Shown: piece after piece, positions 1-58,651 of the stretch
Numbering within the stretch: the first letter of the stretch is position 1
How the letters are laid out: every line of letters begins with the position of its first letter
Position numbers and translations under genes: made by a program
From: Chloroflexota bacterium
Lineage (GTDB): Bacteria > Chloroflexota > Limnocylindria > P2-11E
Length of the DNA stretch: 58,651 bases
Assembly: GCA_028876375.1 (NCBI GenBank)
Contig: JAGWSB010000003.1
Location: 1-58,651, forward strand
Direction of reading: 5' to 3'
The notes under the pieces: model-generated
The model's database searches: none
Told to the model about the DNA's origin: nothing
What the model saw: the letters and a program-made list of their open reading frames with translations, nothing else

Positions 1-807
1 CGCGCGCAGACGGGCGCTCTCGATGGGTTTGATGATCCCCTTCCAGACGGCCGGGCCGACGATCTCACCGTTGTGCTCCCGCTGTCCTGCGATACGTCCC
101 GAGACGAGAAGCCGGCGGAGGGCCGTTGTGTACCAAGGTCTGCCCGCCGTTGTCCGTATTCCCCTACTGTTCCACTCGCGCACAATCCCGCGGATGCTTT
201 CACCGGCCAGGACGCGTCGCGCAGCGTCGCTCAGCAGCGCTGCTTCGGAAGCGCGGATTGTTGTGCGGTCGTCGTCATAGCCGAACGGGCGGTCTCCGCC
301 ACCGCTGACCATGCCACCCTGAGCAAGCTCTTCATGCTTGCGGCGGACGCGCTCTGACTTGTGCTCCGATTCGTGGCGAGCAACTGCACCGGCAATCCGG
401 GCCGTCATTCGGCCCGTGGCCGTCGACAGGTCGTACTGACCCGCCTGCACGGTGAGGATCGGGATGCCAGCGACGTCTACGGCGTCAATGAACTCTTCCA
501 GCTCGCGAGGCGAGCGGTGAAGTCGGTCGGGGTGCCAAGCGAGGACGCCATCCAGCCCGCCGGACTTGATGTCCTCAAGGAGCGTTCGGTAGGCGGGGCG
601 TCGCTTGCCCGAATACGCAGACAAGTCGTTATCGGTGTAGACGCGAGCGACCGACCACCCGGTGCCCCTTGCGAGAGCTCGGCAATCCTCTTCTTGGCGT
701 GCGACGCCAAGGCCGGCGCCTACGCGATCGTCGCTGATCCGGCAGTAGATCGCCGCGTGCTGTGGCCTCGAACGGCCGACCGCTGCAACCGCGCGCCTGA
801 TAGACAT
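1..807 (-). CDS. Large serine recombinase (integrase), N-terminal 269 aa; runs off the left edge of the window
   Basis: Manual translation from ATG at 807 (SD GAGGAGG upstream): MSIRRAVAAVGRSRPQHAAIYCRISDDRVGAGLGVARQEEDCRALARGTGWSVARVYTDNDLSAYSGKRRPAYRTLLEDIKSGGLDGVLAWHPDRLHR...ARHESEHKSERVRRKHEELAQGGMVSGGGDRPFGY...; catalytic YxRxS, DRLxR and recombinase-domain PFGY motifs; no stop before base 1; codon usage less GC-skewed than the host genes. Confidence 0.93.
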   Translation of the reverse strand, partial: MSIRRAVAAVGRSRPQHAAIYCRISDDRVGAGLGVARQEEDCRALARGTGWSVARVYTDNDLSAYSGKRRPAYRTLLEDIKSGGLDGVLAWHPDRLHRSPRELEEFIDAVDVAGIPILTVQAGQYDLSTATGRMTARIAGAVARHESEHKSERVRRKHEELAQGGMVSGGGDRPFGYDDDRTTIRASEAALLSDAARRVLAGESIRGIVREWNSRGIRTTAGRPWYTTALRRLLVSGRIAGQREHNGEIVGPAVWKGIIKPIESARLRA

Positions 808-834
808 CCCAGTCGGCCTCCTCTCGTCAGGTAA

Positions 835-865
835 CAAGACGGTAGGCCTGAGTGCGCGAGGCTCA
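835..865 (-). mobile_element. Probable hybrid attachment site (host comM / integrated element junction), crossover near 846-852
   Basis: ComM similarity stops at ...GEVSLAH-S-G (codons 869-846), where the family continues with GVLFLDE; the recombinase SD and ATG follow within about 40 bp. Confidence 0.72.
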
Positions 866-1745
866 CCTCGCCGGGACGTGGCGGGACGCCGCCGCCGACG
901 AGCGCGAGGCGCGACGCGGTGTGGTGCGGCGCCCGGAACGGCCGCGCGGTGAGGAGCGGCCGATCCGGGTCGGTCAGGCCCGCGACGCTGTGGATCGCGC
1001 TCGCGAGCAGGACCTCGTCCGGCTCGAGAGGCGGGAGGATGGAGGGCAAGGCGCGCGCGAGCATCGTCTTGCCCGTGCCCGGCGGACCGATGAAGAGCAG
1101 ATTGTGGCCCCCCGCGGCGGCGATCTCGAGCGCGCGCTTCGGCGTGTCCTGACCCGCGATGTCCGCCAGGTCCACGTCCCACGACGGCTCGCGCGCCGGC
1201 GGAGGCACCGGCGCGGGCGCGAGCGTCGCACGGCCCTCCACGTGCTCGACCGCCGCGCGCAGATGTCCAAGAGGGATGGACTCGCTGCCCAGCGCCGCCG
1301 CCTCGGGCGCGTTGGCCGTCGGCAGGTACGCGCGGTCGATGCCGTTGTCGCGAGCCCGCAGGATCCGAGGCATGACGCCGCGGATCGGGCGGAGGGCGCC
1401 GTCGAGCGACAGCTCCCCCAAGCACAGGCCGTCGATCTCGCGCTCGATCTGGCCGCTTGCCTTGAGGATCGCCAGCGCGATCGCCAGGTCGAAGCCGGTG
1501 CCTTCCTTGCGGCGCTCGGCGGGCGCGAGATTGACGACGATGCGGCGCAGCGGGAACTCGAAGCCGGAATTGCGGATCGCCGACCGCACGCGCTCCCGCG
1601 CCTCCGACACCGCGGTGTCGGGAAGTCCGACGATCGAGAAATGTGGAAGGCCGTTCGCCACGTCCGCCTCGACCCACACGAGCGCCGTCTCGAGGCCCCA
1701 CAGCGCACACGTCCGCACCCGCGCGATCCCGTGAGGCGCGTCCAC
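846..1745 (-). pseudogene. comM: ComM/YifB Mg-chelatase-like AAA+ ATPase, 5' part interrupted by the element (ORF reads through to a stop at 720)
   Basis: IARVRTCALWGLE...GLPHFSIVGLPDTAVSEARERVRSAI, VNLAPAERRKEGTGFDLAIAL, Walker A GPPGTGKT, RPFRAPHHTAS, RPGEVSLAH; Walker B and C-terminal domain absent; about 300 aa; GTG start at 1745 chosen by eye. Confidence 0.92.
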
Positions 1746-1774
1746 CTCGAGGGCTATCCGATCCGCCGGGGAGC

Positions 1775-2470
1775 TCAACCGATGCGCTCCTCGCTCCCGA
1801 GCGGGTCGTAGTCCTCGTCCCACTCGTCCGAGAGCTCCTCTCTCCAGTTCGACATCGCGGCCGTGAGCGTCCTCCTGGACTCGAGGTAGCGCTGCTCGAG
1901 CCGTCGCAGCTCATCCCACGACCCGACCACCCACAGCTTCCGCGCACGGCGCGCTTGTCGCACGAGCAGCTCCCCCTTTTGGAGGCGGGTGACCCACTCC
2001 GCGACCGACATGGGGTGGACACGCGTGTCGCGAGCGGCGACGTTCGAGAGCTGCAGCTCGACGACGCTCTTCGGGACGCTGCTCAGAACGATCAGATCGG
2101 AGCCGACGCACGGATAGCGCACCGTCGGCGACGAGGTCCGAGTGAGCCAGGCGATCATCGGCTGGGACAGGCGAAGCAGCGTCTTTCGCAGACCCGGGAC
2201 GTGTCCGCGAGCCTGTCGGATCAGCCTCCCCAGCTCGCTTCCGAGCGGATCGCCGACAACGACGGTGTACGACGTCCGCCCGCCCTGAGTCGCCGCGCGT
2301 ACCAGGCCCATTTCCACCAGCCACTCGAGCTCCCGGGAAGCGTTCTGGTGGGGCTGCTGCGCCGCGCGCCCGAGCTCGCGGACCCCCCAAGGGTGCGCGT
2401 CGTCGAGGAAGAGGGCCGCCAGGACGTCGGCCCTCGAACGGGAGGCTGTGAGGGCCTCAAGGAGATCCAT
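1775..2470 (-). CDS. Winged-HTH protein with degenerate minimal nucleotidyltransferase-like C-terminal domain
   Basis: From ATG 2470: MDLLEALTASRSRADVLAALFLDDAHPWGVRELGRAAQQPHQNASRELEWLVEMGLV (ArsR/MarR-like wHTH), then IAWL...GSDLIVLS...VHPMSVAEWVTRLQKGE, matching the layout of wHTH-MNT proteins. Confidence 0.65.
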   Translation of the reverse strand: MDLLEALTASRSRADVLAALFLDDAHPWGVRELGRAAQQPHQNASRELEWLVEMGLVRAATQGGRTSYTVVVGDPLGSELGRLIRQARGHVPGLRKTLLRLSQPMIAWLTRTSSPTVRYPCVGSDLIVLSSVPKSVVELQLSNVAARDTRVHPMSVAEWVTRLQKGELLVRQARRARKLWVVGSWDELRRLEQRYLESRRTLTAAMSNWREELSDEWDEDYDPLGSEERIG

Positions 2471-2560
2471 CTGGGTAGGGATCGGAGGCGCATTGCGCGA
2501 CCGGTCGCCCCGGCCGCCGCTCCCCGAACCTGTTCCCTCGCGCAGCAGCGTGCGGGGAAC

Positions 2561-2659
2561 GGCATCACAGACGTACCACTTGTCCCACGTGTGATGCCGA
2601 TCAGTTCGATCGGCATCAGGAGTGGGACGATCGTCCCACGTGTGATGCCACTTTCCTCC
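2561..2659. repeat. Two tandem 38-bp imperfect palindromes (GGCATCA...TGATGCC) with a 13-bp spacer; copy 1 of a dispersed element
   Basis: 2561-2598 and 2612-2649; 17-nt direct repeat GTCCCACGTGTGATGCC at 2582 and 2633; perfect 18-nt palindrome 2622-2639; matches 34772-34823 in reverse complement. Confidence 0.9.
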
Positions 2660-2726
2660 CCTTCGACCGCGACCGCGGTAGGTGGGGAGAGGGGACAGCC
2701 TCACTCGTCGCCTTCCGCCGGGTACA

Positions 2727-3086
2727 TCACCCGTCGATTGCGTCGGCAAGCTGTGCGCGGATACCGCCCGGGCCGACGGTCAACGCCAGGACCGCGATCC
2801 GCCACGGCGAGCCGCGCCGGTGATGCACGCCGAGCCAGTTCTCGGCGAGCCGACCGAGACGTACGACCTTGCGCGGCCCGGCCGCCTCGATGGCCGAGAC
2901 GAAGGACGTCGCGCGCCTGGTCTTGACCTCGACAAAGACGAATCCGCTGCCGTCGTGGCACACGAGGTCGATCTCCCCGAACCGCGTCCGGACGTTCCGG
3001 GCGATGATCCGCCAGCCGCGCTCCGCCAGGGCGCGCTCCGCGAGCTGCTCGCCGTGAACGCCCAGCGCGTGGCGCAAGTCGGGCAC
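2727..3086 (-). CDS. yraN: YraN family (UPF0102) endonuclease-like protein
   Basis: GVHGEQLAERALAERGWRIIARNVRTRFGEIDLV...FVFVEVKTR; usual position between rnhB and comM. Confidence 0.92.
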   Translation of the reverse strand: MPDLRHALGVHGEQLAERALAERGWRIIARNVRTRFGEIDLVCHDGSGFVFVEVKTRRATSFVSAIEAAGPRKVVRLGRLAENWLGVHHRRGSPWRIAVLALTVGPGGIRAQLADAIDG

Positions 3087-3114
3087 GCGGAGACGATCGG
3101 CACGGCCTTGAAGG

Positions 3115-3786
3115 TCAGCCGGCGAGCGTCTCCTTCACCACCTCGTCCATGAGCCCGAGCTCCGTCTGCTCGGCGGCGAGGAGCACTCGGACGGTCCCGA
3201 AGTCCTGCCGATGGAGCGGCGTCAAGCCGCGTTCCTGGAGGGCGGTACGGTGGTCGATCGTGGGGTAGCCGCAGTTGTGCTCCCAGCCATAGCCGGGATA
3301 CCGGAGCGAGAGCTTCGCCATGAGCCGGTCACGCGTCACCTTGGCCACGATCGAGGCGGCGGCGATCGCGAACGAGCGCGCGTCGCCCTTCACGATCTCG
3401 GTGTGCCGACCGGCGGCGAAGGTGGGGTCGACGATGCGACGGCCGTCGACGATCACGTGATCGAACTCGCCGATCTGCCGGAGAGCGCGCCGCATCGCGA
3501 GGTGGCTCGCGTGGTAGATGTTGAGCTGGTGGATCTCGGCCACGGATGCGGCGCCGACGCCCACGCGCACCACGCGGGCGCGGATGACCGGCACGAGCGC
3601 CTCACGCTGCCCGCGGCTGAGGACCTTCGAGTCGCGCACCGCGCGAATGAGCCGACACCCCGGCGTCACGAGCACGGCAGCGGCGACGACGGGGCCCGCG
3701 AGCGCGGCCATGCCGACCTCGTCGACGCCGACGACCCGGGGGAGACCTTGGTCCCAGAAGCGCTTCTCGAAGGCGAGCGACGGCAT
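3115..3786 (-). CDS. rnhB: Ribonuclease HII
   Basis: VVGVDEVGMAALAGPVVAAAV, VRDSKVLS, VKGDARSFAIAAASIVAKVTRD, GYPT..H, HRQDF; ATG at 3786. Confidence 0.93.
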   Translation of the reverse strand: MPSLAFEKRFWDQGLPRVVGVDEVGMAALAGPVVAAAVLVTPGCRLIRAVRDSKVLSRGQREALVPVIRARVVRVGVGAASVAEIHQLNIYHASHLAMRRALRQIGEFDHVIVDGRRIVDPTFAAGRHTEIVKGDARSFAIAAASIVAKVTRDRLMAKLSLRYPGYGWEHNCGYPTIDHRTALQERGLTPLHRQDFGTVRVLLAAEQTELGLMDEVVKETLAG

Positions 3787-3799
3787 TACGCGAGGGAGA

Positions 3800-4165
3800 C
3801 TAGCGGCGCTTCTCCCGAAGGGTGGCGGCTTTTCCGACGCGCTCTCTGAGGAAATAGAGGGCCGCTCGTCTCGCGTGGCCGTGCCGCGTGACCTCGATCT
3901 TCTCGACGCGCGGCGAGTGGAGCATGAACGTTCGCTCGACGCCGACGCCGCTCGCGACACGGCGGACCGTCACCTGCTCGTCCAGCCCGCCGCCGCGCAC
4001 CCGCAGGACGGTGCCCTCGAAGTTCTGCAGCCGCTCCCGGTTGCCCTCGATGACGCGCACGGAAACGCGGACCGTATCTCCCGGACGGATCTCCGGGAGA
4101 TCGGTCTTCATCTGCTCCTGGGCAAGCTGCTTGAGGGCGTCTTCCATCGTCAATGTCATCGTCAC
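3800..4165 (-). CDS. rplS: 50S ribosomal protein L19
   Basis: [31 protein letters not shown]...[26 protein letters not shown]. Confidence 0.97.
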
Positions 4166-4188
4166 GGGGCCGGTCGATCATATCAGAT

Positions 4189-5184
4189 CTAGGGCGTGGA
4201 CCTCCGCAGCCGGTCGATGATCGTCACGTGGGAGACGCCGAAGTGCTTCGCCAGCTCCCGGATCGTCATGCCGGTCTTGCGCATCCGGTGTACGTCGGCG
4301 GCTGTCGGAGCGCGCTGCGCGCCCCGGGCGGGGCGCATCCGAACGCCGGCGTCGCGCAGGCGCGCGCGGACGGTGGCGGGCGACATCCCGAATCGCGCGG
4401 CGATGCGATAGGACCCTATCCCGGACCGATAGGCCCGGATGAGCTCGTCGTCGCCGACGCGGGCGCGCGGCGTCACGGCCCGCGGCAGGCGGGCTCGCTC
4501 CTCCGGCGTCAGGTCGGCCGATGCGAGCAGGTCCGGTCGGCGCTCCGCCGTCCGCCTGATCGACTCGGATCGTCGCCACTCCGCGATCGCCTTGTGGTCG
4601 CCGGACAGCAGCACCGGGGGCACGCGGCTTCCCTCGTGCTCGACCGGCCGTGTGTACTGCGGACCCTCGAGCAGGCCGCCGGTGTGCGACTCCTGCTCGA
4701 GCGACGCCGCCTCGATGACCCCGGGCACGAGGCGCACCACGGCGTCGACGACCACCATCGACGGCAGCTCGCCGCCGGTGAGCACGTAATCGCCGATCGA
4801 CAGCTCTTCGTCGACGTCGCGCTCGACGACGCGCTCGTCGACGCCTTCGTAGTGCCCCGCGACGAGGACGAGGTGCGTGAGCGCGGCGAGCCGCCGGGCC
4901 GTCGGCTCGTCGAAGCGTCGCCCCTGCGCCGAGAGGAGGACGACGTGGCCGTCGCCGCCGCGGACCGAGCGGATCGCGCGGCTCAGCGGCTCCGGCCGCA
5001 TCACCATCCCCGGCCCGCCGCCGTAGGGGGTGTCATCGACCGTCCGATGCCGGTCGGTCGCCCAGTCGCGGATGTCGTGTACGTGGACGTCGACGAGCGC
5101 CGCGTCCTGCGCGCGCTTCAGGATGCTCTCCCCGAAGGGCCCCTCGAACATCCGCGGGAACAGGGTGAGCACGTCGACGCGCAT
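4189..5184 (-). CDS. trmD: tRNA (guanine-N1)-methyltransferase TrmD with C-terminal tandem HTH extension
   Basis: [60 protein letters not shown]; about 90 extra residues with two HTH-like repeats; TGATG overlap with rimM. Confidence 0.95.
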
Positions 5185-5690
5185 CACGCCTCCTCCTGCG
5201 GCGCGAGAACGATGCGTCCGGCGGCGAGGTCCACCTCGCGGACCACGGACTCGAGCATCGGGAAGAGCATCTCTCGCTCGCCGTCGCTCACGACCAGCAC
5301 GTCGGCGCCGCCGGCCCGCAGGATCTCGCGCACCTCTCCGAGGCGCTCTCCGCGAACGGTCAACGCCTCGAGGCCGATGAGGTCGTCCCACAGGTACTCG
5401 CCTTCGCGCCGGACCGCCGCGCGCGCCACGCGCAGCGCACGGTCGCGCAGCCTCTCCGCCGCGTCGCGGTCGACGATGCCCTCGAACGCGACGATCGGCG
5501 CGTCGTCCGTCCCGCGCACGGAGGCGACGCGGAGCGTCCCCTGATCGGTCCGAAGGACGGAGCCGACGCGAAAGCGCTCGGCGACGCGGTCGGTCATGGG
5601 CTCGACGCGTACTTCGCCACGGACGCCGTGCGGCGCGCGCACGACGCCGACGACGATCTCAGTCGATCTCGAGGTCGACCTTCGCGCCAT
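5184..5690 (-). CDS. rimM: 16S rRNA processing protein RimM
   Basis: [18 protein letters not shown]...[12 protein letters not shown]...GGADVLVV...[13 protein letters not shown]. Confidence 0.94.
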
Positions 5691-5901
5691 CGCGCGTCGC
5701 CACCACCTTCAGCAGCGCCCGGACGGCCTTCGCCATCCGGCCCCCGCGGCCGATGACCTTGCCGACGTCCGGCTCGCCGACGCCCAGGTGGAGCTTCAGG
5801 ATGTCGTGGTCCGTCGTCTCGGTGACGACCACGGCGCTGGGGTCCTCGACCAGCTGTCGAGCGATGTGCTCGAGGACCTTTCCCTCGCGCGTCTCGGTCA
5901 T
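5659..5901 (-). CDS. khpA: KH-domain RNA-binding protein KhpA
   Basis: LVEDPSAVVV...DVGKVIGRGGRMAKAVRALL; conserved rpsP-khpA-rimM order. Confidence 0.92.
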   Translation of the reverse strand: MTETREGKVLEHIARQLVEDPSAVVVTETTDHDILKLHLGVGEPDVGKVIGRGGRMAKAVRALLKVVATRDGAKVDLEID

Positions 5902-6167
5902 CGGATGACCGGCGGGACCTCGGCGTCGGGGATGCCGGCCTTCACGAGAAGATCACGCGCGGTCTCGGTCGGCTTGGCGCCGGTCTTGAACCAATGCTTC
6001 GCGCGGTCGAGGTCGACGACCAGCTCGACGGGCTCGCGGCGCGGGTCGTAGTGGCCGAGCGTCTCGATGAAGCGGCCATTGCGGGGCGCGCGGGAGTCGG
6101 CCACGACCAGCCGATACGTCGGCTGCTTCGTCTTCCCTTGGCGGCGCAGGCGGATATGTACGGACAC
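5898..6167 (-). CDS. rpsP: 30S ribosomal protein S16
   Basis: GTG at 6167 after SD GGAGG: VHIRLRRQGKTKQPTYRLVVADSRAPRNGRFIETLGHYDP. Confidence 0.96.
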   Translation of the reverse strand: MSVHIRLRRQGKTKQPTYRLVVADSRAPRNGRFIETLGHYDPRREPVELVVDLDRAKHWFKTGAKPTETARDLLVKAGIPDAEVPPVIR

Positions 6168-6169
6168 AG

Positions 6170-7474
6170 CTACCTCCGGAGAGGTAAATGGTACGGCAGG
6201 CGCCCACCCTTGGCCATTCCGCCCAGCTGCTTCATCAGCTTCTTCATCTCCTCGAACTGCCGGAGGAGCTGATTGACGTCGGCGACCGTCGTCCCGGAGC
6301 CGCGGGCGATCCGCTTCCGCCGGGAGCCGTTGATGGTCGACGGATCGGCGCGCTCGCCGCGGGTCATCGACGAGATGATCGCCTCGACCTTCTTCAGCTC
6401 CTTCTCCGCCTCGGGGCCGCTGGGCATCTGCTTCGCCAGCTGCCCCATCCCGGGGATCATCTTGATCAGGTCGCCGATCGACCCCATCTTCTTGAGCTGC
6501 TGGAGCTGCTTGTAGAAGTCGTCGAGCGTGAAGCGCGCCTCGAAGAGCTTCTTCGCCTGCTCCTCGGCCTCCTTCTGGTCGACGACCTCTTGCGCCTTCT
6601 CGACGAGCGTCACGACGTCGCCCATGCCGAGGATCCGCTGCGCGAGCCGGTCGGGGTGGAAGACCTCGATCGCGTCGAGCTTCTCGCCCGTCCCCAGGAG
6701 CTTGACCGGTATCCCGGTCGCGGCGCGGATCGACAGCGAAGCGCCGCCGCGCGCGTCGCTGTCGACCTTCGCGAGCACGAGGCCGGTGATGGGCAGGCGC
6801 GCGTGGAACGCGGTCGCCGCGTCGACGGCGTCTTGTCCGGCCATCGCGTCGACGACCAGAAGGATCTCGTCCGGTTGCGTCGCGGCGACGATGGACTCGA
6901 CCTCGGACATCATCGCCTCGTCGATGTGGAGGCGGCCGGCCGTGTCGACGATGACGGTGTCCCCGCCCTCCAGCGGTACGTTCTTCGGATCCGCGCGCCG
7001 AACGGGTACGCCGAGCTGCTTCCCCAGCGCCTCGAGTTGATCCATCGCCGCCGGGCGGTGGATGTCCACGGTGACGAGCACCGGCTTCCGCCCCTGCTTG
7101 CGAAGGAGATTCGCGATCTTCGCCGAGCTCGTCGTCTTGCCGGACCCCTGCAGTCCGACCATGACGATGACGGTCGGCGGCGTCGCGGCGCGCGCCAGCG
7201 GCGAGGCCTCTGTGCCGAGCATCTCGACGAGGGCATCGTGCACGATCTTCACGACCTGCTGCGCGCCGGTGACGCTCTGGATCACCTGCTGGCCGATCGC
7301 CCGCTCGCGCACCGTCGCGACGAGCTGCTTGACCACCTTGAAGCTCACGTCGGCCTCGAGCAGCGCGACGCGCACGTCGCGCAGTGCCGCCTCGAGGTCG
7401 GCCTCCGTCACTCGCGGGCGTCCCTGCAGCGTCGCGAACGTCGCGGTCAGACGATCTTGGAGCTGCTCGAACAT
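6170..7474 (-). CDS. ffh: Signal recognition particle protein Ffh
   Basis: ALLEADVS, GLQGSGKTT, DTAGRL, DSDARGG, ILGMGDVVTLVEKA, M-domain SRRKRIARGSG. Confidence 0.97.
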   Translation of the reverse strand: MFEQLQDRLTATFATLQGRPRVTEADLEAALRDVRVALLEADVSFKVVKQLVATVRERAIGQQVIQSVTGAQQVVKIVHDALVEMLGTEASPLARAATPPTVIVMVGLQGSGKTTSSAKIANLLRKQGRKPVLVTVDIHRPAAMDQLEALGKQLGVPVRRADPKNVPLEGGDTVIVDTAGRLHIDEAMMSEVESIVAATQPDEILLVVDAMAGQDAVDAATAFHARLPITGLVLAKVDSDARGGASLSIRAATGIPVKLLGTGEKLDAIEVFHPDRLAQRILGMGDVVTLVEKAQEVVDQKEAEEQAKKLFEARFTLDDFYKQLQQLKKMGSIGDLIKMIPGMGQLAKQMPSGPEAEKELKKVEAIISSMTRGERADPSTINGSRRKRIARGSGTTVADVNQLLRQFEEMKKLMKQLGGMAKGGRLPYHLPLRR

Positions 7475-8376
7475 CAGGGACGCCCGAGCATAGCCGCGAC
7501 GTACGCGCGCGCATCCATCGGGACGAGGTCCTCCGCCTTCTCTCCCACGCCCAGCCAGCGGACGGGCAGCCCCAGATCGTTCGCGATGGCGAAGATCGCG
7601 CCTCCCTTCGCGGTGCCGTCGAGCTTCGTGACGACGAGGCCCGTCACCTTCGCCGCCTTGGTGAACTCGCGCGCCTGCACGATCGCGTTCTGTCCCTGCG
7701 TTCCGTCGAGGACGAGAAGCACCTCGTCCGGCGCGCCCTCACGCGCGCGGCCGGCGACGCGGACGACCTTCTCGAGCTCGTCCATGAGATGACCCTTGGT
7801 GTGCAGCCGGCCCGCCGTGTCGGCGATGACGACGCTGTTCCCGCGCGACCGCGCGGCCTGGATCGCGTCGAACACGACCGCGGCCGGATCGCCGCCGGGC
7901 CGGCCGCTGACGATCGGCAGCCCCGTCCGTCCCGCCCAGCTCTCGAGCTGCTCGATCGCCGCGGCGCGGAAGGTGTCCGCCGCCGCCAGGAGGGGCGTCG
8001 CGCCCTCGTCGCGCATGCGCTTCCCGAGCTTCGCCGCGGTCGTCGTCTTGCCGCTCCCGTTGACGCCGACGACGAGGATCACCCGCGGCGTGCCGCCCGC
8101 CGCCGGCGGCGCCGGCGGGATGACCGCGACGAGCGCGTCGCGCACGGCGTCGAGCACCTTGGGGACCGTCGTCGCCCGTCCCTCGGCCACGACGTCGCGC
8201 ACCTGCAGCATCACCGGGTCGACGAGCGACACGGACAGATCCGCTCGGAGGAGCGCCTCCTCGAGGCGATCGAGCCACTCGTCGCTGACGGGCTCCTCCT
8301 CCGGCTTACGGAACGCGCCGAAGAGCCGGGAGATGAGGCCGCCTCTCGTCTTTTCGAGGCCCTGCTCGATGCTCAT
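7474..8376 (-). CDS. ftsY: SRP receptor FtsY
   Basis: GVNGSGKTTT, AADTFRAAAIEQL, DTAGRLHT, TKLDGTAKGG, GVGEKAEDL. Confidence 0.96.
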   Translation of the reverse strand: MSIEQGLEKTRGGLISRLFGAFRKPEEEPVSDEWLDRLEEALLRADLSVSLVDPVMLQVRDVVAEGRATTVPKVLDAVRDALVAVIPPAPPAAGGTPRVILVVGVNGSGKTTTAAKLGKRMRDEGATPLLAAADTFRAAAIEQLESWAGRTGLPIVSGRPGGDPAAVVFDAIQAARSRGNSVVIADTAGRLHTKGHLMDELEKVVRVAGRAREGAPDEVLLVLDGTQGQNAIVQAREFTKAAKVTGLVVTKLDGTAKGGAIFAIANDLGLPVRWLGVGEKAEDLVPMDARAYVAAMLGRP

Positions 8377-11156
8377 GCGCCGGCGGCGCGACGAGCCTCC
8401 GAGAGCTTCATCGAGATCACCTTGGAGACGCCGCCCTCGTCCATGGACACACCGTACATGGTGTCGGCGGCCTCGATCGTCCCGCGGTTGTGCGTGATGA
8501 CGATGAACTGCGTGCGGTCCGTCAGCTCGCGCAGCGCTTCGGTGAACCGTCCGACGTTGCGCTCGTCGAGCGCGGCGTCGACCTCGTCGAGGACGCAGAA
8601 CGGCGCGGGCCGCACGCGAAGGATGGCCAGGAGAAGAGCGACCGCGGTGAGCGCGCGCTCGCCCCCGGACAGCTGGGTGAGGCTGCCGATGCGCTTCCCG
8701 GGCGGCCGCGCGACGATGTCGATCCCGACGTCCTCGGGATCCGCGCTCGTGCGCAGCCGCGCCTCGCCGCCGTTGAACAGGCGCTGGAAGAAGATCCCGA
8801 ACTCGTGGTCGACGGCCTGGAGCGTCGTCGAGAACTGCTCCGCGATCGTCGTCGCGAGCTCCTCGGCGAGGGCGCGGAGGTCGGCGATCGCTTTCTCCAG
8901 GTCGTCCTTCTGCGTCGTGAGGAAGTCGTGCCGCTGGCCGATGTCCGCGAGCTCCGTCGCCGCCAGCGGGTTGACCGGCTCGAGCGAGATCAGCTTCCGC
9001 CGCAGACGCTGGAGGTCGCGCACGACGTTCTTCTCGTCGACGGGACCCTCGTCCTGGGCTTCGAGGCTCTCCGGGTCGGGCAGCGGCTCGTCGTCCGCCA
9101 GCCCCAGCTCCGCTCTCACCTGCTCTTCCAACAGCCGCAGCGCGCCGCTCGCGCGCTCTTCCTCGACGGCGAGCTTGGACCGCTCCCCGCGCAGCTCGGC
9201 GAGCCGCTCCCGCGCCCGCGCGAGCCGCTGCTCGGACTCGCGGCGCGACCCTTCCGCGGCCAGCGCGCGCTGCCGCGCGATCTCGGCCGAGCGCTCCGCC
9301 TCGCGCGCCTGCGCCGACGCGACGCCGAGCTCGTTCTGCGCCGCCGCGAGGCGCGCCCGCGCGTCGCGCTCCTGCTCCTCGAGCGTGCGCGCGCGCTCGT
9401 CCTCGTCGGCGATGCGCTTCTCGGTCGCCGCGATCTGCTCGTCGAGCGTGTCCCGCAGCCGCACCAGCGACGCGCGCCGCTCCTCGCTCGTCGCCGCCTC
9501 GAGCCGCGCGTCCTCGGCGCTCTTCGTCGCCGTCGCGTGCGCGTCGAAGGCGGCGCGCTCGATCGCCTCAGCCGCCGCGACGTCGGCGGAGCCTTCCGGC
9601 ACGTCGATGTGGATCCGCTCGACGAGCTCCGCGAGGGCGCGCCCCGCGCCGCTGATGTGCACGACGCCGCCGCTCGCGACGAAGCCGTCCTTCGTCACGC
9701 CGATGCCCCCGTTCCGCGCGACGGCGAGCGCCGTGCGACGGTCGGGCGCGAGGGTGACGTTCAGGGCTCCGGTGTCGTCCGGCAGGAACACGGACACTCC
9801 GCGCACGCGCAGGTTGAGCACGGCGGCGTGGGTCGACGCGGTGGCCATGCCCTCACCGAACTCGCTCGCCCACTTCACGCCGGCCGGAAGCTCACCCTTC
9901 AGCTCGCGCTCGACGGCCGCGACCGCCTCGCGCAGCTCGGCCGCCTGGCCGCGCAGCAGCGTCTCGACGCGCTGCGCCTGCGCCTCGGCCAGCGCGACGC
10001 GCGTGCGCGACGCCTCCTCCTCGGCGACGCGCGCGGCGTCGGCGGACTCGCGCGCCCGGCGCGCGGCCGCGAGCGCCTCTTCGTCGTGGCCGCTCCGCTT
10101 GGCGCGGAGCTGCGCGAGCTCGCCGGGCAGGGTCGCAAGCGCGTGGCGCGAGCGCTCGCGCTCATGCGCGACGGCCTCGATGCTCGCGCCCGTGGCGGCG
10201 ATCCGCTCGCGCACCGCGGACTCGGCGGCGAGCGCGTCCGAGAGGCCGATGCGCCGCTTCTCCTCTTCCTCACGGGCCTCGCGCAGCTCCTCGTCGCTCA
10301 CGGCGCCGGCGGAGCCGATCTCGTCGATCCGATCCTCGAGGCGGCCGACCTCGGCGTCGGTGCTCGCGAGCTTCGCGACGAGCTCGGCGCGCGTCTTCGC
10401 CGTCTCGCCGAAGGAGCTGCGGTACCAGCGGATGGCCTTGCGGCGCAGCTCGTTGCGGATGGTCTCGTACTCCTGCCACTTCGCGGCCTGCTCGCGCAGC
10501 ATCTCCACCCGCGGCCCGATCTCGCGGAGGATGTCGACGACGCGCACGAGCTCGGCCTCGGCGCCCTTGAGGCGCTGCAGCGCGTCCTCCCTTCGCTCGT
10601 GCAGCCGCCGCACGCCGGCCGCTTCCTCGATCACGAGCCGCCGCTCCGAGGGACGCAGCGCGAGCACCTGGTCGACGAGGCCCTGCCCGATGAAGGTGAA
10701 CGGGTTGTCGGCGAGGTTCGCGCCGGCCAGCAGCTCCTCCATGTCGCGCAGGCGCACGCGCGCGCCGTTGATGAGGTACTCGGATTGGCCGTCGCGATAG
10801 ATGCGCCGTCCGATCTCGACCTCCGTGAAGTCGATGGGCAGGCGCCGCGACGTGTTGTCGACGTGGAGGATGACCTCGGCCATGCCGAGGCTGCGCCGCG
10901 TCTCCGAGCCGCCGAAGATGAGCTCCTCGCTCTTCTTCGCGCGCAGGTGGCGCGGGTTCGTCTCGGCGAGCACCCAGCGGATCGACTCGCCGAGCACCGA
11001 CTTCCCCGAGCCGTTCGGGCCGATGATCGCGGTGATGCCGGGCGCGAACTCGATCGTCGTCTTGTTCATGAACGACTTGAACCCGACGATCGTCGCCGTG
11101 CGGAGCACCGCGCCGGGCCGCGCGCCGCCCTCGATCACCCGCAGCTCATTCGTCAC
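8373..11156 (-). CDS. smc: Chromosome segregation ATPase SMC, unusually short (927 aa)
   Basis: GFKSF, Walker A GPNGSGKS, signature LSGGE, FCVLDEVDAALD, FIVITH; long coiled coils; reduced hinge-like middle; rnc-smc-ftsY synteny. Confidence 0.93.
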   Translation of the reverse strand: MTNELRVIEGGARPGAVLRTATIVGFKSFMNKTTIEFAPGITAIIGPNGSGKSVLGESIRWVLAETNPRHLRAKKSEELIFGGSETRRSLGMAEVILHVDNTSRRLPIDFTEVEIGRRIYRDGQSEYLINGARVRLRDMEELLAGANLADNPFTFIGQGLVDQVLALRPSERRLVIEEAAGVRRLHERREDALQRLKGAEAELVRVVDILREIGPRVEMLREQAAKWQEYETIRNELRRKAIRWYRSSFGETAKTRAELVAKLASTDAEVGRLEDRIDEIGSAGAVSDEELREAREEEEKRRIGLSDALAAESAVRERIAATGASIEAVAHERERSRHALATLPGELAQLRAKRSGHDEEALAAARRARESADAARVAEEEASRTRVALAEAQAQRVETLLRGQAAELREAVAAVERELKGELPAGVKWASEFGEGMATASTHAAVLNLRVRGVSVFLPDDTGALNVTLAPDRRTALAVARNGGIGVTKDGFVASGGVVHISGAGRALAELVERIHIDVPEGSADVAAAEAIERAAFDAHATATKSAEDARLEAATSEERRASLVRLRDTLDEQIAATEKRIADEDERARTLEEQERDARARLAAAQNELGVASAQAREAERSAEIARQRALAAEGSRRESEQRLARARERLAELRGERSKLAVEEERASGALRLLEEQVRAELGLADDEPLPDPESLEAQDEGPVDEKNVVRDLQRLRRKLISLEPVNPLAATELADIGQRHDFLTTQKDDLEKAIADLRALAEELATTIAEQFSTTLQAVDHEFGIFFQRLFNGGEARLRTSADPEDVGIDIVARPPGKRIGSLTQLSGGERALTAVALLLAILRVRPAPFCVLDEVDAALDERNVGRFTEALRELTDRTQFIVITHNRGTIEAADTMYGVSMDEGGVSKVISMKLSEARRAAGA

Positions 11157-11805
11157 GCTTCAACTCCTCCAGAAGCCTCGCGGCCGCCTGTTCTTGCGCC
11201 GCTTTCATCGAGCGTCCCGCCCCGGTCGCGGCCTTGCCGGCGATACGAGCCTCATAGACGAAGCGCGGGGGCTGATCCACGTCGGCGGACTCCAGCTTCA
11301 CGTACTCGGGCATCGCTCCGAACCGATCCTGCGTGAGCTCCTGGAGCTCACCTTTCGGCGAACGTCGAAGGGGTTGTTCGAGGAGCGGGCCGAGCGTTGA
11401 ACGGACGAACGATCGCGCGGCCTCGAAGCCGCCATCGATGTAGACGGCGCCAACGACGCTCTCGAACAGACGGGTCGTGAATCCGTAGCGGGGTTCGTTG
11501 ACCCCCACGCCCTTCCCCAGTCGGGCGCGTTCCATGAGGCCGAGCTGATCGCCGACACGCGCGAGCGCGACGCGAGAGACCACCTGGGCGCGTCTTTCGG
11601 TCAGCTCACCTTCGGCCGCGTCCGGGAACTTCCTGAACAAGTCGTCCGCCACCACGAAGTCGACGACCCCGTCGCCCAGGAACTCCAGGCGTTCGAAGCT
11701 TTCGATCGGCGGCTCGGCGGCCTCCGGCAGGTAGGACGTGTGCGTCAAGGCTGCCTGCAGCAGCCGCTCGTCCCTGAAGCGATATCCGGCGACGTCGTTA
11801 TCCAT
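11146..11805 (-). CDS. rnc: Ribonuclease III
   Basis: ALTHTSY, ERLEFLGDGVV, EGELT, FESVVGAVYIDGG, dsRBD PKGELQELTQ; start at 11805 or 11823. Confidence 0.95.
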   Translation of the reverse strand: MDNDVAGYRFRDERLLQAALTHTSYLPEAAEPPIESFERLEFLGDGVVDFVVADDLFRKFPDAAEGELTERRAQVVSRVALARVGDQLGLMERARLGKGVGVNEPRYGFTTRLFESVVGAVYIDGGFEAARSFVRSTLGPLLEQPLRRSPKGELQELTQDRFGAMPEYVKLESADVDQPPRFVYEARIAGKAATGAGRSMKAAQEQAAARLLEELKRDE

Positions 11806-11821
11806 GTCCTCCGCTGCATGC

Positions 11822-11850
11822 AAAGAGGCAGCCGCCGAAGCGGCTGCCTC
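11822..11850 (-). terminator. Intrinsic terminator after acpP
   Basis: Minus strand GAGGCAGCCGC-TTCG-GCGGCTGCCTC-TTT; short U tract. Confidence 0.7.
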
Positions 11851-11879
11851 CCCTATTCGCTTGTGACGCTGCGCCCAGT

Positions 11880-12125
11880 CTAGGCCCCGGTCTTCTCCTC
11901 GATGTATTCCATGGCGTCGCCGACGGTCTTGATCTTCTCCGCCTCTTCGTCCGAGATCTCCATCCCGAACTCCTCTTCGAGGCTCATGATCAGCTCGACC
12001 AGGTCGAGCGAGTCGGCGTTGAGGTCGTCGACGAAGGACGCCTCCGGCTTGACCTCGGCCTCATCCACGCCGAGCTGCTCGACGATGATCTTCTTCAGAC
12101 GCTCGTAGGACGGTCCCTCCGCCAA
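11880..12125 (-). CDS. acpP: Acyl carrier protein
   Basis: [12 protein letters not shown]...[21 protein letters not shown]; TTG start at 12125 after SD GAGGAGG. Confidence 0.96.
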
Positions 12126-12192
12126 CTGGTCCTCCTCAAAGCGACGGGCGGATGTGCCCGTGTTGCCGCGCAAGTGTCATCGTCGAGGCGGA

Positions 12193-13041
12193 ATGCGTCA
12201 ATTCCGGGGCCTCGCGGTCCTCGTCATCGCCCTCGCGGCGCTGGGAGCGGCACTCCTGGCGACCCGCGCCGAGACGCCGCCGGTCACCATCGTCTCGCCG
12301 TCCCCGACCGCCACGCGGACGGCGATCGCGACGCCGACGACGCCGCCGCCCAGCGCGACGCCGTCGCCCTCGCCCACCCCGTCACCGACGCCCGCGCCGT
12401 CGCCGACGCCGTCGAAGACCTTCCTCGTGCAGCTGAAGGTCGAGGGCTATTCGGCGCCGGCGACGGTGACCGCGACGACGATGCCCATCGCTACGGGGAC
12501 GACGCGCTTCGTCCTGACGCTCGCCTACGCCGCCCCGCCGCCGTCGCACGCGGTCCCGGCGTTCACGGTCGACCCGGCCGCGGACGGCACGCTCAGCGTG
12601 ACCGTGCCCGGTGGAACGCCCGCGAGCCTCCGCTTCAGCGTCCCGGGCTTCCCGCTGTGGCGCGCGATGGTCGTCTTCGACCCGACGCGCATCGAGATCG
12701 ACGCCGGAGCTCCGCCGGGCGGCGTGTCCGACGACGGCAACACCGCCGTGTACGCGCCGGTCCGCGGCGCGCAGGTCGGCCGCACGTTCCACCTGAGCGG
12801 CGCCGTTCGCGCGTTCGAGGCGACGTACCTCTGGCGCGTCGTCGACACCAACGGCGCGGTGGTCGCCGCCGCGCCCGCGACGGCGAGCATCGGGACGAGC
12901 CCGCTCTGGGGCGCGGCCGAGACGGACGTCACGCTCCCGGCGAGCGTCTCGGGGAACGTGACGCTCGAGGTCTATCAGGTGAGCCCGAAGGACGGCAGCC
13001 AGATCTCGATCGTGGCGGTGCCGCTGGTCGTGCGGCCCTAG
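12193..13041 (+). CDS. Exported/anchored protein with Pro/Thr/Ser linker and C-terminal Gmad2-like Ig domain
   Basis: Hydrophobic N-terminus, TPSPSPTP repeats, SGAVRAFEATYLWRVVD...LEVYQVSPKDGS resembles Gmad2. Confidence 0.7.
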   Translation: MRQFRGLAVLVIALAALGAALLATRAETPPVTIVSPSPTATRTAIATPTTPPPSATPSPSPTPSPTPAPSPTPSKTFLVQLKVEGYSAPATVTATTMPIATGTTRFVLTLAYAAPPPSHAVPAFTVDPAADGTLSVTVPGGTPASLRFSVPGFPLWRAMVVFDPTRIEIDAGAPPGGVSDDGNTAVYAPVRGAQVGRTFHLSGAVRAFEATYLWRVVDTNGAVVAAAPATASIGTSPLWGAAETDVTLPASVSGNVTLEVYQVSPKDGSQISIVAVPLVVRP

Positions 13042-13457
13042 CCTCCGACGGCCGTCGCGAGGACGCCGTTGACGAACTTCGCCGACGCCTCGGAGCCGAA
13101 CAGCTTCGCCAGCTCGACGGCCTCGTCGATGATCACGCTGGCCGGCGCGTCGCCCGCGTAGCGCAGCTCGTACAGCGCGATGCGCAGGACGTTGCGGTCG
13201 ATGCGCGGCATCTGGTCGATGGGGAACTCCGGCGCGAGCTCGGCGATCTCCTCGTCGAGCTCCTTGCGGTGGTCGAGGACGCCGCGCACGATGTCCCACG
13301 CGAACGCGCCCGCCTGCTCGTTGAGGCCGGCGCGGAAGACGCCGCGCTCCCACGTCGCCTGCGCGTCGGCGCCGCGATTGAGGTCGACCTCGAAGAGGGT
13401 CTGCAGCGCGAGGCGGCGCGCGGGATGGCGCCCGCCGCGCGGAGGCCGCTGCTTCAC
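13038..13457 (-). CDS. nusB: Transcription antitermination factor NusB
   Basis: RHPARRLALQTLFEVD...IDRNVLRIALYEL...VIIDEAVELAKLFG...KFVNGVL; GTGA overlap with plsX. Confidence 0.95.
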   Translation of the reverse strand: MKQRPPRGGRHPARRLALQTLFEVDLNRGADAQATWERGVFRAGLNEQAGAFAWDIVRGVLDHRKELDEEIAELAPEFPIDQMPRIDRNVLRIALYELRYAGDAPASVIIDEAVELAKLFGSEASAKFVNGVLATAVGG

Positions 13458-14419
13458 GCGGCGACGCCGAGGGCGGCGATGAGCCCCGACGCGATCGACC
13501 GCTCCGCGACGTCGATCGCGAGCTTGAGCATCCGCGCGCGCGCGCGGCCGTGCGTGACGACGGACACGCCGTTCACGCCCAGGAGCGGGGCCGAGACGTA
13601 CGGCTCGTAGTCCATGCGCGCGCGGAAGCGGCGGATGCCCGGGAGCGCGACGAGCGCGGCGACCTTCCCGCCCGCGCCGCCGAAGATGTCGCGGCGGATC
13701 CCCTCGGTCATGACGTCGAGGACGCCCTCCATCGCTTTCGCGACGGTGTTCCCGGTGAAGCCGTCGGTGACGACGATGTCCGTCGTGCCGTGGAGGATGT
13801 CGCGCCCCTCGACGTTGCCGTAGAAGCGGATGTCGGCCGCGCCGCGGAGCAGCTCGTGCGCCTCGAGCTGAATGCGTCCGCCCTTCTCCGGCTCCTCGCC
13901 GACGTTGAGGAGCCCGACGCTCGGGCTCGGGACGCCGTGGACGCGCTCCATGAAGCGCGACGCCATGCGCGCGAACTGGAGGATGTTCTGCGCCGTCGCG
14001 TCCATCGTCGCGCCGGCGTCGAGGAGGCAGGCGGGGCCGCCCTTCGTCGTCGGCAGCATCCCGCACAGCGCCGGGCGGTCGATGCCGCGCACGCGGCCGA
14101 GGATCAGGAGCGCCGCGGCCATCGTCGCGCCGGTGTTGCCCGCCGACACGACGCCGTCCGCCTTGCCCTCGCGAACGAGGCGCGTCGCGACGGCGATCGA
14201 CGTGTCGCCCCGCCGGCGCAGCGCCGCCCCGGGGTGCTCGCCCATCTCGACCACCTCGGTCGCGGGCTCGACGCCGATCCCGTCGGAGGCGTGGAGGCGC
14301 GCGGGGTCGCCGACGAGGACGATCTCGGCCGCGCCGCCCGACGCCCGGTACAACAGCGCGCCCCGGACGATCTCGTCCGGGGCGTGGTCGCCACCCATGG
14401 CGTCGACGGCGATGCGCAT
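13454..14419 (-). CDS. plsX: Phosphate acyltransferase PlsX
   Basis: MRIAVDAMGGDHAP, VSAGNTGA, IDRPAL, LLNVGEEPEKG, DIVVTDGFTGN. Confidence 0.96.
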   Translation of the reverse strand: MRIAVDAMGGDHAPDEIVRGALLYRASGGAAEIVLVGDPARLHASDGIGVEPATEVVEMGEHPGAALRRRGDTSIAVATRLVREGKADGVVSAGNTGATMAAALLILGRVRGIDRPALCGMLPTTKGGPACLLDAGATMDATAQNILQFARMASRFMERVHGVPSPSVGLLNVGEEPEKGGRIQLEAHELLRGAADIRFYGNVEGRDILHGTTDIVVTDGFTGNTVAKAMEGVLDVMTEGIRRDIFGGAGGKVAALVALPGIRRFRARMDYEPYVSAPLLGVNGVSVVTHGRARARMLKLAIDVAERSIASGLIAALGVAA

Positions 14420-14431
14420 CGGCCTAACAGG

Positions 14432-14638
14432 CTAGGCCGGGCCGGGGGCCGCCCTCTTCGTCTTGATGGTGATGACCTGACGGCCGCGGTAGGTCCCGCA
14501 GCGAGGGCAGGCCTCGTGCGGCTTCTTGAGCGTGCGGCACTGCGGGCACGGCGCCAGCTCGACCTTCGAGAGGGCGAGGTGGCTCCGGCGCTTGCCCTGG
14601 TTCGCGTGGGAATACTTCTTCTTCGGATGTCCAGCCAT
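14432..14638 (-). CDS. rpmF: 50S ribosomal protein L32 (Zn-ribbon type)
   Basis: HPKKKYSHANQGKRRSH...CPQC...PHEACPRCGTYRG. Confidence 0.95.
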   Translation of the reverse strand: MAGHPKKKYSHANQGKRRSHLALSKVELAPCPQCRTLKKPHEACPRCGTYRGRQVITIKTKRAAPGPA

Positions 14639-14642
14639 GCCC

Positions 14643-15179
14643 TTAGTCTTTCACATCCTTCAGCTTCTCGAGCGCGGCCCAGCGCGCGTCGGGCGCCGGC
14701 TCGTGGTCGTGGGGACGCTCGTTGAGGTCCTCCCCGCAGACGGGGCAGAGGCCCCTGCAGCCCGGGCGGCAGAGCGGCGCCTGCGGCGTCGCGAGGATGA
14801 CCTCCTCGCGGATGAGCGGCGTGAGGTCGATGAGGAAGTCCGAGCCGATGGTCTTCGCGTCGCGCGGAGCTGAGGGCATCGGCGCGCCCGTCTCGACGCG
14901 CTCCGTCGCGTAGTACTGCTCCGCGAAGCGCGCGGCGACGGGAGAGTGGATCGGCCGCAGGCAGCGCACGCACTGCTGCGCGACCTCCGCGCGGACGCCG
15001 CCCTCGAGGTACGCGCCGGGGTCCGTGTGCGTCGCCTTGATGTCCGCGTCGAACGCCGTGATGTCGGCGTCGAGGAGCCCCGCGTTGTCACCGCGCGGAT
15101 CGACCGGCGACTCCTGCACGTGCAGATCCATGTGGTCGCCGACCGACTGCTTCAGCAAGGGCGCGACGCTGACCTTCAC
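14643..15179 (-). CDS. yceD: DUF177/YceD family protein
   Basis: CVRCLRP, IDLTPLIREEVIL, LCRPGCRGLCPVCGEDLN, DARWAALEKL; upstream of rpmF. Confidence 0.9.
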   Translation of the reverse strand: MKVSVAPLLKQSVGDHMDLHVQESPVDPRGDNAGLLDADITAFDADIKATHTDPGAYLEGGVRAEVAQQCVRCLRPIHSPVAARFAEQYYATERVETGAPMPSAPRDAKTIGSDFLIDLTPLIREEVILATPQAPLCRPGCRGLCPVCGEDLNERPHDHEPAPDARWAALEKLKDVKD

Positions 15180-15182
15180 CGG

Positions 15183-15647
15183 TCACGCCTCCGCCGGCGC
15201 GGCCTTTCGCTCCTCCAGTACCTCGAGGCTCTTCCGCACGACCCCGAGCGTCTTCTCGAGATCGCCCTGGAGACGAAGGAGGACGTCGGACGCGTACTGG
15301 TCCGCTCCACGCATCGTCTCCTCCGCGCGCTGCTCCGCGCGCCCGGCGATGTCCTCGGCGCGCTTCTCGGCCTCCGCCAAGATGGCTTGATCCTGCAGGA
15401 GGAGTGCCGCCTGCTCCTGACCCGCGGCGATGATCCGCTCGGCCTCCTCGCGCGCATGGCCGAGCACGCGGTCGGTCTCCTGGATCGTGCGCCGTGCCTG
15501 GCGCACCTCTTCCGGGATGGCGACGCGGAGCTGGTCGATGAGGTCGAGGAGCGCGGCCTGCTCGAGGATCACCTGATCCGTCATCGGGACCTTGCGAGCG
15601 TGTACGACGAGGGATTCGAGCCGCTCCACCAGGAACTGCATGTCCAC
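15183..15647 (-). CDS. Coiled-coil protein (ATPase subunit b / DivIVA-like family usually next to rsmD-coaD)
   Basis: LVERLESLVVHARKVPMTDQVILEQAALLDLIDQLRVAIPEEVRQA...GADQYASDVL. Confidence 0.8.
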   Translation of the reverse strand: MDMQFLVERLESLVVHARKVPMTDQVILEQAALLDLIDQLRVAIPEEVRQARRTIQETDRVLGHAREEAERIIAAGQEQAALLLQDQAILAEAEKRAEDIAGRAEQRAEETMRGADQYASDVLLRLQGDLEKTLGVVRKSLEVLEERKAAPAEA

Positions 15648-15661
15648 CCTGGGTCCCTCCC

Positions 15662-16222
15662 TCAGCTCGGTCGCGGGGCATCGTATCGCAGCAGGAGGAG
15701 CGCCTCCTCCCCGATCTCCTTGGTCCGCTCCACCGCGGCGTCCGCGGGGATCGCCGGAAGATGCTTGCGCAGCACACGAGCGACCACGAGCGCGCCCGGC
15801 GCGAGGCCGGCGCGGAGCCCGGGGCTGCGCAGCGTCGCGGAGAGGCCGGCGACGTCGGCGAACGGCGGGTCGCAGAACACGAGATCGAACGGCCCCGCGG
15901 GCGCGCCGCCCAGGAATGCCCCGACGTCCCGCGCGACGACGGTCGACCGCCCCGCGAAGCCCGTCGACGCGAGGTTGCGGCGGAGCGCGGAGAGCGCCCC
16001 GCGGTCGCGCTCGACGAAGGTCGCGTGCTCCGCGCCGCGGGAGAGGGCCTCGATGCCCAGCGTCCCCGCGCCGGCGTAGAGGTCGAGCACCCGCGCTCCC
16101 GCGAGGAGAGGCTCGAGGACGGCGAACAGGCTCTCGCGGATCCGCTCGGTCGCCGCGCGCGTGACGCTCGCCGGCGGGGCGACGAGCGCGCGGCCCTTCG
16201 CCTCGCCGGCCACGACGCGCAT
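15662..16222 (-). CDS. rsmD: 16S rRNA (guanine966-N2)-methyltransferase RsmD
   Basis: MRVVAGEAKGR, RIRESLF, VLDLYAGAGTLGIEALSRGA, FDLVFCDPPF. Confidence 0.94.
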   Translation of the reverse strand: MRVVAGEAKGRALVAPPASVTRAATERIRESLFAVLEPLLAGARVLDLYAGAGTLGIEALSRGAEHATFVERDRGALSALRRNLASTGFAGRSTVVARDVGAFLGGAPAGPFDLVFCDPPFADVAGLSATLRSPGLRAGLAPGALVVARVLRKHLPAIPADAAVERTKEIGEEALLLLRYDAPRPS

Positions 16223-16226
16223 CGTC

Positions 16227-18383
16227 CTAGGCGAAGGCGTAGCGCTCCCAGAGCTCGTCGACGGCATCGCGCAGGCCGCGGTGCTCCGCCCGCTCGAGAT
16301 CGGGATCGGCGGCGACGACCCGGTCCGCCTCGCCCGAAGCGTCGTCGAGGAGGCGGGGGTCGATGTCCGTGAGGTCCACGACGCGCAGCTGATCGGCGAA
16401 GCCGCTCTGCTCCTGCCCGAGGAACTGCCCCGGCCCGCGCATGCGCAGGTCGCGCTGCGCCAGCTCGAACCCGTTCAGGAGCCGATCGGTCCCGTCCTTC
16501 TCGACGCGCTCGCTCATCGCGCGCAGCCGGTCGGAGTCGCTCTGCGGGCTGACGAGGACGCAGAACGCGCGCTGTCCCGCGCGCCGCCCGACGCGGCCGC
16601 GCAGCTGGTGGAGCTGCGCCAGCCCGAAGCGCTCGGCGCCCAGGACGACCATGACCGTCGCGTTCGGGATGTCGATGCCGACCTCGATGACCGTCGTCGC
16701 GACGAGCACGTCGATCTCGCCGTCGCGGAAGCGCGACATGACCGCGTCGCGATCCTTCTGCGGCATGCGGCCGTGGACGAGCCCGACGCGCACGTCGGAC
16801 AGCGCGCCGCCGCGCAGGTCGTCGTACGTCTCGACGGCGCTCGGCTGCCACGCCTGCTCGAACAGCGTCTCCCGCTCCTCGTCGGCCGGGTCGATGCGCG
16901 GGCACACGACGAACGCCTGCTGCCCGGTGCTCACGAGGCCCTTCACCCACGGCCAGACCTTGGGGAGCGCGTCGGGGGTGCGCACCTCCGTCCGGATCTC
17001 GTTGCGGCCCGCCGGCATCTCGTCGAGGACGGAGACGTCGAGATCCCGGTTGAGCGTCTGCCACAGCGTCTGGGGGATCGGCGTCGCCGTCGTCAGCAGG
17101 ACGTGGGGGTAAGCGCCCTTCTCGCGGAGCGTCGCGCGCTGCTCGACGCCGAAGCGGTGCTGCTCGTCGACGATGGCGAGCGCGAGCCGGGCGAAGCCGA
17201 CGCCCTCCTGGATCAGCGCGTGGGTGCCCACGACGACGTCGAGCTCGCCGCGCTGCAGGCCCTCGACGATCCGCGTCCGCTCCGCGGCCGGGGTGCTCGA
17301 GCTGAGCCGGGCGACCGTCGGACCGCCGCGCGCGAAGAGCGCCTCGAGCGTCGCGTAATGCTGGTCCGCGAGGAGCTCCGTGGGCGCCATCAGCGCCGAC
17401 TGCATGCCGCAGCGCGACGCGATGCGCATGGCGAGCGCGGCGACGACCGTCTTCCCCGATCCGACGTCGCCCTCCAGCAGGCGCGACATGGGGACCGCGC
17501 GCGCGAGGTCGGCGCGGATCTGCGCCAGGGCGCGCCGCTGCGCGCCGGTGAGCGCGAAGGGCAGGTCGCCGACCCATCCGTCGAGGACGCCGTCGTCCAC
17601 CGTCAGCGGGGCCGCCTTCGCCTCGGCGATCCACCGCGCGCGCCGCTGCGCCGTGGCGAGCTGGAGGATGAGCAGCTCGTCGAAGGCGAGCCGGCGCCGG
17701 GCGCGGAACAGCTCCGGCGGCGCGTCGGGAAAGTGCACCTGCCGGAGCGCGTCGGCGATGGCCGGCAGCTCCTGGCGCTCGCGGACCTCGGGCGGGAGCG
17801 GATCGGTCACGAGCGCGAGACGCTGCGACGTCACGAGCGAAAGGAGCCAGCGCCGCAGGTAGCCCTCCTTGAGCCCCTCCGTTAGGCGGTACACCGGGAC
17901 GATGCGCGCGGTCTGCACCGCCTCGCGATCCGCCGGCTCCAGCGTGGGATTGGTGAACGAGAGGCCCTGCCCGAACCACTTCGGCTTGCCCGAGATGCGG
18001 ACGGTCTGCCCCTCCTGTACGCGCTGGCGGATGAAGGCGTTCCCGAACCAGACCGCCTTGTGCCGCGAAGGCGCGCCGCTCTCGTCCCGCAGCTCGATCT
18101 CCGTGCGCGGCGGTCCGCGCCGCCCGGGGATCGTCGCGACGTGACCGATCGTCGCGACGACCGTCTGCTCGACCTCGGGCCGCAGCGACCGCAGCGGGAC
18201 GACCTTCGAGTAGTCCTCGTACCGGAAGGGGAGGTGCCACAGCAGGTCCTCGACGGTGCGGATGCCGAGGCGATCGAGCAGCTTCGCGGAATCTTCGCCG
18301 ACGCCGCGCAGTCGCTGGACCGGCTCGGCGAGGGCCGAGCTACTCCGCCTGGACGATGTACGGGTAGTGCGGCTGACCGCCAC
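16227..18383 (-). CDS. recG: ATP-dependent DNA helicase RecG
   Basis: LLWHLPFRYED, RLLEGDVGSGKT, APTELLADQH, IVDEQHRFG, TATPIP, VHGRM, FGLAQLHQLRGRVGR; exact start uncertain. Confidence 0.96.
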   Translation of the reverse strand: MAVSRTTRTSSRRSSSALAEPVQRLRGVGEDSAKLLDRLGIRTVEDLLWHLPFRYEDYSKVVPLRSLRPEVEQTVVATIGHVATIPGRRGPPRTEIELRDESGAPSRHKAVWFGNAFIRQRVQEGQTVRISGKPKWFGQGLSFTNPTLEPADREAVQTARIVPVYRLTEGLKEGYLRRWLLSLVTSQRLALVTDPLPPEVRERQELPAIADALRQVHFPDAPPELFRARRRLAFDELLILQLATAQRRARWIAEAKAAPLTVDDGVLDGWVGDLPFALTGAQRRALAQIRADLARAVPMSRLLEGDVGSGKTVVAALAMRIASRCGMQSALMAPTELLADQHYATLEALFARGGPTVARLSSSTPAAERTRIVEGLQRGELDVVVGTHALIQEGVGFARLALAIVDEQHRFGVEQRATLREKGAYPHVLLTTATPIPQTLWQTLNRDLDVSVLDEMPAGRNEIRTEVRTPDALPKVWPWVKGLVSTGQQAFVVCPRIDPADEERETLFEQAWQPSAVETYDDLRGGALSDVRVGLVHGRMPQKDRDAVMSRFRDGEIDVLVATTVIEVGIDIPNATVMVVLGAERFGLAQLHQLRGRVGRRAGQRAFCVLVSPQSDSDRLRAMSERVEKDGTDRLLNGFELAQRDLRMRGPGQFLGQEQSGFADQLRVVDLTDIDPRLLDDASGEADRVVAADPDLERAEHRGLRDAVDELWERYAFA

Positions 18384-19938
18384 GCCGGACCTCCACCTCC
18401 GCGCCCGCGAGCTCTTCGCGCAGCCGCTCCGCCGCGCACTCGGCGTCGGCGTCGCTCACGTCCGCGCCCGTGTAGAGCGTGGCGATCCCGACGCCCTCGA
18501 GCCCGCGCACGGCCTCGGCGAGGACGTCGAGGGCGTCGCCGCCGTTGGCCACCAGGCGCCCGTCGAGGAGCGCGATGGCGTCCCCGGCGCGCACGCTCCG
18601 GCCATCGATGATCGCGTCGCGCGTCGCGTGCGTCACCTCGACGCCGTGGGCGGCCTCGGCCGCCTCCCTCATCCGCGCGCCGACCTCGTCGGCCGGACGC
18701 ATCGGATCGAAGGCGACGAGGGCGGCCATCCCCTGGGCCACGCTCTTCGTTTCGAGGACGCGCACGGTCGACACGGCCTCCTTGGCCGCCTCGCGGGCGC
18801 CCAGGATCACGTTCTTGTCGTTCGGCAGCAGCAGCACCGTGTGCGCATTCGCCTCGGCGATCGCGGCGATGAGCTCTCCCACCGACGGATTCATGCTCGC
18901 GCCGCCGCGCAGCGGCACGGCGTAGAGGGAGCGCGCGATGTCGGCGAATCCGTCGCCGGGAACGACCGCGATCGCCGCGAGCGGGCGCGGCGGCGAGCGC
19001 AGGACGATGCCCGTCGCGCGCTCGTGCTCGGCGACCATGGCGTCGAAGTCCTCGACGAGGAGGTCCTCGACGGCGCCGGCCGTTTCGCCGACGGCGATGA
19101 CCGTCTCCGGCTTCGCCGCGTGCGCGTGCACCTTGAGGAGAGCGTCGTCGCCGACGACGAGCACGCTGTCCGCGCCGGCGTCGAGCATCTCGCGACGCAG
19201 CTCCTCGGCCGGACGCCGCGGCGACGCCACGAGGTACTGCACGCAGTGCCCGCCCGTCCACGCCGCGACCCCGGAACCGGTGGCGACCGCGCCCCGCGCG
19301 CCGCGCCGCCGCAGCGTCGGCGCCGGCACCGCCGCGCGCGGATCGACCGCCTGGAGCGCTCCGACGAGGAGCAGCCAGATCCCGTAGGCCCCGGCGTCGA
19401 CGACGCCGGCGGCCTTGTTCATGGGGTTGTCCTCCATCGTCCGCGCCAGGGCGTCCGCTCCGGTCTCGACGGCGCTGCGGAGCACGACGGCGATGTCGTC
19501 CTGGGTGCCGCAGCGCTCGTGGATCTCGGCGCACAGCGAGAGCATCGTGCCGCCCGCGGGCCGGTCGACCGCGGCGAAGGCGTTGACGTGCGCGCGCGCG
19601 AACGCGTCGCGCAGCTCGGCCGGCCCGGCGGTCTGCGCCTCGGCGAAAGCCTCGGCGAACCCGCGCAGGATCTGCGACAGGATCACGCCGCTGTTCCCGC
19701 GCGCGCCCATCAGCGCGCCGCGTGCGAGGGCCGCGCTCACCTCCGCCACGGTCGTGCCCGTCGCCGCGTTCGCGCGAACGAGCGCCGCGCTGATGGTCTG
19801 ATGCATGTTGCGGCCGGTGTCGCCGTCGGGGAGCGGATAGACGTTGAGCGCATCCACCTCGGCGGAATCACGCCCCAGACGGGACGCCGCCGCCGTCACG
19901 ACGTGGAGCAGCGCGCGTCCGTCCCATCGTGCTACGAT
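18340..19938 (-). CDS. DAK2-domain fatty acid kinase subunit (FakA/YloV family)
   Basis: ALNVYPLPDGDTGRNM, GARGNSGVILSQ, GVVDAGA, LLPNDKNV, GGQPHYPY; first canonical start GTG 19899, but similarity extends to an ATC codon at 19938. Confidence 0.9.
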   Translation of the reverse strand: MVARWDGRALLHVVTAAASRLGRDSAEVDALNVYPLPDGDTGRNMHQTISAALVRANAATGTTVAEVSAALARGALMGARGNSGVILSQILRGFAEAFAEAQTAGPAELRDAFARAHVNAFAAVDRPAGGTMLSLCAEIHERCGTQDDIAVVLRSAVETGADALARTMEDNPMNKAAGVVDAGAYGIWLLLVGALQAVDPRAAVPAPTLRRRGARGAVATGSGVAAWTGGHCVQYLVASPRRPAEELRREMLDAGADSVLVVGDDALLKVHAHAAKPETVIAVGETAGAVEDLLVEDFDAMVAEHERATGIVLRSPPRPLAAIAVVPGDGFADIARSLYAVPLRGGASMNPSVGELIAAIAEANAHTVLLLPNDKNVILGAREAAKEAVSTVRVLETKSVAQGMAALVAFDPMRPADEVGARMREAAEAAHGVEVTHATRDAIIDGRSVRAGDAIALLDGRLVANGGDALDVLAEAVRGLEGVGIATLYTGADVSDADAECAAERLREELAGAEVEVRRGGQPHYPYIVQAE

Positions 19939-19986
19939 CGATGGACCCTAGCACAGCAGCATCTCCCCAAAAGGAGCACGCCCTCG

Positions 19987-20199
19987 ATGCCACGCGCCTG
20001 CGCCATCTGCGGCAAGCAAGCCGCGCACGGCTCCAACGTCAGCCACTCCAAAGTCCACACGCATCGCCGCTTCGAGGTGAACTTGCACGCCGCCGTGGTC
20101 AAGGGCCAGAAGCTCCTCATCTGCACACGCTGCCGGCGCACGCTCACCAAGGACGCGCGCCTCGCGCAGAAGAAGGCGAAGGCCGCCCGCTCCCGGTAA
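19987..20199 (+). CDS. rpmB: 50S ribosomal protein L28 (Zn-binding type)
   Basis: MPRACAICGK...GSNVSHSKVHTHRRFEVNL...ICTRC; SD AAGGAG. Confidence 0.95.
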   Translation: MPRACAICGKQAAHGSNVSHSKVHTHRRFEVNLHAAVVKGQKLLICTRCRRTLTKDARLAQKKAKAARSR

Positions 20200-20206
20200 C
20201 GGCCGT

Positions 20207-21280
20207 CTACACCGCGGCCGCCGCGCGCCCCTCCGCGACCTTCAGCTGACCGCAGCCCGCCGCGATGTCCTGCCCTTTGCTGATGCGCACCGTGGCCGCG
20301 ATGCCGTGCCGCTCGAGGATCCCCGCGAAGCGCTCCATCTTCTCCGGCGACGGCCGCGCGAAGTCGCCCGCTCCCGGGTTCACCGGGATGAGGTTCACGT
20401 GGTACATCCCCGTACGGCCGAGCCCCGCGATCTTCCGCGCGAGCCGCTCGGCGTGCGCCGCGGAGTCGTTCACGCCGGCAAGGAGGATGTATTCGAAGGT
20501 GAGCCGCCTCTTCGTGCGCTCCACGTAGCGCGCGCACGCGGCGAGAAGCTCGTCCACGTCCCACTTCCGGCCGACCGGCATGATCCGCGTTCGTGTCGCG
20601 TCGTCGGCGGCGTGGAGCGAGACGGCGAGATTGATGGGGATGCCCTCCGCCGCCAGGTCGTCCATCTTCGGGACGATCCCGCACGTCGAGACCGTGATGC
20701 GCCGCGGGCTGATCCCGAACATGTCGACGTCCGTGAGCAGGCGCACGGAAGCCATGACCGGGGCGTAGTTGCGGAGCGGCTCGCCCATCCCCATGTAATC
20801 GACGTGCGAGACGCGCGCGTCGCGTGACCTCAGCTCACGCTGCCAGAAGCGCACCTGGTCGACGATCTCGCCGGCGGTGAGGTCGCGGATCCAGCCCATC
20901 TCTCCCGTCGCGCAGAACGCGCAGGCCATGGGGCATCCGACCTGCGACGAGATGCATACCGCGTCGCGCTCGCCGTGGTGCGGCATGAGCACCGTCTCGA
21001 CGTGATGTCCGTCGTGAAGGCGGAGGAGCGCCTTGCGCGTCTCGCCGTCCGCGCTGGCGATCTCGGTCTCGAGCTCGACCGACGACCAGCGGAACGCCTC
21101 CGCGAGCTTCGAGCGCAGCGCGAGCGGGAGGTCGGTGAGACCGCTCCAGTCGGCTGCCGCCGAGCGCGCGACGCTGCGGCGGATCTGGCGCGCGCGGTAG
21201 GGCGGCTCGCCGTGCTCGGCGAGCCAGCGCGCAAGCGTCTCGTCGCTGACGTCGGTGATGGAGGGTGGCGGCGCAGTCAC
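20207..21280 (-). CDS. rlmN: Dual-specificity RNA methyltransferase RlmN
   Basis: CISSQVGCPMACAFCATG, MGMGEP, LAVSLHA, FEYILL, DIAAGCGQL. Confidence 0.95.
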   Translation of the reverse strand: MTAPPPSITDVSDETLARWLAEHGEPPYRARQIRRSVARSAAADWSGLTDLPLALRSKLAEAFRWSSVELETEIASADGETRKALLRLHDGHHVETVLMPHHGERDAVCISSQVGCPMACAFCATGEMGWIRDLTAGEIVDQVRFWQRELRSRDARVSHVDYMGMGEPLRNYAPVMASVRLLTDVDMFGISPRRITVSTCGIVPKMDDLAAEGIPINLAVSLHAADDATRTRIMPVGRKWDVDELLAACARYVERTKRRLTFEYILLAGVNDSAAHAERLARKIAGLGRTGMYHVNLIPVNPGAGDFARPSPEKMERFAGILERHGIAATVRISKGQDIAAGCGQLKVAEGRAAAAV

Positions 21281-21365
21281 GTTCTCCAGCCTACGTGACG
21301 GGTCCGACGACAAGGAGAGAGCGCGCACCGCCTACCGCTCTTCGACGACCGCGCGAGAAGGGCCG

Positions 21366-22313
21366 CTAGCTCGGGAGGCGCGCCCCCTCGAGGTCGTGTA
21401 AGCCGCGCGCCCAATCCGCCCCGCTCATCGCGCGCTTTCCCGCCGGCTTCACCTCATCGAGGCGCAGCCACCCCGCGCCGGCCGCGACGTGGGGCACGCC
21501 AGCGCGCAGCGACAAGACGCCGTGCTCCGCGGGCGGACCTCCGGCCACGCTCACGCGCAGCACGCCGATCCGCTGCCCGCGGAACGTGGTGAAGGCGCCC
21601 GGGTCCGGCGTGTAGGCCCGCACGACGCGCTCGAGCTCCTCGGCCGGACGTCCCAGGTCCAGCTCGCCGCCCTTGGGGTCCAGCTTCGGCGCCCAGGTGA
21701 CCCGCGCTGGATCCTGCGGCACAGGCGAGGCCTCTCCCCGCAGGTACGGCAGCAGCTCGCGCTCGAGCAGCCGCGCTCCGAGCTCGGCCAGCCTCGCCTC
21801 GAGCTCGCCTGTCGTCTCGGCCGCGACCGCGACCTCCGCCTGCGCGACGATCGCGCCGGCGTCGAGATCGACCGTCCCCTCCATGAGCGTCACGCCCGTC
21901 CGCGTGTCGCCGGCGAGGATCGCGTGCGCCACCGGCTCGGCCCCGCGCCACCGCGGCAGGAGCGAGGGGTGGACGTTGAGGGCGCGGCCTGTGGCGGCGT
22001 CGAGGAGGGCCTTCGGCACGAGGTTCCCGTACGCGGCCCACACGAGCGCGTGGGGCCGGAGGTCGATGGCCTCGCGCAGCGCGCCGCCGCGCAGCCGCGC
22101 CGGCTGCCGCACCGGGATGCCGAGTGCGACGGCGCGCTCCTTGACCGGCGGCGCGGTGATGCGTCCGCGGTGGCCCGGACGGTCGGGCCGCGTGACGACG
22201 CCGACGAGGTCGATCTCGCCGCGGTCGCGCAGGCGGGCGAGGGCGTCGAGCGAAGGGACGGCGAAGGCCGGAGTGCCGAGGAACACGACGCGCGGGGTAC
22301 CGCTCGCGCTTAC
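21366..22313 (-). CDS. fmt: Methionyl-tRNA formyltransferase (start codon ambiguous)
   Basis: RVVFLGTPAFA, AAYGNLVP, NVHPSLLPRWRGAEP, LDAG, EVKPAGKRAM; GTA at 22313 or GTG at 22286. Confidence 0.93.
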   Translation of the reverse strand, partial: VSASGTPRVVFLGTPAFAVPSLDALARLRDRGEIDLVGVVTRPDRPGHRGRITAPPVKERAVALGIPVRQPARLRGGALREAIDLRPHALVWAAYGNLVPKALLDAATGRALNVHPSLLPRWRGAEPVAHAILAGDTRTGVTLMEGTVDLDAGAIVAQAEVAVAAETTGELEARLAELGARLLERELLPYLRGEASPVPQDPARVTWAPKLDPKGGELDLGRPAEELERVVRAYTPDPGAFTTFRGQRIGVLRVSVAGGPPAEHGVLSLRAGVPHVAAGAGWLRLDEVKPAGKRAMSGADWARGLHDLEGARLPS

Positions 22314-22936
22314 GCCCCGACCTCTTCGGTGTCGTCGGGCTCGACCGGGTGCAGATCCTCGCGCGACTTGAGCCGGTCGACGTAGAGCTCGCCGTTCAAG
22401 TGGCCGGTCTCGTGGAGCATGCACTGCGCCCCCAGCTCGTCGCCCGCGATGGCGAAGCGCTTGGCGTTGATGTCGACCGCGCTCACGCGCGCGCCCAGCG
22501 GCCGCTCGAGCATCCCGTAGAAGCCGCGGACCGAGAGGCAACCCTCGCTCGTCTGCTCCGTCTCCTCGGAGACCTCGTCGACGACGGGGTCGATCGCAAC
22601 GATGCCCGCCTCGTCGACGTCCATGATCGCGATGCGCAGGCCGACGCCGATCTGGGGGGCCGCGATCCCGATCCCGCGCGCCGCGACCATCGAGGCGAAC
22701 ATGCGGGCGACCAGCGCTTCCAGCTCCGCCTTCGACAGCTTCGGGTGCTTGGCCGAGGTGTGCAGAACGGGATCGCCCACCTGGCGGATCTCGACGGCGT
22801 GCTCCCGCACGAAGTCCTCGGCCGACCACTTCGCGCGCCGCCCGGCGTCGATGCGCCAGGGCTTGCCCTTGGTGACACGGATGCGCGGCTCGTGCGGCTC
22901 TTCCGCCGCGTCTTCGACGTCCTCGTCGTCGGCCAT
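22310..22936 (-). CDS. def: Peptide deformylase with acidic N-terminal extension
   Basis: GIGIAAPQIG, EGCLSV, HETGHLNG. Confidence 0.92.
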   Translation of the reverse strand: MADDEDVEDAAEEPHEPRIRVTKGKPWRIDAGRRAKWSAEDFVREHAVEIRQVGDPVLHTSAKHPKLSKAELEALVARMFASMVAARGIGIAAPQIGVGLRIAIMDVDEAGIVAIDPVVDEVSEETEQTSEGCLSVRGFYGMLERPLGARVSAVDINAKRFAIAGDELGAQCMLHETGHLNGELYVDRLKSREDLHPVEPDDTEEVGA

Positions 22937-22946
22937 CGGCGACAGC

Positions 22947-24941
22947 CTAGCCGAGGAGCGTCGTCGGATCGACGTCGATGCTCCACTCCGCGCCGATCGG
23001 AACGCGGTCGAGGAGCGCATCCGGACGCGGCCCGCGCAGGACGATCTGCGCGCGGTACGTCCCGGCCTTCTTCGCGGCGAACGCGGGCGCCGGACCGAGC
23101 ACGTCGGCATCGTCACCGGCGGCGTCGCGCAATGCGCTCGCGAGCGCGTCGGCGCGGCGATCGACCGTGGCCTGCTGCTTCGCCGCCGTTTGCAGCAGGA
23201 CGAGACGGCCGAAGGGCGGATGGCCGAAGCGCTTTCGCGCCGCGAGCTCGGCCTCGGCGAACGCGTCGTAGTCGTGCGCCGCGGCCGCGCGGATCGCGTA
23301 GTGGTCGGGGAGGTACGTCTGGAGGATGCCCCTCCCGCCGGCGGCGCCGCGGCCCGACCGGCCGAGCACCTGCGTGAGCAGCTCGAAGGTGCGCTCCGCC
23401 GAGGTGTGGTCGGGGAGGTTGAGGACGGTGTCGGCGTTGACGACGCCGACGAGGGTGACGCCCGGCAGGTCGAAGCCCTTCGCGACCATCTGCGTCCCGA
23501 CGATCACCTGCGCGCGTCCCGAGCGCATGAGCTCGAACGCCGCGGCGTGCGCGCCCTTGCGTCGCACCGCGTCGCGGTCGAGCCGGAGGATGCGCGCCTC
23601 CGGCACCGCCGCGCGCACGTCGTCCTCGACGCGCTGCGTCCCCACCCCGAGCTGACGTATGCGCGCGCCGCCGCAGGAGGGGCAGCGCGCCGGCGGCGAC
23701 GCCTCGCTCCGCCCGCAGCGGTGGCAGACCATGCGGCCGTCGGCGTGCACGGCGTACGGGATCTCGCAGGCCGGACAGGGAACGACGAAGCCGCAGTCGC
23801 GGCAGAGGACGACGGTCGCGTAGCCGCGGCGGTTGAGATAGAGGATCGCCTGCTCGCCCTTCGCGACGGCCGAGGTGAGCGCGGCGCGTAGCGCGGACGA
23901 GAGGGTCGAGCGGTTGTTCGCGCGCAGCTCGAGCCGGAGGTCGACGACCGTCGTCGGCGGCAGCGGCAGCTCGCCCACCCGCTCGGGCAGGGGTAGGAGG
24001 CGGATCGCGCCCTCCCGCGCCGCGGCGTAGGTGGTGACACGAGGCGTCGCGCTGCCGAGGACGACAGCGGCGCGGCAGATCCGCCCGAGCTCGATCGCGG
24101 CGTCGACGGCGTGGTAGCGCGGGTCGCTCTCCTGCTTGTAGGACGGCTCCTGCTCCTCGTCGACGACGATGAGGCCGGGCCGCGCGAGCGGAGCGAACAG
24201 CGCGGAGCGCGAGCCGACGACGACGTCCGCCGCGCCCGCCTGCACGCGCCGCCACTCGTCGAGCCGCTCGCCCTCCGAGAGCGCGCTGTGCAGCAGCGCG
24301 ACCCGCTCGCCGAAGCGCGCGACGAACCGCGCGACGACCTGCGTCGTGAGCGCGATCTCGGGCACCAGCGCGATGACGCCGCGTCCCTGCGCAAGGACGT
24401 CCGCGGCGGCGCGCAGATACACCTCGGTCTTCCCGCTGCCCGTCACGCCGTGGAGGAGGAAGGCGCCGCCGTCCCCGGCGAGCGCGCGCGCGATCTCGCC
24501 GAGCGCCGCGCGCTGCGCCGCGGTCGCGTCGAGGTCGCGCACCGTGTCGTCCTCGGCGAGCGCGAGCTCCGCGGGGATGCGCCGCGGCCGGGCGCGGACG
24601 CGGACCGGAACGCGGGCGCGCCGCGCCAGCCCGGGCGGCACCATCGCGCGGACCGCGTCGGCGAGCGAGCAGCGGTAGTGGCGCGCGATCCAGCGAGCGA
24701 GCTCGAGCTGGTACGGCCGCAGGACCGGGACGGGCTGCGCGAGCGCCTCGACCTGCCGAAGCTCCCGGCCCGCCGACGGCGCATCGACCGCGACGACGAC
24801 CCCGGCCGCGACGCGGGGACCGAGCGCGACGCGAACGAGGTGACCGGGCTCGAGGGCCATCCCGTCGGGGACGCTGTACGTGAAGGTGCGCGCGGGTCCG
24901 CGGAGGCCGGCGAAGACGGCGACCTCCGCCGCGGAGGTCAT
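22947..24941 (-). CDS. priA: Primosomal protein N' (PriA)
   Basis: LHGVTGSGKTEVY, LVPEIALT, IVVDEEQEPSYKQ, LNRRGY, two Cys-rich zinc motifs, GTQMVAKGFD. Confidence 0.95.
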   Translation of the reverse strand: MTSAAEVAVFAGLRGPARTFTYSVPDGMALEPGHLVRVALGPRVAAGVVVAVDAPSAGRELRQVEALAQPVPVLRPYQLELARWIARHYRCSLADAVRAMVPPGLARRARVPVRVRARPRRIPAELALAEDDTVRDLDATAAQRAALGEIARALAGDGGAFLLHGVTGSGKTEVYLRAAADVLAQGRGVIALVPEIALTTQVVARFVARFGERVALLHSALSEGERLDEWRRVQAGAADVVVGSRSALFAPLARPGLIVVDEEQEPSYKQESDPRYHAVDAAIELGRICRAAVVLGSATPRVTTYAAAREGAIRLLPLPERVGELPLPPTTVVDLRLELRANNRSTLSSALRAALTSAVAKGEQAILYLNRRGYATVVLCRDCGFVVPCPACEIPYAVHADGRMVCHRCGRSEASPPARCPSCGGARIRQLGVGTQRVEDDVRAAVPEARILRLDRDAVRRKGAHAAAFELMRSGRAQVIVGTQMVAKGFDLPGVTLVGVVNADTVLNLPDHTSAERTFELLTQVLGRSGRGAAGGRGILQTYLPDHYAIRAAAAHDYDAFAEAELAARKRFGHPPFGRLVLLQTAAKQQATVDRRADALASALRDAAGDDADVLGPAPAFAAKKAGTYRAQIVLRGPRPDALLDRVPIGAEWSIDVDPTTLLG

Positions 24942-25558
24942 AGCCAGTACGTGCGCGGCCGCTCGGCCTCCTTGCGGATGATGTCCGCGACCTGCTCGAC
25001 GGTCTCGTCGAGCTTGCCGTCGGCGTTGACGACGACGTGGTCGTATTCGGGCGCGGCGGCCATCTCGATCTCGGCGTTCTTCATGCGCAGCTCGAGCGCC
25101 TCGGGCGTCTCCGTCCCGCGCGCGACGAGGCGGCGGCGCAGCGACTCGAGCGAGGGCGACTGGATGAAGATGGTGACGGCCTCCGGCAGGACGACCTTGA
25201 GCTTCCGCATCCCTTGCGGATCGGGCTTGACGACGACGATCTTGTGCTTCGACAGCGTGTCCGCGACGGCGTCGCGCCGCACGCCCTTGAACTCGCCGTG
25301 GACCATCGACCACTCGAGGAAGTTGCCCTCCTCTATCTCCTCGCGGAACTTCTGCGGCGAGTAGAAGAAGTAGTGCTTCCCGTGGACCTCGCCCGGGCGT
25401 GGCGCGCGGCTGGTGGCGGTGACGTAGACGGCGGCGTCGTCGAGCCGTTCGCACAGGCGCTCGATGACGCTGTCCTTCCCCCCGCCCGACGGCGCCGAGA
25501 CGATCACGAGCAGCCCCTTCACCGGGCGGCGCTCGCGCGGCGGATCGTCGTCCGTCAC
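24938..25558 (-). CDS. gmk: Guanylate kinase
   Basis: VSAPSGGGKDS, TSRAPRPGEVHGKHYFF, FLEWSMVHG. Confidence 0.94.
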   Translation of the reverse strand: MTDDDPPRERRPVKGLLVIVSAPSGGGKDSVIERLCERLDDAAVYVTATSRAPRPGEVHGKHYFFYSPQKFREEIEEGNFLEWSMVHGEFKGVRRDAVADTLSKHKIVVVKPDPQGMRKLKVVLPEAVTIFIQSPSLESLRRRLVARGTETPEALELRMKNAEIEMAAAPEYDHVVVNADGKLDETVEQVADIIRKEAERPRTYWL

Positions 25559-26529
25559 TCGACCTCCGCGAACGGCTCCGCCGTCACACGCGGCTCGCCG
25601 AGCGATGCGAGGTAGCGGGAGAGGTCCGGCGCGAGCGGCGCGGTGAAGGTCCGCTCGCCCGCGTGAGGCAGACGCACGGTCAGCCGCCAGGCGTGGAGGA
25701 ACTGCCTGCCGAGCTCGCTCCTGTCGCCGCGCCGTCCGTACACGGGGTCGCCCACGATAGGCGTTCTCGCGAACGCGAGGTGCGCGCGGATCTGGTGCGT
25801 GCGCCCGGTGAGCGGCTGGGCGAGGAGGAGCGCCTGCCGCGAGGCACCGTCGCCGTACGCCGCGATGCGCCGGAAGCGCGTGACGGCGTCCCGCCCGACC
25901 GCGCGCACGACCATGCGCCGGCGATCGCTCGCGTCGCGCGTGACCGGCGCCTCGACCACGGCGGGCTCCGCGCCGGGATCGCCCCACACGAGCGCGAGGT
26001 ACTCCTTGCGCACCGTGCGCCCCTGCAGCTGCCGCGCGAGCGCGAGCTGCGCGACGTCGTTCTTCGCGACGATCATGACCCCGCTGGTGTCCTTGTCGAG
26101 GCGGTGGACGATGCCCGGCCGCGCGGCGGTGCGACCCGTCTCCGCCGCGATCCGCCCGACGAGCGCGTTCACGAGCGTGCCGCTCGAGTGGCCGAACGCG
26201 GGGTGCACGACGAGGCCGGCGGGCTTGTTGACGACGATCACGTCCTGGTCCTCGTAGAGGACGTCGACGGGGATGTCCTCGGCCTCGAGCGAGAGCGGCG
26301 GCGCCTCCGCGGGGACGTCGACGACGATCTCGTCGCCACGGTGAACGCGATGGCCGGCCTCGACCGCGCGCCCGCCGATGCGCACGTGTCCGTCCTTCGC
26401 GAGGCGCGCGATCGCGCTCCGCGAGAGCTGACTGTGCTCGGCGACGTAGCGGTCGACGCGCATCGCGGCCGCATCGGCCGCGCGCAGGACTAGGTGCTTG
26501 ACCTCGTCGCCCGTCTCTCCTCCATCCAC
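25555..26529 (-). CDS. rluD: RluA/RluD-family pseudouridine synthase with S4 domain
   Basis: RVDRYV, VVNKPAGLVVHP, GIVHRLDKDTSG, TGRTHQIR, GDPVYG; start 26529 or 26463. Confidence 0.9.
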   Translation of the reverse strand: MDGGETGDEVKHLVLRAADAAAMRVDRYVAEHSQLSRSAIARLAKDGHVRIGGRAVEAGHRVHRGDEIVVDVPAEAPPLSLEAEDIPVDVLYEDQDVIVVNKPAGLVVHPAFGHSSGTLVNALVGRIAAETGRTAARPGIVHRLDKDTSGVMIVAKNDVAQLALARQLQGRTVRKEYLALVWGDPGAEPAVVEAPVTRDASDRRRMVVRAVGRDAVTRFRRIAAYGDGASRQALLLAQPLTGRTHQIRAHLAFARTPIVGDPVYGRRGDRSELGRQFLHAWRLTVRLPHAGERTFTAPLAPDLSRYLASLGEPRVTAEPFAEVE

Positions 26530-26981
26530 AGCAGGAACGTGACGATGATGATCCCGACGACGATCGACGAGTCGGCGACGTTGAACGCCCAGAAGCGCCA
26601 GCCGTCGGGGATGCCGACGTCGACGAAGTCGGTCACGTAGCCCTGCCCGACGCGGTCGACGAGGTTCCCCGCCGCGCCGCCGAGCTGCATCCCGAGGGTG
26701 AAGGCGATGGGCGCCGAGCGCGCCGCCAGGTCGCGGTAGTAGTAGAGGATGACGAGCACCGCGACGACGGACAGGAGCGAGAGGAGCGACGTTCGCTCCG
26801 GCAGCAGTCCGAAGGCCGCGCCCGTGTTGCGCACGTTCGCGACGCGCGCCCATCCGTCGGCCACTTCGCGCGCCTCGCCCAGCGGGATGTTCGCGACCAC
26901 CCAGCTCTTGGTGAAGCGATCGAGGCCGAACGTCACGACGGCCAGCGCCCCGATGAGGACGACGCGGCGCGGAGGGAGCAC
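26490..26981 (-). CDS. lspA: Lipoprotein signal peptidase II
   Basis: DRFTK, NTGAAFG, GGAAGNLVDR, VTDF, AFNVADSSI. Confidence 0.94.
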   Translation of the reverse strand: MLPPRRVVLIGALAVVTFGLDRFTKSWVVANIPLGEAREVADGWARVANVRNTGAAFGLLPERTSLLSLLSVVAVLVILYYYRDLAARSAPIAFTLGMQLGGAAGNLVDRVGQGYVTDFVDVGIPDGWRFWAFNVADSSIVVGIIIVTFLLWMEERRATRSST

Positions 26982-27017
26982 GGCGGCGATGGTAGAGGGG
27001 CGACGGAGGCGAGGTAC

Positions 27018-27770
27018 TCAGGCGGTGACCATGCCTCCGTCGATGACGAGCACCTGTCCGGTGATGTAGCTCGCCTCGTCCGACGCGAGGAAGGCGATCG
27101 CGTTGGCCACGTCCTCGACCGTGCCGAACCGCCCGAGCGGGATCTGCGGCAGGATCGTGTCCTTCATCTTGTCCAGCAGCTCGTTGGTGAGATCGGTCGG
27201 GACGAACCCGGGCGCGACGGCGTTGCACGTCACGTTGCGGCTCGCCATCTCGCGCGCGACGGTCTTGGTGAAGCCGATGAGCCCGGCCTTCGCCGCCGCG
27301 TAGTTCGCCTGGCCCGCGTTGCCCGCGACGCCGGCGACGGACGATACGTTCACGATCCGCCCGTAGCGCTGCTTCATCATCGGCCGCATCGCCGCGCGCG
27401 TGACGAGGAACGCGCCGCGCAGGTCGAGGTCGAGGACCGCGTCCCACGCCTCGGAGGTCATCCGGACGAGCAGGTCGTCGCGCGTGATGCCGGCGTTGTT
27501 GACGAGGATGTCGATGCGTCCGCCGCCGAAGGCGAGAGCCTCCTTCACCACGCGGGCGACGTCGGCCTCGACGGAGACGTCGCCCTGGACGATCGCCGCG
27601 CTCCCGCCGGCCTTCTCGACCAGCGTCTTCGCCTCCTCCGCCGCGGCGGCGTTGCCCCTGTAGTTGATGGCGACCTTCGCGCCGCCGGAGGCGAGCCGCA
27701 GCGCCGTCGCGCGGCCGATACCGCGGGCTCCGCCGGTGACGAGCGCGACCTTGCCGTCGAAGGAGGCCAC
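27018..27770 (-). CDS. fabG: 3-oxoacyl-ACP reductase FabG
   Basis: ALVTGGARGIG, LVNNAGITRD, GQANYAAAKAG, NAVAPGFV. Confidence 0.95.
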   Translation of the reverse strand: MASFDGKVALVTGGARGIGRATALRLASGGAKVAINYRGNAAAAEEAKTLVEKAGGSAAIVQGDVSVEADVARVVKEALAFGGGRIDILVNNAGITRDDLLVRMTSEAWDAVLDLDLRGAFLVTRAAMRPMMKQRYGRIVNVSSVAGVAGNAGQANYAAAKAGLIGFTKTVAREMASRNVTCNAVAPGFVPTDLTNELLDKMKDTILPQIPLGRFGTVEDVANAIAFLASDEASYITGQVLVIDGGMVTA

Positions 27771-27790
27771 GGCGCCGAGCCTAGCGGCGC

Positions 27791-29023
27791 CTACGCCGCG
27801 GTGAGGATGAGCGACGCGTTGTGGCCTCCGAACCCCATCGAGTTCGAAAGGGCCGTCTTCACCTTCGTCGCGCGCGCGGTGTTGGGGACGTAGTCGAGGT
27901 CGAGCTCCGGGTCGGGCGTCGTGTAGTTGATCGTCGGCGGCACGCATCCCGTCCCGATGGCCATCACCGACGCGATCGCCTCGAGCGCCCCCGCGGCGCC
28001 GAGGAGGTGGCCGGTCATCGACTTCGTCGACGAGATCATGAGCTTGCGGGCGTGATCGCCGAAGACCTGCTTGATGGCCGCCGTCTCCTCGCGGTCGTTC
28101 GGCTGCGTCGAGGTGCCGTGCGCGTTGATGTAGTCGACGGCGCTCGGCTCGATCCTCGCCTCCGTGAGCGCCATCTTCATCGCGCGCGCGTTGCCCTCGC
28201 CCTCGGGCGACGGCGAGGTGATGTGATACGCGTCGGCCGTCGCGCCGTAGCCGATGATCTCGGCGTAGATCCGCGCGCCGCGCGCGAGAGCGTGGTCGCG
28301 GTCCTCGAGGACGAGCGCCGCGGACCCCTCGCTGAGGACGAACCCGTCGCGGTCCTTGTCGAACGGGCGCGACGCGCGCGCGGGGTCGTCGTTCCGGCGG
28401 CTCATCGCGTGCATGTTCGAGAAGGCGCCGATGGCGAGCGGGATGACCGCCGCCTCCGCGCCGCCGGCGACCATGACCTCCGCCATGCCGCGCTTGATCA
28501 TCTCCGCGCTCTCGCCGAGCGCGTGCGCGCTCGAGGCGCACGCCGACACGTGGGTGAGGTTCGGCCCGCGCAGCCCGAACTGCATCGAGACCTGCGCCGA
28601 TGCGGCGTTGGCCATGAGCATGGGCACGAGGAACGGCGACAGCCGCCCCGGCCCGCGCTTCTCCATGACCAGGACCTGCTCGATGAGGGTCTCGAGGCCG
28701 CCGACGCCGGTCGCGATCGCGACCCCGATGCGCTCGCGCTCCTTCGCGATGTCGAGCTTGGCGTCCTCGATCGCCTGCTTCGCCGATCCGGTCGCGAGCT
28801 GCGTGAAGCGATCCGTCCGCCGCACGTCCTTGCGGTCCATCGCGACGAGCGGGTCGTAGTCCTTCACCTCGCCGGCGATCTGCGTCTCGTACGGCGCGGG
28901 GTCGAACCGCGTGATGCGGCCGATGCCGCTGCGCCCGGAGCTGAGCCCGTCCCACGTGGAGGCGAGGTCGTTGCCCAGCGGGGTGACGCATCCCATGCCG
29001 GTGATGACGACGCGGCGCGTCAC
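27791..29023 (-). CDS. fabF: 3-oxoacyl-ACP synthase II FabF
   Basis: RRVVITGMG, SACASS, YINAHGTST, SSTKSMTGHLLGAAG, NSMGFGGHN. Confidence 0.96.
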   Translation of the reverse strand: MTRRVVITGMGCVTPLGNDLASTWDGLSSGRSGIGRITRFDPAPYETQIAGEVKDYDPLVAMDRKDVRRTDRFTQLATGSAKQAIEDAKLDIAKERERIGVAIATGVGGLETLIEQVLVMEKRGPGRLSPFLVPMLMANAASAQVSMQFGLRGPNLTHVSACASSAHALGESAEMIKRGMAEVMVAGGAEAAVIPLAIGAFSNMHAMSRRNDDPARASRPFDKDRDGFVLSEGSAALVLEDRDHALARGARIYAEIIGYGATADAYHITSPSPEGEGNARAMKMALTEARIEPSAVDYINAHGTSTQPNDREETAAIKQVFGDHARKLMISSTKSMTGHLLGAAGALEAIASVMAIGTGCVPPTINYTTPDPELDLDYVPNTARATKVKTALSNSMGFGGHNASLILTAA

Positions 29024-30024
29024 TACGAGGCTCCTCTCAGCTTGGCGACGAGGTCCGCGATCGACGGCGGGTCGGAAACGGCGAGCGTGCGCGCGTCGAC
29101 GATGCGCTTCACCAGGCCGCTCACGACCTGCCCCGCGCCGATCTCGACGAACGTCGACGCCCCGCCTTCGCGCATGAACTTCACCGAGCGCAGCCATTCG
29201 ACCCGCTGCGCGAGGTGACGTACGAGCGCGTCCGGGATGGTCTCCGCGCTCGCGTGCGGCAGGCCGTTGATGTTCGCGACGACCGGGACGACCGGCTCGC
29301 GGAAGCGGAGGCCGTCCATGAACTGGCGCAGCTCGCCGCCGATGCGGCCCATCGGCGGGAAGTGGAAGGGCCCGCTGATGCGCAGCGGGACGATCCTCTT
29401 CGCGCCTCGCCGCCGCAGCGCCTCCATGACGCCCTCGACGCTGTCGGCGTCGCCCGCGATCGTCACCTGCGCCGGACCGTTGTCGTTCGCGACGACCGTG
29501 CGTCCGTCGGGCGCGACCTCGCGGATGACCTCCTCGACCTCCGTCGCGGACAGGCCGACGATCGCGGCCATCGCCCCCCTGGCGCCCTTCGTCGCGGCGA
29601 GCCGCCCGCGCTCCGCGACGAGGCGAAGCGCGTCCGCGAACGTGAGCACGCCCGCGGCCACGAGCGCGGTGAACTCCCCGAGCGAATGGCCGGCGACGAA
29701 CGACGGCCGGAGGTCGGCCGGCAGCGCGGCGACGCCGCGCGGGTCGAGGCCCTCGGTGATGCGGCGCCCGAGCGCCGCCGTGCGCTCCGCGAGCGCTTCG
29801 AGGACGGCGACGCTCGTCGTGAGGATCGCCGGCTGCGCGGTGGCGGTGTCGTCGAGCCGCTCGGCGGGTCCCGCGAAGCACACCTCCGACAGCGGGTAGC
29901 CGAGGACGTCGTTCGCCTCTTCGAAGGTGCGCCGCGCGTTGGGCGAGGACTCGTACACGGCGCGGCCCATGCCGACCTTCTGCGAGCCCTGCCCGGGGAA
30001 CACGAACGCGAGCGGCTGCGTCAC
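29023..30024 (-). CDS. fabD: Malonyl-CoA:ACP transacylase FabD
   Basis: AFVFPGQGSQ, QPAIL, AGHSLGEF, SGPFH, FVEIGAG; about 15-aa insert before GHSLG. Confidence 0.94.
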   Translation of the reverse strand: MTQPLAFVFPGQGSQKVGMGRAVYESSPNARRTFEEANDVLGYPLSEVCFAGPAERLDDTATAQPAILTTSVAVLEALAERTAALGRRITEGLDPRGVAALPADLRPSFVAGHSLGEFTALVAAGVLTFADALRLVAERGRLAATKGARGAMAAIVGLSATEVEEVIREVAPDGRTVVANDNGPAQVTIAGDADSVEGVMEALRRRGAKRIVPLRISGPFHFPPMGRIGGELRQFMDGLRFREPVVPVVANINGLPHASAETIPDALVRHLAQRVEWLRSVKFMREGGASTFVEIGAGQVVSGLVKRIVDARTLAVSDPPSIADLVAKLRGAS

Positions 30025-30060
30025 GGAAGACCGAGCGTAGCATCGGCGAGCGAGCTGGCG

Positions 30061-30077
30061 CTGCACAGGCTGTGCAG
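30061..30077. promoter_or_regulatory. Perfect palindrome CTGCACAG-G-CTGTGCAG, candidate TetR operator between fabD and tetR
   Basis: 8-bp arms in the 66-bp divergent intergenic region. Confidence 0.6.
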
Positions 30078-30090
30078 TGAAAATAGACGC

Positions 30091-30684
30091 GTGCGCACCT
30101 ACGTCCAGCGTCTCCGCGCCGAGCGCGCCGACCGCACCGCCGCGGCGATCGAACGCGCCGCGCTGCGCGAGCTGCGCCTGCGCGGATACGCCGCGCTCCG
30201 TCTCGCGGACGTCGCGCGTCGCGCGGGCGTCGCGCTGCGCACCGTGTATCTCCATTCGCGGACGAAGGACGTGCTCGTCACCGCGGCGCTGCGCCATCGC
30301 GCCGCGTCGCTGGCCCGCCGCGTCGAGCGCTGGCGGCCCCCGGAGGCGTCGGGCGCGGCGATCCTCGACGACATCGTCGCGCTGCACGAGCGGACGTACC
30401 GCGCCGAGCGGCAGCTCCTCGAGATCCTCGTCGGCGGCGGCGCGCCGCGCGGCCCCGAGGTCCTGCGGTCGCTCGACCGCGTGCGTCTCGGGCTCATCGA
30501 GCGCGCCGTCGCGTCGCTGGCGCGGCTCGACGCGCTACGCGTGCGCCCGGAAGACGCCATCGCGCTCGCGCACGCGATGCTCGCCTACCCCACCTGGCGC
30601 TCCGCGCTCATCGGCCCGGCCCATCGCCGCGCGCCGCGGCTCATCGCCGAGGCGCTGCGGACGTCGCTGCTCGTCGAGCCTTAG
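30091..30684 (+). CDS. TetR/AcrR family transcriptional regulator
   Basis: RTAAAIERAALREL...GYAALRLADVARRAGVALRTVYLH; divergent from the fab operon. Confidence 0.88.
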   Translation: MRTYVQRLRAERADRTAAAIERAALRELRLRGYAALRLADVARRAGVALRTVYLHSRTKDVLVTAALRHRAASLARRVERWRPPEASGAAILDDIVALHERTYRAERQLLEILVGGGAPRGPEVLRSLDRVRLGLIERAVASLARLDALRVRPEDAIALAHAMLAYPTWRSALIGPAHRRAPRLIAEALRTSLLVEP

Positions 30685-31121
30685 TCGAAGCGCCACCGCC
30701 ACGCGACGCGGGCGACGATCGCCGCGACGATGGCCGCGGCGAGGGGGACGCTGCGGTCGGCGACGACCCCGACGCCGACGCTGCCGACGAGGAAGGCGCT
30801 CACGCCGACGTACAGCGTGATCACCGCGGCGAGGAGCCAGACGGTGACGTACGAGCGGCGGATCCGCGAGAGCCGCTCGCGCGGATCGAGCAGGAACGGC
30901 GCGATGACGAGCAGGTGGGTGAGCCAGACGGGGACCGCGACGAGCAGGAGCACGATCGCGACCCACAGCGTCGCGCTCACCTCGGCCTCCGTGGGCACGC
31001 TGAGGCCGAGCCCGACCGCCTGCGCCATCCGGCTGAGGACCGCCGTGCTGGCGACCGCCACCGCGAGGCCGCAGAGCGTGAGGACGGTGTAGAGGTAGCA
31101 CCGCCGGTAGGCGCCGCCCAC
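30681..31121 (-). CDS. Four-TM membrane protein (DUF5671-like)
   Basis: YRRCYLYTVLTLCGL and a second RRSYVTVWL repeat; four hydrophobic segments. Confidence 0.6.
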   Translation of the reverse strand: MGGAYRRCYLYTVLTLCGLAVAVASTAVLSRMAQAVGLGLSVPTEAEVSATLWVAIVLLLVAVPVWLTHLLVIAPFLLDPRERLSRIRRSYVTVWLLAAVITLYVGVSAFLVGSVGVGVVADRSVPLAAAIVAAIVARVAWRWRFD

Positions 31122-31171
31122 GCTCCGACCCTACGTCGCCGTTCGGACGCTCCGCACCTGTCGTCCGGCCT

Positions 31172-34100
31172 CTAGGACGCCTTCTCGATCTCCAGCTCGG
31201 TCGCGACGCCGTTCAGGTCGCCGCTCCAGCGGTGGCCCTTCCCGCTCACGCCCGGCGTGAGCGCCGTCGCGAGCGTCTCGCTCGCGAGCAGGTCGCGGTG
31301 GCGCTCCAGCACGCTCGCGATGGCCCCGCCGTAGCGCAGGGTGATGCGGTCGCTGATCTCGAGACCGGCCTCCTTGCGCATCTCGTTGACGCGGCGGACG
31401 AGCTCGCGCGCGAGCCCTTCGGCCTCGAGCTCGGGCGTGATGCGCGTGTCGAGGGCGACGACGAGGCCGGAGTCGCGCCCGACGGCGTGGCCCGGCGCGC
31501 CCTCGTGCGACACGAGCACTTCGCTCGCGGCGAGCGTGTGCCCCTCGACGACGTACGAGCCGTCGCGCCGCTCGTAGCGCCCTTCGGCGAGAGCGGCGCG
31601 CACTTTCGGCAGCTCCTTGCCGAGCTTGGGCCCGAGAGCCTTCAGCTCCGGCTTCACGATCTCCTTCACCAGGCCGGCGGCGTCGTCGCGCACCTCGAAG
31701 GCCTTGACGTTGAGCTCGTCGCGGACGATCTCGGCGAGCTCGTCGCGGCCGTCGAGGAGGCCGCGCTCGTGGTCCGTCGGGTCGAACACGGCGACGAGGC
31801 GCGCCAGCGGCATGCGCGTCTTCACGCTCGCCGACTGTCGCGCGGCATGTCCGAGCGTGACGACGCGGCGCACGGCGTCCATGCGGCGCTCGAGCTCGTC
31901 GTCGATGAGGGTGACGTCAGCCTCCGGGTACGCGGTGTGGTGAACGGAGGCCTCGGCGTCCGGGACGACGCGCCGGACCAGCCGCTGGTAGAGCGCCTCG
32001 GCGAAGAACGGCATGGCCGGGGCGACGAGGCGCGCGCTCGTGACCAGCGCTTCGTAGAGGGTCTGCTCCGCGGCGAGGGTGCTCTTCGTGTCGCGCGTGC
32101 CCCAGAAGCGCGGGCGGCTGCGGCGCACGTACCACTGCGAGAGGTCCTCGATGAACGCCTCGACGCGCAGCGTGAGCGTACGGACGTCCCACTCCTCGAG
32201 CGCCGCGCGCCCGTCGCGCACGAGCCGGTGGAGCAGCGAGAGGAGCCAGCGGTCCATCAGCGGCCGCTGCTCGACCGGGATGGGCGCCGCCGCGGGATCG
32301 AAGCCGTTGAGCTCGGCGTACGTCGCGAAGAACGAGTACGTGTTCCAGAGCACGAGCAGGCGGCGCTTGATGTCGTCGAGCGCCTTGAGGCTGAAGAGCA
32401 TCGTCTCGTCCGCGCGCTGGCGGCTGACCGTCCAGCGGATGGCGTCGGCGCCGACCTTCTCCATGACCTCCTCGAGGAGGACGACGTTCTCGCCGGTCTT
32501 GTGGAACTCGCCGCCGGACTCGTCGAGCATCGGCTCGAAGGTCTGCACGACGTCGTACGGCGCTCCGCCGGTCAACGCGACGCTGAAGAAGAGCTGCGAG
32601 TAGAACCACAGGCGGACCTGCTCGACCATCTCGACGACGTAGTCGGCCGGGAACCACTTCGTCCACTCCGGGCTGCCCTGCTGGTACCCGAGCGTGGAGA
32701 ACGGCACGACGCCGGCATCGAGCCAGCAGTCGCCGACCTCCTTCACGCGCGTGCTGTCGGCGCCGCACTGCGGGCAGCCGACGACGACGTTGTCGATCCA
32801 GGGCCGGTGCAGCTCGCGCAGCTGCTCGAGGCCGCTCTTGGCGAGCTTCCGCAGCTCGGCCTCGCTGCCGACCACGAAGAAGTGGCCGTTCGCGCAGGTG
32901 TAGAAGGGCAGCGGCAGGCCCCAGTAGCGCTTGCGGCTGATGTTCCAGTCGCTCATGTTCTCGAGCCAGTTCCGCATCCGCCGTCCGGCGTGCTCCGGCA
33001 CCCAGCGGACCGTCTCCGCCGCCGCGATCATCCGCGGTCGCAGCTCGGCCATCGAGATGAACCACTCGTCGTCGACCCGGAAGACGAGCTCCTCGTGGCA
33101 GCGCCAGCACTCCGGGTAGCGGTGCGTGTACGGCGCCGCGCGGAAGAGCAGACCGCGCCGCTTCAGGTCGTCCGCGATCTCGTGCGCGACGTCGCGCGCG
33201 TCCTTCCCCTCGAGCCAGCCGTAGCCCGAGCGGAAGCGCGCCATGTCGTCGATGGGCACCAGGACGGGGAGGTCGAACTCCTTCGACAGCCCGAAGTCCT
33301 CTTCGCCGCAGCCGGGGGCGATGTGGACGATGCCCGTCCCTTCCTCCTCGCCGACCTCGTTCCAGGGGACGACGACGTGCTTGGGCGCCGACCCCTCTGT
33401 CGCCGGGAGCTCTCCGTCGAACGGCCCGCGGAAGCGCAGCCCCACGAGGTCGCGCCCCTTGACCGTCTGGAGGACGTGGGCCCCTTCCCACTTCGTCGTC
33501 GCGTACACCTTCGCGCCGAGGACGAGCGTCTCCGTCGCGCCTCCCGGCCGCTCGTCGGTGATGCGCACGCGGACGTAGTCGAGGTCGGGGTGCACCGCGA
33601 GGGCGACGTTCGCCGGGAGCGTCCAGGGCGTCGTCGTCCACACCAGGAACGACTCCTTCTCGCGCCCCGCGATGGGGAACCGGACGTAGACGCTCGTGTG
33701 CGTCATCTCGCGGTAGCCGAGCGCGAGCTCGTGCTGCGAGATCGCGGTGCCGCACCGGGCGCACCAGGGCATCGAGCGGTGCCCCTTGTAGAGCCAGCCC
33801 TTCTCCTGGCAGAGCTTCAGCGTCTGCCAGATGTGGCTGATGTTGTCGTCGGTGTACGTGAAGTAGGAGTGGTCCCAGTCCATCCACTGGCCCAGACGCG
33901 CCGACTGGCGCGTGAAGGCCGCCGCGGAGCGATCGACCCGCGCGCGGCAGGCCTCGCTGAAGCGGTCGATGCCGTAGCGCTCGATCTCGCGCTTGTTGGC
34001 GAGCCGCAGGTCGCGCTCGACCCCGACCTCGACCCACAGGCCGTGAGTGTCGAAGCCGTTCTGGTAGCGCTGCTCGAAGCCCTCCATGGCCTTGAAGCGC

Positions 34101-34333
34101 TGGAAGACGTCCTTGTACGTCCGCGCCCAGGCGTGGTGGATGCCCATCGCCTCGGCGTTCGCGGTGATCGGTCCGTCGATGAACGAGAAGCGCGGGTGCC
34201 CGGCGTTCTTCTTCCGCAGCGTGTCGAAGCTCTTCTCGCGCCCCCACATCTCGAGCACCTCGTGCTCGAGCTCCGGCAGGTCGAACGTCGACCCCGCCGC
34301 CTCGAAGCGCGTCTTCTTTCCCGTCGCGGCCAT
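31172..34333 (-). CDS. ileS: Isoleucine-tRNA ligase, type 2
   Basis: FSFIDGPITAN, GFDTHGL, WTTTPWTLPANVAL, GTGIVHIAPGCGEED, DWNISRKRYWG, no C-terminal Zn finger; Ile-specifier T-box upstream. Confidence 0.96.
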   Translation of the reverse strand: MAATGKKTRFEAAGSTFDLPELEHEVLEMWGREKSFDTLRKKNAGHPRFSFIDGPITANAEAMGIHHAWARTYKDVFQRFKAMEGFEQRYQNGFDTHGLWVEVGVERDLRLANKREIERYGIDRFSEACRARVDRSAAAFTRQSARLGQWMDWDHSYFTYTDDNISHIWQTLKLCQEKGWLYKGHRSMPWCARCGTAISQHELALGYREMTHTSVYVRFPIAGREKESFLVWTTTPWTLPANVALAVHPDLDYVRVRITDERPGGATETLVLGAKVYATTKWEGAHVLQTVKGRDLVGLRFRGPFDGELPATEGSAPKHVVVPWNEVGEEEGTGIVHIAPGCGEEDFGLSKEFDLPVLVPIDDMARFRSGYGWLEGKDARDVAHEIADDLKRRGLLFRAAPYTHRYPECWRCHEELVFRVDDEWFISMAELRPRMIAAAETVRWVPEHAGRRMRNWLENMSDWNISRKRYWGLPLPFYTCANGHFFVVGSEAELRKLAKSGLEQLRELHRPWIDNVVVGCPQCGADSTRVKEVGDCWLDAGVVPFSTLGYQQGSPEWTKWFPADYVVEMVEQVRLWFYSQLFFSVALTGGAPYDVVQTFEPMLDESGGEFHKTGENVVLLEEVMEKVGADAIRWTVSRQRADETMLFSLKALDDIKRRLLVLWNTYSFFATYAELNGFDPAAAPIPVEQRPLMDRWLLSLLHRLVRDGRAALEEWDVRTLTLRVEAFIEDLSQWYVRRSRPRFWGTRDTKSTLAAEQTLYEALVTSARLVAPAMPFFAEALYQRLVRRVVPDAEASVHHTAYPEADVTLIDDELERRMDAVRRVVTLGHAARQSASVKTRMPLARLVAVFDPTDHERGLLDGRDELAEIVRDELNVKAFEVRDDAAGLVKEIVKPELKALGPKLGKELPKVRAALAEGRYERRDGSYVVEGHTLAASEVLVSHEGAPGHAVGRDSGLVVALDTRITPELEAEGLARELVRRVNEMRKEAGLEISDRITLRYGGAIASVLERHRDLLASETLATALTPGVSGKGHRWSGDLNGVATELEIEKAS

Positions 34334-34347
34334 CGCCTGCTCCTCCA

Positions 34348-34378
34348 AATACAAAAGCCGTCCCGCTCACGGGACGGC
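34348..34378 (-). terminator. T-box attenuator terminator
   Basis: GCCGTCCC-GTGAGC-GGGACGGC-TTTTGTATTT, followed by SD GGAGG. Confidence 0.8.
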
Positions 34379-34550
34379 TCTCACCGCGGTACCACCCGAG
34401 TTGGCGACATACGTCGCCCTCTCCTTCCGGCGCCGATCAACGCCTGCTGTTCTCTAACGGAGTGCCTCTCCGTCCGCGTCTACTGGCGCAGCCGGCCCCG
34501 GGCTGCGTTTTTCTTGCGGCGGCATCGGGGTGGATAGCCCCTCGAACGCC
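34348..34550 (-). ncRNA. T-box riboswitch (Ile, AUC specifier) with ultrashort Stem I
   Basis: Minus strand GGCGTT-CGA-GGGG-CTATCCA-CCCC-GATGCC (ATC at 34535-34533); Stem II with AAGAA and AGTA; ACGGAG-AGGCA-CTCCGTTA; T-box GGGTGGTACCGCGG at 34397-34384; -10 TACACT at 34566-34561. Confidence 0.9.
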
Positions 34551-34771
34551 TTTGTCGAAAAGTGTACGGGCTGCCCGAGACTGCACGTCCGCGCCCCGGG
34601 ATCACAGCCCAATGGGGCTCCCCGAGGAGCGTGAGGGGTAGGACGACTTTGAGGAAGGCGAGGGGGGAACCCCCTCCTCAGGCGCCTCGTCGGCCGCGGG
34701 ACACGAAAGACGACCTAGAAGACGTGGATCTACGAGCCGTCAGCGGAGGTCGGGGTCATCGCAAAGGGCAT

Positions 34772-34834
34772 GGAGGAAAGTGGCATCACAGACGGGACGA
34801 TCGTCCCGTTCCTGATGCCGATCTGAACAGTCGG
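34772..34834 (+). repeat. Copy 2 of the GGCATCA...TGATGCC palindromic element
   Basis: 47/52 identity to reverse complement of 2608-2659; perfect 18-nt palindrome 34792-34809. Confidence 0.9.
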
Positions 34835-34871
34835 ATTACGCAAAAGGGAAAACCGCCGCGATACCGACCTC

Positions 34872-36179
34872 TTACCGTCCCGTCGGGGTCGGCTGCGAGG
34901 CGATCCTGACGAACCGCTTCGCCTTGAGCTCGAAGCGCGGGAGCGAGCCGGGCTCGGCGAGCGTGACGTCGCAGCGGATGCCGAGCGAGCGGTGGAGGGC
35001 ATCGGCGACGCCGTCGCGGATGCCGCCGGCGACGCCGGGCTGCGGCTCGACGATGACGCGCAGCTCGACCATGCCGCGCTGGTCGAAGGCCTCGACCCGG
35101 TACTCGGCGATGCCGTCGAGGCCGCGCACGATGCTCTCGATCGCCGACGGGAACACGTTGACCCCGCGCACGATGACCATGTCGTCCGCGCGCGCGACGA
35201 TCCCCCCGTCGAGCTTCGCCCACGTCCGCCCGCAGGCGCAGCCGTCGCGCACGAGCTTCACCCGGTCGCCGGTGCGGTAGCGGATCACCGGCCAGCCCCA
35301 GCGGCCGAGGTTGGTGAGCACGAGCTCGCCCTCGCCGTCCTCGGCGACCTCCCCGCTCGCGGGATCGAGGACCTCGGCGATGAACTCGCGTTCGACCAGG
35401 TGCACGCCGTCGCGCGCCTCGCAGGAGAACCCGGTCGGGCCGACCTCCGTCGCGCCGGTGTGGTCGACGGCGACGACGCCGAGGCCCGCCTCGATGCGCT
35501 CGCGGGTGGAGGGGATCGACGCCCCCGGCTCGCCGGCGTGGATCGAGACGCGCAGCGCCGAGCTCGCGAGGTCGACCTTCTCCTCACGCGCGACCTCGGC
35601 GAGACGGAGGGCGTACGTCGGCGTCGAGAGGAGCACGGTCGCGCCGGAGGCGACGATGCTCTGCAGACGCTCCGGCGTGCTCTGCGCGGCGCCCGAGACG
35701 CAGAGCGCGCCGAGGCGCTCGGCTCCGGCGAACGCGGACCAGAAGCCGATGAACGGGCCGAACGAGAAGGCGAAGAAGACGCGGTCGTCGGGCCGCACCC
35801 CGGCCGCGCCGTAGACGAAGTCGGCCCAGATCTCGGCCCACCAGGCCCACGACTCGGCCGTGTCGAGGATCCGCAGCGGCCGGCCCGTCGTCCCGCTCGT
35901 CTGGTGCATCCGCACGTACCGCTCGAGCGGATACGTCAGGTTGCGCCCCCACGGGCCGTGCGCCGCCTGGTCGGCCGACAGCTCCGTCTTCGTCGTGAAC
36001 GGCAGGCCGGCCCAGCCCGCGACGAGCTGCTCCGGCCGCGTCACGCCCGCGGCGGCGAGCTTCTCCCTATAGAAGGTGTTGCCGGCGAGGACGTCCGCCG
36101 CCATGGCGCGGAGCCGCGTCCGCTGCGCCTCGCGCCGCTCGACCTCCGTCCAGGCCTGGACGTTCCCGATCGCGCCCAC
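34872..36179 (-). CDS. Phenylacetate-CoA ligase family (PaaK-like) protein
   Basis: LPFTTK, HQTSGTTGRP, HAGEPG, GATEVG, GELVLTNL, IRYRTGD, RADDMVIVRGVNVFPSAIE; substrate not assignable. Confidence 0.88.
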   Translation of the reverse strand: MGAIGNVQAWTEVERREAQRTRLRAMAADVLAGNTFYREKLAAAGVTRPEQLVAGWAGLPFTTKTELSADQAAHGPWGRNLTYPLERYVRMHQTSGTTGRPLRILDTAESWAWWAEIWADFVYGAAGVRPDDRVFFAFSFGPFIGFWSAFAGAERLGALCVSGAAQSTPERLQSIVASGATVLLSTPTYALRLAEVAREEKVDLASSALRVSIHAGEPGASIPSTRERIEAGLGVVAVDHTGATEVGPTGFSCEARDGVHLVEREFIAEVLDPASGEVAEDGEGELVLTNLGRWGWPVIRYRTGDRVKLVRDGCACGRTWAKLDGGIVARADDMVIVRGVNVFPSAIESIVRGLDGIAEYRVEAFDQRGMVELRVIVEPQPGVAGGIRDGVADALHRSLGIRCDVTLAEPGSLPRFELKAKRFVRIASQPTPTGR

Positions 36180-36211
36180 ATTCCCTCCGCGCCAAGGCTA
36201 TCGTGCCGATC

Positions 36212-37228
36212 GTGCTGAAGATCGACGCCTTCCCCCACATCCTGCCGCGGAAGCTTTACGAAAAGATGTTCGAACACGCGACCGGCGAGGCGCTGAACAT
36301 GAAGAAGCGCACCGCCGGGATCCCCGTCCTGTGGGACCTCGACGCGCGCTTCCGGGTCATGGAGCGCTTCGGCCCGGATTACCGCCAGATCCTCACCATC
36401 GCCTCCCCGCCCATCGAGACGCTCGGCACGCCGGCGGTCGCCCGCGACCTCGCGAAGCTCGCCAACGAGGAGATGGCCGAGCTCTGCCGCGCGCACCCCG
36501 ACCGCTTCATCGGCTTCTCCGCGTCGCTCGCGATGAACGACCCCGACGCGGCCGTGGCCGAGGCGCGTCGCGCCGTCACCCAGCTGGGCGCTCTCGGCGT
36601 GCAGATCTTCACCAACGTCAACGGGCTCCCGCTCGACGACGCGCGCTTCGCGCCGCTCTTCGCCGCGATGGCCGAGCTCGACAAGCCCATCTGGGTCCAT
36701 CCCGCGCGCGCCTCCAGCTTCCCCGACTACCTGACGGAGCAGCGGTCGAAGTTCGAGATGTGGTGGGTCTTCGGCTGGCCCTACGAGACCGCGGTGTTCA
36801 TGTCGCGCCTCATCTTCGGCGGCGTCCTCGACCGGCACCCGCGCCTGCGGATCCTCACGCACCACGCGGGCGGGATGGTGCCCCACTTCGCCGGACGCAT
36901 CGGCCCCGGGCTGGACCAGCTGGGCGCGCGCACGCCGGACGAGGACCTGACGAAGGTCGGCCGCGCGCTCACGAAGCGGCCGTACGACTACTACCGGATG
37001 TTCTACGGCGACACCGCGCTCTTCGGCGCGGAGCACGCGCTCCGCTGCGCCGTCGAGTTCTTCGGCGTCGAGCACCTGCTCTTCGGCAGCGACATGCCGT
37101 TCGATCCCGAGAAGGGCCCCGGCTTCATCCGCGACACGATCGCCAACATCGAGGCGCTCGACCTGGCGCCCGCGCAGCGCGAGGCGCTCTACGAGGGCAA
37201 CGCGCGCACCATCCTCGGCGTCCGGTGA
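36212..37228 (+). CDS. Amidohydrolase_2 family protein (ACMSD/decarboxylase-like)
   Basis: IDAFPHILP, LAKLANEEMA, PIWVHPAR, WPYET, THHAGGMVP, FGSDMPF; TATCGT box 7 nt before GTG 36212 (ORF track start 36203). Confidence 0.88.
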   Translation: MLKIDAFPHILPRKLYEKMFEHATGEALNMKKRTAGIPVLWDLDARFRVMERFGPDYRQILTIASPPIETLGTPAVARDLAKLANEEMAELCRAHPDRFIGFSASLAMNDPDAAVAEARRAVTQLGALGVQIFTNVNGLPLDDARFAPLFAAMAELDKPIWVHPARASSFPDYLTEQRSKFEMWWVFGWPYETAVFMSRLIFGGVLDRHPRLRILTHHAGGMVPHFAGRIGPGLDQLGARTPDEDLTKVGRALTKRPYDYYRMFYGDTALFGAEHALRCAVEFFGVEHLLFGSDMPFDPEKGPGFIRDTIANIEALDLAPAQREALYEGNARTILGVR

Positions 37229-37259
37229 GCTGATCCAGAGCCGTATCGACACGGCGCGC

Positions 37260-37604
37260 GTGGACGCGTGGCTCTGGGCCGTCCGCATCTTCCCGTCGCG
37301 GTCCGCGGCGACGGCCGCCTGTCGCGGAGGCAAGGTCCGCGTCAACGGCCGCGCGGCCAAGGCCGCGACGCCGGTCTCTGCCGGCGATCGGATCGAGGCG
37401 TTCGTCGGCCGCGAGCGCGTCCTCGAGGTCGCGACCGTCATCGAGAAGCGCGTCGGTGCCGCCGCCGCGGCGACGTGCTTCGTCGACCACAGCCCGCCCG
37501 CGCCCGTCGTGAAGCGCGACGCGTCGGTGCTACGTCGCGAGCGCGGCGCGGGCCGGCCGACGAAGCGCGAGCGGCGCGACCTCGATCGCCTTCGCCGCCG
37601 GTAG
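37260..37604 (+). CDS. S4-domain RNA-binding protein (Hsp15/HslR-like)
   Basis: DAWLWAVRIFPSRSAATAACRGGKVRVNG, KRVGA, GRPTKRERRDLDR. Confidence 0.88.
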   Translation: MDAWLWAVRIFPSRSAATAACRGGKVRVNGRAAKAATPVSAGDRIEAFVGRERVLEVATVIEKRVGAAAAATCFVDHSPPAPVVKRDASVLRRERGAGRPTKRERRDLDRLRRR

Positions 37605-37609
37605 CCTCG

Positions 37610-37849
37610 TCAGCGCGTCCCGCGGCAGACGTAGACGCAGTTCTGCAGGCGCGCCGCGTCGTGCATCGTGACCTCGGCGAAGCCCGCCTCGCGCAGCGCC
37701 TGCTGCGTCCGTTCGGTCCCCCACATGATCCCCAGCCCGAGGCCGTCCTCGGCCAGCGAGACCGGCATGCAGTGGAGAAGGCTGATGCCGTAATAGAGCG
37801 AGGCGAAGGGGTCGCCGATGTTCCGCTCGAGCTCGCTCGAGAACTTGGG
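37610..37849 (-). pseudogene. C-terminal remnant of a class I SAM methyltransferase (Rv2258c-like)
   Basis: Manual translation PKFSSELERNIGDPFASLYYGISLLHCMPVSLAEDGLGLGIMWGTERTQQALREAGFAEVTMHDAARLQNCVYVCRGTR*; no SAM-binding N-terminus and no room for it before the ABC permease stop. Confidence 0.65.
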
Positions 37850-37894
37850 CGATGTCGAGAGGCGAGGGGGATGTCGATGCCATCCGAGAAGAAG

Positions 37895-38716
37895 CTAGAC
37901 GGCGCGAGCACCGCGCCAGGGGATGAGCCAGCGCTGCAGCTCGTCGAGGATGAGGAACGAGACGTAGCCGATCACGGACATGACGATGAGCCCGGCGTAC
38001 ATCTTCTCCACCTGGAACGTCTGGTACATGTTGTTGATGAAGTAGCCGAGGCCCGACTGCGAGGCGAACATCTCGCCGACGACGATGAGGATGAGGGCGA
38101 TCCCCCACGCCAGACGGATGCCGGTGAAGACGAGCGGCAGCGCGCCGGGGAGCGCGATCGTCCAGAACGCCTGCAGCCGGCCGGCGCCGAAGTTGCGGCC
38201 GACGTCGAGGTACACGGGCTCGATGCTGAGGACGCCGGCGATGGTGTTGAGCAGGACGAGAAAGAAGACGCCGCTCGCGACGATCGCGTACTTCGAAGGC
38301 TCGCCGATGCCGAAGATGAGGAGGAGCAGCGGCAAGATCGCGCTCTTGGGGATCGGATAGAGCGCGCCGACCATCGGGTTGAGCGCGGCGCGCACGATGC
38401 GCGACATGCCCATGACGAGGCCGAGCACCACGCCCGGCACGGCCCCGATGAGGAAGCCGATGACCACGCGGCCGAGGCTGATGCGCGTCTGGTCGAGGAG
38501 CTCCCCCGATGCGATGAGCTTGGCGAACGTGCCGGCGATCGCGCTCGGCGGCGGAAAGAAGCGCACGTCGACGAGGCCGAGGCGGCCGAGCGCTTCCCAG
38601 AGGACCAGCAGGAGGATGGGCGACCCCACGGAGATGAGCCGCTCGGCGGCGACGCCGCCCATCCGCGCCGGCCCGAGCCGGCGCTGCGAGCGCGCCGTCT
38701 GGACCTTGACGGTCAC
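37895..38716 (-). CDS. NitT/TauT family ABC transporter permease
   Basis: FFPPPSAI, LYPIPKSAILPL, ALPGALPLVFTGIRLAWG, SGLGYFI. Confidence 0.92.
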   Translation of the reverse strand: MTVKVQTARSQRRLGPARMGGVAAERLISVGSPILLLVLWEALGRLGLVDVRFFPPPSAIAGTFAKLIASGELLDQTRISLGRVVIGFLIGAVPGVVLGLVMGMSRIVRAALNPMVGALYPIPKSAILPLLLLIFGIGEPSKYAIVASGVFFLVLLNTIAGVLSIEPVYLDVGRNFGAGRLQAFWTIALPGALPLVFTGIRLAWGIALILIVVGEMFASQSGLGYFINNMYQTFQVEKMYAGLIVMSVIGYVSFLILDELQRWLIPWRGARAV

Positions 38717-39510
38717 GACGCCGCGCCCAAGGCGCCGTAGCCCGCGAGGACCTCGCGGCGCAGCGGCTCCCAGACCTTCGCGACGAGCTCGGAGAACTCC
38801 GGCGTCGACTTGAGGTCGTACACCGAACGCGGCCGCGGCAGCGTGACGGCGATCTCGGCCTTCACGCGGCCCGGGCGGGCGGACATGACGATGACGCGGT
38901 CGCCGAGGACGAGCGCCTCGTCGATCGAATGCGTGATGTACACGACGGTCTTGCGGTCGCTCTCCCACACGCGGAGGAGCTCCTCCTGCAGGAGCGCTCG
39001 CGTCTGCTCGTCGACGCTGGCGAACGGCTCGTCCATGATCAGGATCTCCGGGTCGGTCGCGAACGCGCGGGCGACGCTCGCGCGCTGCTTCATCCCGCCC
39101 GACATCTGGTGCGGATAGGCGCGCGCGAAGTGCGCGAGCCCGACCTTCTCGAGGTAGTGGTCGACGACGCGCTTGCGCACGCTCGCGTGCACGCCGCGCA
39201 TGCGGAGGCCGTAGCCGACGTTCTCCTCGACGGTCATCCACGGGAAGATGCTCTGCTCCTGGAAGACCATCGCGGTGAGCGGCTTCGCCGGATCGCGCAC
39301 CTCGACGTGGAGCTCGCCCGCCGTCTGGCGCTCGAGACCGGCGAGGATGCGGATGAACGTGCTCTTCCCGCAGCCGCTCGGCCCGACGATGCAGCAGAAC
39401 TCGCGGTCGCGGACCTGAAGGTTCACGTCGTCGAGCGCGACGAGGTCCGCGCCGCGCAGCGAGAACCGCATGCCGAGGTGGCGCGCGGCGACGCGGACCC
39501 CGTCGTTCAC
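38713..39510 (-). CDS. NitT/TauT family ABC transporter ATPase
   Basis: GPSGCGKST, MSGGMKQR, ILIMDEPF, YITHSIDEA. Confidence 0.94.
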   Translation of the reverse strand: MNDGVRVAARHLGMRFSLRGADLVALDDVNLQVRDREFCCIVGPSGCGKSTFIRILAGLERQTAGELHVEVRDPAKPLTAMVFQEQSIFPWMTVEENVGYGLRMRGVHASVRKRVVDHYLEKVGLAHFARAYPHQMSGGMKQRASVARAFATDPEILIMDEPFASVDEQTRALLQEELLRVWESDRKTVVYITHSIDEALVLGDRVIVMSARPGRVKAEIAVTLPRPRSVYDLKSTPEFSELVAKVWEPLRREVLAGYGALGAAS

Positions 39511-39520
39511 GACGCTCGGG

Positions 39521-40594
39521 TCACTGGTACGCGCCGATCTCCTTCACCGCCTCGACCGCGAAGGACGCGTCGACGACCTTGCTCATGTCGAGCGCCTTCT
39601 CCTGCGATCCCTTCTGCACGAAGTACTGCTGCCCGGCGTCGAGGCTCGCGACGCTCACCTTGCCGTTGGGGTCGATCCACGGGAAGCGCATCTTGTCGAA
39701 CAGCGCGGCCGGGAGCTTGGTGTCCTTCGAGAGGATGGCGACCGCGTCCTTGAACTTCGCGGGGTCCTTCTTGTCGAAGGCGTCGGTGTACAGGCGCGCG
39801 CCCTTCAGGTACGCGCGCATGAAGCGGACCGCGACGTCCTTGTTCTGCGCCAGCTTCTCCGAGTACAGGATGACCGCCGTCTGCTCGCCGGGGACGACCT
39901 TGTCGGTCCAGGTGATGACGTCGCCGATGTTCGCGCTGATGATGTTCGTCGCGAACGGCTCGATGGGCACCGCGACGTCGACGGACCCGTTCGCGAGCGC
40001 GGCCTGCATGTCGGGGAACTTCAGCGGCACGACGGTGACGTCCTTGACGGTGAGGCCCCCGGTCTTGAGGAACTCGTTGAGCGAGTACTCGGGGACGATG
40101 TCGCGGGCGGCGATGGAGATCTTGAGGCCCTTCATGTCCTTCGCCGACTTCACCTTGTCGGCCAGGGCCTTGCGCACGACGACGGCCTCGTATCCGTGAC
40201 CCGGCGTAAGGCTGCCCTTGTCCGCGACGATGCGCATCTGCACGCCGTGGAGGATGGCGTTGTAGAGGCCCGCGCTCGGCGCGCCGCCCCCGGCGTCGAG
40301 CTCGCCGGTCCCGAGCAGCGGCACCATGTTCGCGGCGGTCTGGAACGTCTGCGTCTCGAGCGTGATCCCCTCTTCCTTGAAGTAGCCCTTGTCGATCGCG
40401 AGGTAGATCGCGCCGTCCGAGACGCCGCCGATCTGACCGAACTTGATGGTCACGGGCGCGGGCGCCGCCGACGCCTTCGCCGACGCGCCCGCGGCCGCGC
40501 TCGGCGCGGACGAGGCGGCCGGTGAGGGCGCCGCCGCGGGTGCGCACGCCGCCGCGACGATCGCCGTGACGAAGACAGCCACCAGGGTCTTCAT
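39521..40594 (-). CDS. NitT/TauT (SsuA/THI5-like) substrate-binding lipoprotein
   Basis: Lipobox IVAAAC, YLAIDKGYFKEEGI, GSVDVAVPIEPF. Confidence 0.88.
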   Translation of the reverse strand: MKTLVAVFVTAIVAAACAPAAAPSPAASSAPSAAAGASAKASAAPAPVTIKFGQIGGVSDGAIYLAIDKGYFKEEGITLETQTFQTAANMVPLLGTGELDAGGGAPSAGLYNAILHGVQMRIVADKGSLTPGHGYEAVVVRKALADKVKSAKDMKGLKISIAARDIVPEYSLNEFLKTGGLTVKDVTVVPLKFPDMQAALANGSVDVAVPIEPFATNIISANIGDVITWTDKVVPGEQTAVILYSEKLAQNKDVAVRFMRAYLKGARLYTDAFDKKDPAKFKDAVAILSKDTKLPAALFDKMRFPWIDPNGKVSVASLDAGQQYFVQKGSQEKALDMSKVVDASFAVEAVKEIGAYQ

Positions 40595-40656
40595 GCCGAT
40601 CCCCTCCAGCGCTCGGATGCGGCGATAGTACGGCCGTCCTGACGTAGGATCGCCCG

Positions 40657-41838
40657 ATGCGGCGGAGCACCGATCGGATCATCACGACCCACGTCGGCAG
40701 CCTCATCCGCCCGCCCGACCTGCTCGACGCCCTGCGCGCGCATCAGCGGGGCGCGGCGTCCGTCGACTGGGACGAGACCGTGCGGCGCGCCGTCGCGGAC
40801 GTCGTCCGGCGCCAGCTCGACGCGGGCATCGACGTGCCGAACGACGGCGAGTACTCCAAGACCGGATTCACCGCCTACCTGGACGAGCGGCTGGCGGGGT
40901 TCGAGATGCGCCCGCCGCCGCCGGGCCAGAGCCGCGTGCTGAACGTCGGCCGTGACCGCCGCGCCTTCGCCGACTTCTATAAGGAGTACGACGCGCAGGA
41001 GGGGCAGCCGGAGGCCGGCGCTCTCGCCGCCACCTGCGTCGCGCCCGTCCGCTACCGCGGCGGCGACGCCCTCCGGCGCGACCTCGCGGCGCTCCGCGAC
41101 GCCACGCGCGCCGCGGGCGTCGAGGAGGCGTTCGTCCCCGCGGCCGCGCCCGGCACGATCGAGCTTCAGCGGCCGAACGCTTTCTACCCCTCCGAGGACG
41201 CGTACCTGGACGCCATCGCCGACGCCATGAGCGAGGAGTACCGCGCCATCGTCGAGGCCGGCTTCGTTCTGCAGGTGGACGACCCGCGCGTCGTGGTGCA
41301 GTTCGACCTGCAGGATCCGGCGCCGACCGTCGACGAGTACCGCGCCTTCGCCGAGCGGAGGATCGACGCGCTCGACCGCGCGCTGGCCGGCCTGCCCGAG
41401 GACCGCATCCGCTACCACCTCTGCTGGGGCAGCTGGCACGGGCCGCACACGACGGACATCCCGCTCGCGGACATCGTCGACCTCGTGCTGCGCGTGCGCG
41501 CGCAGGCCGTCTCCATCGAGTCGGCCAACCCGCGCCACGCGCACGAGTGGACCGTGTGGGAGACGACGAAGCTGCCGCCGGGCAAGATCCTCATCCCCGG
41601 CGTCATCTCGCACAACACCAACGCGGTCGAGCACCCCGAGCTCGTCGCGCAGCGCATCCTGACCTTCGCGCGCCTCGTCGGGCGCGAGAACGTCATCGCC
41701 GGCGCCGACTGCGGCTTCGCCCAGGGCGCGTTCTACCGCCGCGTGCACCCGTCGATCATGTGGGCGAAGCTCCGGGCGCTTGCCGAGGGCGCGCGGATCG
41801 CGAGCGAGCGCCTGTGGCCCGCGCGCGTCCCGGCCTGA
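40657..41838 (+). CDS. Cobalamin-independent methionine synthase II-like (single-barrel MetE fold) protein
   Basis: TTHVGSL, QLDAGIDVPNDGE, LQVDDP, HLCWG, ESANPRH, DCGF Zn ligands. Confidence 0.88.
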   Translation: MRRSTDRIITTHVGSLIRPPDLLDALRAHQRGAASVDWDETVRRAVADVVRRQLDAGIDVPNDGEYSKTGFTAYLDERLAGFEMRPPPPGQSRVLNVGRDRRAFADFYKEYDAQEGQPEAGALAATCVAPVRYRGGDALRRDLAALRDATRAAGVEEAFVPAAAPGTIELQRPNAFYPSEDAYLDAIADAMSEEYRAIVEAGFVLQVDDPRVVVQFDLQDPAPTVDEYRAFAERRIDALDRALAGLPEDRIRYHLCWGSWHGPHTTDIPLADIVDLVLRVRAQAVSIESANPRHAHEWTVWETTKLPPGKILIPGVISHNTNAVEHPELVAQRILTFARLVGRENVIAGADCGFAQGAFYRRVHPSIMWAKLRALAEGARIASERLWPARVPA

Positions 41839-41840
41839 GC

Positions 41841-42434
41841 GTGGACCGCCTCACGAGCGCGGCGCGCGACGAGCTGCGCGCGCTGGCCGCGCGCTACGGC
41901 GAGCCGGTCCACTTCCGCCGGCGCTTGCGCGGCGTCTCCTTCGACCCCATCACGCGAAGCGACCGCTTCGGCGAGGTCGCGATGGCCATCCGCCGGCCGA
42001 GCGGCACGCTGCTCCTGTCGACCAAGGAGTTCTATCCGCCGGGCGCGTACCGCCTGCCGACGGGCGGCATCTCGCACGGCGAGGGGATCCTCGACGCGCT
42101 GCGGCGCGAGGCACACGAGGAGACCGGGCTCGAGACCGAGGTCCGACGCTTCCTCGCGCGGATCGACTACCTCGCGCCCGCGGGCGCCGATGCGGTGTTC
42201 CACACCTTCGCCTTCCTCCTCGACGAGCGCGGAGGGACGCTCGGCTCGCTCGACCCCGCCGAGCGCATCTCGTCGTACCGCGAGGTGCGCCCCGAAGAGC
42301 TCGAGGAGGTCGCGCGCCGTCTCGAGGCGGCGACCGGTGCGGCGCCCGAGATCGGCGGCGAGTGGGCCGACTGGGGCCGCTTCCGGTCCGTCGTCCACGA
42401 TGCGGTCGCGCGCGCGCTGCGGGAAATAGGCTAG
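41841..42434 (+). CDS. Nudix hydrolase
   Basis: Nudix box LPTGGISHGEGILDALRREAHEETGL; GTG 41841. Confidence 0.88.
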   Translation: MDRLTSAARDELRALAARYGEPVHFRRRLRGVSFDPITRSDRFGEVAMAIRRPSGTLLLSTKEFYPPGAYRLPTGGISHGEGILDALRREAHEETGLETEVRRFLARIDYLAPAGADAVFHTFAFLLDERGGTLGSLDPAERISSYREVRPEELEEVARRLEAATGAAPEIGGEWADWGRFRSVVHDAVARALREIG

Positions 42435-42438
42435 GCAG

Positions 42439-43659
42439 GTGACACGCCGCCCCGATCGCGCCCAGCTCGTGTTCATCTCGGCGACCGTCTTCCTGAGCTT
42501 CATCGGCTTCAGCATCCTCGTGCCGGTCCTGCCCTTCCTCGCCCAGGAGTACGTCAGCGGCAGCGATGCCATCGCCCTCGTCACCGGTCTCCTGCTCTCG
42601 TCGTACGCGCTGTTCTCGTTCCTCGCGGCGCCGGCGCTCGGCGCCGTCAGCGACCGCTGGGGGCGCCGCCCCGTCCTCCTCGTGAGCCTGGCCGGCTCGG
42701 TCGTCGGCTATCTGCTCCTGGGGATCGGCGGCGCGCTGTGGGTCCTCTTCCTCGGACGGGTCATCGACGGCATCACCGGCGGCAACGTGAGCACGGCCTT
42801 CGCGTACATGGCCGACGTCACCGAGCCCGCCGACCGGCCGAAGTACTACGGCCTCCTCGGCGCCGCCGCGGGGCTCGGCTTCATGTTCGGCCCGCCCATC
42901 GGCGGCTTCGCCGCGGCCATCTCCATCTCGGCGCCGCTCTTCTTCGCCGCCGCCATCACGCTGCTCAACCTCGCCTGGGGCTACCTCCTCCTGCCGGAGA
43001 GCCTCGCCCGCGAGCACCGCGTCGAGCGCCTCCGCGCGAGCGAGCTGAACCCGCTGGCTCAGTTCGCGCGGGTCTTCGCGCTGCCGTCGCTGGCGCCGCT
43101 CTTCGGCACCGCGTTCCTCTTCTTCGTCGGCTTCAACGCCATGGAGGGGAACGCGTCGGTGTACCTCAAGGACGTCTTCCACTGGGCGGCGCGGGACATC
43201 GGGACGGTGCTCTTCGTCGCCGGGGCCTTCGCCGCGTTCACGCAGGGCTACCTCGTGCGCAAGCTCGTCCCGCGCCTCGGCGCGGACCGCGTCGCGATGC
43301 TCGGCCTCGCGATCGGCGTCGCCGGCCTGCTCCTCGCCGCGCTCACGGCCGCGGTCGTTTCCACGCCGCTCCTGTACGCGGGGGCGATCCTCTTCATCGT
43401 CGGCGACGGCCTCTATGAGCCGTCGAACAACGGCCTCATCTCCGGCGCCGCGGGGCCGCGGATGCAGGGGCGAGTGCAGGGCGCGAACCAGTCGATGCAG
43501 TCGATCTCCCGCATCCTCGGCCCGCTCCTGGCGAACTGGGTCTACGTCCTCGGATCCGCGCTGCCGTGGCTCACCGAGGCGGCGCTCGTCGCCGCGGGCC
43601 TCGTCGTCCTCGCGGCGGCGCTGCCGTCCGTGCGCGCCGCGATGGCCCGAGCGGCGTAG
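42439..43659 (+). CDS. MFS efflux transporter, TetA/DHA1-like
   Basis: LGAVSDRWGRRPVLL, GRVIDGITGGNVS, GFMFGPPIGG; 12 TM. Confidence 0.9.
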   Translation: MTRRPDRAQLVFISATVFLSFIGFSILVPVLPFLAQEYVSGSDAIALVTGLLLSSYALFSFLAAPALGAVSDRWGRRPVLLVSLAGSVVGYLLLGIGGALWVLFLGRVIDGITGGNVSTAFAYMADVTEPADRPKYYGLLGAAAGLGFMFGPPIGGFAAAISISAPLFFAAAITLLNLAWGYLLLPESLAREHRVERLRASELNPLAQFARVFALPSLAPLFGTAFLFFVGFNAMEGNASVYLKDVFHWAARDIGTVLFVAGAFAAFTQGYLVRKLVPRLGADRVAMLGLAIGVAGLLLAALTAAVVSTPLLYAGAILFIVGDGLYEPSNNGLISGAAGPRMQGRVQGANQSMQSISRILGPLLANWVYVLGSALPWLTEAALVAAGLVVLAAALPSVRAAMARAA

Positions 43660-43727
43660 AGCGCGCGCGCCGGCGTGGTCCGCGGCGCGCACGCCGCGAC
43701 GGCAGCGACCCCTACGATGTGAGGCGC

Positions 43728-45038
43728 GTGTATCGGTCGGCGGTCCGCACCCTCCCGCGCGAGCCGCGACGGTCGTCGGGCTTCGCGGCGGTCCTCTCCG
43801 GCATCCTGCCCGGCCTGGGACAGATGTACGGAGCGAGGTGGAAGAGCGGGCTGTTCATGCTCGCGATCCCGTTCGTCGGTCTCGCCCTGTTCGTCGGGCT
43901 CGCGCTGCTCGTCGGTCCGCTCGCGTCGGCGGTCGTACGCCGCGCGACGCTCTTCGTGGTCATCGTCATCGGTGGGCTCTACGCGTTCCACATCGTCATC
44001 GTCGCCGACGCCTTCGCCATCCGGACCGGAGCCGGCGAACGCCGGCGCCCTCTCGACTTCGCGCTCCTCCTCGCGGTCATCCTGGGGCTGTCGCTCGGCT
44101 ACCTCTCCGTCTACCGCCACTCGCAGGCCTGGGCGAACGTCCTCACCGCCGTCTTCGAGCCCGGCGGCCGCACCCTCGGCGCCGGCACGTCGGCGAGCGA
44201 CACGACCGCGCCGGGATGGTCCGGCAGTGAGCGCCTCAACATCCTCGTCCTCGGCGTCGACACGCGCGAGGAGGACCCGCAGAGCTGGAACACCGACACG
44301 ATGATCGTCCTCAGCATCGATCCCATGGGAAAGACCGCCGCGATGCTCTCGATCCCGCGCGACACCCTCGTCGACATCCCCGGTCACGGAAAGGACAAGA
44401 TCAACTCGACGTTCGCGTACGCGGGCTCGATCGCGAAGGGGCCCGACCTCGCGCGCCGCACCGTGTCGCAGTTCCTCGGCATCCCCATCCACGCCTATGC
44501 CGTCATCGACTTCAACGCGTTCCAGCAGACCATCGACGGCGTCGGCGGCGTCCTCGTGGACGTGCAGCGTCCGCTCCGCGACGAGTCGTATCCGGATTGG
44601 GCCTCGGGCGTCGTGCGCATCCAGTTCAACGCCGGCCCGCAGCTCATGGACGGCGCGAACGCCCTGCAGTTCGCCCGCTCGCGCCACGAGAGCAACGACT
44701 TCAGCCGCGCGCAGCGCCAGCAGCAGGTGATCTTCGCGCTCCGTCAGCGCATCGCGCAGCAGGGCCTCTTCCGGCTGCCGTCGGTCATGGAGCGGGTCGG
44801 ACCGCTGGTGCGCACGGACTTCGACCCCGGGAACGTCCTGCCTCTGGCGCGCACGGTCCTCGGCATATCGAGCGCGCGCATCCACAGCGACGTGCTGCTC
44901 CCGTGCGACTCTCCCGGCACCTCGCACTGCGAGCTCACCGAGCAGAACGGGGCGAGCGGGTACTACCTCATCCCGGACGTCGCGAAGGTGCGCGCCTTCA
45001 CCGAGCAGCTCTTCTCGGGGACGGCCTCGGTCGAGTAG
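43728..45038 (+). CDS. LCP (LytR-CpsA-Psr) family protein with N-terminal TM helices
   Basis: RLNILVLGVD, NTDTMIV, SIPRD, KINS, ALQFARSRH, SDFSRAQRQQQ. Confidence 0.9.
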   Translation: MYRSAVRTLPREPRRSSGFAAVLSGILPGLGQMYGARWKSGLFMLAIPFVGLALFVGLALLVGPLASAVVRRATLFVVIVIGGLYAFHIVIVADAFAIRTGAGERRRPLDFALLLAVILGLSLGYLSVYRHSQAWANVLTAVFEPGGRTLGAGTSASDTTAPGWSGSERLNILVLGVDTREEDPQSWNTDTMIVLSIDPMGKTAAMLSIPRDTLVDIPGHGKDKINSTFAYAGSIAKGPDLARRTVSQFLGIPIHAYAVIDFNAFQQTIDGVGGVLVDVQRPLRDESYPDWASGVVRIQFNAGPQLMDGANALQFARSRHESNDFSRAQRQQQVIFALRQRIAQQGLFRLPSVMERVGPLVRTDFDPGNVLPLARTVLGISSARIHSDVLLPCDSPGTSHCELTEQNGASGYYLIPDVAKVRAFTEQLFSGTASVE

Positions 45039-46019
45039 CTAGCCTCGCGCTCCCGCGTACACCGGCGTCACCCACGAGCGATAGCGCGGCTCATCGCCGT
45101 GGACCGCCTTGAAGTACACGTCGCGGATGCGCTTCGTGATCGGTCCGAGCGCTCCGTCGCCGATCGCGCGGTGGTCGATGCTCTCGATGTAGTTCAGCTG
45201 CGTCCCGGTGCCGCAGAGGAACGCCTCGTCGGAGATGTAGAGCTCGGTCCGGTCGACCGTGCGCACCTGGACCGGGATGCCCTCGTCGTGCGCGATGCGC
45301 ATGAGGCTCGAGCGAACGATGCCCTCGAGGATGTTGTCCGTACCCGGAGGCGTGATGAGCGTGCCGTCGCGCACGATGAACAGGTTCTCCGCGCTGCCCT
45401 CGGACACGCTCCCGTCGGCGTTGAGGACGATCGCCTCGTCGTAGCCGGCCTCGACGGCCTCCGTCTTGGCCAGCGCCGCGTTGACGTACGCGCCCGTCAG
45501 CTTGCTGCGCGCGGGGATCGCGTTGTCGTCGGTCCGTCGCCACGACGAGACGCCGCAGCGGACACCGCGGTCGATGTCGAGGTACGTCCCGAAGGGGATG
45601 GCGAACACGGTGAAGGAGTCCTCGAGGTCGTGGAGGCGTACGCCGATGACCTCGCTGCGCTTGAAGGCGATCGGCCGGATGTACGCGTCCTCTTTGTAGC
45701 CCGAGCGCCGCAGCACCTCGAGCGTGATCTCCGACAGCTCGTCCACGCTCTGCGGCAGCGAGATGCGCATGATCCGGCACGACCGGTGGATCCGCTCGAA
45801 GTGCTCGCGCAGGTGGAGCACGTACAGCTGGGTCTCCGCCGCGTTCCAGTAGGCGCGGATCCCTTCGAACACGCCGGTCCCGTAGTTGAACGCGTGGGTC
45901 ATGACGCTGACCTTCGCGTCCTTGAGCGGGACGAACCTCCCGTCGAGGTAGGCCCATGCGCTTTCGGAGGCGGTCCCCTGCTTCGGCCTCGCGGCTGGAC
46001 GCTCGAGCTCCTTGACCAT
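45039..46019 (-). CDS. ilvE: Branched-chain amino acid aminotransferase
   Basis: THAFNYGTGVFEGIRAY, YIRPI, SKLTGAYVN, EGSAENLF, ILEGIVR, FLCGTG. Confidence 0.93.
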   Translation of the reverse strand: MVKELERPAARPKQGTASESAWAYLDGRFVPLKDAKVSVMTHAFNYGTGVFEGIRAYWNAAETQLYVLHLREHFERIHRSCRIMRISLPQSVDELSEITLEVLRRSGYKEDAYIRPIAFKRSEVIGVRLHDLEDSFTVFAIPFGTYLDIDRGVRCGVSSWRRTDDNAIPARSKLTGAYVNAALAKTEAVEAGYDEAIVLNADGSVSEGSAENLFIVRDGTLITPPGTDNILEGIVRSSLMRIAHDEGIPVQVRTVDRTELYISDEAFLCGTGTQLNYIESIDHRAIGDGALGPITKRIRDVYFKAVHGDEPRYRSWVTPVYAGARG

Positions 46020-46149
46020 TCCTCGCTCCTTATACCTGTCCGGTCGCACGGACCGCAGGTCCCGTGCCGCCCTTTTCAGATCGTGACATTAGCGCGTTCC
46101 GAAGGTCCCGAGCCTCTCGACGAATGCTGGAACGGACAGGGCCGAGCAG

Positions 46150-46175
46150 TACCATCCCGCCGGCTGGTCTGACCA
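46150..46175 (+). promoter_or_regulatory. oxlT promoter -10 (TACCAT) and FadR-type operator TGGTCTGACCA
   Basis: TACCAT 46150-46155; TGGT-CTG-ACCA 46165-46175 matches the TGGT-N3-ACCA FadR-subfamily consensus. Confidence 0.7.
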
Positions 46176-46237
46176 AGGCTTCAGGATCCGATGTTCCCCG
46201 GCGATCCGGGGACATACATCCAAAGTGGAGGTTGGGC

Positions 46238-47809
46238 GTGAGTTCCGCGACCACCGCGGCACCCATCAGCGAACGCGAGGACCTGCTTCAGAACCGTTGG
46301 CTCATCCTCGTGGCGGGCATCGTCTGCATGATCGCGATCGCGAACTACCAGTACGGGTGGACGCTCTTCGTGACCCCGCTCCAGAAGGCTCTCCACGCGA
46401 ACAGCGCGGCACCGATCCAGGTCGCGTTCAGCGTCTTCGTGCTCCTCGAAACGTGGCTCGTCCCCTTCGAGGGCTGGCTCGTGGACAAGTTCGGCCCTCG
46501 GAACCTCGTCCTGATCGGCGGCATCCTCGCCGGCGCGGGCTGGTACTTCTCCGGCAGCGCGACGACGCTCACGCAGCTCTACCTGGCATACGCGCTCTCC
46601 GGCGTCGGAGCCGGCATCGTCTACGGAACGTCGGTCGGGAACGGGCTCAAGTGGTTCCCCGACCGCCGCGGGCTGGCCGCGGGCCTCACCGCGATGGGAT
46701 TCGGCGCCGGCGCCGCTCTCACCGTGCTGCCGATCCAGAGCATGATCAGCAGCGCCGGCTATCAGGCGACGTTCCAGCAGTGGGGGATCATGCAAGGGAT
46801 CGTCGTCGTCATCGCCGCGCTCTTCCTCAAGGCACCGCCGAAGGGCTGGCTCCCCCGGACCTGGACGCTCGAGGCGGCCGCCAACGAGGTCCGCAAGCGC
46901 CAGACCGCGCTCGACTTCACGCCGGGCGAGATGGCGGCGACGAAGCAGTTCTGGATCCTCTACGTCATGATGACCTTGGTCGCGACCGGCGGCCTCATGG
47001 CGACCGCTCAGATCGGTCCCATGGCCGCGAGCTTCAAGGTCGACAAGTTCCCCATCTCCTTCCTCTGGATCCAGATGACCGCGCTCACCTTCGCGCTCTC
47101 GGCGAACAACGTCATCAACGGCGTGTGCCGTCCGTTCTGGGGCTGGGTCTCGGACCACATCGGCCGCGAGAGAACGATGTCGCTCGCCTTCGGCCTCGAG
47201 GGCCTGGCGATCACCCTCCTCATCCTCTCGCTCCAGCTCTTCAAGAGCCCCATCCTGTTCGTGGTCATGAGCGCGTTCAGCTTCTTCGGCTGGGCCGAGA
47301 TCTTCTCGCTCTTCCCCGCGACGGCGGGAGACTTCTTCGGCCGCAAGTACGCGACCACGAACTACGGCTTCCTCTACACGGCGAAGGGCACGGCCTCCGT
47401 CTTCGTGCCGATCGGCTCCGCGCTCGCCGCGGGTCAAGCGTTCGACTTCCGCGCCGACGTGCTCTTGCTCATCGGCGCGCTGCTGATCTTCTTCACGATG
47501 TTCCTCGCTCCGACGGCGCTGCGCCTCGCGCTCAGCCCGACCGTCCGTAACGCGCTCTTCGTGGTGGCCGGGGTGTTCCTCCTGTACGGGCTGGCCCTCA
47601 CGGTCGTCCCCACGATGTGGGCGCCGTTCGCGCTCAAGCCGGTCGCGCCGAACGTCGGCTGGGGCGGCGTGTTCGCGGTCGCCGTCGTCTTCGACTGGTG
47701 CGCCGCGATCTTCGCGTTCTTCATCCTGCGCCGGATGGCCATCCCGGCGGCGGGCACGCGGCCGAGCGTCGGCCGGGAGCCCGCGGTGGCGCCCGCGCCC
47801 GCCGACTGA
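46238..47809 (+). CDS. oxlT: Oxalate/formate antiporter family (OFA/OxlT-like) MFS transporter with extra TM hairpin
   Basis: NRWLILVAGIVCMIAIANYQYGWTLF, KWFPDRRGLAAG, NGVCRPFWGWVSDHIGRE, FGRKYATTNYGFLYTAKG; GTG 46238 after SD GGAGG. Confidence 0.82.
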   Translation: MSSATTAAPISEREDLLQNRWLILVAGIVCMIAIANYQYGWTLFVTPLQKALHANSAAPIQVAFSVFVLLETWLVPFEGWLVDKFGPRNLVLIGGILAGAGWYFSGSATTLTQLYLAYALSGVGAGIVYGTSVGNGLKWFPDRRGLAAGLTAMGFGAGAALTVLPIQSMISSAGYQATFQQWGIMQGIVVVIAALFLKAPPKGWLPRTWTLEAAANEVRKRQTALDFTPGEMAATKQFWILYVMMTLVATGGLMATAQIGPMAASFKVDKFPISFLWIQMTALTFALSANNVINGVCRPFWGWVSDHIGRERTMSLAFGLEGLAITLLILSLQLFKSPILFVVMSAFSFFGWAEIFSLFPATAGDFFGRKYATTNYGFLYTAKGTASVFVPIGSALAAGQAFDFRADVLLLIGALLIFFTMFLAPTALRLALSPTVRNALFVVAGVFLLYGLALTVVPTMWAPFALKPVAPNVGWGGVFAVAVVFDWCAAIFAFFILRRMAIPAAGTRPSVGREPAVAPAPAD

Positions 47810-47831
47810 CCTTCGCGCGACCGAAGCGCCT

Positions 47832-47862
47832 CGAAGGGCGGTGGCTGTGCCACCGCCCTTCG
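47832..47862 (+). terminator. GC-rich hairpin after oxlT, probable terminator
   Basis: CGAAGGGCGGTGGC-TGT-GCCACCGCCCTTCG, 14-bp stem, weak U tract. Confidence 0.55.
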
Positions 47863-47886
47863 TCGTTTCCCGCACACTGGCGCGGC

Positions 47887-48975
47887 ATGACCCCGCTCGA
47901 CGTCGTCTTCGTCGTGGGCGCGTTCGCGCTCATCCTCGTCGGAGCCGAGCTCTTCACGGGCGGGATCGAATGGCTGGGCATCAAGCTCGACCTCTCCCAC
48001 GGCGCGACGGGGAGCGTCCTGGCGGCCATCGGCACGGCGACGCCCGAGACGCTCATCCCCATCGTGGCCATCCTCTTCACGCGCAGCGCCGCCGCGGACG
48101 AGATCGGCGTCGGCGCCATCCTCGGAGCGCCCTTCATGCTCGGTACGCTCGTCATGTTCCTCATCGGGCTGACGGCGTACGTGCTCCGCCGCCGGCGGCG
48201 GCGTACGACGCTCCGGATCGACGCCGCGCACGCGTCGCGCGACCTCGCCTTCTTCGTCGTCCTCTACGCGCTCGCTCTCACGCTCGCGCTCCTCCCGCGG
48301 GACCTCCGTTTCCTGAAGGGCTACGTCGGCTGGGTCTTCCTGCCCGCCTACTTCGTGTACCTCTATCTCGTCCTGCGCACGCCCAAGCGGACCACGAAGC
48401 TCGACCGCGAGGAGGAGAAGGAAGAGGAGGAGGCCTTCGAGGACCTCTCCTTCGCCGCCTACCTCCGCCGCCTCGGCGCCAAGGTGCGGACGGGGTCGCC
48501 GCCGCTGTGGCTGATCCTCACCCAGGTGGTCATCTCGTTCGGGGCGATCCTCGTCGGCGCGCGGTTCTTCGCCACGTTCGTCGACGACCTGTCCACGGCG
48601 CTGGGGCTCGACGCGCTCCTCGTCGCGCTGATCCTCGCGCCGCTCGCGACGGAGCTGCCGGAGGCGGCCAACAGCCTCATCTGGACGCGCGAGGGCAAGG
48701 ACGTGATCGCTCTCGGGAACGTCGCGGGCGCGATGGTCTTCCAGTCGACGATCCCCGTCTCGATCGGCGTGCTCCTCACGCCGTGGCAGCTCGGACCCTA
48801 CGGGACGATCGCCGCCGTGTTCGCGCTCCTCTCCGGTGTGGTCGTCTACGCCCAGATCCGGCTGCGCGCGCGCCAGAACTCGCTGCCCCTGTCATCGCTC
48901 ATGATCGGCGGCAGCCTGTACGTCCTTTTCATCGTCTATGTGGTCTGGACGGTGGCGACCGGCCAGACCTCTTGA
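47887..48975 (+). CDS. Sodium/calcium exchanger (CaCA, YrbG-like) family antiporter
   Basis: Two alpha repeats: LAAIGTATPET and LAPLATELPE...GNVAG. Confidence 0.85.
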   Translation: MTPLDVVFVVGAFALILVGAELFTGGIEWLGIKLDLSHGATGSVLAAIGTATPETLIPIVAILFTRSAAADEIGVGAILGAPFMLGTLVMFLIGLTAYVLRRRRRRTTLRIDAAHASRDLAFFVVLYALALTLALLPRDLRFLKGYVGWVFLPAYFVYLYLVLRTPKRTTKLDREEEKEEEEAFEDLSFAAYLRRLGAKVRTGSPPLWLILTQVVISFGAILVGARFFATFVDDLSTALGLDALLVALILAPLATELPEAANSLIWTREGKDVIALGNVAGAMVFQSTIPVSIGVLLTPWQLGPYGTIAAVFALLSGVVVYAQIRLRARQNSLPLSSLMIGGSLYVLFIVYVVWTVATGQTS

Positions 48976-49105
48976 GCGGGACCTCCGGACCATGCGGGAG
49001 CGACCGCTCGACCGGTCCGGCGGCATGCGCCTGAGATAGCATCCGGCGCGGCCTCCCCGACCGACGCTTCCCGGGCAGGCGGGGCCAGAGGGAGGGCATG
49101 CCTTC

Positions 49106-50188
49106 ATGAAGCGTCTCCTCGCGTTCGCACTCATGACCATGACCGTCGCCGCCGCCTGCGGCGGCGGGGCCGGGACCGCGAGCCCGAGCCCCTCGGCGGC
49201 CGCGACCAGCGCGGCACCGAGCAAGACGGCCGCGCCGACGGCGGCGGCCGTCAAGGTCGGCCTCGTCACCGACGTCGGGGGCCTCAACGACAAGAGCTTC
49301 AACGCGCTGGCGAACCAGGGTCGCCTCGACGCCGAGAAGGACCTCAAGGTCCAGACGTCGGTCACCGAATCCAAGAAGCAGGAGGACTACGTCCCGAACC
49401 TGACCAACTACGCGCAGCAGAAGTACGACCTCGTCATCGCCGTCGGCTTCCTCATGACGAACGCCACGTGGAAGGTCGCGAAGCAGTTCCCCGACGTCAA
49501 GTTCGCGATCATCGACGGCGCTCCGGCGAACGACAAGGGCGACACCGAGAACCTGCCGAACGTCGCGAACCTGTTCTTCAAGGAGCAGGAGGCCGGATAC
49601 CTCGTCGGCGTCATCGCCGCGACGATGGCGAAGAACAAGGTGGGCAAAGCGACGCACAACACGGTGTGCTCGATGGGCGGCATCCCCATCCCGCCGGTCG
49701 ATCGCTACATCGCGGGCTACCAGGACGCGGTCAAGACCGTCAGCCCGACGACGACGATCCTCAACGGCTACAGCAATGACTTCGTCGACCAGGCCAAGGG
49801 CAAAGAGGTCGGGCTCAACCACATCAGCAAGAACTGCGACATCCTCTTCCAGGTCGCGGGCGCCAGCGGCCTCGGCTACATCCAGGCCGCGAAGGACAAG
49901 GGCGTCTACGCCATCGGCGTCGACGCCGACCAGGCCTACGTCGCCCCCGGAACGGTGCTCACGAGCGCGCTCAAGCGCGTCAACAAGGCGGTCTACGACA
50001 CCATCAAGGCCGTCGTGAACAAGACCTTCAAGGCCGGCGACAACTCCTTCAACGCGACGAACGACGGCGTCGGCTACGGCACGCTCGACCCGGCGGTCCC
50101 CGCCGACGCGAAGGCCGCCGCCGACAAGGCCCTCGCGGACATCAAGAGCGGGAAGATCACGCCCAAGGACGCGGTCCAGGTCAAGTAA
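49106..50188 (+). CDS. BMP-family ABC substrate-binding lipoprotein (nucleoside-type)
   Basis: Lipobox VAAAC, DVGGLNDKSFN, FKEQEAGYLVG, AGASGLG, IGVDADQ. Confidence 0.92.
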   Translation: MKRLLAFALMTMTVAAACGGGAGTASPSPSAAATSAAPSKTAAPTAAAVKVGLVTDVGGLNDKSFNALANQGRLDAEKDLKVQTSVTESKKQEDYVPNLTNYAQQKYDLVIAVGFLMTNATWKVAKQFPDVKFAIIDGAPANDKGDTENLPNVANLFFKEQEAGYLVGVIAATMAKNKVGKATHNTVCSMGGIPIPPVDRYIAGYQDAVKTVSPTTTILNGYSNDFVDQAKGKEVGLNHISKNCDILFQVAGASGLGYIQAAKDKGVYAIGVDADQAYVAPGTVLTSALKRVNKAVYDTIKAVVNKTFKAGDNSFNATNDGVGYGTLDPAVPADAKAAADKALADIKSGKITPKDAVQVK

Positions 50189-50192
50189 GGCC

Positions 50193-51323
50193 TTGACCGT
50201 CCACGCACAGACGTCACCGACGGGGCCGCCAGCGGCCCCGTCGGTGCGTCAACCGAGCTTCGACTGGACGCAGGGTCCCGCGATCCCGGTGGTGTCGGTC
50301 CTATTCGCGCTCGTGCTCGGCGGCCTCTTCGTGTGGATCAGCGGGCACGACCCCATCCAGGCGTACGCGGCGCTCTTCCGCGGCGCGTTCGGCAGTCCCT
50401 ACGACGTCAGCGAGACGCTCGTCATCGCCGTTCCCCTCCTGCTCGCCGGCCTCTCCGTCGCCGTCGCGTTCCGCGCCGGGCTCTTCAACATCGGCGCGCA
50501 GGGGCAGCTCCTCGTCGGCGCGGTCGCCGCGGGCTGGGTCGGCGCGCTGTGGCCCGACCTTCCCGGGATCCTCCTCCTCCCGCTCACCCTCGCCGCGGGC
50601 GTTCTCGGCGGCGCGGCCTACGGCGGGATAGCCGGGTGGCTGAAGGCCGCGCGCGGGGTGAACGAGGTGATCACGACGATCATGCAGAACTACACCATCG
50701 TCTTCGTCATGCACTGGCTGCTCCAGAACGGTCCGATGCAGGCGCCGAACGCGTTCGGCACGCCGGCGTCGGCGCCGATCGGCGCCGGCGCGATCCTCCC
50801 GATCGTCCTCCCCGACTTCCTCGTCCCCTCGTCGCGCCTCCACGCGGGGATCGTCCTCGCGCTCCTGGCGACGCTCGGCTTCTGGTTCCTGCTCTGGCGG
50901 ACCTCGCTCGGGTACGAGCTGCGCGCGGTGGGGCTCGGGATGCGCGCGGCGGCGCAGGCGGGGATCGACCCGCGGAAGCGGATGGTGATCGTGATGGCCA
51001 TCGCCGGCGGCTTCGCCGGCCTCGCGGGCATGATCCAGGTGAGCGGGCTCTTCCACCGCGTGTACGACGGGTTCTCCGCGGGCTTCGGCTTCGACGCCAT
51101 CGCGGTCGCGCTCCTCGGCAAGAACACCCCGGTGGGCGTCCTGCTCTCGGCGCTCCTCTTCGCCGCCTTCTCGCGCGGCGGGACGCTCATGCAGTCCGAC
51201 GCCGAGATCTCGTCCCACCTCGTCGAGATCGTCGAGGCCCTCGTGCTGTTCGTCATCGCCGCCGAGACCGTCGTGCGCGCCGTCGCGCGGCGCTGGGGCC
51301 GACCCGTCAAGGCGGCGAGCTAG
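50193..51323 (+). CDS. Nucleoside ABC transporter permease 1
   Basis: AFRAGLFNIGAQGQ, GVNEVITTIM, GFDAIAVALLG. Confidence 0.9.
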   Translation: MTVHAQTSPTGPPAAPSVRQPSFDWTQGPAIPVVSVLFALVLGGLFVWISGHDPIQAYAALFRGAFGSPYDVSETLVIAVPLLLAGLSVAVAFRAGLFNIGAQGQLLVGAVAAGWVGALWPDLPGILLLPLTLAAGVLGGAAYGGIAGWLKAARGVNEVITTIMQNYTIVFVMHWLLQNGPMQAPNAFGTPASAPIGAGAILPIVLPDFLVPSSRLHAGIVLALLATLGFWFLLWRTSLGYELRAVGLGMRAAAQAGIDPRKRMVIVMAIAGGFAGLAGMIQVSGLFHRVYDGFSAGFGFDAIAVALLGKNTPVGVLLSALLFAAFSRGGTLMQSDAEISSHLVEIVEALVLFVIAAETVVRAVARRWGRPVKAAS

Positions 51324-52262
51324 GTGGAGGTCCTCATCGGCGCGGGCGTCCTCGCCGCGACCATCCGCCTCGCCACGCCCGTCGCCCTCGCCGCGCTGGG
51401 CGGCGTCGTCACCGAGCGCTCCGGCGTCGTGAACATCGCGCTCGAGGGCTGCATGCTCGTCGGCGCCTTCTTCGGCGTGTTCGCCGCCGACAAGACCGGC
51501 AGCCTCCCCGCGGCGCTCGCGGTCGCGATCCTCGCGGGCCTCGCGCTCGCGGCGATGCACGCCGTCGCCGCGATCACGTTCCGCGCCGACCAGATCGTGA
51601 GCGGCATGGCGCTCAACATCCTGGCGCTCGGGCTCACCTCCTACCTCGACTACCAGCTGTACAGCAGCACCGGGACGCCGCCGACGATCCCGCTCGTGCC
51701 CAACGTCCACCTCGGCTTCCTGGAGAAGGTGCCCGTCCTCGGCGGCGCGGTCGGCGACCAGAGCGCGATCGTGTGGGTGACGCTCGCGATCGTCGTGTTC
51801 CTCCAGCTCTTCCTCTTCCGCACCGTCCCCGGCCTGCGCCTGCGCTCGGTCGGGGAGCACCCGCGGGCGGCCGACACGCTCGGCATCGACGTCCGCCGCA
51901 CGCGCTACTGGGCCGTCCTCGCGTCGGGCGCGCTCGCCGCGCTCGGCGGGGTGTACCTCTCGCTCTCGGTCGCCGGCTCCTTCAGCGACAACATGACGAA
52001 CGGCAAGGGGTTCATCGGGCTGGCCGCGATGATCTTCGGACGCTGGACGCCGCTCGGCGCTCTCGGCGCCGCGCTCGTCTTCGGCTACGGCGACGCGCTC
52101 TCCGTCTCGCTCCAGGGTGTCGAGGTCGCGGGCTTCGTCTTCCCCGTGCAGCTCCTCTCGACCATCCCCTATCTGCTCACCATCCTCGCCGTCGCCGGCT
52201 TCGTCGGCAGGTCGCGGATGCCGGCCGCCGACGGCCAGCCGTACGAGAGCGAAGGGCACTGA
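51324..52262 (+). CDS. Nucleoside ABC transporter permease 2
   Basis: ERSGVVNIALEG, GLRLRSVGEHP, GKGFIGLAAMIFGRW, TIPYLLT. Confidence 0.92.
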   Translation: MEVLIGAGVLAATIRLATPVALAALGGVVTERSGVVNIALEGCMLVGAFFGVFAADKTGSLPAALAVAILAGLALAAMHAVAAITFRADQIVSGMALNILALGLTSYLDYQLYSSTGTPPTIPLVPNVHLGFLEKVPVLGGAVGDQSAIVWVTLAIVVFLQLFLFRTVPGLRLRSVGEHPRAADTLGIDVRRTRYWAVLASGALAALGGVYLSLSVAGSFSDNMTNGKGFIGLAAMIFGRWTPLGALGAALVFGYGDALSVSLQGVEVAGFVFPVQLLSTIPYLLTILAVAGFVGRSRMPAADGQPYESEGH

Positions 52263-53779
52263 TGGACACGCCGATCGTCGAGATGGCCCGCATCAGCAAG
52301 CGGTTCGGCGATCTGCAGGCGCTCGCCGAGGTCGACCTCACCGTCCACAAGGGCGACATCCACGCGCTCGTGGGCGAGAACGGCGCGGGCAAGACGACGC
52401 TCATGAACATCCTCTACGGCCTCTACCGCCCGGACGCGGGGACCATCCGCGTGCGCGGCACGGAAGCGCACATCGCGGGGCCGCGCGACGCCATCGCGCT
52501 CGGGATCGGCATGATCCACCAGCATTTCATGCTCGTTCCGCCCCTCACCGTCGCCGAGAACGTCGTGCTCGGCGACGAGCGCGGCGGCCCGGTCCTCGAC
52601 ACGCGCGGCATCGAGGCGCGCGTCGCCGAGCTGGAGAAGCGATTCGGCATCCAGGCCGAACCCCGCGCGAAGATCGAGGACGTTCCGCTGGGGATCCAGC
52701 AGCGCGTCGAGATCCTCAAGGTCCTCTACCGCGGCAGCGAGATCCTCATCTTCGACGAGCCGACGGCCGTGCTCACGCCGCAGGAGGTCGACGATCTGTT
52801 CCACATCGTCCGTACGCTCCGCGACGAAGGAAAGACCGTGATCCTCATCACGCACAAGCTCCGCGAGGTGATGGCGGTCTCCGACCACGTCACGGTCCTG
52901 CGCGAAGGCCGCAACGCCGCCCACCTCGTCACGAAGGAGACGGACCCGAGGGCGATCGCGGTCGCGATGGTCGGGCGAGAGCTGCGCGACATCCGCGTCC
53001 GGCCGGGCAACGTCGGCCCGGCCGTGCTCGAGATCACGAGCCTCAGCGCCGAGTCCGACCGCGGTGGCCTCGCGCTGAAGGGCGTCGACGTCGAGGTCCA
53101 CGCCGGCGAGGTCGTGGGCATCGCCGGCGTCGGCGGGAACGGCCAGAGCGAGCTCGCGCAGTGCATCCTCGGGCTGCGCAAGGTCACCGGCGGTGTCATC
53201 AAGGTCGGCGGCAGCGACGTCGCCCACGACGATCCGCGCCGCACGCGACAGCGCGGCGTGGCCTACGTCCCCGAGGACCGTCGGGCGGAAGGCCTCGTGC
53301 TCCCGTTCACCCTCGCCGACAACTTCATCCTCGGCCGGCAGGACCAGCCGCCGTACGCGCGTCGCGGCATCCTCCAGGGCCGGGTCATCCGTCGCGAGGG
53401 CGAGCGCCTGGCCAAGGAGTTCGACGTGCGCCCGCCCGACCCCGACGTCGAGGTGGGAACGCTGTCGGGTGGGAACCAGCAGAAGGTCGTCCTCGGCCGC
53501 GAGATCTCCGAGTCTCCAAGGCTCATCGTCGCGAACCAGCCGACGCGCGGCCTCGACATCGCGGCGACGGAGTACGTCCACGAGCGCCTCCTCGAGCAGC
53601 GCTCGCGCGGCTGCGCGATCCTCCTCATCTCGAGCGAGCTCGACGAGATCCTCGACCTCTCCGATCGGATCGCGGTGATGTTCGAGGGTCGCATCGTCGC
53701 CGTCCTGCCGGCCGCCGAGGCCACCGAGGAGCGGCTGGGCCTCCTCATGGCCGGCCACGTCGAGGGGGTCCCGGCCTAA
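52262..53779 (+). CDS. Nucleoside/sugar ABC transporter ATPase (two NBDs)
   Basis: GENGAGKTT, FDEPTAVL, AGVGGNGQ, LSGGNQQK, NQPTRGLD. Confidence 0.94.
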   Translation: MDTPIVEMARISKRFGDLQALAEVDLTVHKGDIHALVGENGAGKTTLMNILYGLYRPDAGTIRVRGTEAHIAGPRDAIALGIGMIHQHFMLVPPLTVAENVVLGDERGGPVLDTRGIEARVAELEKRFGIQAEPRAKIEDVPLGIQQRVEILKVLYRGSEILIFDEPTAVLTPQEVDDLFHIVRTLRDEGKTVILITHKLREVMAVSDHVTVLREGRNAAHLVTKETDPRAIAVAMVGRELRDIRVRPGNVGPAVLEITSLSAESDRGGLALKGVDVEVHAGEVVGIAGVGGNGQSELAQCILGLRKVTGGVIKVGGSDVAHDDPRRTRQRGVAYVPEDRRAEGLVLPFTLADNFILGRQDQPPYARRGILQGRVIRREGERLAKEFDVRPPDPDVEVGTLSGGNQQKVVLGREISESPRLIVANQPTRGLDIAATEYVHERLLEQRSRGCAILLISSELDEILDLSDRIAVMFEGRIVAVLPAAEATEERLGLLMAGHVEGVPA

Positions 53780-53826
53780 GGGCGAAGCCCGATCGGCGCC
53801 GATCCATTTCCGACCTCCTCGCGGGG

Positions 53827-53887
53827 TTGACCGTGGTCACCGCCCAACGTACCGTTCCCCGGTCGGGTGGTCAGGCCACCTGACCGG
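53827..53887 (+). promoter_or_regulatory. Sigma70 promoter and overlapping FadR-type operator palindrome
   Basis: TTGACC 53827-53832, 17-bp spacer, TACCGT 53850-53855; CCGGTCGGGTGG-TCAGG-CCACCTGACCGG 53859-53887 containing TGGTCAGGCCA 53868-53878. Confidence 0.78.
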
Positions 53888-53913
53888 AACCAGTGACGAA
53901 GGCGGGAGGTGCG

Positions 53914-54675
53914 ATGGCTCTCGTTCAGCCCGTCCGGCGTGACCGGCTCTATCAGGGCATCGTCGCGCAGATCGAGGGTCTCCTCGAGCGCGGCGAGCTG
54001 AAGGCGGGCGATCAGCTGCCGCCCGAGCGCCAGCTGGCGGAGCAGCTCCAGGTCAGCCGCGCGTCGGTGCGCGAAGCGCTCCGATCCCTCGAGCTCCTCG
54101 GGATCGTCGAGACGCACGCGGGCGGCGGAACGTTCGTGAGGCACGCCCAGCCCGACGACCTGGCGCGACCCCTCACCAGCCTCATCAGCCGCGGCCACAC
54201 CATCGCCGACGTCATCGACGTCCGCGGTCTGCTCGAGCCCGCCATCGCGGAGCGCGCCGCGCGCAACATCGCGCCCGCCGAGATCTCCGAGCTGCGCGAG
54301 ATCCTCGCCGCGCAGGAGAAGAAGGTCGCGGCCGGCGAGCCCTACGTCGAGGAGGACACGCGCTTCCACGAGCTCATCGGCCAGGCGGCGGGCAACGAGC
54401 TCCTGGTCACGGTCGTGGGGGTGATCTGGGACGTCCTCCGCTCCTCGCGTGAGCAGTGGCTGCAGAACGAGGACCGCGCCCATGCTTCGCTCGAGGCCCA
54501 TCGGCGGATCCTCGTCGCGCTCGAGAAGCACGAGCCCGCGGCCGCCAAGGCGGCGGCGGCGGACCACATCCGCGCCGTCGGGGAAGGGATCCTCCGCCTC
54601 CTCGGGGAGGACGGGGCATCCCGGCGGGCGCACCCGGGACGGACACACAAGGATCAGGAGGTGGACACGGCGTGA
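53914..54675 (+). CDS. FadR-subfamily GntR regulator (PdhR/LldR/GlcC-like)
   Basis: GDQLPPERQLAEQLQVSRASVREALRSL; FCD with DTRFH, H and H metal-type residues. Confidence 0.93.
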   Translation: MALVQPVRRDRLYQGIVAQIEGLLERGELKAGDQLPPERQLAEQLQVSRASVREALRSLELLGIVETHAGGGTFVRHAQPDDLARPLTSLISRGHTIADVIDVRGLLEPAIAERAARNIAPAEISELREILAAQEKKVAAGEPYVEEDTRFHELIGQAAGNELLVTVVGVIWDVLRSSREQWLQNEDRAHASLEAHRRILVALEKHEPAAAKAAAADHIRAVGEGILRLLGEDGASRRAHPGRTHKDQEVDTA

Positions 54676-55805
54676 CCCAAGCGACAGCAGCACCGCCACA
54701 GACCGCGGCGGCGACGGACATCACGATCGAGGTCGTCTACCGCGGGATCTTCCAGAAGACGCTCGCGCAGCGCATCACGCGCGGCGTCGTCCTGGCCGCC
54801 CGGCAGAAGGGACTGCCGGGGACCGCGTTCTCGCGCTACGGCGACTCGCCGGAGCGCAACGGCGTGCCCGCGAAGCAGTTCGCCGTCGTCGCCGTGAACG
54901 ACATCGAGCTCGAGGCCTCGATGGCGCGCTACGAGCCGGCCGTCGTGGACGTCTCGGTCGCCGTCGACGACACGCTCGTCAAGGGCGTCGAGTCGTGGGC
55001 CTGGTACGGGCGCCAGCCGATCTGGAAGCCCGTGCGCCCGAACGGCGTCGTCCTCGTGACCAGCGACAAGTCGCCCGACGAGATCGTCGCGCAGACGGAC
55101 AAGACGGACCGTCCCTACACGCTCGGCGTGGTCCCCGGCGGCGCGTCCTTCGCCGGACTGTGGGTCTACAAGGACGACCACACCGATTGGCGCGTCCTCG
55201 GCGCGCTGTCCAAGGTCCTTCCCGAGTGGCTTCCGCTCGAAGAGGTCAAGGCGCAGGTGCGGCGGCAGACCAAGGACGAGAACGCCGTCGCGTCCGTCCA
55301 GTCCGGCCACGACGCGACGAAGCTCCGCCAGGTCAAGGTCGGCGAGGGCACCGACGCGCACGAGAAGCTCGGCTTCACGAAGCCCGGCTGGACGACGATG
55401 CGCACCGGCGTCATCGTCGACGCGCGGAAGCCCGGCGAGCGCAATCCGCAGTACAAGCGCTACGCCACGCGCACCCAGCGTCCCGTCGTCAACTTCGACA
55501 CCTGCATCAAGTGCACGATGTGCTGGCTCGACTGCCCCGACGAGTGCTTCGAGGTGACGCCGAGCGGCCACTTCGAGGTCGTCTACGAGGCCTGCGTGGG
55601 CTGCGGCATCTGCGCGCAGGTGTGTCCGGTCAAGGACTGCATCGTCATGGTCGACGAGCTCAAGTTCGACTCCAACAAGCTCGTCTTCCCGGTATGGGAG
55701 AAGGACCGCAACACGTACAACGCGTGGTTCGAGAGGACGAGCGGCCGCTCGGCCGCGCCCCCCACGGGCGAGAAGGCCGCTGTCGCGGCGGGAGGTGACG
55801 AGTAA
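54672..55805 (+). CDS. 2-oxoacid:ferredoxin oxidoreductase gamma-delta fusion subunit, oxalate oxidoreductase delta-like
   Basis: N-terminal gamma-like domain (YGDSPERNGVP) plus TRTQRPV and two CxxCxxCxxxCP ferredoxin motifs (CIKCTMCWLDCP, CVGCGICAQVCP). Confidence 0.85.
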   Translation: MTQATAAPPQTAAATDITIEVVYRGIFQKTLAQRITRGVVLAARQKGLPGTAFSRYGDSPERNGVPAKQFAVVAVNDIELEASMARYEPAVVDVSVAVDDTLVKGVESWAWYGRQPIWKPVRPNGVVLVTSDKSPDEIVAQTDKTDRPYTLGVVPGGASFAGLWVYKDDHTDWRVLGALSKVLPEWLPLEEVKAQVRRQTKDENAVASVQSGHDATKLRQVKVGEGTDAHEKLGFTKPGWTTMRTGVIVDARKPGERNPQYKRYATRTQRPVVNFDTCIKCTMCWLDCPDECFEVTPSGHFEVVYEACVGCGICAQVCPVKDCIVMVDELKFDSNKLVFPVWEKDRNTYNAWFERTSGRSAAPPTGEKAAVAAGGDE

Positions 55806-57037
55806 TGGCTGTCGCCGTCAAGACCACGGAGACCAGCGACGTCCAGACCGAGCAGCTCATGACGGGCTGCGAGGCCATCGCCGAGGCGATCCGCCTCGCG
55901 GACGTCGACGTCATGGCCGCCTTCCCCATCCGGCCGTACGACACGGTCATGCAGGCCGCCGCGAAGCTCATCGCCAACGGCAAGCTGGACTGCGAGTACA
56001 TCGTCGCCGACGGCGAGCACAGCCAGTTCGAGATCGTGAAGCACGCCTGCGCCGTCGGCTCGCGCGTCTTCGTCGGCTCCTCGGGCGTCGGCTGGTTCTA
56101 CGCCTTCGAGGCCATCGCCGTCACCGCCGGCCTGCGCCTTCCGGTCGTCGCCATCTGCGGCAACCGCGCCCTCGACGACCCCGGCGCGTTCGGCACCGAG
56201 CACAACGACTCGCTCGCCGTCCGCGACCTCGGATGGCTGCTCCCGTGGGCCGAGACGGCGCAGGAGTGCCTCGACCTCGCGCTCATGGCGTGGCGCGTCG
56301 GCGAGGACAAGCGCGTCTCGCTGCCGGTCGCCATCGGCCTGGACGGCGGCTTCCTCACCCATTCCCAGCAGCTCGTGAGCGTCCCGACGAAGGCCGCCGC
56401 GGACGCCTACCTTCCGCGCTTCGACCTCGGCGACCGCCTCCTGCACCCCGACAACCCCATCACCATCGCGCCGCAGGTCGACCAGGACTGGCTCATGGAG
56501 ATCCGGCGTCAGAACGACGCGGCGATGCGCCGCGCGCTCGAGGTCATCGCCGAGGCGCACGCGGACCTCAAGAAGCTCTTCGGCCGCGGCGGCGACAGCC
56601 CGTTCCTCGACGAGTACATGACCGATGACGCCGACGTCGTGTTCTTCGGCCAGGGCACGCTCGCCCTGCCGATGAAGGTCGCCATCCGGCGCCTGCGCAA
56701 GCAGGGCCACAAGGTCGGACTCGTCCGGCTCAAGTGGTTCCGGCCCTTCCCGACCGACGAGGTCGTCAGGAGCCTCTCGCGCTTCAAGGCCGTCGGCATC
56801 GTGGACCGCGACTACAGCTTCGGCTCGCCGTACTACGGCGGCGTCCTCTACAACGAGGTGCGCTCCGCCCTGTACTCGCGCGACGAGCGTCCGACCATCG
56901 TCGGCTTCGTCGCCGGCCTCGGCGGGCGCGAGATCGACCAGACCATGGCCCAGGACATCTACGACAAGACGGCCGCCGCCGCGGCGGGCGGCCTGGCGGC
57001 CGGCGACCAGTGCCACTGGATCGGAGTTCGGGAGTGA
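55805..57037 (+). CDS. 2-oxoacid:ferredoxin oxidoreductase alpha subunit, oxalate oxidoreductase-like
   Basis: RLADVDV, FPIRPY, DGEHSQ, GSSGVG, NRALDDPGAFGTEH, RVGEDKRV, FRPFP, AGLGG. Confidence 0.9.
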   Translation: MAVAVKTTETSDVQTEQLMTGCEAIAEAIRLADVDVMAAFPIRPYDTVMQAAAKLIANGKLDCEYIVADGEHSQFEIVKHACAVGSRVFVGSSGVGWFYAFEAIAVTAGLRLPVVAICGNRALDDPGAFGTEHNDSLAVRDLGWLLPWAETAQECLDLALMAWRVGEDKRVSLPVAIGLDGGFLTHSQQLVSVPTKAAADAYLPRFDLGDRLLHPDNPITIAPQVDQDWLMEIRRQNDAAMRRALEVIAEAHADLKKLFGRGGDSPFLDEYMTDDADVVFFGQGTLALPMKVAIRRLRKQGHKVGLVRLKWFRPFPTDEVVRSLSRFKAVGIVDRDYSFGSPYYGGVLYNEVRSALYSRDERPTIVGFVAGLGGREIDQTMAQDIYDKTAAAAAGGLAAGDQCHWIGVRE

Positions 57038-57133
57038 GAACGAAGAGCGAGCGAGATCCGGCTTCGCCGGGCGAGCAAGCGACAAACGATGCACGCGGCG
57101 CAGCCGCGAGCCTGCACTAGGAGGGAGATGGAA

Positions 57134-58189
57134 ATGGCTGTGGAAGCACCGACCGGGACCGGCACCCTCCCCCAGATCAAGGGCGTCAAGGAGGTCCCCT
57201 ACGACGAGCTCTTCGTCTCCGGCCACCGCACGTGCCAGGGCTGCGAGTCGGCGCTCGTCATGCGTCACATGGTCAAGGCGTCGGGTCCGCGCACGATCGT
57301 GCTCGGCTCGACGGGCTGCATGTACGTCGCGAACACGACGTACTACTCGACCCCGTGGGTGGTGCCGTGGATGCACACCCAGCTGGGCGCGGCCGGATCG
57401 GCCGCGCTCGGGACCGCCGCGGGCCTCAAGGTCCTCATGCGCAAGGGCAAGCTCGCTCGCGAGAAGATCAACGTCATCGCGTTCTGCGGCGACGGCGGCG
57501 GAGCGGACATGGGGATCGGCGCGATCTCCGCGGCGCTGACGCACAAGGAGTACGACCTCCTCGTCCTCCTCTACGACAACGAGTCGTACGCGAACACCGA
57601 CATCCAGCTGTCGAGCCAGACGCCGTGGGGCGCGGTCACGACGTTCTCTCCGACCGGGAGCGAGCGCCGGATCATGCACACGCGCTGGAAGAAGAACGTC
57701 CCCGGCATGCTCGCGGCCGGCCACCCCGAGTCCCGCTACATCGCCGCGGGCTGCGCGGCCTACGCCGTCGACCTGATGAACAAGATCCGCAAGGCGCTCG
57801 AGGTCGGCGGTCCGACGTTCGTGCACACGCTCGACCCGTGCCCCAAGGGCTGGGACTACCACCCGCAGTACAGCCAGGAGCTCGGCCACCTCGCCGTCGA
57901 GGCGGGGATCTGGCCGCTCTACGAAGTGCTGGACGGCGTCGTGAACCTCACCGGCCCGACGCGGCAGATCGCCGAGGGCCGCAAGAAGCGCAAGCCCGTC
58001 GAGGACTACCTGCGCCGGCAGGGCCGCTTCGCGCACTTCACCACGGAGGACGTCGAGCACTTCCAGGCCGAGGTCGACAAGATGTGGGAGGAGTGGCTCA
58101 TCCCCGGCGTCATCCCGTTCACCATCCCGCAGAAGGACGTGACCCTCCTCAACATCGACAAGAAGAAGCCGCTGCACGCGACCGCCTGA
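57134..58189 (+). CDS. 2-oxoacid:ferredoxin oxidoreductase beta (TPP-binding) subunit, oxalate oxidoreductase-like
   Basis: GHRTCQGC, TGCMYVANT, TPP motif GDG...YDNESYANT, GHPE, PCPKGW. Confidence 0.9.
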   Translation: MAVEAPTGTGTLPQIKGVKEVPYDELFVSGHRTCQGCESALVMRHMVKASGPRTIVLGSTGCMYVANTTYYSTPWVVPWMHTQLGAAGSAALGTAAGLKVLMRKGKLAREKINVIAFCGDGGGADMGIGAISAALTHKEYDLLVLLYDNESYANTDIQLSSQTPWGAVTTFSPTGSERRIMHTRWKKNVPGMLAAGHPESRYIAAGCAAYAVDLMNKIRKALEVGGPTFVHTLDPCPKGWDYHPQYSQELGHLAVEAGIWPLYEVLDGVVNLTGPTRQIAEGRKKRKPVEDYLRRQGRFAHFTTEDVEHFQAEVDKMWEEWLIPGVIPFTIPQKDVTLLNIDKKKPLHATA

Positions 58190-58209
58190 GCACGGTCGAG
58201 CGCACGTGA

Positions 58210-58238
58210 AGAGGGCCCGCCGTGACGGCGGGCCCTCT
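58210..58238. terminator. Hairpin between convergent beta-subunit gene and rpsR
   Basis: AGAGGGCCCGCCG-TGA-CGGCGGGCCCTCT, 13-bp stem. Confidence 0.7.
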
Positions 58239-58258
58239 CTCTGTCGCGTCGTGAACGA

Positions 58259-58651
58259 CTACGACGACGGTGGCGGCGCGGCCGGAGGCGGAGGCGTTCC
58301 GCCGCCCGCGGGAGAGCCGCCCGCCGGCGCGGGAGCGCTGGGCGCCGGACGTGGGCCGGCGGAGTACGGCCGGTAGGGTGGACGCTCGGGACGGGGCGGC
58401 GGCGGGCCGCCCGCGAGCGCGCGGTCGCGCGCCGACATCATCCCGCGGATGTGCTCCGCGGTGTACGGCAGGAGCGCCATGTAGCGCGCGCGCTTGAGCG
58501 CGGTCGTGAGCATCCGCTGGTGCTTCGCGCAGGTGCCGCTCTTGCGGCGCGGCTCGATGCGCGCACGGTCGCTGAGGAATCGCTGGAGACGCGGACGGTC
58601 CTTGTAGTCGATGCGCTTGACCTTCTCGAGGCAGAACACGCAGACCTTGCG
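58259..58651 (-). CDS. rpsR: 30S ribosomal protein S18 (Zn-binding type), 5' end outside the window, Pro-rich C-terminal tail
   Basis: RKVCVFC...IDYKD...[21 protein letters not shown]...[11 protein letters not shown]. Confidence 0.95.

Follow-up and report, generated by a model that had tools for sequence, protein, structure and literature searches.

Very probable integration of a mobile element into comM through its own large serine recombinase in an uncultured soil Chloroflexota bacterium

Results

In the genome of an uncultured soil bacterium of the class Limnocylindria (phylum Chloroflexota), the comM (yifB) gene is broken in two at a single codon, and the gene of a large serine recombinase (LSR) starts just beyond the break. 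We consider it highly probable that a mobile element has been inserted into comM by its own LSR. The window, that is, the whole stretch of DNA that was analysed (58,651 nt), is the entire contig C100 of the metagenome-assembled genome (MAG) G000, which comprises 2.6 Mb in 134 contigs with a GC content of 71.5% and a completeness of 89.8%. In the reading preferred here, the LSR would have cut and rejoined the DNA conservatively at a 2-bp crossover within the His codon of SLAH, just upstream of the Walker B motif (LFLDE). The window would contain attL, with the host's comM 5' half, the core, the P' arm of the element and, 44 nt further on, the integrase. A second contig of the same MAG, C3, would contain attR, with the P arm of the element, the core, the comM 3' half and then dprA.

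comM is split between two contigs of the same MAG

852..1823, minus strand: 5' half of comM (yifB), encoding ChlI and, of the AAA+ Mg_chelatase domain, the half with Walker A; the last residues are GEVSLAH
C3:39458-40081, minus strand: 3' half of comM, encoding Mg_chelatase positions 104-206 and Mg_chelatase_C, and covering positions 293-497 of 499 of TIGR00368

The 5' half matches ChlI, positions 1-109 of 207 of Mg_chelatase and positions 3-295 of 499 of TIGR00368 (YifB family), and it is 96% identical to the intact ComM of congener G004. Its resemblance to ComM ceases after GEVSLAH, just before the Walker B motif, and with the element in place the frame continues through 44 foreign codons before it meets a stop at 720. 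A search of the whole genome with PF01078 and PF13335 located the 3' half on C3, where it opens with ...LAH-SGALFLDE (at greater length, ...LAH-SGALFLDEVGEF...). This half is 88.5% identical to G004, the same congener that is nearest to the 5' half, and dprA lies downstream of it. Past the comM sequence, C3 continues for 1,186 nt of non-comM DNA with a GC content of 0.66-0.69 up to the contig end.

The two halves are complementary in their Pfam and TIGR00368 coverage, and together they provide ChlI, Mg_chelatase and Mg_chelatase_C in that order. In 11 relatives from the same genus and family, yraN-orfX-comM-dprA run uninterrupted, which is the arrangement obtained when C100 is joined to C3; within the intact comM of the relatives, the region matching the 5' half ends at the very base where the region matching the 3' half begins. 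Given that the halves are complementary, that both are closest to the same congener and that their order is contiguous in relatives, we conclude that C100 and C3 are the two flanks of one insertion site, which is empty in close relatives with its flanking gene order conserved. The initial annotation had named as checks a 3' half of comM elsewhere and a junction conserved relative to the intact gene of relatives, and both have been found.

The link between C100 and C3 is one of synteny and logic rather than of sequence, because the MAG assembly lacks the inner part of the element. A search for contig-end overlaps and a BLAST of both free ends against the MAG yielded no partner, and tblastx of five related elements against the MAG returned the integrase and generic genes only. 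More than one element could lie between C100 and C3.

On the attR side, a TGA ends the comM frame six codons before the Leu in LAH, and the first ATG, GTG or TTG in the frame of the 3' half occurs 18 codons inside it. The 3' half thus has no suitably located start codon for its expression; hence, as judged from the reading frames, ComM should be inactive in the integrated state, split between Walker A and Walker B.

Between yraN and comM, the window contains an open reading frame (1778-2473, minus strand) of 232 residues, which is winged-helix-like and has weak matches to DUF7342 and MarR. We regard it as host DNA and not as part of the element, since it is kept at that position in 8 of the 11 relatives.

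A different break in comM was noted in a relative of the same class (L098, G040:C15:9000-15500), whose gene is split near residue 70-75, in the ChlI domain, by about 3.8 kb. This insert holds a methyltransferase-like and a lipoprotein-like open reading frame and no recombinase. Two contigs of another genome, G016 (C96 and C131), both end at that same residue of comM, and the region of residues 70-75 may be a second insertion hotspot in the gene.

A large serine recombinase gene starts 44 nt beyond the break

1..807, minus strand: 5' part of the LSR gene, 269 codons, the rest being cut off by the contig end

The initial annotation had proposed an LSR with YCRIS, DRLHR and PFGY motifs on the minus strand from 807 to beyond position 1, in an open reading frame starting about 40 bp past the ComM break, with a shift in composition there. 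Translation, Pfam and PHROG all agree with this. The frame contains no stop over its 269 codons and is open at the contig end. Its ATG, at 807, is 44 nt into the element from the junction, and the gene runs in the direction of comM. The translation carries IYCRIS (the serine motif, IYCRIS...ARQ), DRLHR and PFGY; residues 18-165 match Resolvase (PF00239, E 8.9e-30), followed by a match above cut-off to Recombinase (PF07508, E 3.6e-9) over model positions 3-64 of 102, which stops at position 64 because the contig ends there. The protein also matches PHROG 95, 'integrase', with an E value of 4.5e-66. Thus, the catalytic domain with the nucleophilic serine and, after it, the 'Recombinase' domain of an LSR are both present. 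LSRs typically go on to a Zn ribbon and a coiled-coil C-terminus, with about 400-650 residues in all, and neither of these two parts is visible in the 269 codons.

The composition falls at the break as described: GC is 0.65-0.67 across 1-850 and 0.74-0.75 across 850-1350, and GC3 is 0.73 for the LSR as against 0.91 for the comM 5' half and 0.86-0.91 for host genes.

Full-length relatives of the LSR that are 54-67% identical to it have 462-484 residues and a Zn ribbon (PF13408). A closer copy at L061:4946-6439 (Logan SRR28401757, a 55-kb contig; 87% identical in nucleotides and 88% in amino acids) runs beyond the last LSR residue of the window into a Cys-rich ribbon, YCGLCGARLH...YVCASGPGFGGCG, and a coiled-coil-like tail. 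These relatives indicate indirectly what the part of the gene past the contig end may encode. When the whole MAG was searched with PF07508 for the rest of the integrase, the window copy alone was recovered.

The junctions share a three-base core

852..854, minus strand: His codon CAC, the core, consisting of the bases common to attL and attR and holding the inferred 2-bp crossover
C3:40079-40081, minus strand: attR copy of CAC, from the junction comparison
808..851, minus strand: P' arm of attL and integrase leader, TCAGGCCTACCGTCTTGTTACCTGACGAGAGGAGGCCGACTGGG, the foreign sequence starting at 851
About 822..817, minus strand: Shine-Dalgarno sequence AGGAGG, 9 nt upstream of the LSR ATG
830..876, minus strand: attL, extending some 22 nt either way from the core, with the host B arm ...GGCGAGGTGAGCCTCGCG, CAC and the P' arm of the element

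attL was defined by alignment with the intact comM of eight relatives and with attR on C3. In the sense of comM, attL reads ...GGCGAGGTGAGCCTCGCG CAC TCAGGCCTACCGTCTTGTTACC... and attR reads ...GACATATTGAAAGGCTGGCT CAC AGCGGCGCGCTCTTCCTCGACGAG.... The two sites have only CAC in common, plus a GGC two codons on, and there is neither a long direct repeat nor a target-site duplication of more than 3 bp. Junctions of this kind, which have a core of 2-3 bp in common and neither a long repeat nor a duplication as left by transposons, are the hallmark of serine recombinases.

From the two junctions we infer, again in the sense of comM, an attB of ...GGCGAGGTGAGCCTCGCG-CAC-AGCGGCGCGCTCTTCCTCGACGAG... 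and an attP of ...GACATATTGAAAGGCTGGCT-CAC-TCAGGCCTACCGTCTTGTTACC.... The empty attB junction is predicted to run from ...CTCGCGCAC directly to AGCGGCGCGCTC, and the circular attP junction from ...GGCTGGCTCAC to TCAGGCCTACCG. Among the visible parts, no extra attP-like copy was found in 2 kb of the element and no second intact attB in the MAG. The initial annotation had expected an integrase with a predictable attB; an attB/attP pair could indeed be predicted, but a usable enzyme is not supplied, the gene being incomplete.

The crossover was placed in the His codon on the basis of the comM sequence of congeners, the point at which similarity to L061 starts and the bases common to the two junctions in related elements. 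The intact comM of two congeners reads CAC AGC GGC GCG CTC, as on the attR side. The P' arm is 87% conserved in L061, where the likeness to the window starts exactly at CAC-TCAGGC and the preceding sequence is unrelated. In the complete elements of genomes G042 and G041 (see below), the stretch common to attL and attR is AACGG and GCCCAT, respectively, and these overlap with CAC of the window only at that codon. The 2-bp crossover core would be CA or AC; by a count of dyad symmetry, attP favours CA, and attB favours a register not shared by attP. The P' arms of relatives have an (A/T)(A/T)TGTT(A/C/T)C-like motif in common.

In six other genomes, related recombinases lie at the same comM codon

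LSRs that are 45-64% identical to that of the window are found at the same comM codon, beside a comM half, in six other genomes:

L032: Microthrixaceae MAG
L033: Acidimicrobiia MAG
L037/L055: Acidimicrobiales MAG, G042
L035/L054: Acidimicrobiia chromosome, G041
L062: Chloroflexota MAG
L079: metagenome contig

In G041 and G042, a single contig carries the two comM halves on either side of a complete element, of 13.6 and 15.5 kb, respectively. The two elements differ in their cargo, one carrying a tape-measure-like gene and a tyrosine recombinase, the latter in the G041 element, and the other a DUF3854 primase-like gene and an IS1595 transposase. Hence, the integrase/att module is common to them and the cargo is not. 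In the 13.6-kb element (L054, G041:C1:1225000-1241000), the integrase is at the attR end and reads against comM, which is opposite to the arrangement in the window and in four other cases; the orientation there might not be fixed, if the core is the palindromic AT of CAT.

About 35 members of the LSR family have enough upstream sequence for their target to be judged, and six of these are in comM. At least five others (L045, L063, L064, L101 and L103), 58-64% identical to the integrase of the window, stand directly beside a truncated T2SSE gene (CpaF/TadA-type secretion ATPase), next to T2SSF, and this gene looks like a second recurrent target of the family. Five copies from Geodermatophilaceae or Frankiales have yet another target in common. 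In a tree of 23 LSR N-termini the backbone is unresolved, and we therefore make no claim of a comM-specific clade.

A search of public genome, viral and metagenome contigs for near-identical copies of the integrase gave a best identity of 64%; a search of protein databases added the single 88% copy of L061, which is at a site other than comM. That copy is frameshifted near codon 193 and is called as pieces of 208 and 270 residues. It lies within a remnant-like island of about 4.7 kb, at a site whose left arm, CAGGTGAGGACCGGCCCGCCGCAC, resembles the comM attB only loosely. A search with the P arm did not recover the right end of this sister element. L061 looks like a secondary-site insertion that has since decayed.

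A gene at the other end of the element probably encodes a selenoprotein

C3:40304-41092 and L031:7305-8093, minus strand: cargo gene of 262 codons, AhpC/TSA-Redoxin-like with a C-terminal TPR, reading towards attR

Within the motif LVWSSW-TGA-VCRGQ, the gene has a single in-frame TGA (C3:40948..40946). At this TGA, 35 of 35 database homologues are split by gene callers, which call them only from just after it. The TGA and a hairpin 14 nt downstream (GCUGCC-GGUCU-GGCAGC) are identical in four further loci, synonymous positions included, and the flanking codons vary; as L056 and L057 are identical, these loci amount to three distinct sequences. The MAG has selenocysteine machinery, with a tRNA-Sec at C55:3-99 and SelB on C45. 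The features by which bacterial selenoproteins are generally recognized, namely a TGA in a redox motif, a downstream hairpin and the machinery for selenocysteine, are thus all present. A search for close homologues with Cys found none. The best model, NF041054 (ResA-like WAxxUGC selenoprotein), gives 80.2 bits over positions 82-194 of 354 and falls short of its cut-off of 300. Going by these sequence features, the product is probably a selenoprotein related to the NF041054 family and outside it, in a sub-family that has not been filed. Its homologues in other genomes are in unrelated contexts; here the gene is on a mobile element.

ARAGORN made two tRNA-SeC calls in the MAG, at C55:3-99 and C134:26572-26664. 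The former looks genuine and lies 2 nt from the contig end, and the latter, in GC-rich, coding-looking sequence, is probably a false positive.

Discussion

The proposal that the window ends in one att site of an integrated element, with the cargo beyond its left edge, is supported by the comM half on C3, the empty site in relatives and the LSRs at the same codon elsewhere. The element's present-day activity, size and type we infer rather than observe; it may be a prophage, an ICE, an integrative plasmid-like element or an island.

It is a serious possibility, although not the likelier one, that the element was inserted long ago and persists as a fixed remnant in decay, in which the integrase or the att sites are dead and comM is a pseudogene. 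The nearest integrase copy, in L061, is frameshifted within its remnant-like island, and the related complete elements are small (13.6 and 15.5 kb) and carry an IS1595 transposase, a tyrosine recombinase in addition to the LSR and a tape-measure gene standing alone, all of which look like decay. Furthermore, the cargo gene at the right end has a GC3 of 0.855, nearly that of the host. However, the 269 visible codons of the LSR are free of stops and frameshifts, the Shine-Dalgarno sequence and both att arms are intact, and the site is empty in congeners G001-G006, so that the insertion is younger than the genus. Given that the closest relative of this integrase lineage is frameshifted and at a site other than comM, the activity of the lineage is not guaranteed.

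It is improbable, in our estimation, that the insertion acts as a reversible switch, with the element excising under particular conditions, restoring comM and so regulating the recombination of incoming DNA. Reversible gene splitting has precedents in the active lysogeny at Listeria comK and in the skin, SPbeta and fdxN elements. The split in the window is precise and conservative, and excision, which would need the integrase and a directionality factor, would therefore restore a perfect comM. In addition, the integrase follows the comM 5' fragment at a distance of 44 nt and is read in the same direction, and nothing resembling a terminator intervenes; transcription of comM could thus read into it. 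Against this, the visible parts show no directionality factor, regulator or excision product, and scans for promoters and terminators gave nothing informative.

A bolder version, which we regard as very doubtful, is that integration itself rewires the integrase. In the circular form, int would stand behind the right end of the element, and in the integrated form it would stand 44 nt behind the comM 5' fragment; the comM promoter would then drive the integrase and excision, making a competence-coupled, self-resetting switch. If this were true, excision of the element and the return of ComM would take place only while the DNA-recombination programme of the cell is on, and the switch would also protect the element from deletion by transformation.

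The preferred reading, insertion of the element by its own LSR, faces two further alternatives. That the junction is an artefact, with contigs chimerically assembled or comM merely cut short by a contig or bin boundary beside an unrelated recombinase, is hardly credible: both junction contigs do end inside foreign DNA and the MAG is fragmented (134 contigs, 89.8% complete), but the junction is 851 nt away from the end of C100, the 3' half on C3 is broken at the identical codon 1,186 nt from the contig end, and an LSR is at this comM codon in seven independent genomes or assemblies, the window included. Simple truncation or chimerism is excluded by the complementary halves and their contiguous order in relatives, and is effectively refuted. 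It is equally hard to believe that a Tn7-like transposon or a tyrosine integrase made the insertion with the LSR as a passenger or resolvase, since, although comM is also a Tn7-like target (PMC11472951) and the related G041 element carries a tyrosine recombinase as well, the junctions show no 5-bp duplication, terminal inverted repeat or extended identical core of the kind that tyrosine integrases produce, the LSR gene abuts the junction in 7 of 7 cases, and its 'Recombinase' domain is of the large serine type, unlike small resolvases.

Comparison with known systems

The arrangement fits what is known of serine integrases. phiC31 and Bxb1 have Resolvase, Recombinase and Zn ribbon in that order, the first two as in the window, and their att sites of about 40-50 bp are imperfectly symmetric and share a 2-bp crossover and nothing else. 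They are distant in sequence from the integrase of the window and have other targets, and a directionality factor is known for both. Genes are likewise split by LSRs in the case of the Listeria phages A118 (PMC3556126) and phi10403S, in comK, and of the Bacillus elements SPbeta (SprA) and skin (SpoIVCA). These share with the window an LSR-mediated split that is in principle reversible, and comK too is a gene of the competence pathway; they differ in their target genes, and in that regulated excision has been demonstrated for them.

The target gene itself is well documented. In the study of Durrant et al. (2022, Nat Biotechnol, PMC10083194), 12.4% of the LSRs predicted to be site-specific target homologues of the Mg-chelatase/ATP-dependent protease (ComM/YifB), and LSR targets are enriched in competence genes. 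sr1WO of phage WO integrates in a Mg-chelatase gene of Wolbachia (PMC9203015), and comM of Acinetobacter is interrupted by Tn7-like islands and other elements (PMC11472951). The idea, already voiced in the initial annotation, that comM/yifB is a recurrent target of mobile elements is accordingly borne out both by this literature and by the six other genomes described above.

The element in the window shares with those of Durrant et al. (PMC10083194) the class of enzyme, the target gene, the gene-splitting insertion and the position of the integrase next to attP. It differs in its host, a member of Limnocylindria with a GC content of 71.5%, and in its att pair and integrase, for which the relatives found are 45-67% identical, or 88% in the case of the L061 integrase. 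With sr1WO (PMC9203015) it has in common an LSR in a Mg-chelatase(-like) gene, with the halves on either side, and attB and attP that are rebuilt from the junctions; however, WO is a large tailed prophage, present in full in its alphaproteobacterial endosymbiont host, while the elements related to that of the window are only 13.6-15.5 kb. The AbaR/AbGRI islands in comM of Acinetobacter (PMC11472951) likewise interrupt the Mg-chelatase domain, with loss of ComM and, in that organism, lowered transformation, but they are Tn7-like, with TniABC/TnsABC and a 5-bp duplication, and do not use serine recombinases.

Significance

Given that comM is already the best-documented target of such integrases, the element in the window is an ordinary further example of a well-documented phenomenon. 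What it contributes is a prediction of attB and attP at base resolution for an LSR lineage that is new and very rich in GC, from a soil phylum that has been little studied. The practical value of this is modest, and the integrase, incomplete in the assembly, is not usable as it stands. More broadly, a single family of enzymes 45-64% identical has at least three conserved targets, i.e. comM, the T2SSE/CpaF-type ATPase gene and the gene shared among Geodermatophilaceae, and this spread of targets could help the study of shifts in LSR specificity. For the biology of the host, the window adds one more case of mobile elements disabling ComM, which is consistent with self-protection of the element against its removal by transformation.

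Follow-up and report, generated by a model that had tools for sequence, protein, structure and literature searches.

The dispersed palindromic element of this Chloroflexota genome is most likely a lineage-specific array of DNA-binding sites for a small winged-helix protein, OrfX, that is encoded beside one of the copies. In other words, we are most likely dealing with the pairing of a protein and a dispersed repeat in uncultured soil Chloroflexota, not with a new RNA or a transposon end. Of the ~25 orfX homologs examined, those in other gene contexts included, all except L079, where no array is evident, are preceded by an inverted-repeat array. From such sequence comparisons, we infer that OrfX binds the arrays and autoregulates the orfX gene.

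Anatomy and copies of the element

Two copies of the element are located in the window, that is, the whole stretch of 58,651 nucleotides that was analyzed. The "master" copy, site 1 (2550..2661, minus strand), is a ~110-nt near-palindrome that lies 65 nt past the stop codon of the upstream gene yraN (UPF0102; 2727..3134, minus strand) and ~80 nt upstream of the ATG of orfX (231 aa; 1775..2470, minus strand), the gene for the proposed binding partner. A first-pass annotation of the sequence had described this site as one hairpin; it consists of two tandem 51-nt units, each with outer half-sites GGCATCA/TGATGCC and an inner GGGAC-N4-GTCCC, in the layout GGAGGAAAGT-[unit a]-GATCGAACTGATC-[unit b]-GTTCCCCGCA. 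Unit a (2612..2649, minus strand), the one covered by the annotated segment 2608-2659, reads GGCATCA-CAC-GTGGGAC-GATC-GTCCCAC-TCC-TGATGCC, and unit b (2561..2598, minus strand) keeps these outer half-sites around an inner palindrome that has decayed (GGGAC-AAGT-GGTAC). The units are joined by a central 27-bp palindrome (2592..2618), TGATGCC-GATC-N5-GATC-GGCATCA, in which the half-site centers are 20 bp apart. The ~110-nt element carries 15-nt terminal inverted repeats, GGAAAGTGGCATCAC, and site 1 folds in silico as one long hairpin (dG of -67 kcal/mol, z = -5.5). The feet of the palindrome are GGCATCA/TGATGCC in 14 of 14 arms, and CGTC occurs in the element only at the center of the inner palindrome. 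Two further assemblies of this organism carry site 1 with no sequence difference. The tetranucleotide GATC is very common in this genome (one per 117 bp, with an observed-to-expected ratio of 0.97 by Markov expectation).

Site 2 (34765..34835, plus strand) is a real copy as well, in the form of a truncated half element with a single unit (34782-34819) and a degenerate remnant of the central palindrome. It is located ~36 nt past the stop codon of an AMP-ligase gene; the T-box leader of ileS (34367..34555, minus strand), ~210 nt downstream of site 2, lies outside the element. The core of the first-pass description of these two sites stands: the reverse complement of 2608-2659 matches 34772-34823 at 47 of 52 positions, both sites show the nested fold (7-bp outer stem, 3x3 mismatch and 18-nt palindrome centered on GATC), and four of the five differences amount to two compensatory pairs (GT..AC versus AC..GT). 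The pattern GGCATCA-N5-GGGACGATCGTCCC-N5-TGATGCC occurs exactly twice in the window compared to none in 100 shuffles. Also supported is the view of a non-coding, symmetry-preserving dispersed element with no counterpart in Rfam: a search of Rfam 15 gave no gathering-level match in the window, and no family matched around either site at E <= 10, with only noise (12-17 bits) at site 1.

Both copies of the presumed two-site family are thus real, but the family in this genome (G000) comprises exactly four loci with 7 units, as detected by nhmmer in the whole assembly: site 1, the truncated site 2, and two further full copies on other contigs (C32:~7705-7818 and C29:~15122-15240). A weaker match, C114:6715 (8.9 bits), lies inside a coding sequence and was dismissed as chance. 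The spacers and flanks of the copies are 88-91% identical over 70-94 nt, and there are signs of concerted evolution and exchange between loci. Two dispersed copies are missing at the orthologous sites of the sister genome G004, one of them being site 2, where the spacer is present without the element; an empty site in G004 is too diverged to fix the exact element ends. In this genome, a stop codon precedes all four copies by 30-65 nt, and one copy, that on C32, is flanked by two convergent genes; both orientations of the element relative to the flanking genes are seen.

Neither a set of 185,579 species genomes, searched with two patterns, nor the JGI metagenome contigs nor IMG/VR contained an exact unit pattern, and BLAST searches of plasmid and phage collections gave no match. 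A candidate small gene, GGAGGAAAGTG followed by 11 codons to TGA (MASQxGRSSxS), was rejected as a by-product because its GTG and TGA belong to the conserved arms, the C32 copy lacks an SD-like motif, and the copies point both ways.

OrfX and the arrays of its homologs

OrfX belongs to an unannotated family with about 44 cluster representatives. The protein combines an N-terminal ArsR/MarR-like winged helix with a degenerate minimal-nucleotidyltransferase fold in the C-terminal half, a long helix and an invariant acidic tail (NWREELSDEWDEDWDPF). The winged-helix structure model is confident (pLDDT of 89), and the Foldseek matches are Sso10a, SmtB, MarR and HlyU. The C-terminal half, for which there is no Pfam family, aligns with the NTP_transf_2 domain, with the catalytic GS/DxD residues lost. 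The most variable structured parts are the start of the recognition helix and the wing. OrfX contains no nuclease or transposase domain, and therefore the spread of the copies is not explained by OrfX itself. A nuclease partner of the repeat was not found either.

In relatives, the gene order trmD-rplS-rnhB-yraN-orfX-comM-dprA is conserved, orfX being the first gene of a conserved orfX-comM-dprA operon in which the comM start overlaps the orfX stop. Here, comM (Mg-chelatase-like; 720..1718, minus strand) lies 56 nt downstream of orfX and has been cut short by an insertion, an element with a large serine recombinase that begins ~1.7 kb from site 1.

The arrays upstream of the orfX homologs mostly consist of alternating half-sites about one helical turn apart, with a lineage-specific sequence; in the simple arrays, the half-sites follow each other in steps of 10-11 bp, and the spacers are A/T-rich. 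The orfX-upstream regions could not be told from controls by simply counting inverted 6-mers, and a phased-chain statistic was used instead: chains of at least four phased half-sites are present in 16 of the 25 orfX-upstream regions versus 3 of 184 control windows. The other nine regions, L079 excepted, contain nested 38-nt units, paired palindromes or arrays that extend beyond the scored window. All genomes of the same genus that possess orfX have an upstream array of alternating inverted half-sites, each with its own motif (GGCATC with a different inner palindrome in G004, GGCAYC in G003, CGCATC in G006, CCGTGCC in G001 and GAACCG in G005), and G002 has neither orfX nor an array. The linkage extends to metagenome and MAG lineages. 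In another genus, at orfX homologs with 32% identity that are located away from yraN and comM, GACTAC-N5-GTAGTC-N4-GACTAC-N5-GTAGTC abuts the start codon, and in distant homologs, the array overlaps a TACAAT-like -10 element beside the start codon. Variants of the recognition helix track the half-site classes (QL[VI] with xxCATC, [QYH]VV with xCACC, and SPI with CGTRCC), a correlation for which shared ancestry is a confounder.

Genomes with dispersed copies mostly carry their own motif alone. The dispersed motif exactly matches the orfX-proximal one in four genomes and does so partially in G019, whose nine loci represent two related types, three arrays reading GGCATC in contrast to the GCACC of its proximal motif. 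Arrays of the CGTGCC type are found in G001 only (at least 15 loci), and GCAYC arrays only in orfX-bearing genera (at least 11 loci in G003, 9 in G019 and 2 in G006); GACTAC arrays occur only beside the orfX homolog, with no dispersed copies, and the nested GGCATCA/GGGAC unit is present in this genome only. The number of loci varies from 1 to at least 15 between close relatives, and the presence or absence of copies differs between sister species. Among 25 classifiable dispersed copies from four genomes, 18 are in tandem, 4 in divergent and 3 in convergent intergenic regions as delineated by a crude ORF caller, with no significant bias. A terminator-like placement, suggested by the lack of divergent cases among ~13 copies read by eye, was dropped after this larger sample.

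Duplex half-sites and alternative readings

The first-pass annotation took structure to be preserved, and a covariation check yields a strong signal: with orthologous units of three other genomes added, 86.6% of the cells of the inverted repeat pair, and both partners differ in 10 of the 17 pairs, a level attained by 0 of 500 shuffles. The view that structure rather than sequence is preserved is not supported, however. Across the seven units of this genome, none of the 14 outer half-site columns varies compared to 15 of the 24 inner ones (p = 1e-4), and in the paired half-sites of G003, the Y/R position varies independently (16 matched, 13 mismatched, p = 0.71). The invariant outer half-sites and the non-covarying position in G003 fit half-sites read by a protein on duplex DNA better than they fit a hairpin. 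Like many of the arrays, the present one is palindromic over its entire length, a property that plain operators do not require and that fits hairpin or cruciform DNA.

The arrays are probably cognate operator arrays of OrfX, and their dispersal probably involved the copying of entire segments of DNA into further intergenic regions. Operators of winged helix-turn-helix proteins are recognized as inverted half-sites beside the gene of the regulator, at a position that is kept across homologs, and this is the arrangement observed. Site 1 would be the native autoregulatory copy upstream of orfX, where the outer half-sites GGCATCA/TGATGCC, and perhaps also the inner GGGAC/GTCCC, would be contacted by dimers of OrfX, the half-sites being placed on one face of the duplex at roughly whole-turn spacings (11, 9, 11 and 20 bp; 51-bp unit). 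We infer that the three other copies, including site 2, arose as whole-array DNA duplicates in other intergenic spacers and that OrfX binds these as well, so that they might serve as extra operators or roadblocks or be neutral passengers. The outer half-sites in this genome are 31 and 20 bp apart, not 10-11 bp as in the simple arrays, and the unit exceeds the size of the site for one dimer, so that oligomerization or use of the inner palindrome has to be assumed. The C32 copy counts against the operator reading because convergent genes need no promoter operator there. Also counted against it were the GGCATC arrays of G019 that are unlike the proximal motif, the lack of preference for an intergenic class, and the outcome of a consensus scan that found no sigma-70-like promoter at site 1.

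The first-pass list of candidates included an operator and a REP/MITE-like element, and the evidence points to a mix of both; another candidate, a hairpin for a HUH or tyrosine recombinase, is not supported, as no Y1 transposase was found. It is conceivable, if unlikely, that the element is a selfish hairpin of the REP/REPIN or MITE kind, with the long palindrome copied as single-stranded or cruciform DNA by some enzyme, and with the orfX-upstream copy being merely a source mark or OrfX a maintenance partner, as RAYT is for REPs. The near-perfect ~110-nt hairpin with terminal inverted repeats, the placement past stop codons and, in one case, between convergent genes, the variable number of loci and their differing presence in sister species, as well as the signs of exchange between loci, all accord with such an element. 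However, there is no match to the Y1/RAYT transposase (PF01797) in the whole assembly, a MAG that is ~90% complete, whereas control genomes matched; the foot of the palindrome carries no GTAG/CGTC tag; the proposed look for target-site duplications showed no direct repeat at the borders of the three full copies; self-BLAST revealed no multi-copy IS in the assembly; the terminal sequence of the element does not occur elsewhere in it, nor does an IS with matching ends; and the copy number (4) is low. Furthermore, a selfish hairpin leaves unexplained the single array of the same architecture at the start codon of distant orfX homologs, in unrelated contexts and with no dispersed copies. The suggested search for a linked TnpA-REP or recombinase detected no RAYT, and the nearby serine recombinase belongs to the comM insertion.

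A structured RNA, whether acting on orfX as a 5' leader or attenuator, on the upstream genes as a protective 3' hairpin or terminator, or as a small RNA, appears improbable. The strong predicted fold, two alternative hairpin registers that resemble an attenuator, a G.U-compatible change on the forward strand in two units (GGGAC/GTCTC) and the location of the copies directly past stop codons would be compatible with an RNA, but these have to be set against the lack of an Rfam match, the occurrence of both orientations relative to the flanking genes, the non-covarying stem position in G003, outer arms that are fixed in sequence and not in pairing alone, and a half-site period that matches the helical repeat of DNA. 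A scan of 2350-2800 revealed nothing resembling a terminator, and a U-tract is lacking, the hairpins being followed by ACTTTCC or GATC, not by T runs. Still another idea, that recombination at the two window copies inverts the 32 kb that separate them, draws on the inverted orientation and 47/52 identity of these copies and is hardly credible given that two more copies reside on other contigs, site 1 is itself palindromic and has the same arrangement in three assemblies, and no recombinase is linked to the element. Two further first-pass claims are not supported either: the idea of core/accessory boundaries was rejected on account of synteny, both flanks of site 2 (AMP-ligase gene, T-box-ileS) and of site 1 (yraN, orfX, comM) being syntenic in relatives, and the notion of copies facing outward around a core block is unsupported because site 1 is nearly palindromic, two more copies lie elsewhere, and there is no GC-skew switch between the sites.

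Relation to known repeat and binding-site systems

The usual explanation for dispersed palindromic repeats, where one is given at all, is a dedicated transposase (REP/RAYT, MITE/IS). In REP palindromes, a conserved GTAG or CGTC tetranucleotide is found at the foot (PMC3733652). The OrfX-linked elements resemble the REP/BIME/REPIN-RAYT systems (REPtrons) in being short extragenic palindromes, often doubled into a long hairpin, with a genome-specific sequence, a variable copy number and a "master" copy beside one conserved partner gene. They differ in that the partner is a winged-helix protein rather than a Y1 HUH transposase, the tag at the palindrome foot is missing, the loci number 4-15 rather than hundreds, and the half-sites behave as duplex protein sites. 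With MITEs (Correia, ERIC-type), the element shares the ~110-bp size, terminal inverted repeats, long hairpin, intergenic location and presence/absence differences between relatives, but no target-site duplication was seen, there is no parent IS or matching transposase, and its internal phased half-sites are shared with the promoter region of one gene family.

The sole constant partner is the predicted small winged-helix DNA-binding protein, and a close regulatory parallel is with autoregulated repressors of the ArsR/MarR type, which likewise are small and have inverted half-sites about one helical turn apart just upstream of their own gene. Unlike these, the OrfX arrays consist of 4-8 alternating half-sites or, here, nested 38-bp palindromes, change their motif between species of one genus, and have been duplicated whole to many unrelated intergenic sites, convergent ones included; moreover, OrfX carries the degenerate nucleotidyltransferase fold and the invariant acidic tail. 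Thus, in some species, the OrfX operator array appears to have turned into a dispersed repeat, and the motif appears to have been re-specified within a single genus despite the conserved housekeeping neighborhood ahead of comM-dprA. If binding is confirmed, OrfX homologs and their arrays would make up a naturally occurring set of orthogonal pairs of protein and operator. The arrays would then also exemplify how the binding sites of a regulator can spread through the copying of DNA instead of point mutation, and would provide a lead on the origin of the many palindromic repeat families of Limnocylindria as well as a first functional handle on the unannotated OrfX family.

The RTP protein of Bacillus subtilis is a winged-helix dimer whose gene is directly preceded by two of the RTP sites in inverted orientation, resulting in autoregulation, and about ten further Ter sites, in a narrow taxonomic range, are scattered in intergenic DNA; Tus/Ter, MatP/matS and KorB/OB are other dispersed-site systems. 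OrfX and its arrays are similar to RTP/Ter in combining a winged-helix protein, sites upstream of its own gene, scattered intergenic copies and a narrow range, but the present elements are nearly symmetric whereas Ter sites are polar, and the resemblance of OrfX to RTP is one of general fold class, not of sequence. A Ter-like reading, in which the sites would cluster around the terminus in two groups of opposed orientation, gains no support from the window, where the GC skew is monotonic with no switch between the two copies; the MAG assemblies are too fragmented to place the other copies. By analogy with RTP/Ter, MatP/matS and KorB/OB, OrfX and its arrays could form a species-specific chromosomal site-marking system, a distinctly unlikely reading. 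OrfX, whose gene leads the set that includes comM-dprA, for transformation and recombination, would then bind a handful of self-identifying palindromic arrays scattered over the chromosome that might act as fork or transcription barriers or as marks of self DNA, with fast co-diversification of the protein and its sites and spread of the arrays by transposase-free copying.

Nested palindromes in the assembly

A profile search of the assembly (2.6 Mb in 134 contigs, 71.5% GC; the window is contig C100) yielded exactly four loci, namely full copies of the element at about 2550-2661 on the minus strand of the window (site 1), at C32:~7705-7818 and at C29:~15122-15240, and a half copy at 34765-34835 on the plus strand (site 2), which comprises one unit and a degenerate vestige of the central palindrome. 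The first-pass annotation had reported a palindrome at two sites in the window; both sites hold, but the family is not limited to them. The reported identity between 34772-34823 and the reverse complement of 2608-2659 (47 of 52 positions) was reproduced, as were the anatomy of both sites (GGCATCA/TGATGCC as the 7-bp outer inverted repeat, then a 3x3 mismatch around a perfect 18-nt palindrome with GATC at its center) and the compensatory changes, with two compensatory pairs accounting for four of the five differences between the sites. The nested pattern matches the window at exactly these two places, and 100 shuffles gave no match. Overlaps at 86-94% identity between the end of one contig and another contig are frequent (for example, C111:45977-52027 and C112:1-6051), suggesting that strain variants were co-assembled into the MAG even though its reported contamination is low.

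The full element is a near-palindrome of about 110 nt, GGAGGAAAGT-[GGCATCA-N24-TGATGCC]-GATCGAACNGATC-[GGCATCA-N24-TGATGCC]-ACTTTCCGCA, made up of two tandem 51-nt units and predicted to fold into a single long hairpin (dG -67 kcal/mol, z = -5.5). At each of the C100, C32 and C29 loci, the left arms of the two units share their variable letters (CACGT, CAGGT or CAGAT), and right arms exactly complementary to these occur at other loci, which hints at concerted evolution through conversion or exchange between copies. No Rfam family, a comparison proposed in the first-pass annotation, matches the element, and the unit was not found in 60 relatives, in 185,579 species genomes (one genome per species), JGI metagenome contigs or IMG/VR, or in plasmid and phage records.

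Arrays upstream of orfX and the encoded protein

Site 1 lies in the spacer between yraN and orfX (1775-2470, minus strand). In the nearest relative, G004, this spacer contains two 38-nt hairpins that have the outer GGCATC/GATGCC arms in common with our element and a different inner palindrome. Every orfX-bearing genome of the genus carries an alternating inverted array of 6-8-mers at this position, with a motif that differs per genome (GGCAYC in G003, CGCATC in G006, CCGTGCC in G001 and GAACCG in G005); G002 has neither orfX nor an array. Other MAG and metagenome lineages add TTCATCA, GTTATCA, CGACACC, TGCATC, CGTACC, CGTCATC, CGCACC and GGCARC. The order trmD-rplS-rnhB-yraN-(gap)-orfX-comM-dprA is conserved, usually with an overlap between the orfX stop and the comM start, which indicates a single operon. 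Distant homologs from another genus (32% identity) adjoin neither yraN nor comM and have GACTAC-N5-GTAGTC-N4-GACTAC-N5-GTAGTC right at the start codon, and this array contains a TACAAT-like -10 element.

Phased chains of at least four alternating half-sites (10-12-bp steps, at most one mismatch each) occur in 16 of 25 orfX-upstream regions versus 3 of 184 control windows. In eight of the nine regions lacking such a chain there are nested 38-nt units, pairs of long palindromes, or arrays immediately beyond the scored window; lineage L079 is the sole case among the 25 with no array evident. In three lineages, L037 (G019), L081 and L085, 7 to 12 tandem 11-nt units (GGCCTCCTCCG or GGCGGCTCCTCCG) directly precede the array, after the yraN stop, and other tandem repeats and masked stretches occupy the same spot in G003.

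For the OrfX protein (231 aa), homology was detectable in only 44 of 5.8 billion clusters, every one of them derived from Chloroflexi-type MAGs or from soil and freshwater metagenomes; the protein is present in 11 of the 201 genomes sampled from the class Limnocylindria. In the confident AlphaFold model (pLDDT 89), the N-terminal winged helix alone has structural relatives, Sso10a-2, SmtB, MarR and HlyU, and the C-terminal alpha/beta half aligns to the NTP_transf_2/Pol-beta domain of a distant homolog, with the catalytic GS and DxD residues lost; no nuclease or transposase signature was detected. A long helix follows and then the acidic tail NWREELSDEWDEDWDPF (residues 208-224, window ~1799-1849, minus strand), which is invariant in close homologs (36-58% identical to OrfX), is missing from the ~32%-identical ones and looks like a docking peptide for a partner. 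Among the structured parts, residues 41-46, where the recognition helix begins, and the wing vary most; helix variants track the half-site classes, a correspondence confounded by shared ancestry.

Dispersed copies and their surroundings

G001 has CGTGCC arrays at no fewer than 15 loci, and nine other genomes have none. GCAYC arrays are confined to orfX-bearing genera (at least 11 loci in G003, 9 in G019 and 2 in G006), and the same search in about 80 genomes of the family without a close orfX gives single one-mismatch chance matches only. GACTAC arrays were found only adjoining the homologous gene, and the nested GGCATCA/GGGAC unit only in the genome studied here. Dispersed copies carry the proximal motif of their own genome, with the partial exception of G019, which also has three GGCATC arrays, one or two letters off its proximal GCACC type.

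All four copies in our genome are intergenic and begin 30-65 nt past a stop codon: site 1 between yraN (UPF0102) and orfX, ~80 nt downstream; site 2 between a gene for a PaaK-like AMP-ligase and the ileS T-box leader, ~210 nt away; the C32 copy between genes for an ADP-forming acetyl-CoA synthetase and a convergent short-chain dehydrogenase; and the C29 copy between genes for a ferric-reductase-like membrane protein and a LigB-type dioxygenase, the latter ~130 nt away. Both gene pairs tested in G004, AMP-ligase/ileS and reductase/LigB, are retained without the element, so that the dispersed copies are lineage-specific gains or losses. The 25 classifiable dispersed copies from four genomes, sorted by gene calls from a crude GC3-based ORF filter in fragmented MAGs (as are all the genomes compared), fall into 18 tandem, 4 divergent and 3 convergent spacers, with no clear bias, and neither label, 'operator' or 'terminator', suits every copy. 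The T-box leader (34367-34555, minus strand; 49 bits against an Rfam gathering score of 93, E = 1e-9) is strongly conserved with G004, unlike the remainder of that spacer. Between the C32 copy of the element and the dehydrogenase stop lies a short tandem duplication (CCTCCTTCGAAGCTCGT x2; C32:7861-7898).

Duplex site or hairpin

Once the orthologous units of G004 and two MAGs are added, symmetric covariation is strong, in line with the first-pass expectation: 86.6% of cells pair and both sides change in 10 of 17 pairs, a level reached in 0 of 500 shuffles. This pattern does not separate a hairpin from a duplex site because the same would be expected of a homodimer that reads two half-sites. 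A view that structure rather than sequence is kept is not supported by the outer arms, where 0 of 14 columns vary within this genome versus 15 of 24 inner columns (p = 1e-4). This contrast argues for duplex sites, as do the independent assortment of the Y/R position in paired G003 half-sites (16 matched, 13 mismatched, p = 0.71) and the half-site steps of 10-11 bp with A/T-rich spacers; the steps in our genome are 11, 9, 11 and 20 bp. Whole arrays often sit inside a larger palindrome, which counts against a simple operator and would fit a cruciform or hairpin role. A structured RNA appears improbable.

The best-supported reading, which we consider probable, is that the element is the cognate binding-site array of OrfX. 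A selfish REP/MITE-like hairpin spread by an unknown mobilizer is unlikely, given that no Y1/RAYT transposase was found in this ~90% complete MAG, no multi-copy IS by self-BLAST of the assembly (strain-variant contig overlaps only) and no target-site duplication at the copies, the transposase and duplication being signs that the first-pass annotation had proposed to look for. A site-marking system analogous to Ter, matS or KorB, for which GC skew in the window gives no support, is likewise improbable, and a role as an inversion substrate is highly implausible. Under the binding-site reading, site 1, where neither a U-tract terminator nor a sigma-70-like promoter was found, would be the autoregulatory copy for orfX, and for comM-dprA as well in relatives with an intact operon. 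The other three copies would be DNA-level duplicates of the array because the spacers and flanks shared by the copies are 88-91% identical, unlike binding sites evolving in place.

At 1-1718 of the window (minus strand), comM is cut to 332 aa and followed by a gene for a large serine recombinase (Resolvase and Recombinase domains), which indicates interruption by an integrative element. On a short contig from run SRR32006840, the same orfX is followed by another gene that begins at the orfX stop, the arrangement seen for comM in relatives; the contig covers only 38 aa of that gene's product, and these match no family on record.

Follow-up and report, generated by a model that had tools for sequence, protein, structure and literature searches.

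What is a pair of helix-turn-helix (HTH) domains doing at the end of a tRNA methyltransferase? TrmD, the tRNA m1G37 methyltransferase, is universal and essential in bacteria and serves as an antibiotic target (m1G37 prevents +1 frameshifting), and its architecture is among the most uniform of the tRNA-modification enzymes. In the window analyzed here, meaning the whole stretch of 58,651 nucleotides from a metagenome-assembled draft genome of 134 contigs, the trmD frame runs on 95 residues past the TrmD end (window 4192-4479), and this extension, the "tail" in what follows, holds two HTH stretches. The gene lies at 5184..4189 on the minus strand, with ATG at 5184 and TAG at 4191-4189, and its 331-aa translation is stop-free. 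The architecture is a TrmD core, a variable linker and then two three-helix HTH units, with a basic linker of fixed length between them:

4189..5184, minus strand: trmD-HTH coding sequence, 331 aa plus TAG stop (ORF and translation)
4480..5184, minus strand: TrmD core, residues 1-235, SPOUT catalytic domain and helical C-terminal domain (TrmD models, alignment, pLDDT)
4456..4479, minus strand: junction linker, residues 236-243, variable and predicted to be disordered
4336..4455, minus strand: HTH unit 1, residues 244-283, three predicted helices, with HTH Pfam matches
4303..4335, minus strand: basic inter-unit linker, residues 284-294, fixed in length
4201..4302, minus strand: HTH unit 2, residues 295-328, three predicted helices, with the best Pfam HTH stretches at 295-330

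Is the enzyme half still a normal TrmD? Residues 1-228 score 306 bits against the TrmD equivalog model NF000648 (cut-off 220) and 299.1 bits against TIGR00088 (cut-off 195), and PF01746 matches the core with 209 bits (E=5e-62; cut-off 27.3). The alignment to solved TrmDs (E about 5e-66) reaches residue 236, and comparison with H. influenzae TrmD shows that the normal TrmD end lies there. The AdoMet loops, including GxYEG, are kept in the alignment to H. influenzae 4MCB, and the full set of TrmD residues looked for (in H. influenzae numbering, G113-x-Y115-E116, S132-I-G134..G140-G141..P144, R154, acidic 169 and acidic 177) is present. The catalytic positions R154, D169 and D177 of 4MCB correspond to R151, E165 and E173; both glutamates are also conserved to at least 90% in an alignment of 109 TrmDs that takes in canonical ones. 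In the AlphaFold2 model, a monomer, the core has block pLDDT >90 almost throughout and its secondary-structure elements in the expected order. The surroundings are equally conventional: ftsY, ffh, rpsP, a KH-domain gene and rimM lie upstream, rplS and rnhB downstream, and the order rpsP-(KH)-rimM-trmD-rplS is the conserved TrmD operon context. A GGAGGAGG Shine-Dalgarno sequence precedes the trmD-HTH ATG, which overlaps the rimM stop, and one TrmD match was found in the host genome, making the gene single-copy. Models, residues, alignment and sole copy together indicate that the enzyme half is an ordinary TrmD and presumably active.

The tail is of a different character. Over about 90 residues it carries 22 Lys+Arg and 7 Asp+Glu, for a net charge of about +15, in contrast to the net acidic core. 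Four Pfam HTH models pass their gathering thresholds on the whole protein (score/threshold: HTH_23 27.9/24.6, HTH_7 25.0/23.8, HTH_10 24.5/23.1, HTH_psq 23.7/20.4), and the scores rise when the tail alone is the query; these profile matches place it in the HTH clan, of homeodomain-like or resolvase type, with the sub-family ambiguous. Compared with each other, the units show 32% identity over 31 aa. AlphaFold2 was run on the whole protein with a 109-sequence alignment (mean pLDDT 89, pTM 0.68) and on the tail alone (pLDDT 81), and both runs gave two bundles, with helices at 245-253, 258-265 and 269-278 in unit 1 and at 295-302, 308-315 and 319-327 in unit 2. Block pLDDT is about 80-92 in the bundles and falls below 50 at the junction (238-240) and in the inter-unit linker (286-290), so that "beads on a string" describes the modeled tail better than "docked domain" does. 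The open reading frame, the TrmD models to residue 228, the Pfam matches and the predicted bundles agree with what a first, sequence-only reading of this DNA had proposed, a TrmD with two tandem HTH repeats in one frame. An internal start producing a separate tail protein was also considered and rejected, the variable junction having no conserved start codon or Shine-Dalgarno sequence.

Could the extension nevertheless be a recent accident, whether stop-codon loss or an assembly or frame error, with unconstrained read-through into the trmD-rplS spacer? GC-rich DNA readily yields long open frames, and a metagenome-assembled draft invites the suspicion; the sequence-only reading had itself allowed for a recent fusion through stop-codon loss, and had pointed to a stop after the core in relatives, or to an absent or unconstrained HTH part, as signs to look for. 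The relatives keep the fusion. Within the order to which the window belongs (Chloroflexota, Ca. Limnocylindria), the tail is present in frame in 88 of 94 species genomes, in 21/21 high-quality genomes, in 10/10 genera and in both families. In a class-level sample, all 38 order genomes with uncut contigs, as well as the window, have a full-length, stop-free match from residue 1-3 to residue 328-331. The six order genomes that have no tail match comprise two in which trmD is cut by a contig end and four metagenome-assembled genomes (MAGs) that are 58-74% complete.

Outside the order the picture is reversed: the tail is absent from all 80 sampled genomes of the rest of the class, where TrmD stops at about residues 220-260 and its end is an acidic peptide. 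Apparent long matches in sister orders were dismissed as read-through past the stop into unrelated sequence. If the tail had arisen by stop loss, a relic of an HTH gene might be looked for downstream of trmD in sister orders; this origin was rejected when a tail HMM run against six-frame translations of 14 such loci gave a best match of E=0.4. A phylum survey of 401 genomes returned otherwise weak matches only (35-44% identity), to small stand-alone two-unit proteins, which match the tail collinearly. A tail-only query of a protein database matched 489 proteins, the best 120 of which all carry PF01746; among these 120, HTH models were found in all but three and most are about 330 aa long. Several tail matches are labelled as TrmD from Chloroflexota MAGs. 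Each genome has one copy of the tail, always on TrmD; a seeming second copy in one genome (G325) and two weak matches in the host genome proved to be Arg-rich or insignificant frames and were set aside.

Selection on the tail was evaluated from a codon alignment of 44 distinct species-level sequences, as median pairwise dN/dS (Nei-Gojobori). Values are 0.22 for the core (1-215), 0.24 for the last TrmD helices, 0.60 for the junction linker (here residues 239-246), 0.09 for HTH1, 0.30 for the inter-unit linker and 0.16 for HTH2: purifying selection is stronger on the HTH units of the tail than on the catalytic core. At fourfold sites the tail has ordinary entropy, 1.1-1.4 bits, which dips slightly in the final interval only; this places the constraint on the protein rather than on a DNA signal overlapping it, and an overlapping DNA element within the tail coding region was rejected for the same reason. 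The predicted recognition helices are the most conserved parts of the tail, "GVSHVT" being invariant in the 44 sequences, "GVSHVTI[IL]DRL" of HTH2 almost invariant and the corresponding HTH1 stretch likewise almost invariant.

Length is constrained in the same uneven way. Residues 247-328 have no indels in the 44 species sequences, and a single 1-aa deletion was seen in 84 metagenome proteins. The junction does carry indels, and in the second family (f83) it is 19 aa shorter, without the last canonical TrmD helix. Judged from these alignments, the geometry between the HTH units matters and that of tail to core does not; a fixed 247-328 behind a variable junction points to an independent module on a tether, whose two sites are held in a set arrangement.

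An accident would hardly leave such a record. The in-frame fusion recurs in 88 species genomes from two families, each assembled independently, and hundreds of metagenome proteins have it too; its HTH units evolve at dN/dS 0.09-0.16, HTH models exceed their thresholds, the fold is confidently predicted, and sister orders have a different, acidic TrmD end with nothing HTH-like downstream in any frame. An accidental origin is vanishingly improbable, and recent stop-codon loss is refuted: trmD-HTH is a true fusion of domains, and its fixation is ancient. The simplest history, judging from the distribution, would be a single gain of the tail in the ancestor of the order.

Where might the tail have come from? 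An exhaustive phmmer search of 1.84 billion representatives gave 2,736 matches, 249 of them at E<=1e-10, and the top matches besides TrmD fusions are 160-1,557 aa long and are each matched in 3-12 stretches. These proteins are arrays of the same unit of about 50 aa that forms the tail (array-unit consensus "P.EEI...Y.SG.S...LA.KYGVS..TI.NRLRE.GV..RP.R"), the tail being a two-unit member of a large, widespread family of tandem HTH repeats. Pfam detects the array proteins as generic HTH domains only. One of them is encoded in a phage-like block of small co-directional genes, adjoining two paralogues.

Other comparisons also lead toward phage and mobile elements. PHROG matches of the tail include a D5-like transcriptional regulator, an HNH endonuclease and an HTH DNA-binding protein, the endonuclease matches spanning just 20-70 tail residues and falling on the HTH part of those families; a stand-alone Chloroflexota relative matches phage HNH endonuclease families in PHROG at E about 1e-10. 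The best fold matches in BFVD are phage endonucleases (E=3e-4) and phage HTH proteins of ~110 aa, with TM up to 0.62. In the PDB they are Cbp2 (2LVS) and the bipartite DNA-binding domains of SETMAR/Mos1/Tc3 and Pax, all weak (E at least 0.065, TM about 0.35); for a model of two beads on a flexible linker such weakness is expected, and the resemblance is best taken as architectural only. By sequence, the tail had no significant match in the PDB (best E=0.2).

Three more specific identities were considered for the tail. The Pfam and NCBIfam matches of the whole protein are TrmD and HTH models alone, with no nuclease domain among them, and by this measure the tail is not a homing endonuclease (HNH, GIY-YIG or LAGLIDADG). 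The Cbp1/Cbp2 model NF040595, which has a cut-off of 140 bits, scores the whole protein at 20.3 bits and the isolated tail at 24.7; the scores argue that the tail is not a member of that family and resembles it in architecture only. YlxM is an HTH protein of the ffh operon in Bacillota, and a relocated YlxM/p13 (UPF0122, PF04297) was rejected when 121 genomes of the class gave no match over the cut-off, control genomes matching as they should; PF04297 is also not among the 25 best Pfam matches of the tail.

The other side of the junction raises a question of its own. Just past the trmD stop are two further features:

4177..4185, minus strand: TGATATGAT, extended -10-like, shortly past the trmD stop; probable rplS promoter (conservation)
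3800..4165, minus strand: rplS (L19), its probable start a GTG that follows the -10 element by 11 nt (conserved CCCGTGA)

The sequence-only reading had noticed a TATGAT past the stop, and it is there, at 4182-4177, with a TG before it at 4185-4184 that makes it an extended -10. In nearly all 44 order genomes TAnnnT, mostly as CTGCTAnnnT, occurs in the same place, and from this conservation TGATATGAT is the probable rplS promoter; a sigma-70 consensus scan found no -35/-10 pair. The conserved CCCGTGA lies 11 nt past the -10, and in all sequences inspected its GTG is in the L19 frame. In the order a fixed 29-32 nt separates the -10 from the conserved L19 Met, with no Shine-Dalgarno sequence, suggesting that rplS is leaderless or nearly so, apparently in this order only. 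In sister orders a -10 of a similar GCTATACT type is kept, but 43-120 nt lie between it and the L19 start, forming a leader that contains a Shine-Dalgarno sequence and, in one family, conserved hairpins. Neither the rplS leaders nor the junctions matched any Rfam family.

The gain of the tail and the loss of the rplS leader both fall on one branch and at one junction, which motivates a reading in which TrmD-HTH acts at the rplS promoter. The tail, as the domesticated DNA-binding module of a phage or homing-endonuclease-like gene formerly located at the junction, would bind at or near that promoter, making the protein a bifunctional enzyme and transcription factor that has taken over L19 synthesis; with tRNA substrate or AdoMet in competition, the state of tRNA methylation would be coupled to ribosome production. 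The shared branch is a single coincidence and not evidence of a link, and this reading is considered improbable. A candidate operator in the junction was examined and rejected: in the window, copies of "CGTGACGAT" and "ATCGACCGG" stand within the HTH2 coding region and again past the -10, and their spacing is not conserved in relatives, the upstream copy being there because of the invariant SHVTI codons. No operator-like conserved DNA was found near the operon, where the genes from smc to trmD abut or overlap and the 23-nt trmD-rplS gap is the only nearby non-coding DNA. The sequence-only reading had proposed a TrmD with DNA/RNA-binding or autoregulatory function. A real TrmD with an added HTH domain of nucleic-acid-binding type stands, as far as sequence can tell; the suggested autoregulation of the rpsP-rplS region found no support, with no operator-like element seen and synonymous sites that are not unusually conserved.

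If not the rplS promoter, what might the tail bind? Its fold and profile relatives are binders of double-stranded DNA that place an HTH in each major groove, a basic linker lying between. The reading preferred here, at a rough probability of 0.55, is that the ligand is double-stranded DNA and that TrmD is thereby tethered or moonlights. The ancestor of the order would have acquired the HTH pair in a single capture, its source a mobile element or phage gene, and the pair would form an independently folding, flexibly tethered, bipartite nucleic-acid-binding module. Each HTH may occupy one of two neighboring major grooves, with the conserved "GV+x+P.R" linker following the backbone or minor groove in the manner of Tc3, Pax and Cbp2. 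TrmD being a homodimer, each enzyme would present four HTH units to a conserved DNA site, acting either as a chromosome-tethered enzyme or as a moonlighting enzyme-regulator of the BirA/PutA type, with methylation left to the unchanged core. A DNA ligand is favored because every identifiable relative binds DNA and because so variable a tether argues against precise placement on tRNA.

The main rival keeps the tail within tRNA biology, as an auxiliary tRNA- or RNA-binding domain whose basic HTH units clamp the helical part of tRNA, or of another structured RNA, and so raise affinity or alter substrate selection. The helical C-terminal domain of TrmD shows that helical modules can bind tRNA, and this rival has much to recommend it: the tail sits on a tRNA enzyme, with one copy per genome and always on TrmD; its charge of +15 contrasts with the net acidic core; its recognition helices are almost invariant across the order, and dN/dS of HTH1 is lower than that of the core, as would be expected for a ligand conserved like tRNA; and no DNA operator has turned up. 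What makes it tentative, and clearly the less probable of the two, is that all identifiable sequence and fold relatives are double-stranded DNA binders from mobile elements, that the junction is disordered, fast-evolving and 19 aa different between the families (unexpected if the tail were positioned on the tRNA in the active site), that TrmD functions without a tail elsewhere, sister orders included, and that an extended anticodon stem-loop suffices for TrmD, as is generally known. A doubtful third choice is that the tail localizes TrmD, either as a non-specific nucleoid or polyanion anchor or as a protein-interaction module (for RNA polymerase or the ribosome, for example). High positive charge, flexible tethering and the lack of any specific target found would suit such an anchor; these are usually low-complexity and fast-evolving, whereas here the recognition helices are the most conserved part, dN/dS is 0.09-0.16 and indels are absent, a pattern typical of specific recognition.

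Some observations run against the preferred DNA reading. The PDB fold matches are weak. Near-invariant recognition helices and dN/dS below that of the core fit a universal ligand, such as tRNA, at least as well. There is also almost no non-coding DNA from smc to trmD, and nothing operator-like was found near the operon.

Why does the fusion matter? An HTH fusion that is order-wide and more constrained than the catalytic core to which it is attached implies a second, selected activity, which could be new substrate recognition or a link between m1G37 and chromosome or gene regulation. If the proposed origin is right, a core translation gene has here taken up an HTH repeat from a phage or mobile element. 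The fusion also offers a way into a large and uncatalogued family, the tandem arrays of ~50-aa HTH repeats. Soil Ca. Limnocylindria are abundant and, to our knowledge, uncultured; for such a lineage, lineage-specific features are among the few functional clues.

How does TrmD-HTH compare with known systems? Canonical TrmDs (H. influenzae 4MCB/4YVI, E. coli 1P9P) are alike in the core, the AdoMet loops, R154, the acidic residues 169/177, operon context and single copy. They differ in being about 220-260 aa long, with a short and often acidic end, where TrmD-HTH has a further 95 residues and two HTH domains.

The tail itself is closer to the bipartite DNA-binding domains of mobile elements, among them those of phage HNH/LAGLIDADG endonucleases, Tc3/Mos1/SETMAR, IS30/IS630 N-termini and resolvase/Hin (Pfam HTH_7, HTH_23, HTH_psq, HTH_38), with which it shares two three-helix HTHs, a basic linker and the recognition-helix pattern "G[VI]S..T[VI]..RL+". 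Unlike those proteins, TrmD-HTH has no nuclease, transposase or recombinase domain, and its module is at the C-terminus of a housekeeping enzyme and inherited vertically in an essential gene. Archaeal Cbp1/Cbp2 (2LVS; NF040595) also consist of tandem homeodomain-like HTH units with basic linkers, and 2LVS is the top PDB fold match, with a weak sequence match over both units; they are small, basic, stand-alone archaeal proteins made of HTH units only that bind CRISPR repeats, whereas the tail is part of a fusion and scores far below the family cut-off.

Enzymes that carry DNA-binding domains are familiar from elsewhere. BirA biotin ligase has an N-terminal HTH, and NadR is likewise a bifunctional enzyme-repressor. 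These two, together with trifunctional PutA, an enzyme with an RHH DNA-binding domain (PMC5293562), resemble TrmD-HTH in joining a metabolic or housekeeping enzyme to a small DNA-binding domain; they are non-homologous to it and have known operators, while DNA binding by TrmD-HTH is putative.

In the literature searched, the only C-terminal fusion of TrmD found was TrmD-Tm1570 (PF01746-PF09936; PDB 8B1N; PMC11187310), and no description of a TrmD-HTH was found, in keeping with the remark of the sequence-only reading that it knew of none; TrmD-HTH sequences are already public, annotated simply as TrmD. TrmD-Tm1570 likewise shows TrmD tolerating a C-terminal addition; the added domain there is a second SPOUT methyltransferase, and the fusion belongs to other lineages. 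Beside these systems TrmD-HTH is an essential enzyme of very uniform architecture that has accreted, cleanly and long ago, a strongly selected domain of nucleic-acid-binding type.

Throughout the window's order, an extended -10 element, CTGCTAnnnT, beginning a few bases past the trmD stop codon, seems to serve as the promoter of rplS (the L19 gene), whose translation appears to start at a GTG 11 nt downstream of the -10. The junction in question is:

Window 4163-4191, minus strand: trmD-rplS junction, compared with loci L004-L043 and L120-L152.

No Shine-Dalgarno sequence precedes the rplS GTG in these order loci, and the -10 lies at a constant spacing of 29-32 nt from the conserved L19 methionine. 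Given a GTG only 11 nt after the -10 and no Shine-Dalgarno sequence, the L19 mRNA of the order would seem to be leaderless or nearly so. A trmD-rplS gap far longer than elsewhere in the order occurs at two loci of genus g221, in the window's family (L127 and L143); at L143, about 70 nt of additional sequence lie upstream of a -10-like element.

Sister orders of the class, sampled downstream of trmD at loci L153-L166, have a -10 of the GCTATACT type, similar to that of the order, followed by an rplS 5' leader of 43-120 nt. In family f2 this leader can form two hairpins: one at its 5' end, TCGCGGCCGC..GCGGTCGCG, is conserved, and the other, which shows compensatory changes, lies upstream of the Shine-Dalgarno sequence. 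Because Rfam returned no matches for the sister-order leader, it may be an undescribed L19 leader.

On the other side of trmD, smc, ftsY, ffh, rpsP, a KH-domain gene, rimM and trmD follow one another with adjoining or overlapping stop and start codons (window 5184-11156, minus strand). This suggests a single long unit, translationally coupled and free of non-coding DNA between its genes.

The two HTH units of the TrmD tail also occur on their own, at 35-38% identity, in small proteins of other families, and it is possible that these are relatives of the tail's donor gene:

L006 1429-1761, L007 and L009: stand-alone two-HTH proteins of about 105 aa, other Chloroflexota families.

Longer tandem arrays form a large unnamed protein family, with 3 to about 15 HTH repeats of about 50 aa and a longest member of 1,557 aa, for which Pfam yields only overlapping generic HTH matches:

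P0121, P0122, P0124, P0129, P0141, P0149 and P0201: HTH-array proteins.
Locus L169, 4665-6942: HTH-array paralogues on a 52-kb phage-like contig.

The three L169 paralogues (444, 159 and 116 aa) nearly adjoin, separated only by a 37-aa ORF, and the surrounding genes are small and co-directional.

Another extended TrmD is found outside the Chloroflexota:

L115 608-2011, Clostridia MAG RGIG2945: TrmD of 467 aa, much extended at its C-terminus.

The approximately 220 extra residues have no Pfam match; they contain GNSMT and HPGDEG motifs, which recall SGNH/GDSL hydrolases.

Follow-up and report, generated by a model that had tools for sequence, protein, structure and literature searches.

A probable oxalate-oxidizing route in a Limnocylindria bacterium: a relative of the acetogen oxalate oxidoreductase and an oxalate-type transporter under one predicted repressor

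The stretch of DNA analysed here (the window, 58,651 nucleotides) comes from an uncultured soil or freshwater bacterium of the Chloroflexota, class Limnocylindria, which respires oxygen, encodes haem-copper oxidases, and is not an acetogen. It contains two units of interest (Table 1): a gene for an OxlT-type MFS transporter and, about 6 kb downstream, a coupled fadR-delta-alpha-beta operon (53914-58189), with genes for a Na/Ca exchanger and a BMP-family ABC transporter between them. The first-pass annotation had described this arrangement, and it holds on closer analysis: the GTG start of delta overlaps the fadR stop (GTGA), and a TAATG overlap joins delta to alpha. The beta gene more likely begins at one of the two ATG codons listed (MAVE...) than at 57089, because of the N-termini of its relatives.

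Table 1. Features of the transporter unit and the oxidoreductase operon (positions in the window)
Feature	Position	Strand	Remarks
Putative -10-like hexamer TACCAT, oxlT promoter	46150..46155	+	read from sequence; -35 weak
Operator O1, TGGTCTGACCA	46165..46175	.	perfect palindrome, FadR/GntR type; 62 nt before oxlT start codon
OxlT-type MFS transporter (OFA family)	46238..47809	+	523 aa; GTG start behind GGAGG
Terminator-like hairpin 3' of oxlT	47832..47862	+	14-bp stem; folding -41.4 kcal/mol, z -5.2
fadR-operon promoter	53827..53855	+	-35 TTGACC, 17-nt spacer, -10 TACCGT; read from sequence
Operator O2, TGGTCAGGCCACCTGACCG	53868..53886	.	family consensus TGGTCWGACCACCTGACCA
GntR/FCD (FadR-subfamily) regulator	53914..54675	+	alternative start GTG 53893
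OFOR delta, domain III fused to 2x[4Fe-4S] ferredoxin domain V	54672..55805	+	377 aa
OFOR alpha, domains I and II	55805..57037	+	410 aa; FPIRP, Arg121, loop A-L-D124-D125-P-G-A128-F
OFOR beta, domain VI, ThDP and proximal cluster	57128..58189	+	ATG start 57128 or 57134
Terminator-like hairpin at operon end	58211..58237	.	13-bp stem; folding -37.7 kcal/mol, z -3.75

The regulator has GntR (2.4e-20) and FCD (3.4e-29) Pfam matches; its closest NCBIfam models are NanR, LldR, PdhR, and GlcC, every one of them below cut-off, and in 50 of 81 loci its gene directly precedes delta. Like PdhR, LldR, GlcC, and NanR, it combines a wHTH with an FCD domain, is associated with a palindromic TGGT-N-ACCA operator just 3' of the -10 element, and is predicted to autoregulate a small-carboxylate operon. 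Unlike in those systems, a third half-site (CCTGACCA) extends the operator, at the fadR promoter only. A TTGAC-type -35 element and the same promoter layout are kept in 16 Limnocylindria loci, and the O2 consensus is kept in 16 related loci, directly 3' of the promoter. The oxlT promoter matches this layout, its operator lying 9 nt downstream of the -10-like hexamer; a consensus promoter scan found no promoter for oxlT. The FadR-type operators that the first pass had paired across the two units proved to be the only two matches to TGGTCWGRCCA in the 2.6-Mb assembly, placed before exactly these units (0.04 matches are expected from window shuffles), and O1 is the sole exact TGGTCWGACCA in it. 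Of 91 family genomes, 79 contain the motif, a roughly tenfold excess over a reversed control. O1 is conserved before oxlT in one further genome (G057), and in another (G108) oxlT and fadR point away from each other and share one operator. Judged by these operators, oxlT is co-regulated with the operon.

The transporter scores 501.5 bits against TIGR04259, "oxalate/formate MFS antiporter" (cut-off, 335), and matches an OxlT structure (PDB 8hpj) with an E value of 9e-70. Compared with OxlT of Oxalobacter formigenes, an oxalate:formate antiporter (PDB 8HPJ/8HPK), it keeps the direct oxalate ligands Gln34, Tyr35, Tyr124, Arg272, and Lys355, as well as Ala147, Asn268, Trp324, and aromatic residues at Tyr150, Tyr328, and Trp352. 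It differs in a Val at Gln63, in about 100 additional C-terminal residues that include further hydrophobic segments, and in its partner enzyme, which should yield no formate. With these binding residues in place, the protein may well import oxalate. If oxalate went to two molecules of CO2, no formate would be available for an OxlT-type antiporter to export.

The nearest solved structure of all three enzyme subunits, and the best NCBIfam family for each, is the oxalate oxidoreductase (OOR) of Moorella thermoacetica (EC 1.2.7.10; PDB 5C4I, 5EXD, and 5EXE; NCBIfam NF045790-NF045792). Alpha matches 5c4i_A at 2.3e-99 versus 9.4e-62 for the pyruvate:ferredoxin oxidoreductase (PFOR) chain 9bt4_B, and beta matches 5c4i_C at 1.5e-82 versus 4.6e-59 for PFOR. 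For delta, 5c4i_B aligns in two stretches, and every top fold match of the AlphaFold model is a Moorella OOR delta chain (E = 4e-20, ~340 columns). The window enzyme shares with Moorella OOR the split of domains over three subunits, Arg109, the LDxPGxFGxEH frame, the YPIRP-type arginine (FPIRPY in the window alpha), and the beta motifs GHRTCQGC, TGCMYVANT, GHPE, and PCPKGW; at this alpha motif and these beta motifs, Methanosarcina PFOR differs everywhere except GHRxCxGC. The PorABDG pyruvate enzyme (PDB 9BT4) has superfamily, cofactor motifs, and cluster cysteines in common with the window enzyme but carries PITP rather than PIRP, separate gamma and delta subunits, and other beta motifs. Unlike Moorella OOR itself, the window enzyme falls below all three curated cut-offs (delta, 96 bits against its top NCBIfam match NF045790, cut-off 230; alpha, 383 bits against NF045791, cut-off 500; beta, 344 bits against the OOR equivalog, cut-off 590), and its delta subunit is ~60 aa longer.

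In the alpha tree, the window enzyme and Moorella OOR are sister groups within one clade (SH-aLRT, 100), apart from 39 PITP-type representatives. The first-pass annotation had proposed, from PIRP in place of PITP, the three-subunit layout, and the beta motifs, an inducible pathway of the OOR type acting on oxalate or some related 2-oxoacid, and had named grouping with pyruvate enzymes as grounds for giving it up; no such grouping was found, so its proposal survives, in keeping with sequence, fold, and phylogeny alike. The PIRP arginine is confined to the clade with Moorella OOR and invariant there. In Moorella, Arg31 of the YPIRP motif is an oxalate-binding residue, with which Asp116 is said to act in a "bait and switch" mechanism (PMC5020499). 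Arg43 and Arg121 of the window alpha correspond to Moorella Arg31 and Arg109. Two points go beyond the first pass: the scores below the OOR equivalog cut-offs, and an Ala at switch-loop Asp116, found in all 114 subfamily members checked. The loop reads ALDDPGAF versus TLDPPGDF in Moorella, Pro113 being changed to Asp as well, and each version is invariant within its own subfamily; alpha identity to the Moorella-type alpha is ~45%. Because of these scores and the Ala at the catalytic Asp116, we assign the window enzyme, by sequence, to a separate and widespread sister subfamily of Moorella OOR, with members in many phyla.

The proposed link to oxlT stood in one part only: co-regulation is supported by the unique shared operator, but co-distribution failed. 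About three quarters of the family genomes sampled carry the operon, which makes it near-universal there. OxlT is present in only 5 of 80 carrier genomes (absent from 75) and in 3 of 301 Limnocylindria. From gene content, TctCBA stands in place of OxlT in most relatives, and one sister genus has it at that same site under operator control; in genome G072, TctCBA lies under two operators at exactly the position of the window's oxlT. Of 80 loci, 19 have an adjacent TctA, with or without TctC or TctB. Genes related to that TctC lie beside Oxc (1028 bits; cut-off, 739) and Frc in 10 metagenome loci, beside OOR-like genes in 17, and beside OxlT in 3. The failed co-distribution leaves the oxalate link unbroken, because the substitute belongs to a family itself tied to oxc/frc loci. 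Elsewhere, OxlT genes adjoin the OOR-like operon independently in Alphaproteobacteria and Acidobacteriota. TTT binding proteins at ~40% identity need not have the same ligand.

We judge with moderate confidence that the locus encodes a system that takes up and oxidizes oxalate under FadR repression, organized as a two-promoter regulon. The repressor would bind the palindrome just 3' of the -10 element at its own operon and at oxlT, and oxalate or a close C2 acid would release it. Import would fall to the TTT system TctCBA in most carriers and to OxlT, at the same regulated site, in the window's genus. By analogy with Moorella OOR, the ThDP- and [4Fe-4S]-dependent enzyme (alpha, domains I-II; beta, VI; delta, III plus V) would hold oxalate between Arg43 and Arg121, decarboxylate it on ThDP, release the second CO2 without CoA, and pass two low-potential electrons through three clusters to ferredoxin. 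Because the products would be just CO2 and electrons, transporter, regulator, and enzyme would make a self-sufficient module. The type II oxalate pathway (formyl-CoA transferase, Frc, plus oxalyl-CoA decarboxylase, Oxc) has the same presumed substrate, and OxlT and TctC-family importers are common to both, but its chemistry is unrelated, with CoA activation and a formate product. The first pass had noted that both of its genes are absent from the window; neither Oxc nor Frc scores above cut-off in the window or the rest of the assembly (90% complete).

It is possible, though we think it rather unlikely, that the same architecture and regulation serve a different small, polar substrate, a 2-oxo or C2 acid such as glyoxylate, oxamate, mesoxalate, or oxaloacetate. 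The invariant loss of Asp116 and the new Asp at 113 would then mark a change of specificity, in line with the scores below the OOR cut-offs, and the OxlT-like and TctC proteins would carry that compound. Arg31, the binder of oxalate's second carboxylate, is nevertheless invariant. The transporter has Val at OxlT Gln63 and also exceeds the SfMCT lactate-transporter cut-off (328 versus 320), yet it fits OxlT far better (501 versus 328 bits) and retains the two basic ligands; the TctC family is likewise common to true oxc/frc loci. In SAR202/Dehalococcoidia, an FMN hydroxyacid oxidase lies directly downstream, with a ThiO-like glycine oxidase, a fused family III CoA-transferase, and an Xsc/ALS-like ThDP enzyme nearby, neighbours that would fit glyoxylate as well as oxalate. 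In acidobacterial loci, an FmdA/AmdA amidase and a CN-hydrolase follow OxlT, an arrangement that might point to oxamate or oxamide. Against this, glycolate, glycine, and oxamate routes all end in oxalate too, and many loci consist of enzyme, transporter, and regulator alone, without acyl-CoA or formyl handling.

We regard as improbable the idea that oxalate is made inside the cell, the enzyme serving detoxification or the final step in degrading glyoxylate, ascorbate, or purines, with import secondary and OxlT of the window's genus an exporter or exchanger. Binding-protein-dependent TTT systems are importers, TctCBA is present at the site in most Limnocylindria loci, and both kinds of transporter gene lie behind the operator of the catabolic operon. 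The near-universality of the operon in the family would suit internal oxalate, as would at least one relative (L034) with neither OxlT nor TctCBA at the corresponding site and the nature of OxlT as an exchanger (PMC10070484).

That the enzyme is an ordinary pyruvate (or branched-chain 2-oxoacid):ferredoxin oxidoreductase beside a coincidental OxlT gene is very improbable: sources name all close homologues "pyruvate ferredoxin oxidoreductase" and PorA/PorB are the second-best NCBIfam models, but Arg replaces the PITP threonine of the sampled pyruvate enzymes, the grouping with OOR has full support, delta has the fused III+V arrangement of OOR, the operator that the operon has in common with oxlT cannot be chance, and a second, PITP-type OFOR lies elsewhere in the genome beside an ADP-forming acetyl-CoA synthetase, so the window enzyme is not needed for pyruvate.

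The oxalate reading describes a probable oxalate-burning route in which a relative of the acetogen OOR and an oxalate-type transporter stand under one repressor. The first pass knew of no report of OOR from this lineage, and our literature search likewise found none from these lineages. The OOR-like enzyme is publicly annotated as a pyruvate oxidoreductase, and its subfamily is spread across many phyla; if true, this oxalate route would have been overlooked by surveys restricted to the usual oxalate genes.

All three enzyme subunits encoded by the fadR-delta-alpha-beta operon have as their best solved relative the oxalate oxidoreductase (OOR; EC 1.2.7.10) of Moorella thermoacetica (PDB 5c4i). 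For alpha the E value is 2.3e-99, against 9.4e-62 for the pyruvate:ferredoxin oxidoreductase (PFOR) of Methanosarcina, and for beta it is 1.5e-82 against 4.6e-59; the match of delta to the Moorella enzyme (3.8e-17) spans domain III and the ferredoxin domain. Pfam domains and alignments to chains A, B, and C of 5c4i recover the OOR subunit plan, in which alpha comprises domains I and II, beta comprises domain VI, and delta is a fusion of III and V. When delta was modeled with AlphaFold (28-sequence alignment, pLDDT 71) and the model used in a fold search, all the Moorella OOR delta chains ranked first (E ~4e-20, ~340 columns), ahead of stand-alone PorC/gamma subunits; because these top matches extend over both domains, the model confirms the III-V fusion typical of OOR. 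The three-subunit, gamma-delta-fused layout proposed in the first-pass annotation is thus borne out, and the GTGA and TAATG gene overlaps that it described in the operon are both present.

Phylogeny points the same way. An alpha-subunit tree of 64 sequences, built by a quick search, sampled the window, 20 named-genome relatives, representatives of 50%-identity clusters, the second 2-oxoacid:ferredoxin oxidoreductase (OFOR) of the same genome, and two PDB sequences. It places the window with Moorella OOR in a single 25-row clade (SH-aLRT 100) and every PITP-type enzyme outside it; an OFOR phylogeny was among the checks proposed in the first-pass annotation, and the grouping with pyruvate enzymes that would have refuted its reading is not seen. 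Within that clade, the window subclade (22 rows) is sister to Moorella OOR plus the alpha sequence P0127, with another, P0128, in between. The three OOR models are likewise the top-scoring NCBIfam families for the window subunits, but their equivalog cutoffs are missed (NF045791, 383 of 500 bits; NF045792, 344 of 590; NF045790, 96 of 230), and identity to the Moorella-type alpha is ~45%.

The diagnostic residues show both the kinship and the difference. The YPIRP motif has been described as unique to OOR; its Arg31-alpha is said to hold the second oxalate carboxylate and to act with Asp116-alpha through a mechanism called "bait and switch" (PMC5020499). The window alpha has FPIRPY (Arg43) and its relatives have YPIRP; this arginine is absent from all 39 sampled sequences outside the OOR clade, most of which have PITP, so the reported PIRP in place of the PITP of pyruvate enzymes holds. 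The beta motifs TGCMYVANT, GHPE, and PCPKGW, also noted at first pass, are common to the window and OOR and are not found in PFOR. Arg121, which aligns with Moorella Arg109, has no discriminating value because its equivalent is conserved in PFORs too. At the switch loop, however, Ala128 aligns with Asp116 of the Moorella enzyme. The loop reads RALDDPGAFG[TVC]EH in 114 of 114 members of the window subfamily and R[TA]LDPPGDFGSEH in 113 of 115 Moorella-type sequences, the remaining two of which keep the Asp. Position 116 has therefore changed from Asp to Ala and position 113 (Asp125 in the window) from Pro to Asp, without exception in the subfamily. Given this loop and the scores below the cutoffs, the enzyme is best described as OOR-like and outside the Moorella equivalog.

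The window is a complete 58.6-kb contig with 71% G+C; the assembly to which it belongs totals 2.6 Mb and is 90% complete. Close homologues lie in metagenome-assembled genomes named Chloroflexota or Candidatus Limnocylindria. Gene calls were guided by GC3 frame analysis; the N termini of relatives put the beta start at MAVE..., 39 to 45 nt downstream of the first ATG. Genes 5' of oxlT in the window (the aminotransferase, LytR, another major facilitator superfamily [MFS] protein, and others) include none related to C2 metabolism. Divergent genes 5' of fadR were set aside since they differ from locus to locus: among relatives, the product is in some cases a small membrane protein and in others a BNR-like protein that is secreted. 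At the other end, a minus-strand gene cut by the contig end, whose translation resembles ribosomal protein S18 as judged by eye, converges on the operon, and the hairpin between them is common to both.

Features of the transporter and enzyme region of the window
Feature	Position	Strand	Remark
Class IV aminotransferase	45039-46049	-	GC3-guided gene call
Operator O1	46165-46175		before oxlT
MFS transporter (OxlT-type), 523 aa	46238-47809	+	GC3-guided gene call
C-terminal extension of the transporter	47500-47809		
Strong hairpin after MFS gene	47832-47862		predicted fold
Na/Ca-exchanger family gene	47887-48975	+	
BMP/PnrA-family ABC transporter (binding protein, two permeases, ATPase)	49106-53779	+	
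Operator O2	53868-53886		before fadR
GntR/FCD regulator (fadR)	53893 or 53914 to 54675	+	
OFOR delta	54672-55805	+	
OFOR alpha	55805-57037	+	
OFOR beta	57128/57134-58189	+	start by comparison with relatives
Hairpin after beta	58211-58237		shared with convergent minus-strand gene
Putative S18 gene	58259-58651	-	cut by contig end

The regulator has an N-terminal GntR winged helix-turn-helix (PF00392, 2.4e-20) and a C-terminal FCD domain (PF07729, 3.4e-29), which together place it in the FadR subfamily. Across 16 Limnocylindria loci, a TTGAC-type -35 and a -10 element are followed by a near-invariant TGGTCWGACCACCTGACCA before the regulator gene. In the window this site, O2, reads TGGTCAGGCCACCTGACCG and lies 12 nt past a TACCGT -10, and O1 is the perfect core palindrome TGGTCTGACCA, 9 nt past TACCAT and 62 nt before the start codon of the transporter. 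The motif TGGTCWGRCCA has no third site in the 2.6-Mb assembly (0.04 matches are expected from shuffles of the window), and it occurs in 79 of 91 genomes of the family, with ~150 sites in sum against 15 for the reversed control, or about tenfold. Matching FadR-type operators before both units had been claimed from the sequence alone, and the assembly-wide scan upholds them. Because the operator is conserved and confined to two promoters, co-regulation of oxlT and the enzyme operon by the FadR-type protein is well supported in silico, with regulator binding and effector inferred. In five loci of one genus (g5; L126, L128, L140, L141, and L143), an extra conserved TGGTCWGACCA lies between pheT and a gene for an SBP_bac_5 peptide/opine-type binding protein; these sites probably serve paralogous regulators of the FadR type, or else are due to chance.

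The transporter itself passes the cutoff of the OxlT equivalog TIGR04259 (OFA family; 501.5 bits against 335) and aligns with the Oxalobacter formigenes oxalate/formate antiporter OxlT (PDB 8hpj) at an E value of 9e-70. When the oxalate-ligand positions described with the OxlT structure (PMC10070484) are read onto this alignment, the direct ligands Gln34, Tyr35, Tyr124, Arg272, and Lys355 are all kept, as are Ala147, Asn268, and Trp324; second-shell positions carry Tyr150Phe, Tyr328Phe, and Trp352Tyr, which retain the aromatic character, and Gln63Val. The window protein has a C-terminal extension of ~100 aa with two additional hydrophobic segments, which also occurs in two other Limnocylindria proteins (L119 and L120) but is missing from OxlT (427 aa in the 8hpj chain) and from the proteobacterial and acidobacterial copies (438 to 459 aa).

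Linkage of oxlT to the OOR-like genes, as first proposed, survives in part: co-regulation is supported by the shared operator, but general co-occurrence is not, for OxlT scores above the cutoff in only 5 of 80 carrier genomes and 3 of 301 Limnocylindria. Most of the copies that do occur are linked to the operon. The genome G057 has the gene layout and operators of the window, and in G108 oxlT is divergent from fadR, with a single operator between them serving both; oxlT lies directly 5' of the operon in two Alphaproteobacteria (L063 and L071) and directly 3' of it in two Acidobacteriota (L091 and L095), whose order is fadR-delta-alpha-beta-oxlT. One further Limnocylindria OxlT-like gene (L121, G204:C10, 4236-5748) is broken across three reading frames, which points to a pseudogene or else to a fault in the assembly; a look for operators on its contig found none.

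What relatives carry at the operator site accounts for the majority without OxlT. G072 has, in sequence, LytR, a minus-strand aminotransferase IV, two operators, TctC, a gap that could hold TctB, TctA, the Na/Ca exchanger, the BMP ABC transporter, an operator, and fadR-delta-alpha-beta: the synteny of the window, with a tripartite tricarboxylate (TTT-family) transporter in the place of oxlT. Six more Limnocylindria loci have TctA or TctB upstream of the exchanger, their 10-kb flank ending short of TctC, and in L034 the slot is empty and the aminotransferase adjoins the exchanger. In 11 loci, TctC and TctA are both found no more than ~3 kb from beta; among these are six of the Methylomirabilota type, one Sysuimicrobiota, and one Acetothermia. 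TctA, with or without TctC/TctB, is present in 19 of 80 loci, 13 of which have TctC. The TctC family is thus exchangeable with OxlT at an operator-controlled site. Between this transporter slot and fadR, the Limnocylindria loci L019-L035, L119, and L145 always carry the Na/Ca exchanger and BMP/PnrA ABC genes, which no operator precedes; a role in calcium handling during the use of calcium oxalate is a speculative idea.

An alignment of these TctC proteins was next used to search metagenome contigs, from which 80 loci were retained. The neighbor was an OOR-like beta or alpha gene in 17, and in 10 it was oxalyl-CoA decarboxylase (Oxc; 1028 bits against a cutoff of 739) and/or formyl-CoA transferase (Frc); an OxlT-like gene was the neighbor in three, two of them also among the Oxc/Frc loci. 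In the TctC tree, for which an outgroup was sought in the window's own assembly but no homologue found there, the clade linked to Oxc/Frc (29 rows, SH-aLRT 100) has an OOR-linked clade as its sister, and both are nested in a 58-row clade (SH-aLRT 100) whose remaining branches are OOR-linked too. A single transporter family would thus serve both the textbook oxalate pathway and the OOR-like enzyme.

A scan of species-representative genomes gave at least 600 matching stretches, at least 574 of them encoding a confirmed relative. The best 80 of these come from Limnocylindria, Dehalococcoidia including SAR202, Acidobacteriota, Methylomirabilota/Rokubacteria, Armatimonadota, Rubrobacter, Acetothermia, and Alpha- and Gammaproteobacteria. 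All loci examined keep the delta-alpha-beta order, a FadR-type gene adjoins the operon in 50 of 81, and the alpha gene is present in 71 of 301 Limnocylindria and in about three quarters of the window's family. In the source annotation these genes are called "pyruvate ferredoxin oxidoreductase". The first-pass annotation knew of no report of such an enzyme in this lineage, and a limited literature collection yielded none for OOR in Chloroflexota, SAR202, Acidobacteria, or Rokubacteria.

Some neighborhoods are richer. In about 20 Dehalococcoidia/SAR202 loci among L051-L098 (for example, L060:4394-5533, L068:6886-8637, and L056:2354-4663), an FMN hydroxyacid oxidase comes after the operon, and around it lie a ThiO-like glycine oxidase, an Xsc/ALS-like ThDP enzyme, a 770-aa double (fused) family III CoA-transferase, TenA, and a MaoC-like protein; the whole resembles a larger island for C2 compounds (glycolate/glyoxylate/glycine). 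In the acidobacterial locus L095 (13774-16072), oxlT is succeeded by genes for an amidase of the FmdA/AmdA family and a CN-hydrolase, which may feed in oxamate, oxamide, or formamide; the gene at the matching position of L091 (10260-11474) is without annotation. Two Moorella-type metagenome loci have FCD regulators and MFS genes nearby. L123 (4793-10335) has a Moorella-type (PPGDF) alpha-beta pair with a GntR/FCD gene and a 218-aa protein upstream, and a 601-aa Fer4_20 plus pyridine-nucleotide-disulfide oxidoreductase stands where delta would be, which suggests an NAD(P)-linked OOR variant.

Oxalate is, in our judgment, the probable substrate of the system. Of the indirect evidence, the strongest is the sharing of the TctC family with Oxc/Frc together with its exchange with OxlT. 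The absence of Oxc and Frc noted for the window extends to the whole 90%-complete assembly, where neither is found above its cutoff (TIGR03254, best 188 bits against 739; TIGR03253, best 199 against 504). With that search no formate-producing partner for OxlT exchange was found, and the pairing of an OxlT-type exchanger with an enzyme predicted to make no formate counts against oxalate. Another small 2-oxo or C2 acid is a distinctly less likely substrate: the Asp116Ala change, the scores below the cutoffs, and the distance from the Moorella-type alpha would allow a shifted specificity, and the Dehalococcoidia/SAR202 neighborhood, with its hydroxyacid oxidase, fits glyoxylate as well as oxalate. 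The acidobacterial amidase and CN-hydrolase hint at oxamate or oxamide, although such a route would yield oxalate as well. Disposal of endogenous oxalate seems improbable. Least credible is an ordinary PFOR, since the genome encodes a separate OFOR with canonical FPITP, fused alpha-beta, and a gamma-delta gene (C60:19109-23110, locus L002), followed 3' by a PyrK-like FAD/NAD oxidoreductase and a 995-aa GNAT plus ADP-forming acetyl-CoA synthetase; this is probably the real pyruvate or 2-oxoacid enzyme, and the PIRP enzyme is not needed for pyruvate oxidation.

With oxalate as the favored substrate, a wider reading would join these observations, and we regard the case for and against it as evenly balanced. 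The enzymes would form an unrecognized second OOR subfamily in which the switch-loop acid has moved from position 116 to 113, and through it oxygen respirers (the assembly has two genes for haem-copper oxidase subunit I) would oxidize oxalate to CO2 without CoA, Oxc, or Frc, using OxlT or oxalate-specific TctCBA as interchangeable importers. Limnocylindria, SAR202 and other Dehalococcoidia, Acidobacteriota, Methylomirabilota, Armatimonadota, Rubrobacter, and some Proteobacteria would be included, and surveys of frc and oxc would substantially undercount oxalate turnover in soil, groundwater, and sea.

To our knowledge, the sole characterized OOR is from a strict anaerobe, and one acetogen is presumably already known to combine OOR, an OFA transporter, and a GntR-type regulator. 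What appears new, on the sequence comparisons made here, is a sister subfamily with sharp boundaries and a rearranged switch loop, a clean two-operator regulon, and the interchange of OxlT and TTT importers; new too is the occurrence of the subfamily, labeled as pyruvate ferredoxin oxidoreductase, across many phyla in lineages that respire oxygen and are mostly uncultured. Oxalate is a major plant, fungal, and mineral-bound carbon pool and a driver of the oxalate-carbonate pathway, and its bacterial consumers are usually counted via frc and oxc. If the subfamily oxidizes oxalate, an OFOR-based, CoA-free route would exist in abundant aerobic lineages of soil, groundwater, and the sea. The subfamily is also a natural experiment on the "bait and switch" loop of OOR, it offers a simple regulon of one repressor, two operators, and swappable transporters, and it raises the question of how an oxygen respirer uses a low-potential Fe-S enzyme.
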